The notes under the pieces were generated by a model, which saw only the letters and a list, made by a program, of their open reading frames with translations, did no database searches and was not told the origin of the DNA. Both the position numbers and the translations under genes were made by a program. Below are positions 1-64,000 of a stretch of DNA of 64,000 nt, piece by piece; positions within the stretch are counted from its first letter, which is position 1; every line of letters starts with the position of its first letter. Source of the stretch: Euglena gracilis (taxonomy: Eukaryota); contig CP154954.1 in NCBI GenBank assembly GCA_039621445.1, forward strand, positions 28,175,037-28,239,036, in the 5' to 3' direction.

Positions 1-3000
1 GGTCAATTTTTTCTTTTGGAGCTTTGTGCCGAATTTTTTTTCTGCATTTTTGACAAGTTTTTGCCCAAACAGTTCCCAAAATGGCACTTTTGACCATTTT
101 GGGCGGTCGGTCAAAATTTTGTCCTGGCGCTTCGCCAAAAGTTTGCCACCCAGACCAAAAATCGGTCACCCAGACCTCCCCCCCCAGCTGCCCTTATATT
201 GAAGCTTCCAGGGGTCTTTAAAAAACACCTGGACGTAAAAGGTTCTTTTTTGTTTTTTGATTCTTCAGGTTAAACAATATTGTTGACATGGCTCCAACCA
301 AGTCGACAATGCTGTGGATGCTTTTTTTGATTTTGTGTTGAAAAGAGCTGAAGACCAAGGGTATCTAGGAATATTTTTTTCATGTATCTTTTGGTTATGT
401 TTTATGCTTTCCCCTTTTTTCATGCAACAAAAGTGTGCTTATATGTGTGATTTTTGTATTTTTTTCAATGGGGGCATAATGGGCCAAGGTGAGAGAAATG
501 TATGAAGAAGGGGTTTCTGTCATTGTTTGAGAATTGACGTGGTGAAGTTGTCAGATGTGAGAGGATTGGGGCCAATTCGTGTTGTGGAAATTTTTTTTCA
601 AAAAATTTACAGTTCATATGGCGTTGTTTTGACCCCCCTGATAATTCATTACTGACTCACATTTCAACCAATATGTCAACTTTCCATGATGGTAAAGTGA
701 CTGGGAACAGGCGAAAATCCAATTTGCGTTGGAAGGGTGGATACCGGCGTTGGTGCATGTGGTGAAAAATCGGCCCTGGGGAAAAGAGTAATTTACAAAA
801 AAGGAAATCAAAAATGCAAAAAAATTGTTTTTGCATACTCAAATTGCTGAATTTCATTGCAATCTGGTGGGGGCTCACCCCTGCCCACCCTGTAGTACAA
901 CGGCTGAACCCATATCTCCTCTTTTTGAGTGGTCGCATTTTGAATCCTAACACTTCCAACCAACTTGCTTTCTTGCCCTCTTGCAGATTTGAAAAGTGAG
1001 CCCCTCAGAAAGATATTGGAGCCAAGAAAAGGGGCCACTGCACCCTCTGCAGTGCAGAGGATTTCTTATCATTCGTCACAAGCAAATGAAAATGGAAACG
1101 CCGCGACGATTTTCTCTACTGGACACCAAACCTTCGGCCGCCAAACCCATATGCGAGAAATGCGCTGGCAGAAGAGCCGGAAATGGGAAAGGGGACGTAA
1201 TGGCGTTCCTTGCATTTACTCCGGACTAATCCTGCTTCCAGAACACCAGAGCTAATCAATGGAAACGAATTTTCGCTTGTGGCTTTGTTGAGGATTCCCC
1301 TTGTGCTTTTGATGGGCTCCAGCTGTTTTGCTTTTTCCCTTTTTTTGTTGAAGTTGAACAAATTTATTTACCATTGATGTTGCTTTTGGCAAAAGGGCTT
1401 GCATTGTTCCCAAAGTTCACAAATTTACAAATTGTGTTGCATCTCAAATGGCAACGTTATTTTATTGTTTCCCCGAAAAGAGTGCACTAAGTGAACGCAG
1501 AGGATTTTCCAAAAGAAAGTTTGACCAAATGCAGCCGGGATGTTGGACGCAAAGATGGAAAAGCATTTGGGGTGGATCTGTTTCTTGTCCCTGTCGTTTC
1601 AGTGTCATCGTTTGGGTGCTTGGCTATCACACTGACCCCACCGACTTTGAATTGTTTGCTTCCTTTGTCTTTTGCCTGCTGACGATGCTATTTGTTCCTC
1701 TGAATCTACAAAAATTTTGCAGAAAGGTTTCAAGTTGATATTGAAGTGTAGTCTGGTGCAAGTTTTTAGAAGTAGTTGGGTTTGTTTGTATCCCACATGC
1801 ATGTGGTTGCTGATACAACCGATAAATTTTGAGGATTTTTTAGATGGATTTTTTGTTGGTTGCACCAAAGACCAAAGACGGATATTCACAATCAACATCT
1901 GCGCTTGTGCTACAAGAAGGGATATTTTGGCAGTCTCTATCAAATAGCTTCTGGGTGGGAGTCAACTGGGCATTACCCTCTTGGCAACAACAATCAAAAA
2001 CCAGGTTTTTTTTTTAGCCCCCCCCCCCCCCCGCCAGCTAGGTGTGGAGACCAATAAAATTTGTCTGGCGTTTTAAAAAACTTTTTGTTCCCAAGGCGGT
2101 CTGAGCATCAAATGGAGTCGAAAATAAATAATATTTGCACAGACAATGATGCCAGGAAGCATTTTTTCACTGGAGTTGCTTTGTTTTCGCCGTGATTTTG
2201 TGACTCCATTTTGGCGCGTCATAGAATAATCTGCCAGAATGATTTTTTTTGTGTTTATCATTTTGTTTCACGGGTTTTTAAGGCGTTGAAAATGCCTGTG
2301 TTCCTGCTATTTCTTTGCATTCCCAAGACAGAGTAAGTCTTTGTGAAGTGTTGGGCAGGGTGGTAAAGGGGGATTATTGCCCCCCCCCCCAGCACCTGCC
2401 ATGGGTCCAGATTGTAGATTCACTTAACATCTGTGTGACCCTGGGGGCAGGTGGGTTTTCGAGGTGGGTTGGGGCCATATCATTGCTTTACACCTGTCCC
2501 ACCCCACCCCTGGGGGGTGATTGACCGGTTTTCCGACCAAGAGCCCCCCCCCCCCGGAGGTAGGCCCGAAAATGGAAAAGTGGCTTACCTGGCGCCGGAA
2601 GTTTTTTGTAATTTTTTGAGACTTTTTGGCAATAGTGCCTTGACAACATGAGCGATAACATGAGCGCATTCAAGAGTGGCCGATCCCCCCGGGTGTAAAG
2701 TGACTGACTGGTTTTTTTTAAAAAAGCAACTGACTGGTTTTTTCAGAGTGGAAGTGACCCCCCCTCCCCCCCCCCAGGGGGGGTCGCTAAGCAATGGTTG
2801 GGGCCCCGGGACTGCCGGGGGGGAGGTGCGCCCGCGGTCAGGATTTTTACCAGCCAAAGGCCGGGCCGGAAAATTCTTTTAAGGGTTTTCAGCCTATTTT
2901 GGCTGAATTTTGGGGTGGTGGTGACCTGGGGGGTGGTGGGGGGGGGGTTAAAAAACCTGGGTGGGCTGGGCCAGGGAAAAAGTCCCCATCCCCCCCCTGG

Positions 3001-3207
3001 TCACCGAGTGAATCTATGGTCCAGAAGGTCTACTTCCGCCATTTTTTTTGCATTTTTCACCAAAAAATTGGGCACAAGTTGGGTGGGGGGGGGGCAGAAA
3101 ACATGTTGAAATCCTCATTTCCACCTCCCATTGAACAACTGACGCATTGAGAGAGAGTTTTTTGCTTGTTTTCCTTTGTCGCTGCTTATCTTTTCCCTGT
3201 TTTGCAG

Positions 3208-6200
3208 GTGTCCATGCGGATTGCAGCGGATGCGCTGGTGCCCATCCAGCTGCCCGCACCTTGTGGCCCTATGTGAGCCGCAGCCTCCCGTCCATGAACA
3301 AAGGCTCCGCCAACTCCGCAGTGGCTGCATCCCCCCTGAAGCGCATCCCAACCCCGAAGTTTTCTGTGGTTGAGGTTCCCCTGGTGCAGAAAGAGGAATG
3401 GCATCCAGGCAACCAGGACACATGGCAGCATTTTTCCCCTGCTTTCAGGAATACTCTTGTTGTGTGTTTGCATGAGATATGTTTTGTTTGAAGGTATTTG
3501 AAAGTGATTTGGCGAGATGTTGTAGCTTTGCCATTTGGTTTGATGAACAGTGGACCAAAGTAGAATGAAAATTTCGCTTTTTGACACAAAGCACTAAATT
3601 TTGTTTTCCTGTCAGCTCGCACCCCCCCCCCCAATTGAAAAAAGATTACGCTGTGATTTGATTGCCTGCTGCCAACAGCCCTCCACGTATATCCGTTACC
3701 TGGAAGATGACAACAACGAGGAAGTTAATTATGATGTGGATGCTCTCACTCAGACCTGACCTGAATGGTCCACACGGCGGGGGTTTTTTTGTTTAGGACC
3801 TCTTGGGCTTCTTTTGAAGGAAGTTCACGCCCTGTGGGGGCATGGGCAGGCAGGGGGCAGGGCACAAGGCACCCCCCCCCCCCAGGGGTTACCCGCGCCC
3901 CCTTTGCCCAACGACTTTTATACCGACCCCCAGCCAGGGGTCGTACCCCCCCCCCCGGGGGGGTAATAGAGCACCAGAAATGAAATCTGTGTATATTTGT
4001 AGTGTATATTTTCCCCGATTTTTCAAAAAAGGATGTACCCCCGCTTGATTTTCTCCATCTGGGAAATTGTCAGGGTCCCGCCCAGAAAACCTGATAGGAA
4101 TTTGTCAGCATCCCTTCTATCAGCCGACCCGTCGGTGACAGAACCAAAAAAACATTTGCTTTTTTGCATTTTTGGAAATTGTGATTTGTATATTGGAGGT
4201 CTGTTCTCGACCGCCGCTGGCTTAACATTTACAATGAGAACGTTCCCAAGGCAAACGCCCTCACACTCATCCATGATGCAGCCTGCTTAGGGTTTGAAAG
4301 CTGTGTTGTTTGTGTAGATCATGGTTTTTGTTTTTTGATCGGTTAATTGCAACTCCTTCAATTGCAACTCCCAATTCTAAACAAACAAAAAATTTGCAAT
4401 AGAACAGAACCAGCTGGGATTTAGATCACCACAAACACAAACGTGCAGTATGGGGGGGTTGTCACAGCTTCCAACACTGCAATGTCATTTGAGCCCATCA
4501 AAAATCAATATGCCCCCCGAAGGTTGGTTTATTCTTTTCTCCCAGCAGATATCAGCGTGGCATGTTCTCCCCAGCCAGGCACCTACGGCCGACCAGGGCC
4601 GACCAGGGCCGACTATGATTTTTCAGGGCCCCCGTAGGTGGGGGTTTCGACCAGGGCCGACCAGGGCCGACTTGCATGTGGTTGGCCGACCGAAGGGGAA
4701 TGGATGAAGGAATTCGGCAGCTTTCCCTCTGGAACAAGCACCTCTGATGGTGCTGGGCGTTGCAGGGCGATGCTGGGTGATGCTGGATTTTTGGAGACCA
4801 GAGGTAGGGTTCCGATCAGGCATTTGCTTAAGGGATTGCAGTACCCCGGGGGGGGCTGGACTGCAGCTAGTCCAAATTTGGCTAGTGGGTTTTCTAGCAG
4901 ACCCCCCCGGGGGGGGGGTCTGCTAGCAGGGCTAGCTAGTGGAAAATTTTTTTCCAGTGACCGGCGCGAAGCGCCGAAAATTTTTTGTGGGACCCCCAAA
5001 AATGGCTAAAAATGCCCGTTTATGGGCATTTTTGGAAATTTTTCGAACAAAATCAGCCAAACCCTATTAAAAACCTCATCTTTCCTCCGGCGCGCAGCGC
5101 CGGAGGAAAATTTTTTTTTCCAGTCCGGGGGACCCCCGGACCCCCCCCCCCCCCGGGGGGGGGGGGGGGGGGGGGCTAGATTGGCCACATTTTCCCGTGT
5201 CTAGCCGATTGGCTAGCCAGTACCCCCCCCCCCCCCCGGGGCCTTTAACAAAAGACTGGTTCCGATGCCGGGGGATGTTGGGGGATGCAGGGTGGTGGTG
5301 GGGGATGCTGGGTGATGCTGGCATTATATTGTATATTTTGAAGAATTAAAACCATTTTTGGATAATTTTCTCACAAATATCCAGTTTTACACCCATTTTG
5401 GGCATTATGGATCAGTTTTTGCTAATTTGGGGGCCATTTGTCACTGGTTTGGCAAATATTGGGCTAATTTGGGTCAATCTGAGCATTTTTTATGGCATTT
5501 TGGCCATTTTGCGCCCTTTTGGTAATTTTGGGTCATTTTTCACAATCTTTTGTGGATTTTGTTGGCGTTTTTTGGGTCATTTTTGGTTATTTCAAGCCAT
5601 TTTAGGTCATTTTGGTTGCTTTTGGGGAGCCAATGGAGGCCTTATGGGGCACTTCTTTTTGACCTTGGCGAGACAATTCAGAAAATCATTGCATCCCTTC
5701 GCATTTTTTCTGTGACGGATACCCCCACCTATGGCCGATTATTTGCCGACCAGGGCCGACCAGAGCACCAAAATGGGAAGTGACCACAGGTGCCTGTCCC
5801 CAGCCTATTCCCATCACAATGTTGCAAGGCAATGAGGTCAGGGTCTGGGATGGGGTCTCCACCCCTCCCCCATGTTGTGTGTGTTTCCCTGTCACTCTTG
5901 GGCGCTGGTCCGGGAGGGGGGCTGCGCTGCGCCATGGCTGGGAAATGCTGGAGGCTGCCTTTGATCGGCTGGAAAAGCTGCGCGGCCTCTCCCAAGGCGG
6001 GTTGCCCCCTTGTCCGACCGCTGGCAGTGAACCCGTGCTGGCCTTGTCCGCCCAGCCCTCCTCGCCAGGCCTTGTTTGTCTCTGTGCAGCTGACAAAAGT
6101 GATATCACTGGGGCATTTCTGTGAAGCCCTGTGGCGATTGTGTTGTGGTTGGCTTCGTGTGGCGGAGTTGACCTCAGGTGCGTGGGGTTTGACTTGGGGA

Positions 6201-9200
6201 AAGGACGGCGCTGTGAATCAACGGCGCAAAACCAAAACAAAAAGAAGGATGTCATTTCCGCTTTTTTCTCGTTTCAGTGCCCTTCTGCGCCGTCTTCTGT
6301 GCCCTTCTGCGCCGTCTTCTGTGCTGCATTGCACAGACCAGCCAAGGGCTGTCGCCTGCAGCAGCTCAGCGACATGTATTTCTGGTGGCGGAAGCGGCTC
6401 TACTGCCGGGTGAAGAGAGTGTACCCGTTCGGCAAGCCCTTGCTGCCGCGCTTTGAAGTGCGCCCTGGACTGGCCAATGCTGGGCAAGACTGAACATGTG
6501 AGTCCTGGAAACCCTGGGCAGTGGGTTTGGCTGACCCCTCATTGTTGTTTTCACATGGTGCCGATTTTTGGCCCACATCGTCTTTCGCCACCAAAAAAGG
6601 AGTTTGTAATTTGTAATTTGTGCTGTTTGTGTTCTTTTTAGCCAGAAGCCCCAAAATATAATTTGATATAGAATTTTCTACTAGAACGGAATATAGATTT
6701 GTATAAGCAAATTCTGGTTCAAATTCCTATTTATTCTATGTGAAAGATTCTAAAACGAATTAATTATAGATTTGTTTTTTTCGAGACCCCCCTAGGACTT
6801 TGACAACATATCCGCATCTTGATGTCTCTTTTGCAAAAAACGTTTGCTTGTCAGTTGTGTCTTTGCCTCGTCCAAGCAGCACGCTTGGGTGTGTTCATTG
6901 TGGTCCTGAGCACTGCCCAGTGCCGATCCTTTTGATATCCAGCAACCATTCCACCACCGCGCAAAGGAATCTTTGCAATTTGGTGCTTTTTTGGGTGTCC
7001 TCTGTGAGCTTTTGAGCAATTTGGTGTTTTCCTCCTGTCTGCTTTTTTTGGTGGTTGGTGGAGCAGGCGTTTAGGGGGAGGTGGGTGCATTGCGTTTCAT
7101 TTACGTTTGTTTCTCGTGTTTTGTATTTTTTTTAGTTTTTGTGGCAGTCGTGATTTTGGTTGTGTGCAGTGTTGTGGTCCCGGATATATGCCATGTTATA
7201 GATTGTGAATTACCTGTGAAAATGAGTGGTCTCCACTCATTCTCCTTGACTCGATCCCGAGTTATGAGCCCCTCGAAAGGGCTCTGCGAACCACAAGCTA
7301 AATTTTGGAAGCATAGATTTTGGAGCGACAGGTTCTCGGGCATGACAGTTTCGCGGGGGGGGGTAAGCCCGTTGCTGCCGGCGCACAGTGGCACATTTGT
7401 GGGGTCAGCCAATCGAGCCGTTGGGTGTCATTGCAAAGCTCCGGATCAATATCAAAATAGTTAATCCTCCCCTCCAAGCTGCCTCCTGCGGGTGGTGAAA
7501 ACAGCCCACGACTGTAGAACCTGAGGAGTTGCGCTCCTGAAAACTTGGTGCGCAGGATTGCCCTGGAAACAGGTGTCAAAATCAAATTCGCCTTCTTAAC
7601 ACCCAGAAAAAATGACAGCAGATTCCTTCTTTGGACATTGAGAAGAGTCAAAATTATTTGCGCAACTGTCCCCGGTTCAAGCTGGCCAACACCTCTGCTG
7701 CTTTGGATGATCTCCAAGAAGATGATGCCTATGTTCTTTTCCTGCCGGTGATTTTAGGGATTATGTTTTATCCCCCCCCCCCGATTCCAACGCTCGGACC
7801 GCAAGTTTCACCTGTTCAGAACAGGCTGTATTTTAGTCGGGTGCCAACCCCACCCCGGGACTGGGTGCCTGCCTGGGCAGGCACTCCCGACCCCCCCCCC
7901 CCCCCAGGGGTAGGGTACACGGCCAAAAGTCCCCTGGCACAGACCCCGGTGCCGAAGGTGCCGGGGAGCCAAAAATGGCCTATTTTTAAAGGAATCTGTT
8001 TTGGTGCAGGCCGAAATTCGACCCCCCCCCGGGGGGGGGTAGTGGGGCGCAAGGGTGTAGACCCACCCACGGGAACCACACCAACCACACAAGGTGAGTG
8101 TATTTCCCTACCATACATCTCTTTAAGGACCCCGGAGGGGGGGTGCTGGGCTAGGGCTAGAAATTTGGGCTGGCTAGAAATTTGGGCTGGCTAGCCCGCC
8201 CCCCCCCCCCCGGGGGGGGGCTGGGCCTGAACCGGGGCGAGCTGGACTGAAATCGGAAAAGTGCCCAAAAATGACCTGCAGAACACAGTTTTGAAAAAAT
8301 GATGCACTGAAACCCCCCAAAAATGCCCCAAACGCCCCCCAAACCCCATTTTTGGCCACTTTTGAACACATTTTTTCAAAAAATTTCGGCGCTTTGCGCC
8401 GAAAAATTTTGGGCTGGACCCCCCAAAAAAGGGGCTGGCTAGCTGGGCTAGCAGCACCCCCCCCCCCCTGGGGGGTGCTGCTGCGGCTGGGCTGGGCCCA
8501 AATCGGGGCTGGCTGCAGCCCCCCCCCCCCCCGGGGGGGGGGGTTCGCAAAACCTTAGAGAGATGCATGGTCCCTACAGCGCTGGAATTTCACCAGAGTT
8601 ACTCACCCGGCCAGGGGAGCAAAAAAACAGGACTGGTGTAAGGGGTCCCTGGCCACTCACCACGCAGCAAACTGGGCCAGAAGCGAAGTTAGCGCCGGCC
8701 ATAAACAGTTAGCGCCGGCCATAATCAGGCAAGAAGCCTTGTAACTAAGGGGGGGGGTAGTGCCTGCCTGGGCAGGCACTCCGGACCCCCCTCCCCCCCA
8801 GGGTTGGTAAAAAAAACAGCCTGGTTCGGAACCAGAGATTCAATTGACACCTGCGTGACCCCCGCTCCAGGGGGGGGGTTTCAAGAGGGAGGGAGGCTCC
8901 AGGGGTTTGGACCGCAATTTTTGTTGCCGGAAATGAGGGGGGTCAATCAATTCTGGGGGATGTTCTTTCGAAATGGTGTGTTATTTTTGTGCAGGGGGTG
9001 GGCAACGGAGTCAGGCATCACCTGACAACAACGCCAGCGAGACGGTCTGGAGGGCAGGGATGACTGGGGCAGTTTTAGGGCATCTGCCCAACGAATGCTG
9101 GGAGGTTTTTTGTTCAGCATGTTTTCTTATCAAACCAACCACAGTCCAACCAGCATCAACCATCATCAGGATTCTCATTTTAACTCATTCCTCGGGGCCG

Positions 9201-12200
9201 CATGCCCAACGATGAGGGCGGTCGTTCCATGAGGCATGAGGGACAGCAAGTTTTTTTCTGCTTGAAGGCTGCCGAAAGGCCATTTTAGCGCAGCAGAGAA
9301 GTGGGTCCCCCTTAGACCAGCCCGGATGCACAGCAAGCCACCCTTCAGCCCTGGAGGTGGAGGTGCTCAATGTTCTGCGGCTCATCAAGCGGCGGGAGCA
9401 GATCAAGAAAGAGTATTTCCGTGTGCAATTCCGGATCTGGGACTTGCTCAAACGGGCCAAACCGCAGCTGGACCGCGCAGTGACGACAAGGAGGTGTTTG
9501 TTTTGCGCACATGGGAACACTAATTCAACTGAACTGACAAGCGCAAGAAAACCAAAACCTTCATCCAGCCAGACCTATTCTATAACGTTTTTTTTACAGC
9601 AACCTTTCAATATCAAATTCAATGGAACATTTCAATGGTCACAGGGTTTAGGACAGCATGCGGGAACACCTCCATCAACCACCTCTTGGGCCCAACCTTC
9701 GACACCCATGTCCAGCGTATGTACGGCACCGGTGACCCCCTGCAGACCTCCTCCCATACGAATGGCCCCACATCCCGGAAAGTCTCCAAGTTTCTTCTCA
9801 ACAACAGTTTGCTTGTATACACATGTGAGAGTGGATTGGAATGGGAAGAGATCAACCCCAGCGCATAGCCTGGCAGGCATCAAGGACGTTGCGCAGTTGC
9901 TGGAGCGGTGCCGGATGTACGAGTACCCGCTGCACCGGCTGAAGATTCGCCTGCGGCCCTCCCCAGCCATGCAGGGTTGTTGACGATGTGGACCCCCCCC
10001 CCGCACTGGCACCAGGAGTTTTTTTTTAAGTCTTGAACCCCGGGGGAGGTCCCCCAGGGGGCGGTGAGAATATTTTTCCGCCCCGAAAATTTTCGAAAAT
10101 GGTGCGCTTTTTTGGCATTTTCGCGATTTTTGGCAAAAAGTGGGTGGGGGTCTTTTAAAAAAAAACCCTGACTGGCGTCTCCCGGCCCGCATCAGCTCAG
10201 CTCTGCTTGCCGCCGCCCCGCCTCATGTGCCGTGTGACGTAACGCCGTGCTTCGGCCGCCTGGGGCAGATCATCTGGCCGGTGCGGCTGCCGCTGTGCCC
10301 CGGCCCAACGCGCGCCGATGCTGCAGGTGGCAGTGCCAATGTGCGACAGGGACTGTGCCGAGGGCCCTGGTGTTCATTTATACTCAAGGAAATGAGGAAA
10401 ATTTGTTTAGCATTTTTTTTCGCTTTTGGCAGGGGATGCGTGTTTTTGAAGGCGTACGTTTAGTCAGGAATGATTTTGGAACCACTCATGACGTCACGTT
10501 TTTTTTTGTCCAAAGAATATACAACAAAATTATTGCTTTTTTGGAGACTGAAACTGGCAGGATTCCCACCATTTTTTTTTACCGTGACCAGACGAGGGTT
10601 CAAAATAACTGAGAAGTTGAAAACATGATTTTGTTTCGTTTTGTGGATGTTTGGTGGATGGGTAATGTTCGCCAGGAAAGCATTTTCCTCACTGCAAACA
10701 ATGCCGAGGTCGCAAAATTAACCATTTTTATCTGGTTGGTTTGCCCTCAAATGAAGGAATGCCCTCGGGATGAGATTTTTTGTGGTTTGCCTCCACCCCA
10801 CGGAAGAGCATCGGAGGCACACCGCCTGCCCCAAGCGTCCGACGGGGACACGGGGCCACCGCTTCCAGCCGAAGGGGCTGCCCCCCAACCATACCATTGC
10901 TGAAGGGGTTTCTCCCCCTCACCCCTGGGGGGTGACGGCTGGCTTTTTTGAGAGTGATTGACCGGCCTTAGATCAGGAATGGGCATGACTGAAAGCGGTC
11001 ACCTGCCCCCCAAGAATTTTGGCCAAACTCATTGATTTTGCGCATTTTGAAGAGTGGCCACAGTGACCGGGATGGGAAGTGGATGACTGGTTGTTGAAAG
11101 TGGCTGATTGCTTTTTCGAAATGCGGAAAGTCCCCCCCCCAGGGTACGATAGCAATGGCATCCTCCGACCCCCAACGACCTCCGGCCTGGGACATGGCCC
11201 CCTGCATGGACCTTTGCCACCCCTCGCTGTGGGCGGAACACCGTTGAAATCAGAGCCGGTGCAAGTCCCTGGGGCGGGCGCGGTGAGGGGCTTCACCCCG
11301 ACGCATGGTGTTGATGGATGACCTGGACAACATGGATTGGGCTCAGGCTCGCTGCTTCTTCTCAAAAGGGTTCCCCCCCCATGTCAACACATGCAGCACA
11401 AAGTGATCTTTCAGCTGTTGTTGTGGGGTTGGCCCCCAGGAATCTCGTCAATTCTGTTCCAAAGAGCCAAAGAGGTCCAGGCAGGCTGGATTTTTCAGTC
11501 AAAGCTAGCCAAAAAGTAGTAATTTATTTGGCAAGACCTGGCCAATAAATCCCGTGTCTCCTCTAAAGATCACTCCTCAACGCCATAACAAGACACCAGA
11601 AAAATGTTTTCAAAAACTTCAAAGGATTTTTTTAAAGGTTCTTTAGACCCGTCGACCTTGGTCTTCCAAGGTCGACGGGTCCGAAATCAGAAGTCGAAAA
11701 ATTGTTTTCTTCGATCATGGATGCCGCTCTTCCAGAAAAAAATTCCTGGATTTGGCTTGTTTTGGCCAGATTTTGCAATTTCAGTTGTGCTCGGTCAGAA
11801 GAAATATTTTGCCAGAATGATGTTTTTTTGGCTTTTTGAAGGTATTTTTAGGACGGCAGCATTTGCAGGGAGGTTTCGAGGTCCTGAAGCCGCCTTTAGA
11901 GAATGCAAGGCACCTTAGGTGCCAAAGGAATTTCTTTACCTGAAAAATTAGTGCCCTGAAAAAAAATTGGAAGAGGTGGGCCCACAACCAAGGCAGGAAT
12001 AACGCTGAATAAATTTGACCCCACCCCAACCTGCTGTTTTTTTCCTGTATTTTGCAATTGCAAAAAGGGCTACAAAAATGGAACCTCCCTGGGTGATTGA
12101 AAAACCCTCTGCTCACCAGTGGGATTTCTTGACCTTGGTGACGCAAAGCCCTGCTGCAAATTGGGTTTCGGACACTGATTCTCCACCGCGGAAACGTTCA

Positions 12201-12263
12201 TACACCCTGAGTCAGGGTAAAGAGTGGTTCGAGCAATTGGAAGTGCCACCATTTGCTGCGTGA
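3208..12263 (+). CDS. Enhancer-of-polycomb-like (EPL1-domain; EPC/BRPF/JADE family) histone acetyltransferase scaffold, multi-exon, copy 1
   Basis: Hand-spliced exons 3208-3402, 3674-3747, 4209-4268, 5942-6062, 6357-6457 read ...KRIPTPKFSVVEVPLVQKEEWQQPSTYIRYLEDDNNEEVNYDVDALDRRWLNIYNENVPKANALTLEMLEAAFDRLEK...LQQLSDMYFWWRKR...GKPLLPRFE, matching the EPL1 pattern (YIRY..E...YD.D..D..WL...E...DRLEK...YW..KR...KPL.P). Exon ~9349-9492 LEVEVLNVLRLIKRREQIKKEYFRVQFRIWDLL matches the 'LI.KREK.K.E' helix. The start and the 3' exons (~9870-9968, 10176-10326, ~11150-11310, ~12080-12263) are tentative. Confidence 0.8.
3403..3673 (+). other. Non-conventional (non GT-AG) intron
   Basis: ATC-CAGGCAA...TTGCCTG-CTGCC; removal gives GAA TGG C|AA CAG CCC (EWQQPSTYIRY). 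Confidence 0.8.
3748..4208 (+). other. Non-conventional intron
   Basis: ACT-CAGACCT...AGGTCTG-TTCTC; removal gives DVDAL|DRRWL and skips an in-frame TGA. Confidence 0.85.
4269..5941 (+). other. Non-conventional intron with CAT...ATG ends, containing nested elements
   Basis: ATC-CATGATGCAGC...GCTGCGCCATG-GCTGG; removal gives NALTL|EMLEAAFDRLEK. Confidence 0.7.
4817..5258. mobile_element. hAT-like MITE (copy 2: 25489-25937)
   Basis: Perfect 8-bp TSD GTTCCGAT (4809-4816, 5259-5266); imperfect TIRs CAGGCATTTGCTTAAGG / CCTTTAACAAAAGACTG; same family as 43531-43970. Confidence 0.9.
6063..6356 (+). other. Non-conventional intron
   Basis: CGC-CAGGCCTTG..TCTGTGCA pairs with TGCACAGA..CAAGGGCTG-TCGCC; removal gives QPS-L-QQLSDMYFWW in frame. 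Confidence 0.65.
7822..8823. mobile_element. hAT-like MITE hosting a nested MITE
   Basis: TSD GTTCAGAA / GTTCGGAA (7/8); TIRs CAGGCTGTATTTTA / TAAAAAAAACAGCCTG; same family as 43251-43522. Confidence 0.85.
8112..8569. mobile_element. hAT-like MITE with CAT...ATG ends, nested in 7822-8823
   Basis: TSD TTCCCTAC / GTCCCTAC (7/8); TIRs CATACATCTCTTTAAGG / CCTTAGAGAGATGCATG (15/17). Confidence 0.85.
10013..10170. mobile_element. Short hAT-like MITE at an intron 3' end
   Basis: ACTGGCAC-CAGGAGTTTTTTTTTAAG...TTAAAAAAAAACCCTG-ACTGGCGT (TSD 6/8); termini resemble 51357-51611. Confidence 0.65.
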
Positions 12264-13209
12264 TGGTTGCACTCCGGTTTGATTCTGAAGGACGATGCAT
12301 GATGTTATATCGCCAGTTGGCACCGTGCTCTCCAACTCGAGTTCTGAAATGTGCCAGTCTCTGCCTGCGCCAATATTGTTCCACATGGCTGCCATACAAT
12401 ATGTTGCACAATACGTACTTGTTGCATATTGTTCCTCGGGGGGGGGGTCTGCAAGCAGGGCTAGCCAGTGGAAAAATTTTTTCTGTGACTGGCGCAAAGC
12501 GCCAAAAACTTTTTCAGGCCTCCAAAACTGGTTCAAGTTTTCTCCATTTGGGATTTTTTTTGGAACAAAATCAGCCAAAAAAAATTCATGAAAAACCCTC
12601 ATTTCCACCTTGGCGCACAGCACCGGAGGAATTTTCCAGTCGGGTCCCCTGGACCTCACTGCTCAATGAACCCCCCTTGCCCAATGAACAGGGGGTGTAC
12701 AAAATCGTGCCCCCGGAATTCCAGTAACAAGATTTTTGAGAAACAACTCATTCAAATGAAAAAAGTGTCCGGGAAGATGACTTTAAAAGTGATGGGTATT
12801 CCCCCCCCCCAAGCCCAATGAGCACGAAGGGGTTGAAGGGGGTGTTCATTGGGTATGGGACATTCTCTGTGTCGATGGGTCTTTGGTGACAATCTAGACA
12901 TTTGGTGGTGTATGCCAAATGGTCTTTTTGAGGGTTTTCCTCGGTTTTTGGTGTTGCCAAATGCATTTCTTTGGAAGCCTGTTTTGTGGTTCTCTTATCC
13001 CTTCACCATCGCCTTGGGCCCAGGCCAGATTGGAAGGGCGAAAATTAAAAATTCAAAAACGCATTGTTTGTCATGTTTTTTGGTGGTTTGGTGATTGGCC
13101 CAGGCATGCCAGAAGAAAATGGTTTTGATTCCCACCGTCATGTTTTTTTTTTGCCAAAACATGGCACTTTCTTCAGCCATTTTTTCTGTGTATTTTGCAT
13201 TAAATGGAC

Positions 13210-13687
13210 CAGGCTTGTGCTCAGTCAGGTGCCTGCCCCACGGGGGGGGGGTGCTAGGGGCAGGCACCCTATAGGACCCATCCGAACCCCCTCCCCAGGG
13301 GGGGTACGGTTTTCAGGGGTGCCTGCCCATATCAGGCACCCCCCCCTCCAACCCTGGCGCCGGGGGCCCAGAAAAGGCCATTTTCAATGAAAATTTTCTG
13401 GCCCCCCCAAAAATGCACAAACAATTTCAAAAAAAATGAGCATTTTGGATCGACCGATTTCGACCCTATTTCCAGCCCTTTGCCCGTCCATGAAATCGAA
13501 AAATTTTCGCCCCCCCCCCCTGTTTCGAGGTAGAAGGGGAGGGTCCAACCCACCCCCCCCCTCCGTGTTGTCCATGTTGGGAGGGGGGGTCCAACCCCCC
13601 CCCCTCCTCAAGGCTTCCCATCCATCCCTGGGCACCCCATAGCACCCACCCACCCACCTCCCCCCCCGGTCGGTAAGCACAAGCATG
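13210..13687. mobile_element. Older MITE just upstream of the Misato acceptor
   Basis: TIRs CAGGCTTGTGCTCA / TAAGCACAAGCATG (12/14); flanks share only GGAC; a related body recurs at ~13960-14535. Confidence 0.6.
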
Positions 13688-13700
13688 GCCGGGACAGGGA

Positions 13701-13738
13701 TTTTTTTCCCGTCTCCCCTTCCCCCGCAGAGGATGCAG
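13701..13738 (+). promoter_or_regulatory. Polypyrimidine tract + AG just before the Misato ATG (putative spliced-leader trans-splice acceptor)
   Basis: tttttttcccgtctccccttcccccgcAG at 13701-13729 and a second AG at 13737-13738, directly before ATG 13740; it could also be a cis 5'UTR acceptor. Confidence 0.5.
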
Positions 13739-13739
13739 C

Positions 13740-16700
13740 ATGGCCGGCGAGGTGGTGAGCTGTTTCCTGGGGCCCCTCTCCACACTGGTGGCAGCCCACT
13801 TCTGGGACGCCACCACCCAGGCAGACATCGACAGCGATGTCTTGTACCAGGGACCGCCGGGCCGCCGCACCCCCCGCACCCTGCTGGTGGACTTCAAGGA
13901 GGCCGTAACCAGGGCTTCCTTTCATCGTGCCCCCCCCCCCCCTGGACTAAACAGAATCCTGTGGGGGGCTAGGGGCAGACACCCCATAGCACCAATCCGA
14001 CCGGGGGATGGGGTTCAGGGTTTGATATAAGGAAGGTGTACATGGTTTAGGTGGGGGGGTGTCCCCCCTCCCCCCCCCCCTCCTGGCCCGAGGGGGGGGG
14101 CCACCCCCCCCCCCCCCCACCTGCCAGGGGGTCCGGACCGACCCTTGGGGGGGGGGGGGGGTTCCCGGGACCCCCCCCAAAAGGGTCAATTTTTTCCTCT
14201 GGCGCTTTGCGCCGAAAATTTTTTGCATTTTTGGCAAATTTTTGCCCAAAAAGTGCCCAGAATGGCACTTTTGGTCGTTTTGGGTGGGCAAAAATTTTCG
14301 GTCACCCGGACCGCGCCACTGTTTAGGTGGGCTTTTCTCTCCCCCTCCCCCCCTCCTGGCCCGCCCACCTGTCCTTATATCAAACCCTGATGGGGTTTTT
14401 GGAGGTGCCTGCCCATCCCGCCGAACCGGCGCTGGGGGCCCGGAAAAGGCTATTTTCAATGAAAATTTTCTGGGTCCCCCCCCGGGGGGGTGCCTGCTAG
14501 GGGTAGGCACCCTCCCCCCCCGGTCAGTAAGCATAGGTGGGCTCCGTACTGCGCCGGCTGTTGGTGTCAATCTGCTCCCTCTGTCATGGCCAGGATTGCT
14601 CTGAGAAAGGATGCCCATTGCCATCTGTGGAGTATGAATGGCGGCTGGGCGAGCAACTGGAAGGACTGGATTTGAACTCCATGGCGCCCAAGTGGATACC
14701 TCCTGTCCCGATGGCACTGGATGAAGAAGGAGAGGGACCAGATGAGCCTGTTCGCTACCGAGAGTACAGCGATGACCCTGGGGTGTGCCCCCCCGAATGA
14801 CCAGACTGGCAGACTGATAGATTTCCCCATCAGACAATTGCTTAAGCACTGTCCCACCCCCCCCCCCCCCGGGGGGGGGGGGGGCTGGTTTTTTCAGAGT
14901 GACTGACTGGTTTTGGGCCTGGACCCCCTCCCTCCCCCCCCCCCTGGGGGGGGGTCGGCCAGGAGTGGGCAAAAAGTGGCTTGAGTGACCCGGCGCCGAA
15001 GGTGCCGGAAAAATTTTTTTGGCCTAAAATGGCCTAAAGTGACTGGAAAGTGGCCGTTTTTCTGAGTGGCCGACCCCCCCCTCGGGGGGGGGGGGGTAGT
15101 GACTGGCTGGTTTTTTGAAAATGAGTGACTGACTGGTTTTTAAAAAAGTGGAGTGACCCCCCCCCCCCGGGGGGGGCGGTAAGCAATTGTATGTTCCCCA
15201 TCCACTGAGCTTTTCCCTTGAGCTCCTCCCCTTGAGGACTGCCCTTAGGCCTGAGGGCCAACCATTGGGTTTTCGAAGTTGAACAGGGTCGAAAATTAAA
15301 GGTTGAAAATCGCATTTTTTTGACGTTTTGGTTGATGGATGATGACCCAAGGATGCCATTTTCTTCACCACGCCTTCCCGTACAGCCTCCCCCCCCCCCG
15401 CAGTATTTACTCAGACCTTTTTTTTTAACCAAAGCAATTCTTTTTTGTTCCTCACAGCAAGAGAGTCAGAAGAAGAGACGGGTGGATTCTGGCGAGCAGG
15501 AGGCCAATGTCGCCCAGGGGTTGAATGGCAATTATTCACACTGGATGTTCGCTCCCCTGTGCTTGTTTGCAGTTTTAACCTTGACACAGGGATTCTCTGA
15601 GTTGGGTTTGAAGCGGCAAAGCAATCCTGCACCAATCCAAAAGGCGGATATGGAGGTTTGCGTCACAGCCAACCTCTGGGTTTGATTTGTTTTTTCCTCT
15701 TCTTCCATCTGTGACAAATTTGTACAGGTTTGCCCAGCTTGAGATCAACCCCTGTTTTGCGATGCGGAGCAAGCAGACGGTTTGGAGGAGTTGCAACCGA
15801 AACGAGCTTCCAAGGCAGCGCCACTGGGCTGGCAACTAGTGCCTGGCATCATTCTGTATCTGGTGCTTTGCAAACTTGTGGGGTATCTTTGATTTTGCCG
15901 GTGGTTGACCACTGTTTTAACCATAGATCCATTTAACACCGGTGTGACCCCCCCCCCCGGGGGGTTTCGAGAGTGGGTGGGTGGGTTGGGGCCACACCAT
16001 GGCTCAAGGTGTGTCCGATCCCGTGTAGCCACCCGGCGCCAAAGGCACTAGAAATTTTTTCGGATTTTGAATAATTCTTTTAATTTTTGCCATTTTTGGC
16101 GAGCCACCCCCCCCCCCCCCCCAGGCACGAGGCGGAAGTTGAGGGGCACCTCAGTGGAGACACCCTCTTGACCCAACCCCCCCGGGGCAGCCCACCCTGG
16201 GTCACCAATTATTTTAAAAAACATAAAATTTTGGAAAACAACATTGTAACACAAATAATTAATAACACAATCACAGACCAATCCTCGCATAACCCTCTGG
16301 GACATTTTGATGAGTATATTTAAATCAAAATGGGCACCATGAGGGAGTTTGAAGAATCGTATGGTCTTGAAACTGCATCAAAAACCCACATTTGGAACCC
16401 TTTATGGCATTTGCTTTTTGCCAGATTTTTTCAGCACGCAGGGAGAGCAAGGGGAGCCTGGGATCGACAGCTTCCGCACCGGGTGCTTTCTTTAAAGACT
16501 CCTCCAGAGGACGGTTGGTTATTTGGCCGGGCACTCAGAGCAGTATATTGTGCCGGAGCTTCACCCTGACAGCCTGCAGCTGGTTTCCGAAGGAGCAGCC
16601 CGCCACTCCACAGGTTCACCCCCCCTGGAAACTGTCCTATTTGTCCCTTTTGCACCTGCTGGGGGGACCAGGCCGTCGCAAAACATTTTTTCCAGGAGAG

Positions 16701-19568
16701 GGAAGGAGACAGAGCAGCTTTTTTGCAGCGCCCCAAACCCGACCTCCCCGACCCCCCCCCCCCGCCTTGTCCAACGACCACCCCTCGGTCAGTAGCAATC
16801 TTTTTCCAGGTGATCTTTTTTTTCCAGATTTGCGTTTTGACCCCGGTCTTGTCAAACGACCACCCCCTGGTCAGTGGCGATATTTGGCCAAATAGCGCCC
16901 CCCCCCCCCCCCGGACAGCAACGATATTTAGCGGTATAAGGGGAGGGAGGTAATTTGGGAAGGGGGCTGTGAACCACCCCCAAAACCACCATTTTTTTGG
17001 TGGGACCCAGGTTTCTTGTACAGTTGTACAGGGTCCCTGTATTTTTTCCCCTAAAGGGATTGGCATCGAAGACCGTCATCAACCAAAGGGCCGATTGAAT
17101 AAAAGGCCAGTCCAATCCCAGAGGGCTCAAAGGTCGAAACGCAAGTGCAGTACTCTGGGGGTTTTGTGTCATGGAAACACATGAGGGGGGAAATTCGGCA
17201 TTTCTTGGAGAAGACAAGATGATCCCCCTAAAGCATCTCTTATCCACCCCAAGTGGGGGTTCTTGGGTGGAGTGAAGATTCAGCAATTGTGCAGCCACCG
17301 TACACTCCAAAGAGGAAGTTGTGTCCCCCCCCCCCTGCAGGTCTGGGGCTGTACAACATGTTCCCGATGGGTGCGGATGCGCAAACCTTTGCCATCGATA
17401 CTTTTGCGGAGCCCATCCGCCGCTTTGTGGAAGGCTGCGATGCCTTGCAGGGCTACCACATGACCTGCGATGCGCTGGGTGCGTTCGGGGGCCTGACGCA
17501 CCGGTTGGTGGAGACCCAGCAGGCTTTCCGCTGCAGTCACCCAATTCCACCACTGGGTGCAACATGTGCTGCCATTTGGAGTTTGTATTGCGCCCTCATT
17601 GGTTTGTCAACCCACCCCTCCCAGTCGCCAACTACGCCTGCCAGCCACGGTGCCAATTTATCTCTCGTCCAGGCTCTGATCATCCAAGGGCAGGCAGGCT
17701 TGGTTTGCAGGAAAGGCATGCTGACTGCACCATAAAGGACGACCTCGGCAACCGGCCAGTCTTCCTCCAGGCGGTGAATCAACCTGAACGTTCCCCGTCG
17801 GCCCATCAGACACTACACCACACTCTTCATCTGCTCAATTTTGGCTTCAGCACTGCCGATTTGGTGTGCTGTGCAAGTCCAAAAACGCTCTTCATGCATT
17901 CCTCTCCCCAGACGACTGAAAGAAAGGGGCTAAAGGGGAGCCGCAAGGCAGGGGGGGGGAACGCGGAGCGCATATTTTGCGCATATTCTACATATTCTAC
18001 ATATTTACCCCCCCCCTAGTCGTACGACCACCCCTCATTTATGACCACCCCCCGGTCACAGGTTGCAGGTCATGGGGGTGTTATGACCACCCACCCTCTC
18101 CCGGTCACAGGTTGCAGGTTGCGAAAAATATAACCCCCCAAAAAAGTCCCCCCCCTGGCCGGTTCGAGCAAAAATCCATGAAATGGACCCCCCCCAATGT
18201 GGCCCCCCGTGCCGGCGCGAAGCGCCGGATTTTTGAAAAATGGGACATTTTGGGGGGGGTAAATCTGCCATTTTGGGACAGTTTTCACACACTTCTACGA
18301 CCGCCCCCTCATCTATGACCACCCCCCGGTCACAGGTTGCAGGTTATGGGGGTGTTATGACCACCCCCCCCCCCCCGGTCACAGGTTGCAGGAACCCGGT
18401 CATACGACTAGGGGGGGGGTAGTGCATATTTCGTTTTTTGACCCCAAAAATCACATGTTTTGTGAATTTTTCGCATATTTTCCGAGGGTTTTCCCGCTGC
18501 ATATTTGCCCATTCCCGCATATTTTCGGCGGCTTTTTGGTCCATTTTTGACTTCTTTCCAACCATTTTAGGCCATTTGTTTTCCTTTTCGGCCCTTTTTT
18601 TGCCAGTTTTGGCCCATTTGCATTTTGGGCTACTCTGAGCCACATTGGGCCATTTTTGCGTCGTTTTGGACCAATGTTTGCTTTTTTTGGGCATTTTCTT
18701 TGGCGATTGTTGGCCGTTTCATTTTGGCAAATCAGCTGTTTCTTTTTTGGCATTTGGTAGGACTTTCTCAAGGTGCACCCTCTCTTCACAGAGTGCAGCC
18801 GGGGACGTATACGTTCCCCTCAACATTGCCGACTGGATGATTCCCACCGACCCAGCCCCTTTCCCGTTGCTGCTTTTCGACCTCAAGGCCGATGCCGTGG
18901 CCCAAACAGCAGTGTGCATGCACCCCTCAGTTGTTTTGGAAATTTTTGCTTTTGAAGATGCTGAAATGAATGAGGCCAGGGAAACAAACTTTCACAGTGC
19001 TTTATGACACCCCTGTAAAAGGGCTGGATGGCTGGACTCCCCAGACTTTTGCTTGAAGGGGGGGTTCACTGGATAGGGATTTCCACCGTTGGAAATGGGA
19101 TCCCCCCAACGGGAAGGTATTGTGGGGGAAGGCCGCGTGGGGAGGTGGTTTTCACGTGGGACCCCCCCCCCCCTCAGGTGATTGCTGCCGCCCTGGACAC
19201 GTACCTCCTCCCGACCCGTTCCGCCGGGGCCACCGCCTACCCGTTGGGCAATCTGTGCCGGGCGCTGCGGACCTACAACTCCATGCGGGTGTCCTCGATG
19301 TTCTGCGCGGTGCCCTTCCCGGCCAGGGCCTTGCTGCCACCTGCATTCTTGGGCCATCTGCACGCCCCGGCCCGCACGCACGGCCCTTGCGGTGGTCTTC
19401 CCCGACAACGCCTCCCTGGCGGCCGCCCTTCGGGCCACGCCGTTGTACAGCCCAGCGTTCCTCCCCCTGTCGCATGCGCTGGCGGCGGGCGGTGCCCCGC
19501 AGGCGGTGGGCCAGGCCATCGTGGTGCGTGGGCTGCAGCAGCTGCCATTGAACCCACCGGAGCCGAAG
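13740..19568 (+). CDS. MSTO1: Misato/DML1 tubulin-like protein, 5' part (copy 1, cut off by the scaffold gap)
   Basis: Exon 13740-~13905 MAGEVVSCFLGPLSTLVAAHFWD...DVLYQ...TPRTLLVDFKEA resembles the Misato N-terminal segment; ~16540-16613 YIVPELHPDSL; 17341-17513 EPIRRFVEGCDALQGYHMTCDALGAFGG; 17729-17863; 18792-18911; 19178-19320 IAAALDTYLLPTR...VPFP; 19391-19568 ...GQAIVVRGL. Confidence 0.85.
14016..14389. mobile_element. Young hAT-like MITE nested in an older element (copy 2: 34692-35058)
   Basis: Perfect TSD ATGGGGTT (14008-14015, 14390-14397); perfect 18-bp TIR CAGGGTTTGATATAAGGA / TCCTTATATCAAACCCTG. Confidence 0.95.
14831..15193. mobile_element. hAT-like MITE, CAG...ATG family (copy 2: 35500-35864)
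   Basis: Perfect TSD TTCCCCAT; TIRs CAGACAATTGCTTA / TAAGCAATTGTATG (13/14); internal GTGACTGACTGGTTTT repeats. Confidence 0.9.
17514..17728 (+). other. Non-conventional intron in Misato (copy 2: 38187-38401)
   Basis: ACC-CAGCAGGCTTTCC...GGAAAGGCATGCTG-ACTGC; removal gives HRLVE|TIKDDLGNRPVF, matching the Misato 'E.L.DEY....I' segment. Confidence 0.85.
18008..18419. mobile_element. TA-flanked MITE (Tc1/mariner-like) with subterminal tandem repeats
   Basis: TA-C9TAGTCGTACGACC...GGTCATACGACTAG9-TA; repeated TATGACCAC(C)nGGTCACAGGTTGCAGG units near both ends. Confidence 0.8.
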
Positions 19569-19754
19569 GTGTGCACCACTGATTTTCAGGGTATCAGCAG
19601 GTAGGTCCGAAAGTGCCACCGCCACAATGTATGAGGACAAATATCTGACAGTTTGGCCCACAGCTCCATAAAGAGATTCACAGCCTCGATTGGATGACCC
19701 CGGCCGTTTCTAGACAAAAAATACCCCCCCCCTTCCCCCCGCCCCGAGTCCCAG

Positions 19755-19873
19755 GGAATTGGATTGTTTATGTGATGATTCCCTCACTGCACACCACTCT
19801 GAGCCCCCGCACTGGAATTGGATTGTTTATGTGATGATTCCCTCACTGCACACCACTCTGAGCCCCCACACTG
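19755..19873 (+). repeat. 59-bp tandem duplication
   Basis: GGAATTGGATTGTTTATGTGATGATTCCCTCACTGCACACCACTCTGAGCCCCC occurs twice; also in copy 2 near 40418-40535. Confidence 0.9.
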
Positions 19874-22800
19874 ATGCTTTGTCTCTTCTGCTTTGATATT
19901 TGAGTGGCCAACCGCCCTGCCCGGGGGGGCAGTGATTTCAGTAACCTCCCCTTGGGTATAAAGTTTTTATAAAGTTTGCAGGGGGGTTCCTTTCCCCAGC
20001 GTACGGGAATCATTGATTTCGAGTTTGGGTTGATGGAGGATGTTCCAGCGATGCCCGAAATCGTTTTTCCCCAGGATTGGCGTGTTTTTGCTGAGATATT
20101 GCAAAAGCATTTTTGTGAAGAATTTCGAAAATTTTCCAGAATGAATTTTTAAGGGTTTTCCAAGGACCTTCAAGGCACCCCCGACAGCTCCCCAAACCCC
20201 CCACACATGCAGCCTGGGTTTTTACCTTCTGCTTGGTTGTGTGTACCGTCAGCGGTCAAGTTGCTCATATTCCCTCATTTGGATTTCATTCCAAGAGGGG
20301 CCGCAAGCAGCTGAGATTTGTGCGTGATTGAATGCAATTGCAGAGACGCTTTTTTTTTTTCAGGCAAGAACCCTCTTTTGGATGAGTCGGTTGTGTGGTG
20401 CTGTGGTGGGTTGAGTGAGTCGAACCCACTCATCTGGCGTTGCCTGGTCCAGACACCCAACCACAGCCTTGGCCCATCCAGGCAAGCAGAGGTTGAGAAT
20501 TGAATGGTCCGAGGTTTTTTTTGGAAAAAATCCCTGCAGTGGTCAAAAGGACAACAAAATTGGGGATTGCGAGTTTCTGACAGAAGGCAGCTTGGAGGGG
20601 AGGATTAACCATTTTGATATTGATCCGGAGCTTTGCAATGACACCCATCGGCTCGATTGGATGACCCCCACAAGTGTGCCACTCTGCGCTGGCAGCANNN
20701 NNNNNNNNNNCCAAAAGTTTGCCACCCAGACCAAAAATCGGTCACCCAGACCTCCCCCCCCAGCTGCCCTTATATCGAAGCTTCCAGGGGTCTTTAAAAA
20801 ACACCTGGATGCAAAAGGTTCCCTTTTTGTTTTTTTTTGATTCTTCAGGTTAAACAATACTGTTGACATGGCTCCAACCAAGTCGACAATGCTGTGGATG
20901 CTTTTTTTGATTTTGTGTTGAGAAGAGCTGAAGACCAAGGGTATCTAGGAATATTTTTTTCATGTATCTTTTGGTTATGTTTTATGCTTTCCCCTTTTTT
21001 CATGCAACAAAAGTGTGCTTATATGTGTGATTTTTGTATTTTTTTCAATGGGGGCATAATGGGCCAAGGTGAGAGAAATGTATGAAGAAGGGGTTTCTGG
21101 CATTGTTTGAGAATTGACGTGGTGAAGTTGTCAGATGTGAGAGGATTTGGACCAGTTCGTGTTGTGGAAAATTTTTTTCAAAAAATTTACAGTTCATATG
21201 GCGTTGTTTTGACCCCCCTGACAATTCATTACTGACTCACATTTCAACCAATATGTCAACTTTCCATGATGGTAAAGTGACTGGGAACAGGTGAAAATCC
21301 AATTTGCGTTGGAAGGGTGGATACCGGCGTTGGTGCATGTGGTGAAAAATCGGCCCTGGGGAAAAGAGTAATTTACAAAAAAGGAAATCAAAAATGCAAA
21401 AAAATTGTTTTTGCATACTCAAATTGCTGAATTTCATTGCAATCTGGTGGGGGCTCACCCTGTAGTACAACGGCTGACCCCATATCTCCTCTTGAGTGGT
21501 CGCATTTTGAATCCTAACACTTCCAACCAACTTGCTTTCTTGCCCTCTTGCAGATTTGAAAAGTGAGCCCCTCAGAAAGATATTGGAGCCAAGAAAAGGG
21601 GCCACTGCACCCTCTGCAGTGCAGAGGATTTCTTATCATTCGTCACAAGCAAATGAAAATGGAAACGCCGCGACGATTTTCTCTGCTGGACACCAAACCT
21701 TCGGCCGCCAAACCCATATGCGAGAAATGTGCTGGCAGAAGAGCCGGAAACGGGAAAGGGGACGTAATGGCGTTCCTTGCATTTACTCCGGACTAATCCT
21801 GCTTCCAGAACACCAGAGCTAATCAATGGAAACGAATTTTCGCTTGTGGCTTTGTTGAGGATTCCCCTTGTGCTTTTGATGGGCTCCAGCTGTTTTGCTT
21901 TTTTCCCCTTTTCGTTGAAGTTGAACAAATTTATTTATCGTTGATGTTGCTTTTGGCAAAAGGGCTTGCATTGTTCCCAAAGTTCACAAATTTACAAATT
22001 GTGTTGCATCTCAAATGGCAACGTTATTTTATTGTTTCCCCGAAAAGAGTGCACTAAGTGAACGCAGAGGATTTTCCAAAAGAAAGTTTGACCAAATGCA
22101 GCCGGGATGTTGGACGCAAAGATGGAAAAGCATTTGGGGTGGATCTGTTTCTTGTCCCTGTCGTTTCAGTGTCATCGTTTGGGTGCTTGGCTATCACACT
22201 GACCCCACCGACTTTGAATTGTTTGCTTCCTTTGTCTTTTGCCTGCTGACGATGCTATTTGTTCCTCTGAATCTACAAAAATTTTGCAGAAAGGTTTCAA
22301 GTTGATATTGAAGTGTAGTCTGGTGCAAGTTTTTAGAAGTAGTTGGGTTTGTTTGTATCCCACATGCATGTGGTTGCTGATACAACCGATAAATTTTGAG
22401 GATTTTTTAGATGGATTTTTTGTTGGTTGCACCAAAGACCAAAGACGGATATTCACAATCAACATCTGCGCTTGTGCTACAAGAAGGGATATTTTGGCAG
22501 TCTCTATCAAATAGCTTCTGGGTGGGAGTCAACTGGGCATTACCCTCTTGGCAACAACAATCAAAAACCAGGTTTTTATTTTAGCCCCCCCCCCCCCCGC
22601 CAGCTAGGTGTGGAGACCAATAAAATTTGTCTGGCGTTTTAAAAAACTTTTTGTTCCCAAGGCGGTCTGAGCATCAAATGGAGTCGAAAATAAATAATAT
22701 TTGCACAGACAATGATGCCAGGAAGCATTTTTTCACTGGAGTTGCTTTGTTTTCGCCGTGATTTTGTGACTCCATTTTGGCGCGTCATAGAATAATCTGC

Positions 22801-23873
22801 CAGAATGATTTTTTTTGTGTTTATCATTTTGTTTCACGGGTTTTTAAGGCGTTGAAAATGCCTGTGTTCCTGCTATTTCTTTGCATTCCCAAGACAAAGT
22901 GAGTCTTTGTGAAGTGTTGAAGACAAGGGAAGGCAGGGTGGTAAAGGGGGATTATTGCCCCCCCCCCAGCACCTGCCATGGGTCCAGATTGTAGATTCAC
23001 TTAACATCTGTGACCCCTCCCCTGGGGGGCAGGTGGGTTTTCGAGGTGGGTTGGGGCCATATCATTGCTTTACACCTGTCCCACCCCACCCCTGGGGGGT
23101 GATTGACCGGTTTTCCGACCAAGAACCACCCCACCCCGGAGGTAGCCCCGAAAATGGAAAAGTGGCTTACCTGGCGCCGGAAGTTTTTTGTAATTTTTTG
23201 AGACTTTTTGGCAATAGTGCCTTGACAACATGAGCGCATTCAAGAGCCCCCCCGACCCCCCCCCCCCTCCTGGCCCGCCAGGGGGGGGGGGGTCCGGACG
23301 CACCACACCCCCCCCACCTAGTCCGTATAATCGAACCCTGGCCATGGGTCCAAGGTTTGTAGATTGCACACCTTAAAAAAGCTGACTGGTTTTTTCAGAG
23401 GGGAAGTGACCCCCCCTCCCCCCCCCCCAGGGGGGGTCGCTAAGCAATGGTTGGGGCCCCGGGACTGCCGGGGGGGAGGTGCGCCATCCATGGGTCAGGG
23501 TTTTGCTCGGCCAAAGGCCAGGACGGAAAATTTTTTCAGCGTTTTCAGCCTATTTTGGCTGGATTTTGGGTGGGTGGTTGACCGGGGGGTTGTGGGGGGG
23601 GGGTTAAAAAACCTGGGTGGGCTGGGCCAGGGAAAAAGTCCCCATCCCCCCCCTGGTCACCGAGTGAATCTATGGTCCAGAAGGTGTACGTCCGCCATTT
23701 TGCACCCATTTTTTTTTTGCATTTTTCACCAAAAAATTGGGCACAAGTTGGGTGGGGGGGCAGAAAACATGTTGAAATCCTCATTTCCACCTCCCATTGA
23801 ACAACTGACGCATTGAGAGAGAGTTTTTTGCTTGTTTTCCTTTGTCACTGCTTATCTTTTCCCTGTTTTGTAG

Positions 23874-26800
23874 GTGTCCATGCGGATTGCAGCGGATGCG
23901 CTGGTGCCCATCCAGCTGCCCGCACCTTGTGGCCCTATGTGAGCCGCAGCCTCCCGTCCATGAACAAAGGCTCCGCCAACTCCGCAGTGGCGGCGTCCCC
24001 CCTGAAGCGCATCCCAACCCCGAAGTTTTCTGTGGTTGAGGTTCCCCTGGTGCAGAAAGAGGAATGGCATCCAGGCAACCAGGACACATGGCAGCATTTT
24101 TCCCCTGCTTTCAGGAATACTCTTGTTGTGTGTTTGCATGAAATATGTTTGTTTGAAGGTATTTGAAAGTGATTTGGCAAGATGTTGTAGCTTTGCCATT
24201 TGGTTTGATGAACAGTGGACCAAAGTTGAATGAAAATTTCGCTTTTCGACACAAAGCACTAAATTTTGTTTTCCTGTCAGCTCGCACCCCCCCCCCCAAT
24301 TGAAAAAAGATTACGCTGTGATTTGATTGCCTGCTGCCAACAGCCCTCCACGTATATCCGTTACCTGGAAGATGACAACAACGAGGAAGTTAATTATGAT
24401 GTGGATGCTCTCACTCAGACCTGTCACCTGAATACCTGAATGGTCCACACGGTGGGGTTTTTTTTGTTTAGGACCTCTTGGGCTTCTTTTGAAGGAAGTT
24501 CACGCCCTGTGGGGGCATGGGCAGGCCGGGGGCAGGGCACAAGGCACCCCCCCCCCCCCCCAGGGGTTACCCGCACCCCCTTTGCCCAACGACTTTTATA
24601 CCGACCCCAACCAGGGGGGGGGTAATAGAGCACCAGAAATGAAATCTTTGTATATTTGTAGTGTATATTTTCCCCGATTTTTCACAAATGGATGTACCCC
24701 CCTTGATTTTCCCCATCTGGGAAATTGTCAGGGTCCCGCCCAGAAAACCTGATAGGAATTTGTCAGCATCCCTTCTATCAGCCGACCCGTCGGTGACAGA
24801 ACCAAAAAACATTTACTTTTTTTTGCATTTTTGGAAACTGTGATTTGTATATTGGAGGTCTGTTCTCGACCGCCGCTGGCTAAACATTTACAATGAGAAC
24901 GTTCCCAAGGCAAACGCCCTCACACTCATCCATGATGCAGCCTGCTTAGGGTTTGAAAGCCGTGTTGTTTGTGTTGATCATGGTTTTTGTTTTTTGATCG
25001 GTTAATTGCAACTCTTTCAATTGCAACTCCCAATTCTAAACAAACAAAAAATTTGCAATAGAACAGAACCAGCTGGGATTTAGACCACCACAAACACAAA
25101 CGTGCAGTATTGCTGGTGTTTGAGGGGGGGTTGTCACAGCTTCCAACACTGCAATGTCATTTGAGCCCATCAAAAATCAATATGCCCCCCGAAGGTTGGT
25201 TTATTCTTTTCTCCCAGCAGATATCAGCGTGGCATGTTCTCCCCAGCCAGGCACCTACGGCCGACCAGGGCCGACCAGGGCCGACTATGATTTTTCAGGG
25301 CCCCCGTAGGTGGGGGTTTCGACCAGGGCCGACCAGGGCCGACTTGCATGTGGTTGGCCGACCGAAGGGGAATGGATGAAGGAATTCGGCAGGTTTCCCT
25401 CTGGAACAAGCACCTCTGATGATGCTGGGCGTTGCAGGGCGATGCTGGGTGATGCTGGATTTTTGGAGACCAGAGGTGGGGTTGCGATCAGGAATTTGCT
25501 TAAGGGATTGCAGTACCCCCCCGGGGGGGGGCTGGACTGCAGCTAGTCCAAATTTGGCTAGTGGGTTTTCTAGCAGACCCCCCCGGGGGGGGGTCTGCTA
25601 GCAGGGCTAGCTAGTGGAAAATTTTTTTCCAGTGACCGGCGCGAAGCGCCGAAAATTTTTTTTGGGACCCCCAAAAATGGCCAAAAATGCCCGTTTTTGG
25701 CCATTTTTGGAAATTTTTGGAACAAAATCAGCCAAAACCCTATTAAAAACCTCATCTTTCCTCCGGCGCGCAGCGCCGGAGGAAAATTTTTTTTTCCAGT
25801 CCGGGGGACCCCCGGACCGCCCCCCCCCCCCGGGGGGGGGGGAGGGGGGGTCTAGCTGGTCCACTTTTTCCAGTGTCTAGCCGATTGGCTAGCCAGTACC
25901 CCCCCCCCCCCCCCCGGGGTCCTTAAGCAAAAGCCTGGTTCCGATGCTGGGCGATGTTGGGCGATGCAGGGTGTTGCTGGGCGATGCTGGGTGATGCTGG
26001 CATTTTTCTTGTATATTTTGAAGAATTAAAACCATTTTTGGATAATTTTCTCACAAATATCCAGTTTTACACCCATTTTGGGCATTATGGATCAGTTTTT
26101 GCTAATTTGGGGGCCATTTGTCACTGGTTTGGCAAATATTGGGCTAATTTGGGTCAATCTGAGCATTTTTTATGGCATTTTGGCCATTTTGCGCCCTTTT
26201 GGTAATTTTGGGTCATTTTTCACAATCTTTTGTGGATTTTGTTGGCGTTTTTTGGGTCATTTTTGGTTATTTCAAGCCATTTTAGGTCATTTTGGTTGCT
26301 TTTGGGGAGCCAATGGAGGCCTTATGGGGCACTTCTTTTTGACCTTGGCGAGACAATTCAGAAAATCATTGCATCCCTTCGCATTTTTTCTGTGACGGAT
26401 ACCCCCACCTATGGCCGATTATTTGCCGACCAGGGCCGACCAGAGCACCAAAATGGGAAGTGACCACAGGTGCCTGTCCCCAGCCTATTCCCATCACAAT
26501 GTTGCAAGGCAATGAGGTCAGGGTCTGGGATGGGGTCTCCACCCCTCCCCCATGTTGTGTGTGTGTTTCCCTGTCACTCTTGGGCGCTGGTCCGGGAGGG
26601 GGGCTGCGCTGCGCCATGGCTGGGAAATGCTGGAGGCTGCCTTTGATCGGCTGGAAAAGCTGCGCGGCCTCTCCCAAGGCGGGTTGCCCCCTTGTCCGAC
26701 CGCTGGCAGTGAACCCGTGCTGGCCTTGTCCGCCCAGCCCTCCTCGCCAGGCCTTGTTTGTCTCTGTGCAGCTGACAAAAGTGATATCACTGGGGCATTT

Positions 26801-29800
26801 CTGTGAAGCCCTGTGGCGATTGTGTTGTGGTTGGCTTCGTGTGGCGGAGTTGACCTCAGGTGCGTGGGGTTTGACTTGGGGAAAGGACGGCGCTGTGAAT
26901 CAACGGCGCAAAACCAAAACAAAAAGAAGGATGTCATTTCCGCTTTTTTTTCTCGTTTCAGTGCCCTTCTGCGCCGTCTTCTGTGCCCTTCTTCTGCCGT
27001 CTTCTGTGCTGCATTGCACAGACCAGCCAAGGGCTGTCGCCTGCAGCAGCTCAGCGACATGTATTTCTGGTGGCGGAAGCGGCTCTACTGCCGGGTGAAG
27101 AGAGTGTACCCGTTCGGCAAGCCCTTGCTGCCGCGCTTTGAAGTGCGCCCTGGACTGGCCAATGCTGGGCAAGACTGAACATGTGAGTCCTGGAAACCCT
27201 GGGCAGTGGGTTTGGCTGACCCCTCATTGTTGTTTTCACATGGTGCCGATTTTTGGCCCACATCGTCTTTCGCCACCAAAAAAGGAGTTTGTAATTTGTA
27301 ATTTGTGCTGTTTGTGTTCTTTTTAGCCAGAAGCCCCAAAATATAATTTGATATAGAATTTTCTACTAGAACGGAATATAGATTTGTATAAGCAAATTCT
27401 GGTTCAAATTCCTATTTATTCTATGTGAAAGATTCTAAAACGAATTAATTATAGATTTGTTTTTTTCGAGACCCCCCTAGGACTTTGACAACATATCCGC
27501 ATCTTGATGTCTCTTTTGCAAAAAACGTTTGCTTGTCAGTTGTGTCTTTGCCTCGTCCAAGCAGCACGCTTGGGTGTGTTCATTGTGGTCCTGAGCACTG
27601 CCCAGTGCCGATCCTTTTGATATCCAGCAACCATTCCACCACCGCGCAAAGGAATCTTTGCAATTTGGTGCTTTTTTGGGTGTCCTCTGTGAGCTTTTGA
27701 GCAATTTGGTGTTTTCCTCCTGTCTGCTTTTTTTGGTGGTTGGTGGAGCAGGCGTTTAGGGGGAGGTGGGTGCATTGCGTTTCATTTACGTTTGTTTCTC
27801 GTGTTTTGTATTTTTTTAGTTTTTGTGGCAGTCGTGATTTTGGTTGTGTGCAGTGTTGTGGTCCCGGATATATGCCATGTTATAGATTGTGAATTACCTG
27901 TGAAAATGAGTGGTCTCCACTCATTCTCCTTGACTCGATCCCGAGTTATGAGCCCCTCGAAAGGGCTCTGCGAACCACAAGCTAAATTTTGGAAGCATAG
28001 ATTTTGGAGCGACAGGTTCTCGGGCATGACAGTTTCGCGGGGGGGGTAAGCCCGTTGCTGCCGGCGCACAGTGGCACATTTGTGGGGTCAGCCAATCGAG
28101 CCGTTGGGTGTCATTGCAAAGCTCCGGATCAATATCAAAATAGTTAATCCTCCCCTCCAAGCTGCCTCCTGCGGGTGGTGAAAACAGCCCACGACTGTAG
28201 AACCTGAGGAGTTGCGCTCCTGAAAACTTGGTGCGCAGGATTGCCCTGGAAACAGGTGTCAAAATCAAATTCGCCTTCTTAACACCCAGAAAAAATGACA
28301 GCAGATTCCTTCTTTGGACATTGAGAAGAGTCAAAATTATTTGCGCAACTGTCCCCGGTTCAAGCTGGCCAACACCTCTGCTGCTTTGGATGATCTCCAA
28401 GAAGATGATGCCTATGTTCTTTTCCTGCCGGTGATTTTAGGGATTATGTTTTATCCCCCCCCCCCCCGATTCCAACGCTCGGACCGCAAGTTTCACCTGT
28501 TCAGAACAGGCTGTATTTTAGTCGGGTGCCAACCCCACCCCGGGACTGGGTGCCTGCCTGGGCAGGCACTCCCGATCCGACCCCCCCCCCCAGGGGTAGG
28601 GTACACGGCCAAAAGTCCCCTGGCACAGACCCCGGTGCCGAAGGTGCCGGGGAGCCAAAAATGGCCTATTTTTAAAGGAATCTGTTTTGGTGCAGGCCGA
28701 AATTCGACCCCCCCCCAGGGGGGGATAGTGGGGAGCAAAGGTGGAGAACCACCCACGGGAACAACAAAAACCACACAAGGTGAGTGTATTTCCCTACCAT
28801 ACATCTCTTTTAAGGACCCCCGGAGGGGGGGTGCTGGGCTAGGGCTAGAAATTTGGGCTGGCTAGAAATTTGGGCTGGCTAGCCCGTCCCCCCCCCCCCG
28901 GGGGGGGGCTTGGGCGGAACCGGGGCGAGCTGGACTGAAATCGGAAAAGTGCCCAAAAATGACCTGCAGAACACAGTTTTGAAAAAATGATGCACTGAAA
29001 CCCCCCAAAAATGCCCCAAACGCCCCCCAAACCCCATTTTTGGCCACTTTTGAACACATTTTTTCAAAAAATTTCGGCGCTTTGCGCCGAAAAATTTTGG
29101 GCTGGACCCCCCAAAAAAGGGGCTGGCTAGCTGGGCTAGCAGCACCCCCCCCCCCCTGGGGGGTGCTGCTGCGTCTGGGCTGGGCCCCAATCGGGGCGGG
29201 CTGCAGCCCCCCCCCCCCCGGGGGGGGGGGGTTCGCAAAACCTTAGAGAGATGCATGGTCCCTACAGCGCTGGAATTTCACCAGAGTTACTCACCCGGCC
29301 AGGGGGAGCAACAAAAGAGGACTGGTGTAAGGGGTCCCTGGCCACTCACCACGCAGCAAACTGGGCCAGAAGCGAAGTTAGCGCCGGCCATAAACAGTTA
29401 GCGCCGGCCATAATCAGGCAAGAAGCCTTGTAACTAAGGGGGGGGGTAGTGCCTGCCTGGGCAGGCACTCCGGACCCCCCTCCCCCCCAGGGTTGGTAAA
29501 AAAAACAGCCTGGTTCGGAACCAGAGATTCAATTGACACCTGCGTGACCCCCGCTCCAGGGGGGGGGTTTCAAGAGGGAGGGAGGCTCCAGGGGTTTGGA
29601 CCGCAATTTTTGTTGCCGGAAATGAGGGGGGTCAATCAATTCTGGGGGATGTTCTTTCGAAATGGTGTGTTATTTTTGTGCAGGGGGTGGGCAACGGAGT
29701 CAGGCATCACCTGACAACAACGCCAGCGAGACGGTCTGGAGGGCAGGGATGACTGGGGCAGTTTTTAGGGCATCTGCCCAACGAATGCTGGGAGGTTTTT

Positions 29801-32800
29801 TGTTCAGCATGTTTTCTTATCAAACCAACCACAGTCCAACCAGCATCAACCATCATCAGGATTCTCATTTTAACTCATTCCCCCGCCCCCCATGCCCAAT
29901 GATGAGGGCGGTCGGTCCATGAGGGACAGCAAGTTTTTTCTGCTTGAAGGCTGCCGAAAGGCCATTTTAGCGCAGCAGAGAAGTGGGTCCCCCTTAGACC
30001 AGCCCGGATGCACAGCAAGCCACCCTTCAGCCCTGGAGGTGGAGGTGCTCAATGTTCTGCGGCTCATCAAGCGGCGGGAGCAGATCAAGAAAGAGTATTT
30101 CCGTGTGCAATTCCGGATCTGGGACTTGCTCAAACGGGCCAAACCGCAGCTGGACCGCGCAGTGACGACAAGGAGGTGTTTGTTTTGCGCACATGGGAAC
30201 ACTAATTCAACTGAACTGACAAGCGCAAGAAAACCAAAACCTTCATCCAGCCAGACCTATTCTATAACGTTTTTTTTACAGCAACCTTTCAATATCAAAT
30301 TCAATGGAACATTTCAATGGTCACAGGGTTTAGGACAGCATGCGGGAACACCTCCATCAACCACCTCTTGGGCCCAACCTTCGACACCCATGTCCAGCGT
30401 ATGTACGGCACCGGTGACCCCCTGCAGACCTCCTCCCATACGAATGGCCCCACATCCCGGAAAGTCTCCAAGTTTCTTCTCAACAACAGTTTGCTTGTAT
30501 ACACATGTGAGAGTGGATTGGAATGGGAAGAGATCAACCCCAGCGCATAGCCTGGCAGGCATCAAGGACGTTGCGCAGTTGCTGGAGCGGTGCCGGATGT
30601 ACGAGTACCCGCTGCACCGGCTGAAGATTCGCCTGCGGCCCTCCCCAGCCATGCAGGGTTGTTGACGATGTGGACCCCCCCCGCACTGGCACCAGGAGTT
30701 TTTTTTTTAAGTCTTGAACCCCGGGAGAGGTCCCCCAGGGGGCGGTGAGAATATTTTTCCGCCCCGAAAATTTTCGAAAATGGTGCGCTTTTTTGGCATT
30801 TTCGCGATTTTTGGCAAAAAGTGGGTGGGGGTCTTTTAAAAAAAAAACCCTGACTGGCGTCTCCCGGCCCGCATCAGCTCAGCTCTGCTTGCCGCCGCCC
30901 CGCCTCATGTGCCGTGTGACGTAACGCCGTGCTTCGGCCGCCTGGGGCAGATCATCTGGCCGGTGCGGCTGCCGCTGTGCCCCGGCCCAACGCGCGCCGA
31001 TGCTGCAGGTGGCAGTGCCAATGTGCGACAGGGACTGTGCCGAGGGCCCTGGTGTTCATTTATACTCAAGGAAATGAGGAAAATTTGTTTAGCATTTTTT
31101 TTCGCTTTTGGCAGGGGATGCGTGTTTTTGAAGGCGTACGTTTAGTCAGGAATGATTTTGGAACCACTCATGACGTCACGTTTTTTTTTGTCCAAAGAAT
31201 ATACAACAAAATTATTGCTTTTTTGGAGACTGAAACTGGCAGGATTCCCACCATTTTTTTTTACCGTGACCAGACGAGGGTTCAAAATAACTGAGAAGTT
31301 GAAAACATGATTTTGTTTCGTTTTGTGGATGTTTGGTGGATGGGTAATGTTCGCCAGGAAAGCATTTTCCTCACTGCAAACAATGCCGAGGTCGCAAAAT
31401 TAACCATTTTTATCTGGTTGGTTTGCCCTCAAATGAAGGAATGCCCTCGGGATGAGATTTTTTGTGGTTTGCCTCCACCCCACGGAAGAGCATCGGAGGC
31501 ACACCGCCTGCCCCAAGCGTCCGACGGGGACACGGGGCCACCGCTTCCAGCCGAAGGGGCTGCCCCCCAACCATACCATTGCTGAAGGGGTTTCTCCCCC
31601 TCACCCCTGGGGGGTGACGGCTGGCTTTTTTGAGAGTGATTGACCGGCCTTAGATCAGGAATGGGCATGACTGAAAGCGGTCACCTGCCCCCCAAGAATT
31701 TTGGCCAAACTCATTGATTTTGCGCAATTTGAAGAGTGGCCACAGTGACCGGGATGGGAAGTGGATGACTGGTTGTTGAAAGTGGCTGATTGCTTTTTCG
31801 AAATGCGGAAAGTCCCCCCCCCCAGGGTACGATAGCAATGGCATCCTCCGACCCCCAACGACCTCCGGCCTGGGACGCGGCCCCCTGCATGGACCTTTGC
31901 CACCCCTCGCTGTGGGCGGAACACCGTTGAAATCAGAGCCGGTGCAAGTCCCTGGGGCGGGCGCGGTGAGGGGCTTCACCCCGACGCATGGTTTGATGGA
32001 TGACCTGGACAACATGGATTGGGCTCAGGGCTCTGCTTCTCAAAAGGGTTCCCCCCCCATGTCAGCCACATGGCACAAAGTGATCTTTCAGCTGTTGTTG
32101 TGGGTTGGCCCCCAGAATCTCGCAGGATTCTGTTCCAAAGAGCCAAAGAGGTCCAGGCAGGCTGGATTTTTCAGTCAAAGCTAGCCAAAAAGTAGTAATT
32201 TATTTGGCAAGACCTGGCCAATAAATCCCGTGTCTCCTCTAAAGATCACTCCTCAACGCCATAACAAGACACCAGAAAAATGTTTTCAAAAACTTCAAAG
32301 GATTTTTTAAAGGTTCTTTAGACCCGTCGACCTTGGTCTTCCAAGGTCGACGGGTCCGAAATCAGAAGTCGAAAAATTGTTTTCTTCGATCATGGATGCC
32401 GCTCTTCCAGAAAAAAAATTCCTGGATTTGGCTTGTTTTGGCCAGATTTTGCAATTTCAGTTGTGCTCGGTCAGAAGAAATATTTTGCCAGAATGATGTT
32501 TTTTTGGCTTTTTGAAGGTATTTTTAGGACGGCAGCATTTGCAGGGAGGTTTCGAGGTCCTGAAGCCGCCTTTAGAGAATGCAAGGCACCTTAGGTGCCA
32601 AAGGAATTTCTTTACCTGAAAAATTAGTGCCCTGAAAAAAAATTGGAAGAGGTGGGCCCACAACCAAGGCAGGAATAACGCTGAATAAATTTGACCCCAC
32701 CCCAACCTGCTGTTTTTTTCCTGTATTTTGCAATTGCAAAAAGGGCTACAAAAATGGAACCTCCCTGGGTGATTGAAAAACCCTCTGCTCACCAGTGGGA

Positions 32801-32939
32801 TTTCTTGACCTTGGTGACGCAAAGCCCTGCTGCAAATTGGGTTTCGGACACTGATTCTCCACCGCGGAAACGTTCATACACCCTGAGTCAGGGTAAAGAG
32901 TGGTTCGAGCAATTGGAAGTGCCACCATTTGCTGCGTGA
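23874..32939 (+). CDS. EPL1-domain gene, second (probably allelic/overlap) copy
   Basis: Near-identical to 3208-12263; exonic differences seen include synonymous ones (GTG GCT GCA TCC vs GTG GCG GCG TCC). Confidence 0.75.
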
Positions 32940-34416
32940 TGGTTGCACTCCGGTTTGATTCTGAAGGACGATGCATGATGTTATATCGCCAGTTGGCACC
33001 GTGCTCTCCAACTCGAGTTCTGAAATGTGCCAGTCTCTGCCTGCGCCAATATTGTTCCACATGGCTGCCATACAATATGTTGCACAATACGTACTTGTTG
33101 CATATTGTTCCTCGGGGGGGGGGTCTGCAAGCAGGGCTAGCCAGTGGAAAAAAATTTTCTGTGACTGGCGCAAAGCGCCAAAAACTTTTTCAGGCCTCCA
33201 AAACTGGTTCAAGTTTTCTCCATTTGGGATTTTTTTTGGAACAAAATCAGCCAAAAAAAATTCATGAAAAACCCTCATTTCCACCTTGGCGCACAGCACC
33301 GGAGGAATTTTCCAGTCGGGTCCCCTGGACCTCACTGCTCAATGAACCCCCCTTGCCCAATGAACAGGGGGTGTACAAAATCGTGCCCCCGGAATTCCAG
33401 TAACAAGATTTTTGAGAAACAACTCATTCAAATGAAAAAAGTGTCCGGGAAGATGACTTTAAAAGTGATGGGTATTCCCCCCCCCCAAGCCCAATGAGCA
33501 CGAAGGGGTTGAAGGGGGTGTTCATTGGGTATGGGACATTCTCTGTGTCGATGGGTCTTTGGTGACAATCTAGACATTTGGTGGTGTATGCCAAATGGTC
33601 TTTTTGAGGGTTTTCCTCGGTTTTTGGTGTTGCCAAATGCATTTCTTTGGAAGCCTGTTTTGTGGTTCTCTTATCCCTTCACCATCGCCTTGGGCCCAGG
33701 CCAGATTGGAAGGGCGAAAATTAAAAATTCAAAAACGCATTGTTTGTCATGTTTTTTGGTGGTTTGGTGATTGGCCCAGGCATGCCAGAAGAAAATGGTT
33801 TTGATTCCCACCGTCATGTTTTTTTTTGCCAAAACATGGCACTTTCTTCAGCCATTTTTTCTGTGTATTTTGCATTAAATGGACCAGGCTTGTGCTCAGT
33901 CAGGTGCCTGCCCCACGGGGGGGGGGTGCTAGGGGCAGGCACCCTATAGGACCCATCCGAACCCCCTCCCCAGGGGGGGTACGGTTTTCAGGGGTGCCTG
34001 CCCATATCAGGCACCCCCCCCTCCAACCCTGGCGCCGGGGGCCCAGAAAAGGCCATTTTCAATGAAAATTTTCTGGCCCCCCAAAAAATGCACAAACAAT
34101 TTCAAAAAAAATGAGCATTTTGGATCGACCGATTTCGACCCTATTTCCAGCCCTTTGCCCGTCCATGAAATCGAAAAATTTTCGCCCCCCCCCCCTGTTT
34201 CGAGGTAGAAGGGGAGGGTCCAACCCCCCCCCCCCCTCCGTGTTGTCCATGTTGGGAGGGGGGGTCCACCCCCCCCCCCCCTCCTCAAGGCTTCCCATCC
34301 ATCCCTGGGCACCCCATAGCACCCACCCACCCACCTCCCCCCCCGGTCGGTAAGCACAAGCATGGCCGGGACAGGGATTTTTTTCCCGTCTCCCCTTCCC
34401 CCGCAGAGGATGCAGC

Positions 34417-37400
34417 ATGGCCGGCGAGGTGGTGAGCTGTTTCCTGGGGCCCCTCTCCACACTGGTGGCAGCCCACTTCTGGGACGCCACCACCCAGGCA
34501 GACATCGACAGCGATGTCTTGTACCAGGGACCGCCGGGCCGCCGCACCCCCCGCACCCTGCTGGTGGACTTCAAGGAGGCCGTAACCAGGGCTTCCTTTC
34601 ATCGTGCCCCCCCCCCCCTGGACTAAACAGAATCCTGTGGGGGGCTAGGGGCAGACACCCCATAGCACCAATCCGACCGGGGGATGGGGTTCAGGGTTTG
34701 ATATAAGGAAGGTGTACATGGTTTAGGTGGGGGGGTGTCCCCCCTCACCCCCCCCCTCCTGGCCCGCAGGGGGGGTCCAGACCCCCCCCCCCACCTGCCA
34801 GGGGGTCCGGACCGACCCTCGGGGGGGGGGTTCCCGGGACCCCCCCCAAAAGGGTCAATTTTTTCCTCTGGCGCTTTGCGCCGAAAATTTTTTGCATTTT
34901 TGGCAAATTTTTGCCCAAAAAGTGCCCAGAATGGCACTTTTGGTCGTTTTGGGTGGGCAAAAATTTTCGGTCACCCGGACCGCGCCACTGTTTAGGTGGG
35001 GGGGTGGCCCCCCCACCCCCCCTCCTGGCCCGCCCACCTGTCCTTATATCAAACCCTGATGGGGTTTTTGGAGGTGCCTGCCCATCCCTCCGAACCGGCG
35101 CTGGGGGCCCGGAAAAGGCTATTTTCAATGAAAATTTTCTGGGTCCCCCCCCGGGGGGGTGCCTGCTAGGGGTAGGCACCCTCCCCCCCCGGTCAGTAAG
35201 CATAGGTGGGCTCCGTACTGCGCCGGCTGTTGGTGTCAATCTGCTCCCTCTGTCATGGCCAGGATTGCTCTGAGAAAGGATGCCCATTGCCATCTGTGGA
35301 GTATGAATGGCGGCTGGGCGAGCAACTGGAAGGACTGGATTTGAACTCCATGGCGCCCAAGTGGATACCTCCTGTCCCGATGGCACTGGATGAAGAAGGA
35401 GAGGGACCAGATGAGCCTGTTCGCTACCGAGAGTACAGCGATGACCCTGGGGTGTGCCCCCCCGAATGACCAGACTGGCAGACTGATAGATTTCCCCATC
35501 AGACAATTGCTTAAGCACTGTCCCGCCCCCCCCCCCCGGGGGGGGTGGGTGACTGGTTTTTTCAGAGTGACTGACTGGTTTTGGGCCTGGACCCCCTCCC
35601 TCCCCCCCCCCCGGGGGGGGGGTCGGCCAGGAGTGGGCAAAAAGTGGCTTGAGTGACCCGGCGCCGAAGGTGCCGGAAAAATTTTTTTGGCCTAAAATGG
35701 CCTAAAGTGACTGGAAAGTGGCCGTTTTTCTGAGTGGCCGCCCCCCCCCTCGGGGGGGGGGGGGGTAGTGACTGGCTGGTTTTTTGAAAATGAGTGACTG
35801 ACTGGTTTTTAAAAAAGTGGAGTGACCCCCCCCCCCCCGGGGGGGGTCGGTAAGCAATTGTATGTTCCCCATCCACTGAGCTTTTCCCTTGAGCTCCTCC
35901 CCTTGAGGACTGCCCTTAGGCCTGAGGGCCAACCATTGGGTTTTCGAAGTTGAACAGGGTCGAAAATTAAAGGTTGAAAATCGCATTTTTTTGACGTTTT
36001 GGTTGATGGATGATGACCCAAGGATGCCATTTTCTTCACCACGCCTTCCCGTACAGCCTCCCCCCCCCCCCCCAGTATTTACTCAGACCTTTTTTTTTAA
36101 CCAAAGCAATTCTTTTTTGTTCCTCACAGCAAGAGAGTCAGAAGAAGAGACGGGTGGATTCTGGCGAGCAGGAGGCCAATGTCGCCCAGGGGTTGAATGG
36201 CAATTATTCACACTGGATGTTCGCTCCCCTGTGCTTGTTTGCAGTTTTAACCTTGACACAGGGATTCTCTGAGTTGGGTTTGAAGCGGCAAAGCAATCCT
36301 GCACCAATCCAAAAGGCGGATATGGAGGTTTGCGTCACAGCCAACCTCTGGGTTTGATTTGTTTTTTCCTCTTCTTCCATCTGTGACAAATTTGTACAGG
36401 TTTGCCCAGCTTGAGATCAACCCCTGTTTTGCGATGCGGAGCAAGCAGACGGTTTGGAGGAGTTGCAACCGAAACGAGCTTCCAAGGCAGCGCCACTGGG
36501 CTGGCAACTAGTGCCTGGCATCATTCTGTATCTGGTGCTTTGCAAACTTGTGGGGTATCTTTGATTTTGCCGGTGGTTGACCACTGTTTTAACCATAGAT
36601 CCATTTAACACCGGTGTGACCCCCCCCCCCCGGGGGGTTTCGAGAGTGGGTGGGTGGGTTGGGGCCACACCATGGCTCAAGGTGTGTCCGATCCCGTGTA
36701 GCCACCCGGCGCCAAAGGCACTAGAAATTTTTCGGATTTTGAATAATTCTTTTAATTTTTGCCATTTTTGGCGCGCCCACCCCCCCCCCCCCCCCAGGCA
36801 CGAGGCGGAAGTTGAGGGGCACCTCAGTGGAGACACCCTCTTGACCCAACCCCCCCGGGGCAGCCCACCCTGGGTCACCAATTATTTTAAAAAACATAAA
36901 ATTTTGGAAAACAACATTGTAACACAAATAATTAATAACACAATCACAGACCAATCCTCGCATAACCCTCTGGGACATTTTGATGAGTATATTTAAATCA
37001 AAATGGGCACCATGAGGGAGTTTGAAGAATCGTATGGTCTTGAAACTGCATCAAAAACCCACATTTGGAACCCTTTATGGCATTTGCTTTTTGCCAGATT
37101 TTTTCAGCACGCAGGGAGAGCAAGGGGAGCCTGGGATCGACAGCTTCCGCACCGGGTGCTTTCTTTAAAGACTCCTCCAGAGGACGGTTGGTTATTTGGC
37201 CGGGCACTCAGAGCAGTATATTGTGCCGGAGCTTCACCCTGACAGCCTGCAGCTGGTTTCCGAAGGAGCAGCCCGCCACTCCACAGGTTCACCCCCCCTG
37301 GAAACTGTCCTATTTGTCCCTTTTGCACCTGCTGGGGGGGACCAGGCCGTCGCAAAACATTTTTTTCCAGGAGAGGGAAGGAGACAGAGCAGCTTTTTTG

Positions 37401-40400
37401 CAGCGCCCCAAACCCGACCTCCCCGACCCCCCCCCCCCGCCTTGTCCAACGACCACCCCTCGGTCAGTAGCAATCTTTTTCCAGGTGATCTTTTTTTTCC
37501 AGATTTGCGTTTTGACCCCGGTCTTGTCAAACGACCACCCCCTGGTCAGTGGCGATATTTGGCCAAATAGCGACCCCCCCCCCCCCGGACAGCAACGATA
37601 TTTAGCGGTATAAGGGGAGGGAGGTAATTTGGGAAGGGGGCTGTGAACCACCCCCAAAACCACCATTTTTTTGGTGGGACCCAGGTTTCTTGTACAGTTG
37701 TACAGGGTCCCTGTATTTTTTCCCCTAAAGGGATTGGCATCGAAGACCGTCATCAACCAAAGGGCCGATTGAATAAAAGGCCAGTCCAATCCCAGAGGGC
37801 TCAAAGGTCGAAACGCAAGTGCAGTACTCTGGGGGTTTTGTGTCATGGAAACACATGAGGGGGGAAATTCGGCATTTCTTGGAGAAGACAAGATGATCCC
37901 CCTAAAGCATCTCTTATCCACCCCAAGTGGGGGTTCTTGGGTGGAGTGAAGATTCAGCAATTGTGCAGCCACCGTACACTCCAAAGAGGAAGTTGTGTCC
38001 CCCCCCCCTGCAGGTCTGGGGCTGTACAACATGTTCCCGATGGGTGCGGATGCGCAAACCTTTGCCATCGATACTTTTGCGGAGCCCATCCGCCGCTTTG
38101 TGGAAGGCTGCGATGCCTTGCAGGGCTACCACATGACCTGCGATGCGCTGGGTGCGTTCGGGGGCCTGACGCACCGGTTGGTGGAGACCCAGCAGGCTTT
38201 CCGCTGCAGTCACCCAATTCCACCACTGGGTGCAACATGTGCTGCCATTTGGAGTTTGTATTGCGCCCTCATTGGTTTGTCAACCCACCCCTCCCAGTCG
38301 CCAACTACGCCTGCCAGCCACGGTGCCAATTTATCTCTCGTCCAGGCTCTGATCATCCAAGGGCAGGCAGGCTTGGTTTGCAGGAAAGGCATGCTGACTG
38401 CACCATAAAGGACGACCTCGGCAACCGGCCAGTCTTCCTCCAGGCGGTGAATCAACCTGAACGTTCCCCGTCGGCCCATCAGACACTACACCACACTCTT
38501 CATCTGCTCAATTTTGGCTTCAGCACTGCCGATTTGGTGTGCTGTGCAAGTCCAAAAACGCTCTTCATGCATTCCTCTCCCCAGACGACTGAAAGAAAGG
38601 GGCTAAAGGGGAGCCGCAAGGCAGGGGGGGGAACGCGGAGCGCATATTTTGCGCATATTCTACATATTCTACATATTTACCCCCCCCCTAGTCGTACGAC
38701 CACCCCTCATTTATGACCACCCCCCGGTCACAGGTTGCAGGTCATGGGGGTGTTATGACCACCCCCCCCGGTCACAGGTTGCAGGTTGCGAAAAATATAA
38801 CCCCCCAAAAAAGTCCCCCCCCTGGCCGGTTCGAGCAAAAATCCATGAAATGGACCCCCCCCAATGTGGCCCCCCGTGCCGGCGCGAAGCGCCGGATTTT
38901 TGAAAAATGGGACATTTTGGGGGGGGTAAATCTGCCATTTTGGGACAGTTTTCACACACTTCTACGACCGCCCCCTCATCTATGACCACCCCCCGGTCAC
39001 AGGTTGCAGGTTATGGGGGTGTTATGACCACCCCCCCCCCCCGGTCACAGGTTGCAGGAACCCGGTCATACGACTAGGGGGGGGGTAGTGCATATTTCGT
39101 TTTTTGACCCCAAAAATCACATGTTTTGTGAATTTTTCGCATATTTTCCGAGGGTTTTCCCGCTGCATATTTGCCCATTCCCGCATATTTTCGGCGGCTT
39201 TTTGGTCCATTTTTGACTTCTTTCCAACCATTTTAGGCCATTTGTTTTCCTTTTCGGCCCTTTTTTTGCCAGTTTTGGCCCATTTGCATTTTGGGCTACT
39301 CTGAGCCACATTGGGCCATTTTTGCGTCGTTTTGGACCAATGTTTGCTTTTTTGGGCATTTTCTTTGGCGATTGTTGGCCGTTTCATTTTGGCAAATCAG
39401 CTGTTTCTTTTTTGGCATTTGGTAGGACTTTCTCAAGGTGCACCCTCTCTTCACAGAGTGCAGCCGGGGACGTATACGTTCCCCTCAACATTGCCGACTG
39501 GATGATTCCCACCGACCCAGCCCCTTTCCCGTTGCTGCTTTTCGACCTCAAGGCCGACGCCGTGGCCCAAACAGCAGTGTGCATGCACCCCTCAGTTGTT
39601 TTGGAAATTTTTGCTTTTGAAGATGCTGAAATGAATGAGGCCAGGGAAACAAACTTTCACAGTGCTTTATGACACCCCTGTAAAAGGGCTGGATGGCTGG
39701 ACTCCCCAGACTTTTGCTTGAAGGGGGGGTTCACTGGATAGGGATTTCCACCGTTGGAAATGGGATCCCCCCAACGGGAAGGTATTGTGGGGGAAGGCCG
39801 CGTGGGGAGGTGGTTTTCACGTGGGACCCCCCCCCCTCAGGTGATTGCTGCCGCCCTGGACACGTACCTCCTCCCGACCCGTTCCGCCGGGGCCACCGCC
39901 TACCCGTTGGGCAATCTGTGCCGGGCGCTGCGGACCTACAACTCCATGCGGGTGTCCTCGATGTTCTGCGCGGTGCCCTTCCCGGCCAGGGCCTTGCTGC
40001 CACCTGCATTCTTGGGCCATCTGCACGCCCCGGCCCGCACGCACGGCCCTTGCGGTGGTCTTCCCCGACAACGCCTCCCTGGCGGCCGCCCTTCGGGCCA
40101 CGCCGTTGTACAGCCCAGCGTTCCTCCCCCTGTCGCATGCGCTGGCGGCGGGCGGTGCCCCGCAGGCGGTGGGCCAGGCCATCGTGGTGCGTGGGCTGCA
40201 GCAGCTGCCATTGAACCCACCGGAGCCGAAGGTGTGCACCACTGATTTTCAGGGTATCAGCAGGTAGGTCCGAAAGTGCCACCGCCACAATGTATGAGGA
40301 CAAATATCTGACAGTTTGGCCCACAGCTCCATAAAGAGATTCACAGCCTCGATTGGATGACCCCGGCCGTTTCTAGACAAAAAATACCCCCCCCCTTCCC

Positions 40401-43400
40401 CCCGCCCCGAGTCCCAGGGAATTGGATTGTTTATGTGATGATTCCCTCACTGCACACCACTCTGAGCCCCCGCACTGGAATTGGATTGTTTATGTGATGA
40501 TTCCCTCACTGCACACCACTCTGAGCCCCCACACTGATGCTTTGTCTCTTCTGCTTTGATATTTGAGTGGCCAACCGCCCTGCCCGGGGGGGCAGTGATT
40601 TCAGTAACCTCCCCTTGGGTATAAAGTTTTTATAAAGTTTGCAGGGGGGTTCCTTTCCCCAGCGTACGGGAATCATTGATTTCGAGTTTGGGTTGATGGA
40701 GGATGTTCCAGCGATGCCCGAAATCGTTTTTCCCCCAGGATTGGCGTGTTTTTGCTGAGATATTGCAAAAGCATTTTTGTGAAGAATTTCGAAAATTTTC
40801 CAGAATGAATTTTTAAGGGTTTTCCAAGGACCTTCAAGGCACCCCCGACAGCTCCCCAAACCCCCCACACATGCAGCCTGGGTTTTTACCTTCTGCTTGG
40901 TTGTGTGTACCGTCAGCGGTCAAGTTGCTCATATTCCCTCATTTGGATTTCATTCCAAGAGGGGCCGCAAGCAGCTGAGATTTGTGCGTGATTGAATGCA
41001 ATTGCAGAGACGCTTTTTTTTTTTCAGGCAAGAACCCTCTTTTGGATGAGTCGGTTGTGTGGTGCTGTGGTGGGTTGAGTGAGTCGAACCCACTCATCTG
41101 GCGTTGCCTGGTCCAGACACCCAACCACAGCCTTGGCCCATCCAGGCAAGCAGAGGTTGAGAATTGAATGGTCCGAGGTTTTTTTTGGAAAAAATCCCTG
41201 CAGTGGTCAAAAGGACAACAAAATTGGGGATTGTGAGTTTCTGACAGAAGGCAGCTTGGAGGGGAGGATTAACCATTTTGATATTGATCCGGAGCTTTGC
41301 AATGACACCCATCGGCTCGATTGGATGACCCCCACAAGTGTGCCACTCTGCGCTGGCAGCAACGGGCTGATCATCTCCGCAAGGTGGGGAACGGTTTGCG
41401 GATTGACATACACAGGGGCGGGAACTGGAATTAGTGTGCATTTTGATTTGTTTGAGAATTTGAACTGCAGGGGATATGAATGCGAGGGACGGACGGAAGG
41501 CAATTGACACAGGGAAGGGCAAGCGGGAACCAGCTTTGGCAATGCATCTCCACTGCACCAAATTGTAAATTGTTGAGATGTCAATTGTAAAAGGTTGCAA
41601 TCTTATTGAAATCGTATTACAATCAATGTGAGTTGTTATAAAGGGAAAGGAAAGTACATACGCCAGTTGTGTTTGCTCATTGCGTTTTGGGGCCAGAGGA
41701 TGGATGTGAATCTCGTTGAACCGAACGCATTGTGAAGGAGATGGCTTGGATTGCTGACCGCCAGTTGGGGAGGTTTGTTAGTTGTTGAAAAGGGAAGGTA
41801 ATTCACAGTGTGATTGTGATGAAGGACGGGGAATCTGCTCGGAGAGCTCCCCCCCCCCCCCCCCCACAAGGCTGGACGTCCCCCATTTGTCCGGCTGGAT
41901 TCATCCCCGGATGTGTGGCCGCTGTGCCTTGTGATGACCACCACCGTTGCACACCACCGAAATGAATTGTGATTCGTGTACGGAGTCTGGAGTCTGATGG
42001 CCCATGGCAATGGGTTGAGATGGATTGTCCCCTCAAGAACGCAATTGTCTTGCCCCAGCTGTTTGTTCACATGCAGTTACCCTGAATTGGCATTGGGTGG
42101 GCTGACAGCCGACAAGGCGCAAAAGTTTGCATGATGCATATCATATTTCTCAACACCAGAGTTCACACTGTGATGGCACAATGATTCCCCTGGCTGATCA
42201 GCATCCGTCCCTCCAGGGGCACAGAAAACGGGTGGGGCGGCCATTGACGGCTGCCAGTGTGGTGGGAGGGAGGATTAGCTTTGCTGTTTGGCCCGGAGCT
42301 CTGCAATGACACCCATAGGCTCGATTGGATGACCTCCACCGGCAGCCACGGCCCCTCCTCCTGAATGGCAAGCACGCTGGACTGGCGGGAATGCTGTTTT
42401 GGATAATGATTTGTTTGTGTGTGGTGCTGTGGTGGGTTGGGTGCAGCAACCCTGGTTCTGCCCGGGGGGGGGGGGCTCAATTTAGGCAGCAGCATTCTCA
42501 TTTCATCTTTTTGTGTTGGTTTGCGCGTATGCGCAAATTAACGAAAATTTTATTTCGGCTCTGGGGTGTCCGATAATATGGCGACATGTGCAAAAATCCG
42601 TTTTTTGATGGTGTTACTCCGGGAACTTGCCAAAAAATTGTGTTTTTGGAGGGTCCGGAAATGGGCTCCGCACATCGAAACCCCCGGGACCCCCCCCCCC
42701 GAGTGAAAGCGAGAAGGCTGGGAAAGGCTTGAGTTTTTTCCGCCATTGGTAGCTTGGTTGTGTACACCATCAGTGGTCAAGTTGCTCATATTCCCTCATG
42801 GGCTTTGCATTCCAAGAGGGGCCGCAAGCAACTGAGATTTGCCTGAATGCAGAACGCTGCATTTTTGCAGGCAGCCTCCCAGCAAGAATCCTATTTTGGA
42901 TTTGGATTTGTTTGCGCGGTTTTGTGGCGGAATGGGAAGGGTGGTCCCACAATGGAATGGGAAGGGGGTTTTGTTGCGCATTTGGGCTTGAGGGCTGGCC
43001 ATGGGCTGGCTTGAAGAAATCATTTTGTTTCCCTGGAGTTGGCCTGTTGTTGCCGAGATTTTATGGTTGCGTTTTTGTTTGGAGAATATTTTGCCAGATT
43101 TTTAATTTAAGGCATTTGTAGGTTTTTGGTGTGCCTCAAAGATGATGCCCGTCAACGACCCAAACCAGCGCTTCCTGTGCTGTACTGCAAGATCGAAGCA
43201 AGAAATTGTGGGAAATTATCATTTTTGAAGGGAATTTTGGTAATCCGTAGCAGGCTGTTTTTAAGGTGGTGCCGACACCAACCGAAGGGGGGGGGGGCAA
43301 AGGCACTCCACGGCACTCCCAACCCCGATAAGCCACAGCCAACAGTGCCCTAGCACAGACACCAGCGCCAAAGGCGGGGGGGTGCCAAAATGGCCTATTT

Positions 43401-46400
43401 TCAAAGGAGTGTGCCTGGGCGCAGGCCGAAATCCGACCCTCCCCCGTGGGGGGTGGTGGCTGCCTGGGCAGGCTCTCCGGACCCCCCTCGCCCCCCCCCC
43501 CCCCGTAAAAAAAAACAGCCTGATCTGTAGCAGGCTTTTGCTTAAGGGATTGCAGTACCCCCGGGGGGGGGTGGCTGGACTAGCTAGTCCAAATTTGGCT
43601 AGTGAGATTTCTAGCAGACCCCCCCCCCCCGGGGGGGATCTGCTGGCAGGGCTACCCCCCCCCTGGGGGGGATCTGCTAGCAGGGCTAGCTAGTGGAAAA
43701 CTTTTTCCTGTGACCGGCTCAAAGCGCCGGAATTTTTTTTGGGACCCCCCCCCCAATGGCCAAAAATGGGAATTCTCGGAACAAAATCAGCCCAAAACCT
43801 ATTAAAAACGTCATTTCCACCTCGGCGTGCAGTGCCGGAGGAAAATTTTTTATCCAGTTGGGGGGACCCCCGGACCCCCCAGGGGGGTCTAGCTAGTCCA
43901 TTTTTTCCAGTGTCTAGCCGATTGGCTAGGAAGTCCCCCCCCCCCCCCGGGGTCTTTAAACAAAAGCCTGATCCGTAGTGATGATCAAAAGCCAAGGAAG
44001 TTTGGGCTTGTAAAATGCTGTTTGGAGGAGAGGATTAATTTTGTTGATTTTGATCCGGAGCTCTGCAATGACAACCCTCGGCTCGATTGGATGACCTCCA
44101 CAGGTGTCGTGTCCCCCAGACCAGCTCAAAGCCCCTAACCAGCTGCGAAGTTCAGTAATTTGGAGTGGATTACATGATGATCCCCTTACTGCACACCACA
44201 ATGAGCCTCGCGTTGATTCTTTGTCCGCCCTGATTGCTTGGCCCATGTTTTTCAACCAGTGACAGACAGAAGGCAATTGAAACTCCCCCCCCCCCCCGCG
44301 TGTTATTGATCCTCTGGGCTGTTGGCCCATTTTGCCCCCCGTCCTCTGCTGCGCCCAACCTGACCCCCCCCCCCCGAAAAAGGTTGCGCTGAAAAAAGTG
44401 GACTGGGAACCTGCTCGGAGGCGACCATTTCAAACCCCCCCCCCCCCACAAGGCTGGACATCCCCCACTTGTTCAGGTGGATTCATCCCCGGATGTGTGG
44501 CCGCTGTGCCTTGTGATGACCACCACCGTTGCACACCACCGAAATGAATTGTGATTCGTGTACGGAGTCTGGAGTCTGATGGCAATGGGTTGAGATGGAT
44601 TGTCCCCTCAAGAACGCAATTGTCTTGCCCCAGCTGTTTGTTCACATGCAGTTACCCTGAATTGGCATTGGATGGGCTGACATGATGCACATCATATTTC
44701 TCAACACCAGAGTTCACACTGTGATGGCACAATGATTCCCCTGGCTGATCAGCATCCGTCTCTCCAGGGGCACAGAAAACGGGTGGGGCGGCCATTGACG
44801 GCTGCCAATGTGGTGGGAGGGAGGATTAGCTTTGCTGTTTGGCCCGGAGCTCTGCAATGACACCCATAGGCTCGATTGGATGACCTCCACCGGCAGCCAC
44901 AGCCCCTCCTCCTGAATGGCAAGCACACTGGACTGGCGGGAATGCTGTTTTGGATAATGATTCGTTTGTCTGTGGTGCTGTGGTAGGTTGGCTTTGCCTG
45001 GAGAGGGCTCAATTTCCCCCACCCGCCTTCCCCGCACCAGCCCTGGCTCATCCAGGCAAGGATGAGTTAGTTGATCCAGCTCATAGGGATTGTGAAATGA
45101 ATCAGCTTGGAAGGGAGGATTGATTATGTTGATTTTGATCCGGAGCTTTTGCAATGACACCCATCGGCTCGATTGGATGACCTCCACAGGTGACCCTCAG
45201 ACCAATTCAGATCCCCAATTTTGGCACAATGGCAAAGCCCAGGAAATCAGTTCCAGATTACCGTGCGTTGCACCAAAAGGAAAGAAAGCCCACAAAATGT
45301 TTTCGTGCAAATGGTTTTGGTGAGAGCCAAATGCATGTGCTCTGTGGGCGGGGGATTTTCCCCTCCGGTGGGTATCATGTTCAGCATCAGCTGCCCCACC
45401 CACCCCAATTGTTGACCAGGAGAAGGCTTCTGATTCTGATTTGGTGCTTGGCAATGACAGTCACCAGCTCGACTGAATGACCAGCAACAGCCAAGTGCTG
45501 GGGCGAAAGGAAGCGTAACCCCCCAAGTGCCATTCGGGGCAAAGCAAATTGGGTGGACATTGTATTTCTTCAGAAGAGATAATCCATTTGGTGGGTAAAT
45601 TGAATTGTTGGAAAATGGAAGGTGCAAAGGAAGAAGAGCAATTTGTATGAACCACCCAAATATCCTGGCAGTGTACGAACAACCTTGCAAAGGGCAAGGC
45701 AACAAGATTGTTCTTGTCTTTTGGCACCCCGCCAGGTCATTTTGGGAGGGGGTTTTGATTTGGTGGTGAATGCAGTTGAAGGCGTGGAGGCCACCTCCAA
45801 AATTTTTATCCCCCCCCCTCGCCCCAAATGGTACCTTGGGGTTATGATTTTTTAAGGCTCAATTTTTAAAAATTTCAAAGTTTTTTTTGATTTTTGTTTT
45901 AGTTTTGTTTATAGGATTTTAATGTTCAATTTTAAGGCATTTTTTAAAATTTCATTGTATCTCTTTTCCAGGGGAAGTACAAGGGCCATCTGGATGTCAA
46001 ATGGCTTAAAATCAGAAAAAGGTTGAAAACTTTTTTTTTCGAGTTTGGGTTGATGGAGGATGTTCCAGCGATGCCCGAAATTGTTTTTCCCCCAGGATTG
46101 GCCTGTTTTTGCTGAGATATTGCAAAAGCATGTGAAGAATTTCGAAAATTTTCCAGAATGATTTTTTAAGGGTTCCCAAGGACATTCAAGGCACCCTAAA
46201 AGAATAACCCCCTGACGATCCCCCCCCCAACAGCTCCCCAAACCCCCCACACATGCAGCCTGGGTTTTTACCTCCTGCTTGGTTGTGTGTACCGTCAGCG
46301 GTCAAGTTGCTCATATTCCCTCATTTGGATTTCATTCCAAGAGGGGCCGCAAGCAGCTGAGATTTGTGCGTGATTGAATGCAATTGCAGAGACGCTTTTT

Positions 46401-49400
46401 TTTTTCAGGCAAGAACCCTCTTTTGGATGAGTCGGTTGTGTGGTGCTGTGGTGGGTTGAGTGAGTCGAACCCACTCATCTGGTGTTGCCTGGTCCAGACA
46501 CCCAACCACAGCCTTGGCCCATCCAGGCAAGCAGAGGTTGAGAATTGAATGGTCCGAGGTTTTTTTTGGAAAAAATCCCTGCATTGCTCAAAAGGACAAC
46601 AAAATTGGGGATTGTGAGTTTCTGACAGAAGGCAGCTTGGAGGGGAGGATTAACCATTTTGATATTGATCCGGAGCTTTGCAATGACACCCATCGGCTCG
46701 ATTGGATGACCCCACAAGTGCGCCACTCTGCGCTGGCAGCAACGGGCTGATCATCTCCGCAAGGTGGGGAACGGTTTGCGGATTGACATACACAGGGGCG
46801 GGAACTGGAATTAGTGTGCATTTTGATTTGTTTGAGAATTTGAACTGCAGGGGACATGAATGCGAGGGACGGACGGAAGGCAATTGACACAGGGAAGGGC
46901 AAGCGGGAACCAGCTTTGGCAATGCATCTCCACTGCACCAAATTGTAAATTGTTGAGATGTCAACTGTAAAAGGTTGTAATCTTATTGAAATCGTATTAC
47001 AATCAATGTAAGTTGTTATAAAGGGAAAGGAAAGTACATACGCCAGTTGTGTTTGCTCATTGCGTTTTGGGGCCAGAGGATGGATGTGAATCTCGTTGAA
47101 CCGAACGCATTGTGAAGGAGATGGCTTGGATTGCTGACCGCCAGTTGGGGAGGTTTGTTAGTTGTTGAGAAGGGAAGGGAATTCACAGTGTGATTGTGAT
47201 GAAGGACGGGGAATCTGCTCGGAGAGCTCCACCCCCCCCCCCCACAAGGCTGGACATCCCCCATTTGTCCGGCTGGATTCATCCCCGGATGTGTGGCCGC
47301 TGTGCCTTGTGATGACCACCACCGTTGCACACCACCGAAATGAATTGTGATTCGTGTACGGAGTCTGGAGTCTGATGGCCCATGGCAATGGGTTGAGATG
47401 GATTGTCCCCTCAAGAACGCAATTGTCTTGCCCCAGCTGTTTGTTCACATGCAGTTACCCTGAATTTGCATTGGGTGGGCTGACAGCCGACAAGGCGCAA
47501 AAGTTTGCATGATGCACATCATATTTCTCAACACCAGAGTTCACACTGTGATGGCACAATGATTCCCCTGGCTGATCAGCATCCGTCCCTCCAGGGGCAC
47601 AGAAAACGGGTGGGGCGGCCATTGACGGCTGCCAATGTGGTGGAAGGGAGGATTAGCTTTGCTGTTTGGCCCGGAGCTCTGCAATGACACCCATAGGCTC
47701 GATTGGATGACCTCCACCGGCAGCCACGGCCCCTCCTCCTGAATGGCAAGCACGCTGGACTGGCGGGAATGCTGTTTTGGATAATGATTTGTTTGTGTGT
47801 GGTGCTGTGGTGGGTTGGGTGCAGCAACCCTGGTTCTGCCGGGGGGGGGGGGCTCAATTTAGGCAGCAGCATTCTCATTTCATCTTTTTGTGTTGGTTTG
47901 CGCAAATTAACGAAAATTTTATTTCGGCTCTGGGGTGTCCGATAATATGGCGACATGTGCAAAAATCCGTTTTTTGATGGTGTTACTCCGGGAACTTGCC
48001 AAAAAATTGTGTTTTTGGAGGGTCCGGAAATGGGCTCCGCACATCGAAACCCCCGGGACCCCCCCCCCTCGAGTGAAAGCGAGAAGGCTGGGAAAGGCTT
48101 GAGTTTTTTCCGCCATTGGTAGCTTGGTTGTGTACACCATCAGTGGTCAAGTTGCTCATATTCCCTCATGGGCTTTGCATTCCAAGAGGGGCCGCAAGCA
48201 ACTGAGATTTGCCTGAATGCAGAACTCTGCATTTTTGCAGGCAGCCTCCCAGCAAGAATCCTATTTTGGATTTGGATTCGTTTGCGCGGTTTTGTGGCAG
48301 AATGGGAAGGGTGGTCCCACAATGGAATGGGAAGGGGGTTTTGTTGCGCATTTGGGCTGGCCATGGGCTGGCTTGAAGAAATCATTTTGTTTCCCTGGAG
48401 TTGGCCTGTTGTTGCTGAGATTTTATGGTTGCATTTTTGTTTGGAGAATATTTTGCCAGATTTTTAATTTAAGGCATTTGTAGGTTTTTGGTGTGCCTCA
48501 AAGATGATGCCCGTCAACGACCCAAACCAGCGCTTCCTGTGCTGTACTGCATGATCGAAGCAAGAAATTGTGGGAAATTATCATTTTTGAAGGGAATTTT
48601 GGTAATCCGTAGCAGGCTGTTTTTAAGGTGGTGCCGACACCAACCGAAGGGGGGGGGCAAAGGCACTCCACGGCACTCCCAACCCCGATAAGCCACAGCC
48701 AACAGTGCCCTAGCACAGACACCAGCGCCAAAGGCGGGGGGGTGCCAAAATGGCCTATTTTCAAAGGAGTGTGCCTGGGCGCAGGCCGAAATCCGACCCT
48801 CCCCCGTGGGGGGTGGTAGCTGCCTGGGCAGGCTCTCCGGACCCCCCCCCTCGCCCCCCCCCCCCAGGTTGGTATAAAAAAACAGCCTGATCTGTAGCAG
48901 GCTTTTGCTTAAGGGATTGCAGTACCCCCGGGGGGGGGGTGGATGGACTAGCTAGTCCAAATTTGGCTAGTGAGATTTCTAGCAGACCCCCCCCCCCGGG
49001 GGGGATCTGCTAGCAGGGCTACCCCCCCCCTGGGGGGATCTGCTAGCAGGGCTAGCTAGTGGAAAACTTTTTCCTGTGACCGGCGCAAAGCGCCGGAATT
49101 TTTTTGTGACCCCCCCAAATGGCCAAAAATGGGAATTCTCGGAACAAAATCAGCCCAAAACCTATTAAAAACGTCATTTCCACCTCGGCGTGCAGTGCCG
49201 GAGGAAAATTTTTTATCCAGTTGGGGGGACCCCCGGACCCCCCAGGGGGGTCTAGCTAGTCCATTTTTTCCAGTGTCTTGCCGATTGGCTAGGAAGTACC
49301 CCCCCCCCGGGTCTTTAAACAAAAGCCTGATCCGTAGTGATGATCAAAAGCCAAGGAAGTTTGGGCTTGTAAAATGCTGTTTGGAGGAGAGGATTAATTT

Positions 49401-52400
49401 TGTTGATTTTGATCCGGAGCTCTGCAATGACAACCCTCGGCTCGATTGGATGACCTCCACAGGCGTCGTGTCCCCCAGACCAACTCAGTGCCCCAAACCA
49501 GCTACGAAGTTCAGTAATTTGGAGTGGATTACGTGATGATCCCCTTACTGCACACCACAATGAGCCTCGCGTTGATTCTTTGTCCGCCCTGATTGCTTGG
49601 CCCGTGTTTTTCAACCAGTGACAGACAGAAGGCAATTGAACCCCCCCCCCCCCCCCGCGTGTTATTGATCCTCTGGGCTGTTGGCCCATTTTGCCCCCCG
49701 TCCTCTGCTGCGCCCAACCTGACCCCCCCCCGAAAAAGGTTGCGCTGAAAAAAAGTGGACTGGGAACCTGCTCGGAGGCGACCATTTCAAACCCCCCCCC
49801 CCACAAGGCTGGACATCCCCCACTTGTTCAGGTGGATTCATCCCCGGATGTGTGGCCGCTGTGCCTTGTGATGACCACCACCGTTGCACACCACCGAAAT
49901 GAATTGTGATTCGTGTACGGAGTCTGGAGTCTGATGGCCCATGGCAATGGGTTGAGATGGATTGTCCCCTCAAGAACGCAATTGTCTTGCCCCAGCTGTT
50001 TGTTCACATGCAGTTACCCTGAATTGGCATTGGATGGGCTGACATGATGCACATCATATTTCTCAACACCAGAGTTCACACTGTGATGGCACAATGATTC
50101 CCCTGGCTGATCAGCATCCGTCTCTCCAGGGGCACAGAAAACGGGTGGGGCGGCCATTGACGGCTGCCAATGTGGTGGGAGGGAGGATTAGCTTTGCTGT
50201 TTGGCCCGGAGCTCTGCAATGACACCCATAGGCTCGATTGGATGACCTCCACCGGCAGCCACAGCCCCTCCTCCTGAATGGCAAGCACACTGGACTGGCG
50301 GGAATGCTGTTTTGGATAATGATTCGTTTGTCTGTGGTGCTGTGGTAGGTTGGCTTTGCCTGGAGAGGGCTCAATTTCCCCCACCCGCCTTCCCCGCACC
50401 AGCCCTGGCTCATCCAGGCAAGGATGAGTTAGTTGATCCAGCTCATAGGGATTGTGAAATGAATCAGCTTGGAAGGGAGGATTGATTATGTTGATTTTGA
50501 TCCGGAGCTTTTGCAATGACACCCATCGGCTCGATTGGATGACCTCCACAGGTGACCCTCAGACCAATTCAGATCCCCAATTTTGGCACAATGGCAAAGC
50601 CCAGGAAATCAGTTCCAGATTACCGTGCGTTGCACCAAAAGGAAAGAAAGCCCACAAAATGTTTTCGTGCAAATGGTTTTGGTGAGAGCCAAATGCATGT
50701 GCTCTGTGGGCGGGGGATTTTCCCCTCCGGTGGGTATCATGTTCAGCATCAGCTGCCCCACCCACCCCAATTGTTGACCAGGAGAAGGCTTCTGATTCTG
50801 ATTTGGTGCTTGGCAATGACAGTCACCAGCTCGACTGAATGACCAGCAACAGCCAAGTGCTGGGGCGAAAGGAAGCGTAACCCCCCGAGTGCCATTCGGG
50901 GCAAAGCAAATTGGGTGGACATTGTATTTCTTCAGAAGAGATAATCCATTTGGTGGGTAAATTGAATTGTTGGAAAATGGAAGGTGCAAAGGAAGAAGAG
51001 CAATTTGTATGAACCACCCAAATATCCTGGCAGTGTACGAACAACCTTGCAAAGGGCAAGGCAACAAGATTGTTCTTGTCTTTTGGCACCCCGCCAGGTC
51101 ATTTTGGGAGGGGGTTTTGATTTGGTGGTGAATGCAGTTGAAGGCGTGGAGGCCACCTCCAAAATTTTTATCCCCCCCCTCGCCCCAAATGGTACCTTGG
51201 GGTTATGATTTTTTAAGGCTCAATTTTTAAAAATTTCAAAGTTTTTTTTGATTTTTGTTTTAGTTTTGTTTATAGGATTTTAATGTTCAATTTTAAGGCA
51301 CTTTTTAAAATTTCATTGTATCTCTTTTCCAGGGGAAGTACAAGGGCCATCTGGATCAGGGATTTTTTTAAGTTTGGACCCCCGGGGGGGGGGGAGGGGG
51401 GGTAGGGTGGGTGGGTCCGCCGGACCCCCTCCCCCCCCCCCCCCGGGGGGGGGGGGGGTATACTTTTCGGCGCCGCACGGGCCGAAAAAATTCTATTTTT
51501 AGCACTTTTCGCGATTTTTCGGCCATTTTTGTGGGTCCCCCGGGACCCCCTCCCCCCCAGGGGGGTGGGTGGGTGGGGGGGACCCCCCCCCCGGTCTTAA
51601 AAAAACCCCTGATCTGGATGTCAAATGGCCTAAAATTAGAAAAAAGGTTGAAAAACTTTTTTTTCGGGTCTGGGTTGATGGTGGATGTTCCAGGGATGCC
51701 CGAAATCGTTTTTTCCCCCAGGATTGGCCTGTTTTTGCTGAGATATTGCAAAAGCATGTGAAGAATTTCGAAAATTTTCCAGAATGATTTTTTAAGGGTT
51801 CCCAAGGACCTTCAAGGCACCCTAAAAGAATAACCCCCTGACGATCCCAACAGCTCCCCAAACCCCCCCACATGCAGCCTGGGTTTTTACCTCCTGCTTG
51901 GTTGTGTGTACCGTCAGCGGTCAAGTTGCTCATATTCCCTCATTTGGATTTCATTCCAAGAGGGGCCGCAAGCAGCTGAGATTTGTGCGTGATTGAATGC
52001 AATTGCAGAGACGCTTTTTATTCCTTCAGGCAAGAACCCTCTTTTGGATGAGGCGGTTGTGTGGTGCTGTGGTGGGTTGAGTGAGTCGAACCCACTCATC
52101 TGGTGTTGCCTGGTTCAGACACCCAACCACAGCCTTGGCCCATCCAGGCAAGCAGAGGTTGAGAATTGAATGGTCCGAGGTTTTTTTGGAAAAAAATCCC
52201 TGCAGTGGTCAAAAGGACAACAAAATTGGGGATTGTGAGTTTCTGACAGAAGGCAGCTTGGAGGGGAGGATTAACCATTTTGATATTGATCCGGAGCTTT
52301 GCAATGACACCCATCGGCTCGATTGGATGACCCCCACAAGTGTGCCACTCTGCGCTGGCAGCAGCGGGCTGATCATCTCCGCAAGGTGGGGAATGGTTTG

Positions 52401-55400
52401 CGGATTGACATACACAGGGGCGGGAACTGGAATTAGTGTGCATTTTGATTTGTTTGAGAATTTGAACTGCAGGGGATATGAATGCGAGGGACGGACGGAA
52501 GGCAATTGACACAGGGAAGGGCAAGCGGGAACCAGTTTTGGCAATGCATCTCCACTGCACCAAATTGTAAATTGTTGAGATGTCAATTGTAAAAGGTTGC
52601 AATCTTATTGAAATCGTATTACAATCAATGTAAGTTGTTATAAAGGGAAAGGAAAGTACATACGCCAGTTGTGTTTGCTCATTGCGTTTTGGGGCCAGAG
52701 GATGGATGTGAATCTCGTTGAACCGAACGCATTGTGAAGGAGATGGCTTGGATTGCTGACCGCCAGTTGGGGAGGTTTGTTAGTTGTTGAGAAGGGAAGG
52801 GAATTTATCACAGTGTGATTGTGATGAAGGACTGGGTCTCGCAGCGCCGGTTGTGGGGCATCCTGGTGCGCACCTGCGCTTGAGGACACGGTTCCTTCGG
52901 CCCTGCCTTGTCACCCTCGGACCACGTCTCGGGGTCCGTGATGGCAGCGTACGTCGTCAGAGCGCAAATGCGAGCACCGGACCACCGTTGAGGCAGTCGG
53001 GCGTTGGTGGCGGACGTGTTCACCTGGCTGTACCACCCACACCGAGTGTTCGCACGTCCCTCACGCACGCGTGCACGGCCCAAGGGGGACACACCCGCTC
53101 CCTGAACGTTCCTTTGTGTGTGTGCGGCCACGGGTTTCAAACAGTGGCCGCCGTGGGCAACAACCAGGGGGGGTCCCCAACGCGCGCACATGGGCACGAC
53201 ACTTTCGGGATGCTTCGCCCCTCTGGCCTGGCCGTTGAACCCACGCCACGGGGTCCCTCGTCCACACCTCAATTGGACACACCTGCGCCCGAAGTGTGTG
53301 TGTCCCCGTGCGCAGGTGCGCGCGGTTCGGTGCTGGGTGTGGGCCCATCTGGCTCGGGGGTATCCAACACGGCGGCGGTGGGCTTGCAGCCCCTGTGTGC
53401 CTGATGTGGGTTCCGGAGTCCTCCGGTGACCGACTTTCGGTCCTGCAGCGATCGGTGGGTTCTGCAGGCGTTGCCCTCAAAACAGAGTGTGTCCCCTCCC
53501 TGCCGCCACTCATTCCGGGGCCCCAGCACACAGGCACCTGCCACGATCTCACGGTAGGATCGCGCGCACCTGCGCTTGATCTTACTGATCCGTCGTGCGC
53601 ACCTGCGCCTGATTTTGGGGTCTGCTCAAGCGCAGGTGCGCGCGCCGGACGTGTCCTCACGGGCGCAGGTGCGCCCCATCGCGTCTTTCGTTCGGTTCAT
53701 GTCGTTCCCAGTGGGGGTTTTGACCACAGCCGGTCCCAAAACCGCGGACGATCCGGTTTTCGGGCCCGAAAACCCTTAAGTGCCATTACTGCCGCCTAAG
53801 TTTTTTAGCTTCTTTTGGCCACTTTGGCGAAAAGAGTTGGCTAGAGTGTCCTCAAAAGGCTTCAGAAAGCTGCTAAAAGCAGTCAAAAGCAAACAGTGGC
53901 CAAACGTTGGCGAAATTGGCCAAGAATTCTCAAAAGCAGCAAAAAGTATCTGAACGTTGGCACAGATGGCCAAAGCGCAGCAAAAAAGCGGCCAGGGTTA
54001 GTGTTAGGGTGTCGTGACAGCCAGAAGTTGAAGCAGCCCAAAGTGGGCAAAAAGTGGGCAAAGAACGCCAAAATGTGGCCAAACAACAAATGGCCAAACA
54101 GCCTCCCTCAAAGTTGGGATGGTTGGGATCTCTGTTGGCGTGCTGGGCTTGACTGGGCACGATTGGGCCTGGGACTCTGGATGACCATAGGTGCTAGATG
54201 ACCTCCACAGGTGTCCCTCAAACCAATTCAACTCAAACCAATTCAGATCCCCAATCCAGCTGCCATGGCAAAGCCTAGAAAATCAGTTTTTTTTCCCGGA
54301 TTATTGTGCAAGGAAAAGGCCAATAATTTTCAAATTGCCTGTGCCCCCCCCCAATATTGAGCCGTCTTGGAGCATTCCCAAAGAATTTCCAGCGCCCGGA
54401 GCTCACCCAGGTCTTTTTGCTTCATTTCTGGACTGCCCTGTTTGCCCGCCCCTCGCAGGACCGCTTTGCCCGCCGCCGGGGGAGCCTGCCCCACCTGCGC
54501 AGCGAGGAGGAGGGGCTGGAGCTGTTCGGCGCCGGCAGCCCCGCCCTGCACAGCCTGGTCTACGCCGCACCGCGGCCCTACCCCATCTCGCCCCCGTTCC
54601 ACTGCCAGCGTTTCCCCGGTCCAAAACGATCTCCGGTCCAAAACGATCCGCTGCACTGGCAGGGGGGAGGAAATGTGTTTCGAATTTTTGCGCATTTTTT
54701 GCGCATTTTCCGAATTTTTGGGAAATGCGCATTTTTTCGCATTTTTTCGATTTTTTTCGCGCATTTTTTTTGCACCTTAAGAATTTCTGGCTTTTTTTAC
54801 ATGTTGCAGTTTCATTTTGGCTTTTTTGATTTTGATTGTATATTATCAAATTGCTCTTTGATCAATGTTGTATTGACGCTGAGTTATGTTGTTTGATTTG
54901 TGCTCTGTTCTGACCCTTTTTGAAAGAAATTTTTTGCGCATTTTTCCCATTTTCCCACTTTTTTTTTACACTTTTGGAAGCATTTTGTCGATATTCAAAA
55001 AAAGCTTTGGGTGATCAGGTGTGGGTATTCATCCAATGATGATGAGGACACTAGGGTTTTCAGAGACCCCGCATCGAATCCTACTCCCCAGGTCACAAGT
55101 AAGAGGCACCATGGCTGACATTGTTGGTTATGGTGAATAGAGAGTGACGCCTTGCTCATGCATTTTTTTTGGCCAAAAATGCCTTCATTTCAGCTGTTTT
55201 TGGTGATTTTGGTTCAATTTTGGGCTCATTGTTGGAAATTTTTCTAAGTCTTTTTTCCATTAGGAATGTACAAACTCAGCGCATTTTTTGCGCATTTTTC
55301 CCGAGGGCCGCCCAGCGCATTCCCCCCCCCCCCCTGTACTGGTTCAGAAGAAAGGAAGGTGATAAATGAAAAGAAAGCCGGGCAATCGTGTGGAACGGAT

Positions 55401-58400
55401 ATACCTGAAATGGGTGTGGTGTTCATGGTGCCCATTTTTGTGCGGTGGTTGCTGCGTGTGGTGGCACCACACCGTGGTGGAGTGGTCTTTGTCATGCTTG
55501 CGATTGCTGTCCGGAGACAGTTGGCAGGGTATGAACCATTGGGATGGGCCCCCGGCAGTGTTTCCAGCTCACATCTTGTCTTCGACCCTGGACGCCAAGG
55601 GTGTGCTGCCTGCTTCGCTCTCCTGTCTCATTCTGGGTTGAAGCTGAAAAATGGGGGGGATCCATAAATGTCTTATTTTGGGCAAAATTAAGAGTTTGAA
55701 GTGAGAAAGCCTTCTTGGCTTGCAAATCCCAAAATGATCCACACACACCATTTGGGGTTTATAAATGGCAGGGTTGTGGCGTGGAACAAACAATGTGTGC
55801 ATTCTTGGGGGTGAAGTGGAAATTGAACAACACCCAAAAAAAACAATATTTTTTGTTCTGTTTTGGCATTGCTTTGTTCTTTGGACGCTTTCGCCCACCA
55901 TTCCAGGTGATTGGTTTGCCAAACAGGTGTTCCAACATCCGATTTGAATCAGCCAATTCCCTTCTCGCAGGGCACATTGGTGAAGGGAGCCCGTCGCAAG
56001 CAAGCTGAGCCACCGGGGCAGGTGTTCTTTTGATGGCAAAGGGCGGATAGAGGTGTAGCAAAGCTCGGCGCCCACTGGCAAATTCACCCCCGCCTGACAC
56101 TGACACGGGTGGGGGTGCCTTTTTTTCCCAAGGGAGGTGGTCAGAATGGGTGAGTTTTTAGTGGGCTGCCCCCCCCCCCCCAGGCCTCATCCCTCCACCC
56201 TCGTCGCCCCCCTCTTCCCCATGTTAACGATAATTCATTTTTCCATGTTTTTTTTTGTGTCATTGCTCTTGAATGTTTTTGCAGTGTCTATTTTTGGCTG
56301 TGCCCACAGGCCATTTTTGTGTTTTTTTTCTGCAAATAATTTTCCCCTTTTTTGACCCACAAGTGACCCAATATTATTTCCAGCAAATCCGAACATACAA
56401 AGAGGAACAGGAAAAAAATTTCCAGCTTTACCCTCTGACACCCCCCCATCAAGGTCAGTGTGGGCACCAATTTTTGGAACGCATGGTGGCCACTGCCTCA
56501 GCTTGCCATCAACCCCCATCCATCCCTGCAACAGACCCACCCATCTCTCCGGGGGCAGTGCTGGAGATGCCCATCGCCAGCCATTTGGCCACCACCCCTG
56601 CCATCCATGGGCACTTGCGCTCCATGGCAGAGAGCTTCTCTACCGCAAACCACAGGCTCCTGCCGAATTATGGTCGTGACCACGGTTCTTTTCCATGTTT
56701 TTCCATCATCAGGCAGCCGAGAGTGTTTACGTGCCTGATGCAGTGAGGTTCTAAGAATGCAGGAATGCAATGCTTTGCCAAAAAAATCACATAGACCTCG
56801 TTCTGGATGTTTGAATTGTATGTATTGTTTTGTTCAAAAAATTGCCAGAAGCTGTCCCCAGTTTTCCAACTCCCGTCTTATGTATTTTTCTGAGCAAAAT
56901 AAGTCGCATGCCACACAGCATTGGTGTGGTGCTTGGGTCTCGTTTCAGGGGAGGCTGCCTCTGCAAATGCAAAGTTTTTTCTTCACCCCAACAATCACAC
57001 CAACAACATTATTTCCTGACAGGGCCACGGGACCATATGAGGCGGGAAGTTTTTTTTTGCTGAGGACCACCATCAGGCCTAATTGACGTTTGGGCTGGTT
57101 TGGCAATGATCCAACGATGCCAAATGAGGTCTCCCCTGTGTGGATTGTTTTCCCTGAGGATTTCAAATTCTCCCCCGTTTCTTATGGATGTTTTTGGTTG
57201 ATTATGTTGGGACCAGTCATTTTTTTAAGCACCGGCCGCCCCCCCCCCCCCCCGGGGGGTGACTGGTTTTTTCAGAGTGACTGACTGGTTTTTGGCCCGG
57301 ACCCCCTCCCCCCCGGAGGGTGGTCGGCCAAAAAATGGGTTGACCCCGGCGCCGGAAAAAATTTTTTGGCCTAAAGTGACTGGAAAGTGGCCGACCCCCC
57401 CCCCCCCGGGGGGGGGGGGGAGTGACTGGCTGGTTTTCCCAAAATGAGTGACTGATTGGATTTTAAAAAAAAAGTGGAGTGACCCCCTCCCCCCCCCTGG
57501 GGGGCTCGGTAAAAAAAATTGTATGGTTGGGACCAGGGCGGTCCATGAGGGACAGGATATTTTTTTTCTTTTGTCAACCTGGTTTTGCAAAAATATGACC
57601 ATTTTTGGTCATATTTTTGGTCATATTTTTTCCTGTAGATTTTGCATTGAATGTGCTGGGACAGGAAGTTTCACAAACAAAACAGAAGGTTGTGCTGTCC
57701 AAGCCAGGGCGGTCCTTGAGAGTGCAAAGGGGAAAGGGACCGTGGTCCGACGTTGATGATTGGCGAGAGGCAAAGGGCCAGGAGGGTGCCAAGGGGGCCG
57801 CACGGTGGCTGAACCCCCTCCCCGCCGTGGCAACCACGCCAGAATGGCAGTGGGGGTCGCATTCAACCAAAGCAGCCGTAAGCGCATCTGTGGTTCCATT
57901 GAGGTTGGGGTTCAAACCCTCATAACGGGGTACGGGGGTGCTCCCCCTCCTCCTGGACGAGAGGAGGCTCCAGACCACCTCCCCCCACCTGCCAAGGAGG
58001 TCTGGGCACCTGGGACCCCAAAAAATCAACATTTTCCTTCCGTGCTTTGCGACGACAATTTTTTGTTTTTCTGACAGGTTTTTGTTTACAAAGGCCCAAA
58101 ATGGCAATTTCGGCCATTTTCAGGGGCCAAAATTTTTTCGGCCCAGCTCTGTTCTTTGCACTCTTTGCCCTCATTTACATCGAATGCCTTGGGTGTTTGG
58201 GTTGGGGCAGGGTTTTGGGGGGGGGGCAGGGGGGGTGGTTGTTTGACAGAAGCAGGTGGGTGACCCCCTGGGGGTCACCAAGTGACCCGGCTTTGATTTT
58301 TTCGTGAGGAAGAGCTGGTCACCCTCTTGAGCCCAACACGTTGTATTCCCTTGTTGATGAGTATGCAGACGGAGCAATGTGCAGTGAGGATGAAGATGGC

Positions 58401-58412
58401 GTGGACGATTAG
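34417..58412 (+). CDS. MSTO1: Misato/DML1 tubulin-like protein, complete multi-exon gene
   Basis: Same 5' exons as copy 1 (34417.., 38014-38186, 38402-38536, 39457-39576, 39841-39983, 40054-40231), then 54459-~54600 DRFARRRGSLPHLRSEEEG...PRPYPISPPF, ~56534-56677 PGAVLEMPIASHLATTPAIHGHLRSMAESF, 57749-57775 DVDDWREAK and 58335-58412 NTLYSLVDEYADGAMCSEDEDGVDD-TAG, collinear with the Misato C-terminus as I recall it. Some internal junctions are unresolved. Confidence 0.8.
41250..41507 (+). pseudogene. SRCR-like (scavenger receptor cysteine-rich) degenerate fragment; copies at ~46630-46887 and ~52252-52509
   Basis: GSLEGRI...CND...WGTVCG...GAGTG...ENLNCRGYE recalls SRCR motifs EGRVE / WGTVCDD / GxGxG / L.C.G.E, but spacing and cysteines are incomplete and one copy is frameshifted. 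Confidence 0.45.
43251..43970. mobile_element. Two different MITEs stacked at one 8-bp target (43251-43522 and 43531-43970); repeated at 48613-48889 and 48898-49329
   Basis: ATCCGTAG-[CAGGCTGTTTTT...AAAAACAGCCTG]-ATCTGTAG-[CAGGCTTTTGCTTAAG...TTTAAACAAAAGCCTG]-ATCCGTAG. Confidence 0.9.
51357..51611. mobile_element. hAT-like MITE with a visible empty site
   Basis: Perfect TSD ATCTGGAT (51349-51356, 51612-51619); TIRs CAGGGATTTTTTTAAG / CTTAAAAAAACCCCTG (15/16); the paralogous unit has a single ATCTGGAT at 45988-45995. Confidence 0.97.
52833..53790. repeat. CpG-rich block with 33-bp-spaced GCGCACCTGCGC motifs and a terminal 20-bp palindrome; probable transposon end
   Basis: Motifs at 52868, 53277 (variant), 53310, 53564, 53597, 53630, 53663; palindrome GGTTTTCGGGCCCGAAAACC at 53755-53774. 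Confidence 0.7.
56678..57748 (+). other. Non-conventional intron with CAC...GTG ends (3+4 spacing)
   Basis: GAC-CACGGTTCTTTTCC...GGAAAGGGACCGTG-GTCC; removal gives NYGR|DVDDWREAK; contains the MITE at 57214-57525. Confidence 0.6.
57214..57525. mobile_element. hAT-like MITE, same family as 14831-15193
   Basis: Perfect TSD GTTGGGAC (57206-57213, 57526-57533); ends CAGTCATTTTTTTA / TAAAAAAAATTGTATG; body similar to 14831-15193. Confidence 0.9.
57776..58334 (+). other. Non-conventional intron (last Misato intron)
   Basis: GGC-CAGGAGGGTG...CACCCTCTTG-AGCCC (one G-U pair); removal gives REAK|NTLYSLVDEY...stop. Confidence 0.7.
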
Positions 58413-58683
58413 TGCGCAGAAAGTTTTCCCTCGACGTTTGACTTGTTCAGTGTGATTTCTCCAGGCTTTTTGCTTTCTTTTAGGATTTTCTTTCAAGGAA
58501 CCCACAACCGGAGCGAAATTTGAAAGTCGAGTTTTGGGTGGATGGGGGAAGGCAGACGCACGTGCACGCAGAAGGCTGAGGGGGCACCGCTGCCCAACAC
58601 CTGTCCTGCCCACCCCGAGGGGGTGACTGGCTGATTTTTTTGGCACTCCCAGGAAGGACGCTGAGGGCGAAGCAACAGAGGGG

Positions 58684-61600
58684 TTAGGTCCTGCTTCTTT
58701 TGCCGGCGTGTTGGTTGTTTTTTGGCGGGGTCCCGGACTCCCACGGCACGGGAAGGGACCAAGAGGGCGAGGCGCAAGAAGATGGTGAGTGGTCTTTCTT
58801 ACCGCGCGTTTGTTGCCGGAGTTTGCGGAGGGGTCCCCTGTCCAGACACCTCGAACTCCGCACTTTGCCATTTTCGGACTCCCACGACAGAGGAAGGGGG
58901 AGGAAGGGACCAAGAGGGCGAAGCACAAGAAGATGGTGAGGTCCTGCTTTCCTTGCCGGCTGTTCTGTTCTGGTGTGTTTGTGCGTGCGCGGGGGGTGCT
59001 TCTTACTGCGCCTTTGTTGCCGGAGTTGGCGAAGATGAGGCCTCGTCCGACACCTTGGCGAAGTGGAACCGTCGTGGCCCCGCCCCCCCCTCACGCATGG
59101 TTGCTTGCTGGGGGGCCCCCCCCTCGATGGGGATGGTGGTCTCTTTCTGGTGTTTTTCCGGGTGGGTGGTTGGGGCTGCTTGGTCGGGGGTCCCCTTTCT
59201 GGTTGGGATGTTTTTCTTTTTCCGCTGATTTTTTGGGTGGGGGGGTTGGGCTCACCATCTTCTTGTGCTTCGCCCTCTTGGTCCCTTCCTCCCCCTTCCT
59301 CTGTCGTGGGAGTCCGAGACCATTCGGGCTCCGCACTGCGAGATGGTGAGGTACTGTGCACCCCCCTTTGGGCCATAATATTTTGAATTTTTGAAACGAC
59401 ACCCAGTCGCAAATAGTGAGCTTGGAAGGCCCCAAAATTTTTCCACTGACCCAGCTGCTGGACTTCTTCCACTTGTAAACCCGCATTTTTCCACCATAAA
59501 ACCCCAGCCCCTCTGGTGCTGTGGGGTTTCCAGTGGGTGGTGTCCACCCCCCCCTCTTGCAGAATTTCTTTGGTAAGGGAATTCACTCTTTCTGATGTCA
59601 AAGGTCGTTTACCATCCAAAGACCATAACAAATTATTTTTGTGCCCAACCATGTGGGCTGTCCTTTCCACATACTCTTTCAATAGGTGCCAGGGGCTGAT
59701 GAGGGGGGTGTGTGGTAAATTCAAAACTTCCTCCCATCTTGGGAATTGCCACCCTTTTCTTTGCAATAAAATGAAATTTTTTTCTCCCACGAAACTGATT
59801 TTTCGCTGTGTCCTGGCTAAATCAACCCCCCTGTGGAGGGCCAAAAGCCTCCAACAAATGATGAGTCTGTTTCTGAGCTCTTTCACAGAGAGTTCTGAGA
59901 GGGGTCTTGATTGTTTGATGATGTTGTTTAGAAAATCAGTAGGGTCCCAGAAATGGGCATACTTGCAGACATTGGAATTCCATTTCCTTTTCAATGGAGA
60001 CAAAAGAGGGGAAAACCTCAATGACCCAAACCCTGGGAGTAATAAAACTGCTGCATATGCATTGCGTGCAGTGTTGAGGCTGTGGGCAGCCAAATCAAGG
60101 ATGGCCTCGGCCATCTTGTGGACTGTGCAGTCCTGCAGGGGCACCCCTTTGTGCGACAATTGGCCCACCAATGTCCTGAAGGCTGAATCATATCTCTTGA
60201 CATTTCCCAGATTTTTTATGTAAGTGTCGATACTGGACATCGAAACTTCCTGGGATTGTAATATTTGCCTGACACAATCAAGCAGGCCAATTTCCACCTT
60301 GGGGGGGGCATCTCCTCCCCCCAGCAGTTGGTGAATAGACCCCATTGGGGGGGTACCAACAAAACTTTGCTGCTGCCTGGCTTTCTGATTGCCATTAATT
60401 GGCGCCACCATGATGTTGAAGCCCAGTGGGGTACGATCAACAGACAAGTCAGGTCTGGGTTTACCATTAATCTCTGAACCCATTGGGGAATGATGCTCCA
60501 GGGGGGGTTTGCATAAACTGGGGGGAGCCCCCTCAAATCTGCCTTCAAGGCATCCACCAGCAAAGCCCCTTGGTGGGGGTACCGACAAACAAACTTGGGG
60601 AATTTTTTGTTGCTGGGTGTGCAAAACATGTCCTCCTCTGGGGTAATGTCCTGTCTGAAAAATTTCAGAATTTGGTGAAAGAGATGTAGGTTTTGGGTAT
60701 AATCCCCTGGGTCCTTTTGCTCCCTGGTCAGGGAGTCTGCCAATTGCTCTTTTGTGGGAACCCAAACCACCTGCAAATTGATTTGCTTTTCTAGGCAATG
60801 ATACAGCAGGGGTTTTAAAATGGAATTTAGGTAGGGCTTTTTGCCTCCCCATTTTGTTAGATAACTTACAGCCACTTGGCTGTCCACATGAAGCATTATG
60901 GTTTGTTTTGGCTTTGCCAGACTTTTTACTGTCTCCACTGCTGACATCAATTCTTTTTGGTTGATGTGAAGGATGTGCAGGTCCCTCCAAAAATCCTGCA
61001 CTTTTTGGCCTGAGTTTTTGTCCAGCCCCCCCCACTGCCAGGTGCTGCTGTCTGAAAACAGATCCTGAGAGGCCTGGGATTGAAAGGCTCTGCCCACACC
61101 TGGCTGCAAAAACGCTTTTAACTCCACAATTTGATCTTTGACCCCCTGGGGAATGGTCAGGGTGTGGTCCCAACCCCACTTTGTGTGTAAATCCACCATT
61201 TTGCAAAGTTGATCTGTCAGAATTCTGAGAAATGGCATGGAAACTAAATAGCTTCTGACCTGCCCCACAATAGAGCTGAGTTTTCTGCAGCTCATTTTTT
61301 GTGCTGTGAGCACTTTTCCCAGCTCCTTTCTTAAGGATTTTAGTTTTTCCTGTGGGATTTCCAGCTGGCCCTTTTTCAAATTGACCCACTGGCCCAAATG
61401 TTTTATCTCCTGTGTGGGTTCCAGACAGGATTTGGGGAGGTTTAATCTGAAACCTGCCAATAAAAGGTCCTGCTTTATTTCTGCCAAATGTTGGGCTGCA
61501 GTCTTTTTGCTGGGGGCTAACAGCAAAATGTCGTCTAGGTAGATGAAAACTACCTTTCCCTCCTTTCTCCACTTCCTTTCCCAGACTCTCATGAGAGTCA

Positions 61601-63213
61601 TAAACTTTTGTGGCAGGCTGCTGATGCCAAAACATGCAGCTTGAAACTGCCAAGTTTCCCCCCCCACTTGCATGCAGACATGTTTTTCCAGGCTGCTGTG
61701 CAGTTTTAGGTGAAAATAAGCATCTTTCAGATTTATTTTTCCACAGAACCATCCTTTTCTTAGGTATGGGAAAATGTTTCCCATGTGTTCCAGTCTGAAC
61801 TTCTGGGGGGTGAAGTGGAGATTTAACTGTCGACAATCTGAGATTAATTTCTTTTTTGTCTTTTCCCCCTCTTTTTTGGAAAGGATGAAATAAGGGACAA
61901 AATGTTTTGCCTCCTCTGGGGGGATTTGCCTGGTTGCCCCTGCACATTCGTATTCCCTCAGAATTTTTTGGGCAGTCATTATTTCTTGGGGTGTCTTGAA
62001 GGGAACTTTTAATGACATCTGAGGGGGGAGGGGGAGATCTGCCATAACCCCTTCCCTTATCAGGTTTAATACCTCTCTGCTGGCTCCTGCCTTGACCCAA
62101 TGGGGGATACTGGCCTGCAGGGCCTTGTAGGGGGGCACCCCTGGGTGTAATGTACCTGGGGATTCCACAGGCCCCATCACAGGGGTCCTTCCCCTGGGCT
62201 GCCCCATCACTGGGGGCCCCTCTGGGTGCCCCATCACTGGGGCTGCAGCTGGCCCTGCCATAGGGCTTTCCAAAGACAGGCTTTCCCCCTGTTTTGGAAT
62301 GATGGGGGAAGGTCTGTGGTGGGGTGGTACATATAATGCTGGGCTGATTATCTTCTGGGGGGGGCCTGCCTGAGCCAATCTTGGGCCTCCCCCCCAAGGG
62401 CTGATGTGGTCTTGATGGTTTTGGCCACCACTTGCCTTCAGGGCCCTTGGGCCTCCAGAGGCACTCAGGCCTGCTTGGCCCCCATTGGCCTTTTCTCCAG
62501 GACTTCTCTGTCCATTTGCCTCCATCTGGCTGCCAGTGGCACACAGGCCTGCTTGGCCTCCATTGGCCTTCTTTCCAGGACTTTCTCTTCTCTGTCCTTC
62601 TGGGTTCCCAGTATAGGCCACCATGGCCTGTGTTTGGCATTGGCTTGCTGCTCCTGGGAGGTTTGTGTCTGAAATTGCTGGGGGAAAAGTTGGACATACC
62701 TTTTCCCAATGGGATCTCTCCAGGCTGGGGTACTGGCTGCCATAGCCTTGCCCCTGGGCCCACTGCCCTCTTGAATAATGGCTGCCAGAGCCTTGATTCT
62801 GGGCCCCAGGCCCTGTTGAATGATGGCTGCCATAGCCTTGATTTCGATTTGAATCCTTTGGATTTCTGATCTCCCTTGAGAGGCTGCCATAGCCTTTGCT
62901 TCTTCCCCTGGAAGGGGAGGAACTGAGAAAAAGGGGTGGAGTCTGTTGGACCTGTGATGGTAGTCTCCCTGTGTCTCTTCCTGACCACAGTTGTCCATGG
63001 TCCATGGCCATCATTTTGAGTGGGGGAGTCTGAAATCTTTGATTTGCTGGGGGGTGGGGGGGTTGCGATGGCCACGGACTGACGTGCTGCTGCCGCCTCA
63101 TCTCCTTCTGCAGCTGCTGCTGTGACTTCACCTTCCCCAGCTTCAGTTGACTTCTTGGAAGTTCTTTGCAGTTCTTCTTGAAATTCAGAGTTTCTTTGAA
63201 ATTCATTCTTCAT
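58684..63213 (-). CDS. DIRS tyrosine recombinase ORF (YR domain ~59400-60240) with a long N-terminal extension overlapping Pol
   Basis: Catalytic pattern LHRGVDL ... KPHSTRGAG ... LGQWKN ... AHYLR (R...HxxR...W...Y); 1509 aa without a stop. Confidence 0.88.
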   Translation of the reverse strand: MKNEFQRNSEFQEELQRTSKKSTEAGEGEVTAAAAEGDEAAAARQSVAIATPPPPSKSKISDSPTQNDGHGPWTTVVRKRHRETTITGPTDSTPFSQFLPFQGKKQRLWQPLKGDQKSKGFKSKSRLWQPSFNRAWGPESRLWQPLFKRAVGPGARLWQPVPQPGEIPLGKGMSNFSPSNFRHKPPRSSKPMPNTGHGGLYWEPRRTEKRKSWKEGQWRPSRPVCHWQPDGGKWTEKSWRKGQWGPSRPECLWRPKGPEGKWWPKPSRPHQPLGGRPKIGSGRPPPEDNQPSIICTTPPQTFPHHSKTGGKPVFGKPYGRASCSPSDGAPRGAPSDGAAQGKDPCDGACGIPRYITPRGAPLQGPAGQYPPLGQGRSQQRGIKPDKGRGYGRSPPPPSDVIKSSLQDTPRNNDCPKNSEGIRMCRGNQANPPRGGKTFCPLFHPFQKRGGKDKKEINLRLSTVKSPLHPPEVQTGTHGKHFPIPKKRMVLWKNKSERCLFSPKTAQQPGKTCLHASGGGNLAVSSCMFWHQQPATKVYDSHESLGKEVEKGGKGSFHLPRRHFAVSPQQKDCSPTFGRNKAGPFIGRFQIKPPQILSGTHTGDKTFGPVGQFEKGPAGNPTGKTKILKKGAGKSAHSTKNELQKTQLYCGAGQKLFSFHAISQNSDRSTLQNGGFTHKVGLGPHPDHSPGGQRSNCGVKSVFAARCGQSLSIPGLSGSVFRQQHLAVGGAGQKLRPKSAGFLEGPAHPSHQPKRIDVSSGDSKKSGKAKTNHNASCGQPSGCKLSNKMGRQKALPKFHFKTPAVSLPRKANQFAGGLGSHKRAIGRLPDQGAKGPRGLYPKPTSLSPNSEIFQTGHYPRGGHVLHTQQQKIPQVCLSVPPPRGFAGGCLEGRFEGAPPSLCKPPLEHHSPMGSEINGKPRPDLSVDRTPLGFNIMVAPINGNQKARQQQSFVGTPPMGSIHQLLGGGDAPPKVEIGLLDCVRQILQSQEVSMSSIDTYIKNLGNVKRYDSAFRTLVGQLSHKGVPLQDCTVHKMAEAILDLAAHSLNTARNAYAAVLLLPGFGSLRFSPLLSPLKRKWNSNVCKYAHFWDPTDFLNNIIKQSRPLSELSVKELRNRLIICWRLLALHRGVDLARTQRKISFVGEKNFILLQRKGWQFPRWEEVLNLPHTPLISPWHLLKEYVERTAHMVGHKNNLLWSLDGKRPLTSERVNSLTKEILQEGGVDTTHWKPHSTRGAGVLWWKNAGLQVEEVQQLGQWKNFGAFQAHYLRLGVVSKIQNIMAQRGVHSTSPSRSAEPEWSRTPTTEEGGGRDQEGEAQEDGEPNPPTQKISGKRKTSQPERGPPTKQPQPPTRKNTRKRPPSPSRGGPPSKQPCVRGGRGHDGSTSPRCRTRPHLRQLRQQRRSKKHPPRTHKHTRTEQPARKAGPHHLLVLRPLGPFLPLPLSWESENGKVRSSRCLDRGPLRKLRQQTRGKKDHSPSSCASPSWSLPVPWESGTPPKNNQHAGKRSRT
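58875..59316. repeat. Perfect 66-bp inverted repeat (58875-58940 vs 59251-59316)
   Basis: CGGACTCCCACGACAGAGGAAGGGGGAGGAAGGGACCAAGAGGGCGAAGCACAAGAAGATGGTGAG and its exact reverse complement; degenerate direct copies at 58734-58789 and ~58651-58696. Confidence 0.9.
60216..63206 (-). CDS. DIRS Pol: reverse transcriptase + RNase H + DNA N6-adenine methyltransferase-like domain
   Basis: KLISDCRQLN, KINLKDAYFHL, ACFGISSLP, IYLDDILL (YLDD at 61530-61541); RNase H FSDSS..HINQKEL..VDSQVA..LADSLTR; MTase DMFCT..YANPPWSII (NPPW at 60498-60509). Confidence 0.92.
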   Translation of the reverse strand: MNFKETLNFKKNCKELPRSQLKLGKVKSQQQLQKEMRRQQHVSPWPSQPPHPPANQRFQTPPLKMMAMDHGQLWSGRDTGRLPSQVQQTPPLFLSSSPSRGRSKGYGSLSREIRNPKDSNRNQGYGSHHSTGPGAQNQGSGSHYSRGQWAQGQGYGSQYPSLERSHWEKVCPTFPPAISDTNLPGAASQCQTQAMVAYTGNPEGQRRESPGKKANGGQAGLCATGSQMEANGQRSPGEKANGGQAGLSASGGPRALKASGGQNHQDHISPWGGGPRLAQAGPPQKIISPALYVPPHHRPSPIIPKQGESLSLESPMAGPAAAPVMGHPEGPPVMGQPRGRTPVMGPVESPGTLHPGVPPYKALQASIPHWVKAGASREVLNLIREGVMADLPLPPQMSLKVPFKTPQEIMTAQKILREYECAGATRQIPPEEAKHFVPYFILSKKEGEKTKKKLISDCRQLNLHFTPQKFRLEHMGNIFPYLRKGWFCGKINLKDAYFHLKLHSSLEKHVCMQVGGETWQFQAACFGISSLPQKFMTLMRVWERKWRKEGKVVFIYLDDILLLAPSKKTAAQHLAEIKQDLLLAGFRLNLPKSCLEPTQEIKHLGQWVNLKKGQLEIPQEKLKSLRKELGKVLTAQKMSCRKLSSIVGQVRSYLVSMPFLRILTDQLCKMVDLHTKWGWDHTLTIPQGVKDQIVELKAFLQPGVGRAFQSQASQDLFSDSSTWQWGGLDKNSGQKVQDFWRDLHILHINQKELMSAVETVKSLAKPKQTIMLHVDSQVAVSYLTKWGGKKPYLNSILKPLLYHCLEKQINLQVVWVPTKEQLADSLTREQKDPGDYTQNLHLFHQILKFFRQDITPEEDMFCTPSNKKFPKFVCRYPHQGALLVDALKADLRGLPPVYANPPWSIIPQWVQRLMVNPDLTCLLIVPHWASTSWWRQLMAIRKPGSSKVLLVPPQWGLFTNCWGEEMPPPRWKLACLIVSGKYYNPRKFRCPVSTLT

Positions 63214-63809
63214 GGAAGTCCTTTGTTGATATCTGTGTTTCTGTTCTTTGAATTTCTTGTTCCAGTTGAACTCGAGGCGTTGAATTCTTCCTTCAGGAAG
63301 TTGAAGTTCCGAAGAAAGTTCGGTCCACCAGTTGGTAAAAGTATTGGTTCTCGGGAAGGTAGTACTCCTCGAAAAGCAATTCCACTTGAACTCGTAGCAG
63401 TAAAACTCTTTCTCCTTGAGGTCGAAGGGCAGAATTAGGATCAGCCAACTCCAGCCCGAGGTCTGATGGCACGGACCTCTGGGCTGACGAACAGATGGAG
63501 GAGGAACTGATCACCCCTGTAGCCCCTGCCCATCCGTCTTTCTGGTCGGTACCCGGAAAATTTTTTTATTCCCCCACTCCCCGCACCAAATTTTTACTTA
63601 GAATGTTGAGCAAAGTAAGCAAAGGGTCATGGGACAGTTGGCCCGACAACAATTTTACACCCGACCCTTTGCTTTGCGTACCCCCCATTAAACTTTTGGT
63701 CCAACTGAAAATCGATACTCAAAATTTCCGTGAACAAGCCAAAAATTTATTCGACACATGGTGTCGAATCCCCCTTCTTTTCCGCAAAGGACTTATACCC
63801 ACCCCCCTG

Positions 63810-63911
63810 TTGGCTCATGCCAAGAAGCCCATCAAAATTATGACCGCTGACAATAGCCCCACGTGCGGTGGCGACTTGGAATGCATTTTGGACATAGTTC
63901 TTCCCATTATC
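63810..63911 (-). CDS. Possible exon of an unidentified - strand gene
   Basis: (TG)n tract + cttcAG acceptor followed by DNGKNYVQNAFQVATARGAIVSGHNFDGLLG; no family recognised. Confidence 0.3.
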
Positions 63912-63920
63912 CTGAAGCAC

Positions 63921-63941
63921 CACACACACACACACACACAC
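63921..63941. repeat. (CA)n microsatellite
   Basis: About ten CA units. Confidence 0.9.
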
Positions 63942-64000
63942 CACAATTCCCAAATTTCTGGTACTTGGGCATTCGAGGCGAATACCGCCTGTCAGATTTC

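Follow-up and report, generated by a model that had tools for sequence, protein, structure and literature searches.

The window, a stretch of 64,000 nucleotides of Euglena gracilis contig CP154954.1, holds the genes EPL1 and Misato, in which 22 introns are defined (16 non-GT-AG and 6 GT/GC-AG), together with 11 distinct CAG- or CAT-ended MITE insertions flanked by 8-bp duplications, exceeding the "at least nine" counted in an earlier sequence-only reading of this DNA (Table 1). EPL1 does not stop near 6491; orthologue mapping extends the gene to about 9985, with ten introns that are all non-GT-AG (10/10). The coordinates it gave for six non-canonical introns (E1 to E4, M5 and M13) all check out, with GT-AG ends in 0/6. 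The triplet at +4..+6 is CAG in five of these and CAT in E3, and the triplet at -8..-6 is CTG in four, ATG in E3 and TTG in M13. The complementarity claimed for their ends is borne out at 9–12 of 15 positions across the six. The EPL1 and Misato frames are restored as described, the transcript-derived orthologues from a related species, P0005 (Pfam EPL1, PF10513) and P0003 (Pfam Tubulin_3, PF14881), being colinear across 6/6 junctions with no residue gained or lost.

Table 1 Nonconventional introns and MITE insertions of the window (positions are those of the window).
Feature	Position	Strand	Ends, duplication and context
EPL1 intron E1, nonconventional	3403..3673	+	3 nt, CAG...CTG, 5 nt
EPL1 intron E2, nonconventional	3748..4208	+	CAG/CTG
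EPL1 intron E3, nonconventional variant	4269..5941	+	CAT/ATG; contains two nested MITEs
EPL1 intron E4, nonconventional	6063..6356	+	CAG/CTG
Six further EPL1 introns, non-GT-AG (6468..9859)	6468-6925, 6961-7633, 7716-9029, 9052-9358, 9485-9693, 9742-9859	+	Orthologue mapping and junction scan; boundaries accurate only within a few nt; absent from the sequence-only reading
Misato intron M1, nonconventional	13907..14622	+	3/4 spacing; contains MITE 14016-14389
Misato intron M5, nonconventional	17514..17728	+	CAG/CTG
Misato intron M8, nonconventional, 73 nt	19321..19393	+	CAG/CTT; absent from the sequence-only reading
Misato intron M10, non-GT-AG	54590..55553	+	CCC/GGG stem; weakest end duplex (z -0.5)
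Misato intron M12, nonconventional	56678..57748	+	CAC/GTG; contains MITE 57214-57525
Misato intron M13, nonconventional	57776..58334	+	CAG/TTG
MITE, 1221 bp, CAG..CTG	4576..5796	.	Duplication TCCCCAGC 8/8; within E3
MITE, 442 bp	4817..5258	.	Duplication GTTCCGAT 8/8; nested in 4576-5796
MITE, 1002 bp	7822..8823	.	Duplication 7/8; within EPL1 intron 7716-9029
MITE, 458 bp, CAT..ATG	8112..8569	.	Duplication 7/8; nested in 7822-8823
MITE, 158 bp	10013..10170	.	Duplication 6/8; about 25 nt 3' of EPL1 stop
MITE, 374 bp	14016..14389	.	Ends 14/14, duplication ATGGGGTT 8/8; within M1
MITE, 363 bp, CAG..ATG	14831..15193	.	Duplication TTCCCCAT 8/8; within GT-AG intron 14783-15457
Two adjoining MITEs	43251-43522 and 43531-43970	.	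Middle copy of duplication ATCCGTAG/ATCTGTAG common to both
MITE, 255 bp, filled site	51357..51611	.	Duplication ATCTGGAT 8/8
Empty site for MITE 51357-51611	45988..45995	.	Single ATCTGGAT in paralogous repeat unit
MITE, 312 bp, CAG..ATG	57214..57525	.	Duplication GTTGGGAC 8/8; within M12

The six junctions were placed by amino-acid alignment to another species' proteins combined with the 3/5 rule, and amino-acid scoring leaves 1–4 nt of play. The positions of the sequence-only reading share the top alignment score in 5/6 introns; M5 lies 2 points under the top, being outscored by 17518-17732. It is nevertheless very improbable that one or more of these junctions lie in the wrong place and that the cell uses other sites, as no GT-AG pair falls within the allowed play of any of them and the 3/5 register gives the best or near-best score in 6/6. 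The rule set defined by knock-ins in 2025 requires 3 nt, CAG...CTG, 5-6 nt and a purine, with a 5' spacer that must equal 3 nt and a 3' spacer with an optimum of 5, 6 being tolerated, and nonconventional introns knocked into a foreign exon are spliced (available text of PMC12501133). The strict code (N3-CDG...CH'G-N5-6), stated there to cover 61.2% of nonconventional introns, fits 4/6 introns, E3 and M13 being variants, and 5/16 of the entire non-GT-AG set. The downstream exon opens with a purine after 5/6 introns, and after 11/12 of those with 3/5 spacing. Judged by these sequence features, the six introns appear to be real members of the published euglenid nonconventional class.

Among the 16 non-GT-AG introns the two spacers sum to 8 in 12, to 9 in two and to 7 in two. 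Stems other than CAG (AAG, TGG, GAC, CCC and CAC) occur in 7/16. The pairing of their ends exceeds chance by far, 16/16 having end-duplex energies between -12 and -31 kcal/mol; the six GT/GC-AG introns of the same gene range from -3.3 to -8.3 kcal/mol. The terminal helix of E1 is present in both the MFE and the centroid fold.

The duplications flanking the 11 MITEs match at 8/8 positions in six, 7/8 in four and 6/8 in one. Among inverted-repeat candidates with at least 12/14 matching positions, 13 CA-starting pairs in register have 8-nt flanks that match at seven or more positions, and each of ten shifted controls gives 0–2. When the flanking repeats are exact, their commonest length in CA-starting candidates is 8 bp (nine cases), with 0 cases at 7 bp, and exact 8-bp flanking repeats are found at none of the non-CA candidates. 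The 8-bp duplication signal is confined to inverted repeats that begin with CA. All 22 MITE half-sites begin with CA (CAG in 18/22, CAT in 4/22), and the two ends of an element match at 11–18 of 20 positions, the inverted ends being short, about 14–18 bp. Three families comprise two insertions each, with differing duplications; MITEs 4817-5258 and 43531-43970 form one family and MITEs 14831-15193 and 57214-57525 another. The families carry family-specific sub-terminal motifs, which the introns lack. Insertion is directly visible at MITE 51357-51611, where the flanks of the filled and empty sites are near-identical, 1 base differing in the stretches compared; this pair lies outside exons. Introns, the very long intron-9 region and a 3' flank between them account for all 11 MITEs.

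Short inverted ends with a CAG/TAG-like start are a feature of hAT elements, and CAG ends are common across this superfamily. The MITE duplications fit the pattern nTnnnnAn, with T2 in 8/10 (p=6e-4) and A7 in 8/10 (p=1.5e-4), which is the target consensus of the hAT element Hermes according to the available text of PMC2803484. The putative assignment of the MITEs as hAT-like gains support because their duplications fit this consensus. Membership of another superfamily that makes 8-bp duplications, under which the link to introns may still hold, would be compatible with CAT in place of CAG at some ends and with the outcome of the search for an autonomous hAT transposase that the sequence-only reading had proposed, a transposase or hAT domain being found in 0/27 ORFs of the window. 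This alternative is improbable in view of the nTnnnnAn fit and of the short inverted ends starting with CAG.

The sequence-only reading had further arranged the MITEs and introns as a series leading from fresh elements to old introns that keep a decayed duplication. The 5/8 match that it pointed to at E1 exists and does not rise above chance. Over the 16 introns, identity of the 8-nt flanks averages 2.69/8, and mismatched partners give 2.66 (permutation p=0.51); for the 12 introns spaced 3/5 the average is 2.92/8 (p=0.31). Intron termini do not cluster with MITE families, as 0/16 introns copy any repeat family through their ends; within the window ten introns have no repeat match and six match solely by way of nested repeats. 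On a MITE-end profile, with each MITE left out in turn when scored, intron ends score -16.5 to +3.0 and 10/11 MITEs +1.5 to +16.6. Because these ranges differ, intron and MITE ends constitute two populations and not a series. Intron ends are slightly closer to the profile than control CAG sites (per-intron Mann-Whitney p=0.004). Thus, with repeats at chance level, no family membership and two score populations, the series is absent from the window. Only M12, whose ends match at 12/14 positions with a duplex of -31 kcal/mol, has a suggestive flank pair (GTCGTGAC and GTCCGAC), making it the sole candidate intermediate; no element caught mid-conversion is present in the window, exonic MITEs numbering 0/11.

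The proposal that a MITE can act as a scarless intron stands in its arithmetic, 3+5=8, and in the presence of CAG...CTG elements with an exact 8-bp duplication; its continuum is not supported here. In the mechanism we propose, the two intron ends would pair in the pre-mRNA, and an activity, probably non-spliceosomal, would cut at fixed distances from this pairing, 3 nt before the 5' CAG and 5 nt after the 3' CTG, whereupon the exons would be joined. Non-autonomous hAT-like MITEs of several families, with inverted ends starting with the same CAG, make 8-bp target duplications. Given the published 3-nt and 5-nt spacing, removal of an element plus 3 and 5 nt would therefore restore the target exactly; since 3+5 equals the duplication length, a MITE in an exon, in either orientation, would be excised scarlessly with exactly one copy of the duplication, leaving the message unchanged. 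The 3/5 rule, portability into a foreign exon and circular products enter this proposal from the literature, and we infer insertions of this kind to be the ancestors of most nonconventional introns. Where the duplication carries a pyrimidine at position 5 followed by a purine at position 6, the insertion may have been retained because it splices well; the MITE duplications themselves do not follow this pattern (4/10 and 6/10).

The exon flanks were compared with the transposon consensus by rebuilding each intron target from the final 5 nt of the upstream exon and the initial 3 nt of the downstream one. Among the 12 introns with 3/5 spacing, T2 occurs in 7/12 (p=0.004) and A7 in 7/12 (p=0.003), corresponding to T at exon-flank position -4 and to A at position +2; the hAT target consensus thus recurs weakly in the exon flanks of nonconventional introns. 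T2 and A7 are each found in 2/6 GT/GC-AG introns, the difference in T2 between nonconventional and GT-AG introns not being significant (Fisher p=0.31), and A at +2 is not unique, A at +4 and +11 likewise reaching 7/12. The available text of PMC4770533 reports A at downstream exon +2 in 43/55 introns.

A different origin would have introns arising by another route, for instance double-strand-break repair or reinsertion of excised intron circles, with the CAG/CTG ends and 3/5 spacing serving splicing only and the MITEs being unrelated. Such coincidence or convergence agrees with the chance-level residual duplication over 16 introns, with repeat-family membership of 0/16 and with the frequency of CAG ends in hAT elements generally. 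In addition, E. agilis gapC has a recent strain-specific nonconventional intron with eight-nucleotide direct repeats, which its own authors ascribe to break repair (2016, available text of PMC4770533), and circular intron RNAs are reported in PMC11282704, as far as its available text goes. We regard this explanation as rather unlikely, as it needs three independent chance matches (end triplet, spacer sum equal to duplication length, and exon-flank consensus) and break repair predicts neither exactly 8 nt nor nTnnnnAn. The reverse direction, in which mobile elements are escaped introns that gained mobility, has nothing direct in its favour beyond common ends and the ongoing intron gain described in the available text of PMC4770533; it is scarcely credible against the family-specific sub-terminal MITE motifs missing from introns and an empty/filled site pair outside any exon. 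We thus favour, as moderately probable, the reading in which ordinary nonconventional introns stand beside hAT-like MITEs of the same geometry and would descend from them. More tentatively, and with slightly less than even confidence, we suggest that Euglena hAT-like MITEs may be "born-spliceable" introners, that a non-spliceosomal activity may measure 3 and 5 nt from the transposon-end helix, that the published exon-side preferences (T -4, purine +1, A +2, C +3) may largely be a hAT footprint, and that element bursts may have made most of the ~70% nonconventional introns reported for Euglena; the share reported for E. agilis is 71.8% of all introns.

The origin and removal of euglenid nonconventional introns have been debated since the 1990s. 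According to a paper of 2014, transposable elements had yet to be identified in euglenids, and the genome paper of 2025 continues to describe the origin of these introns as unclear. The idea of a MITE origin is old, and the description "TIR plus TSD-like repeats" is already published (available text of PMC3935182 and PMC11282704); the hAT/8-bp link seems to be unpublished, a literature search having found no discussion of hAT elements together with Euglena introns. The window provides concrete candidate source elements carrying a defined superfamily signature, and 3+5=8 offers a numerical reason for their harmless entry into exons, turning a loose idea into testable predictions. If true, this reading would tie together three published and so far unlinked facts, namely the 3/5 spacer rule, the preference for A at +2 and the 8-nt repeat flanking a newly gained intron.

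Compared with the euglenid nonconventional introns (Milanowski et al. 2014, 2016; Nomura et al. 2025, code N3-CDG...CH'G-N5-6|R), the six introns display no essential difference, two falling outside the strict code: they are non-GT-AG, pair CAG at +4..+6 with CTG at -8..-6 in an end-to-end helix, precede a purine-first exon in 5/6 and share a gene with GT-AG introns. The MITEs resemble those of the hAT superfamily (Hermes/hobo/Ac type) in their 8-bp duplication, nTnnnnAn and short CAG-starting inverted ends, and in being small, non-coding and of several families with independent insertions; unlike that superfamily, they have an autonomous partner or transposase in 0/27 ORFs of the window. In the introners of Micromonas and Aureococcus (Huff et al. 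2016, as related in the available text of PMC11282704 and PMC7789003) and of Amoebophrya (PMC7789003, likewise), an inverted-end DNA transposon enters an exon and is removed with one copy of the duplication, restoring the message, as proposed for Euglena, and the junctions of the Amoebophrya introners are brought close to each other by hairpin ends. In introners the spliceosome cuts, and the duplication measures 3-5 nt or supplies AG. In contrast, the Euglena introns have a recognisable multi-copy element in 0/16 and border duplication at chance, with cut positions fixed relative to the helix, at 3 nt and at 5 nt, and a duplication of 8 bp.

By its sequence character the window is taken as euglenid nuclear DNA, and the introns treated here belong to two of its genes. 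The orthologues used here are transcript-derived proteins of a related species, retrieved by single-exon queries: P0005, a database protein of 306 aa with the Pfam EPL1 domain (84% identity), and P0003, one of 603 aa with the Pfam Tubulin_3 domain (80% identity across the query exon). Both were placed on the window by tblastn, and all in-frame donor/acceptor pairs around each gap were ranked by orthologue alignment in a junction scan. The six introns without GT-AG borders proposed by the sequence-only reading are borne out (6/6). Their coordinates give the best junction score or lie at most 2 points below it, and their removal would leave the orthologues colinear at all six junctions, with zero residues gained or lost. 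Positions +4 to +6 hold CAG in five of these introns and CAT in the sixth; at -8 to -6, four introns have CTG, and ATG and TTG occur once each. Orthologue mapping and the junction scan give the EPL1 gene ten introns, none of them GT-AG; an EPL1 end near 6491 was rejected, as the stop there sits within the fifth intron (6468-6925). The Misato gene displays six GT/GC-AG introns, among which 15547-16509 and 55612-56458 are uncertain, in addition to its non-GT-AG introns (table). End pairing divides the two classes cleanly, with duplex energies of -12 to -31 kcal/mol in 16/16 non-GT-AG introns and of -3.3 to -8.3 kcal/mol in 6/6 GT/GC-AG introns. In 12 of the 16 non-GT-AG introns the two spacers together make 8 nt; two introns have a total of 9 nt and two a total of 7 nt. 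Of the stems, 7/16 begin with a triplet other than CAG (AAG, TGG, GAC, CCC or CAC). The knock-in rule of Nomura et al. 2025, as given in the available part of that paper, reads 3 nt, C-D-G ... C-H'-G, 5-6 nt and a purine, with the 5' spacer strictly 3 and the 3' spacer optimal at 5 (PMC12501133). The six introns agree exactly with the published nonconventional class, and thus the introns themselves are known biology.

Genes, introns and paired MITE insertions in the window
Feature	Coordinates	Remark
EPL1-domain gene	3294 to about 9985	
Misato/DML1-type gene	start 13740, end near 58400	
EPL1 intron	3403-3673	proposed from sequence alone
EPL1 intron	3748-4208	proposed from sequence alone
EPL1 intron	4269-5941	proposed from sequence alone
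EPL1 intron	6063-6356	proposed from sequence alone
Misato non-GT-AG intron	13907-14622	junction scan
Misato non-GT-AG intron	17514-17728	junction scan; proposed from sequence alone
Misato non-GT-AG intron	19321-19393	junction scan
Misato non-GT-AG intron	54590-55553	junction scan
Misato non-GT-AG intron	56678-57748	junction scan
Misato non-GT-AG intron	57776-58334	junction scan; proposed from sequence alone
MITE family	4817-5258 and 43531-43970	two insertions, different duplications
MITE family	7822-8823 and 43251-43522	two insertions, different duplications
MITE family	14831-15193 and 57214-57525	two insertions, different duplications

The fold of the whole intron 3403-3673 (3398-3676) is overall unremarkable (z -0.65), the terminal helix being its sole meaningful part. 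In both the MFE and centroid folds its flanks UGGCA/UGCCA (3398-3405 and 3669-3676), made of spacer and exon, pair with each other beyond the CAG/CTG helix and add a further helix of 5 bp. The Misato micro-exon 57749-57775 (27 nt, 9 codons) is flanked on both sides by nonconventional introns. P0002 (region 17319-17730), a 137-aa database protein encoded on an assembled public contig, continues from a Misato exon directly into intron 17514-17728, and its source is thus unspliced RNA or DNA. A 20.6-kb block holding the entire EPL1 gene and Misato exons one to nine stands in tandem (135-20697 and 20711-41361, 97.7% identity), with 13 N at 20698-20710 exactly at the join. The arrangement suggests that scaffolding placed two haplotypes or paralogues one behind the other, head to tail, from which an apparent length of 45 kb results for the Misato gene. 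The 40-nt intron ends are nearly unchanged between the two copies (24/26 identical).

The MITE scan covered all inverted-repeat pairs in the window, with shifted flanks as controls. CA-starting pairs with at least 12/14 matching end positions and at least 7 matches in the 8-nt flanks number 13 in register, and the ten shifted controls give 0-2. Among CA-starting candidates, nine have an exact flanking repeat of 8 bp and none has one of 7 bp, and zero exact 8-bp flanking repeats were found among non-CA inverted-repeat candidates in the window scan, which shows that the 8-bp flanking repeat is specific to CA-starting pairs. After the internal duplications of the window are collapsed, 11 distinct insertions are counted, in line with the earlier figure of at least nine. 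Their duplications match at 8/8 positions in six, 7/8 in four and 6/8 in one, and the consensus end of approximately 16 nt begins with CAGGC and has a T-rich tract and a TTAAG-like motif. Each of the 11 insertions lies in an intron, in the very long intron-9 region of Misato or just beyond a stop codon (exons 0/11). The best proof of mobility is a filled and empty pair: MITE 51357-51611 has ATCTGGAT at each flank, while the adjoining copy of a 5.4-kb repeat has a lone ATCTGGAT at 45988-45995, the surrounding flanks being near-identical with one base different in the stretches compared.

The repeat unit of approximately 5.4 kb lies in tandem within the Misato intron-9 region (40680-45995, 46062-51356 and 51662-52836; 93-98% identity), and one unit holds a MITE insertion that its neighbour is without. 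The near-palindromic duplication of MITE 51357-51611 pairs with its own second copy. At 43251-43970 two MITEs of different families are adjacent with one 8-bp copy between them, the three copies reading ATCCGTAG, ATCTGTAG and ATCCGTAG; the later element seems to have inserted into the duplication left by the earlier one. Long palindromic G-/C-runs inside repeats and MITEs (e.g. 4840-4920, 5130-5240, 14870-14950 and 35540-35620) dominate the output of simple inverted-repeat scans and could be the sign of a further repeat family. A repeat of approximately 124 bp, 93% identical and without obvious inverted ends, is found at 7366-7488 (within EPL1 intron 6961-7633), 20581-20697, 41245-41368 and 46626-46748, and on the opposite strand at 52247-52370. 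Just beyond the Misato end, 58684-63510 on the minus strand has two long overlapping frames (1608 and 997 aa). They contain a reverse transcriptase (PF00078, E 5.9e-12) and two weak matches, one to a tyrosine recombinase (PF00589, E 2.7e-4, below cutoff) and one that is Dam-like, a layout that recalls a DIRS-like retroelement.

The MITE duplications carry T at position 2 in 8/10 (p=6e-4) and A at position 7 in 8/10 (p=1.5e-4), against a null of window composition and with the adjacent pair at 43251-43970 taken as one count. These two preferences match nTnnnnAn, the target consensus that the accessible part of the source cites for Hermes, a hAT element (PMC2803484). This fit, the 8-bp length and the CAG ends support a probable hAT-like nature of the MITEs. 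The defining hAT transposase is not present among the 27 window ORFs (hAT domain by Pfam, 0/27). Rfam gave 0 matches over the whole window. Sixteen metagenome loci matching an 18-nt MITE-end motif were dismissed as chance hits, an inverted partner above 12/18 with a duplication being found in 0/16.

The link between MITE and intron is geometric. When a duplication t1..t8 flanks CAG...CTG, cuts at the 3/5 spacing take t6-t8, the element and t1-t5, and therefore a single intact t1..t8 stays. The proposal that splicing removes the element plus exactly one duplication is thus arithmetically correct. The splicing-critical end triplet of the 2025 knock-ins, as described in the available text, is the terminal triplet of the transposon (PMC12501133). 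The claimed series from MITE to intron is absent in the window. The 8 nt before and after the stem match at a mean of 2.69/8 in the 16 introns versus 2.66/8 for mismatched partners (permutation p=0.51), and at 2.92/8 in the 12 introns with 3/5 spacing (p=0.31); since intron flanks match no better than mismatched partners, the 5/8 example of a decayed duplication is within chance. By BLAST against the window, 0/16 introns match elsewhere through their ends, 10/16 being without any match and 6/16 matching via nested repeats only. Scored against the MITE-end profile (positions 4-20), the ends of the introns range from -16.5 to +3.0, and 10/11 MITEs range from +1.5 to +16.6 under leave-one-out. 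The intron ends are modestly above control CAG sites (-7.8 vs -11.6; per-intron p=0.004), a weak shift only. Intron 56678-57748, with ends matching 12/14, a duplex of -31 kcal/mol and the flanks GTCGTGAC and GTCCGAC, is the sole candidate intermediate.

If the introns are old insertions, the original target is expected to be still in the exons. The target was rebuilt by joining the five exon nt upstream of the intron to the three exon nt downstream of it in the 12 introns with 3/5 spacing, a rule on which its registers depend; T is found at position 2 in 7/12 (p=0.004), A at position 7 in 7/12 (p=0.003), C at position 8 in 9/12 and a purine at position 6 in 11/12, and A at +4 and +11 is likewise found in 7/12. 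GT/GC-AG introns have T at 2 in 2/6 and A at 7 in 2/6, and the contrast is not significant in this small sample (Fisher p=0.31). The match offers unexpected new support for a possible origin of the introns from insertions. It agrees with the available part of Milanowski et al. 2016, where 43/55 introns are followed by an exon with A at +2 and where gapC intron 4 of E. agilis strain ACOI 323, strain-specific and recently gained, has eight-nucleotide direct repeats, attributed by those authors to break repair (PMC4770533).

Thus, the observations of the sequence-only reading are largely right for the introns and the MITE count, although not for a duplication decayed beyond chance; in its interpretation, the transposon side and the geometry are well supported but descent is not demonstrated in this window. 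On balance, we lean towards descent of the introns from MITEs. A MITE origin was proposed in 2014, when euglenid transposons were unreported, according to the accessible text (PMC3935182). The available portion of a 2024 review interprets CAG/CTG as inverted ends and refers to repeats that resemble duplications, with no 'hAT', '8 bp' or '8-bp' (PMC11282704), and that of the 2025 paper calls the origin unclear and has neither 'TSD' nor 'hAT' (PMC12501133). Literature searches returned no paper tying Euglena introns to hAT or an 8-bp duplication. The hAT/8-bp reading sharply refines the old hypothesis and is itself apparently unpublished. Its nearest parallels are introners, those known from Micromonas and Aureococcus and the hairpin type of Amoebophrya, for which the accessible part of the source gives repeats of 3-5 nt (PMC7789003).
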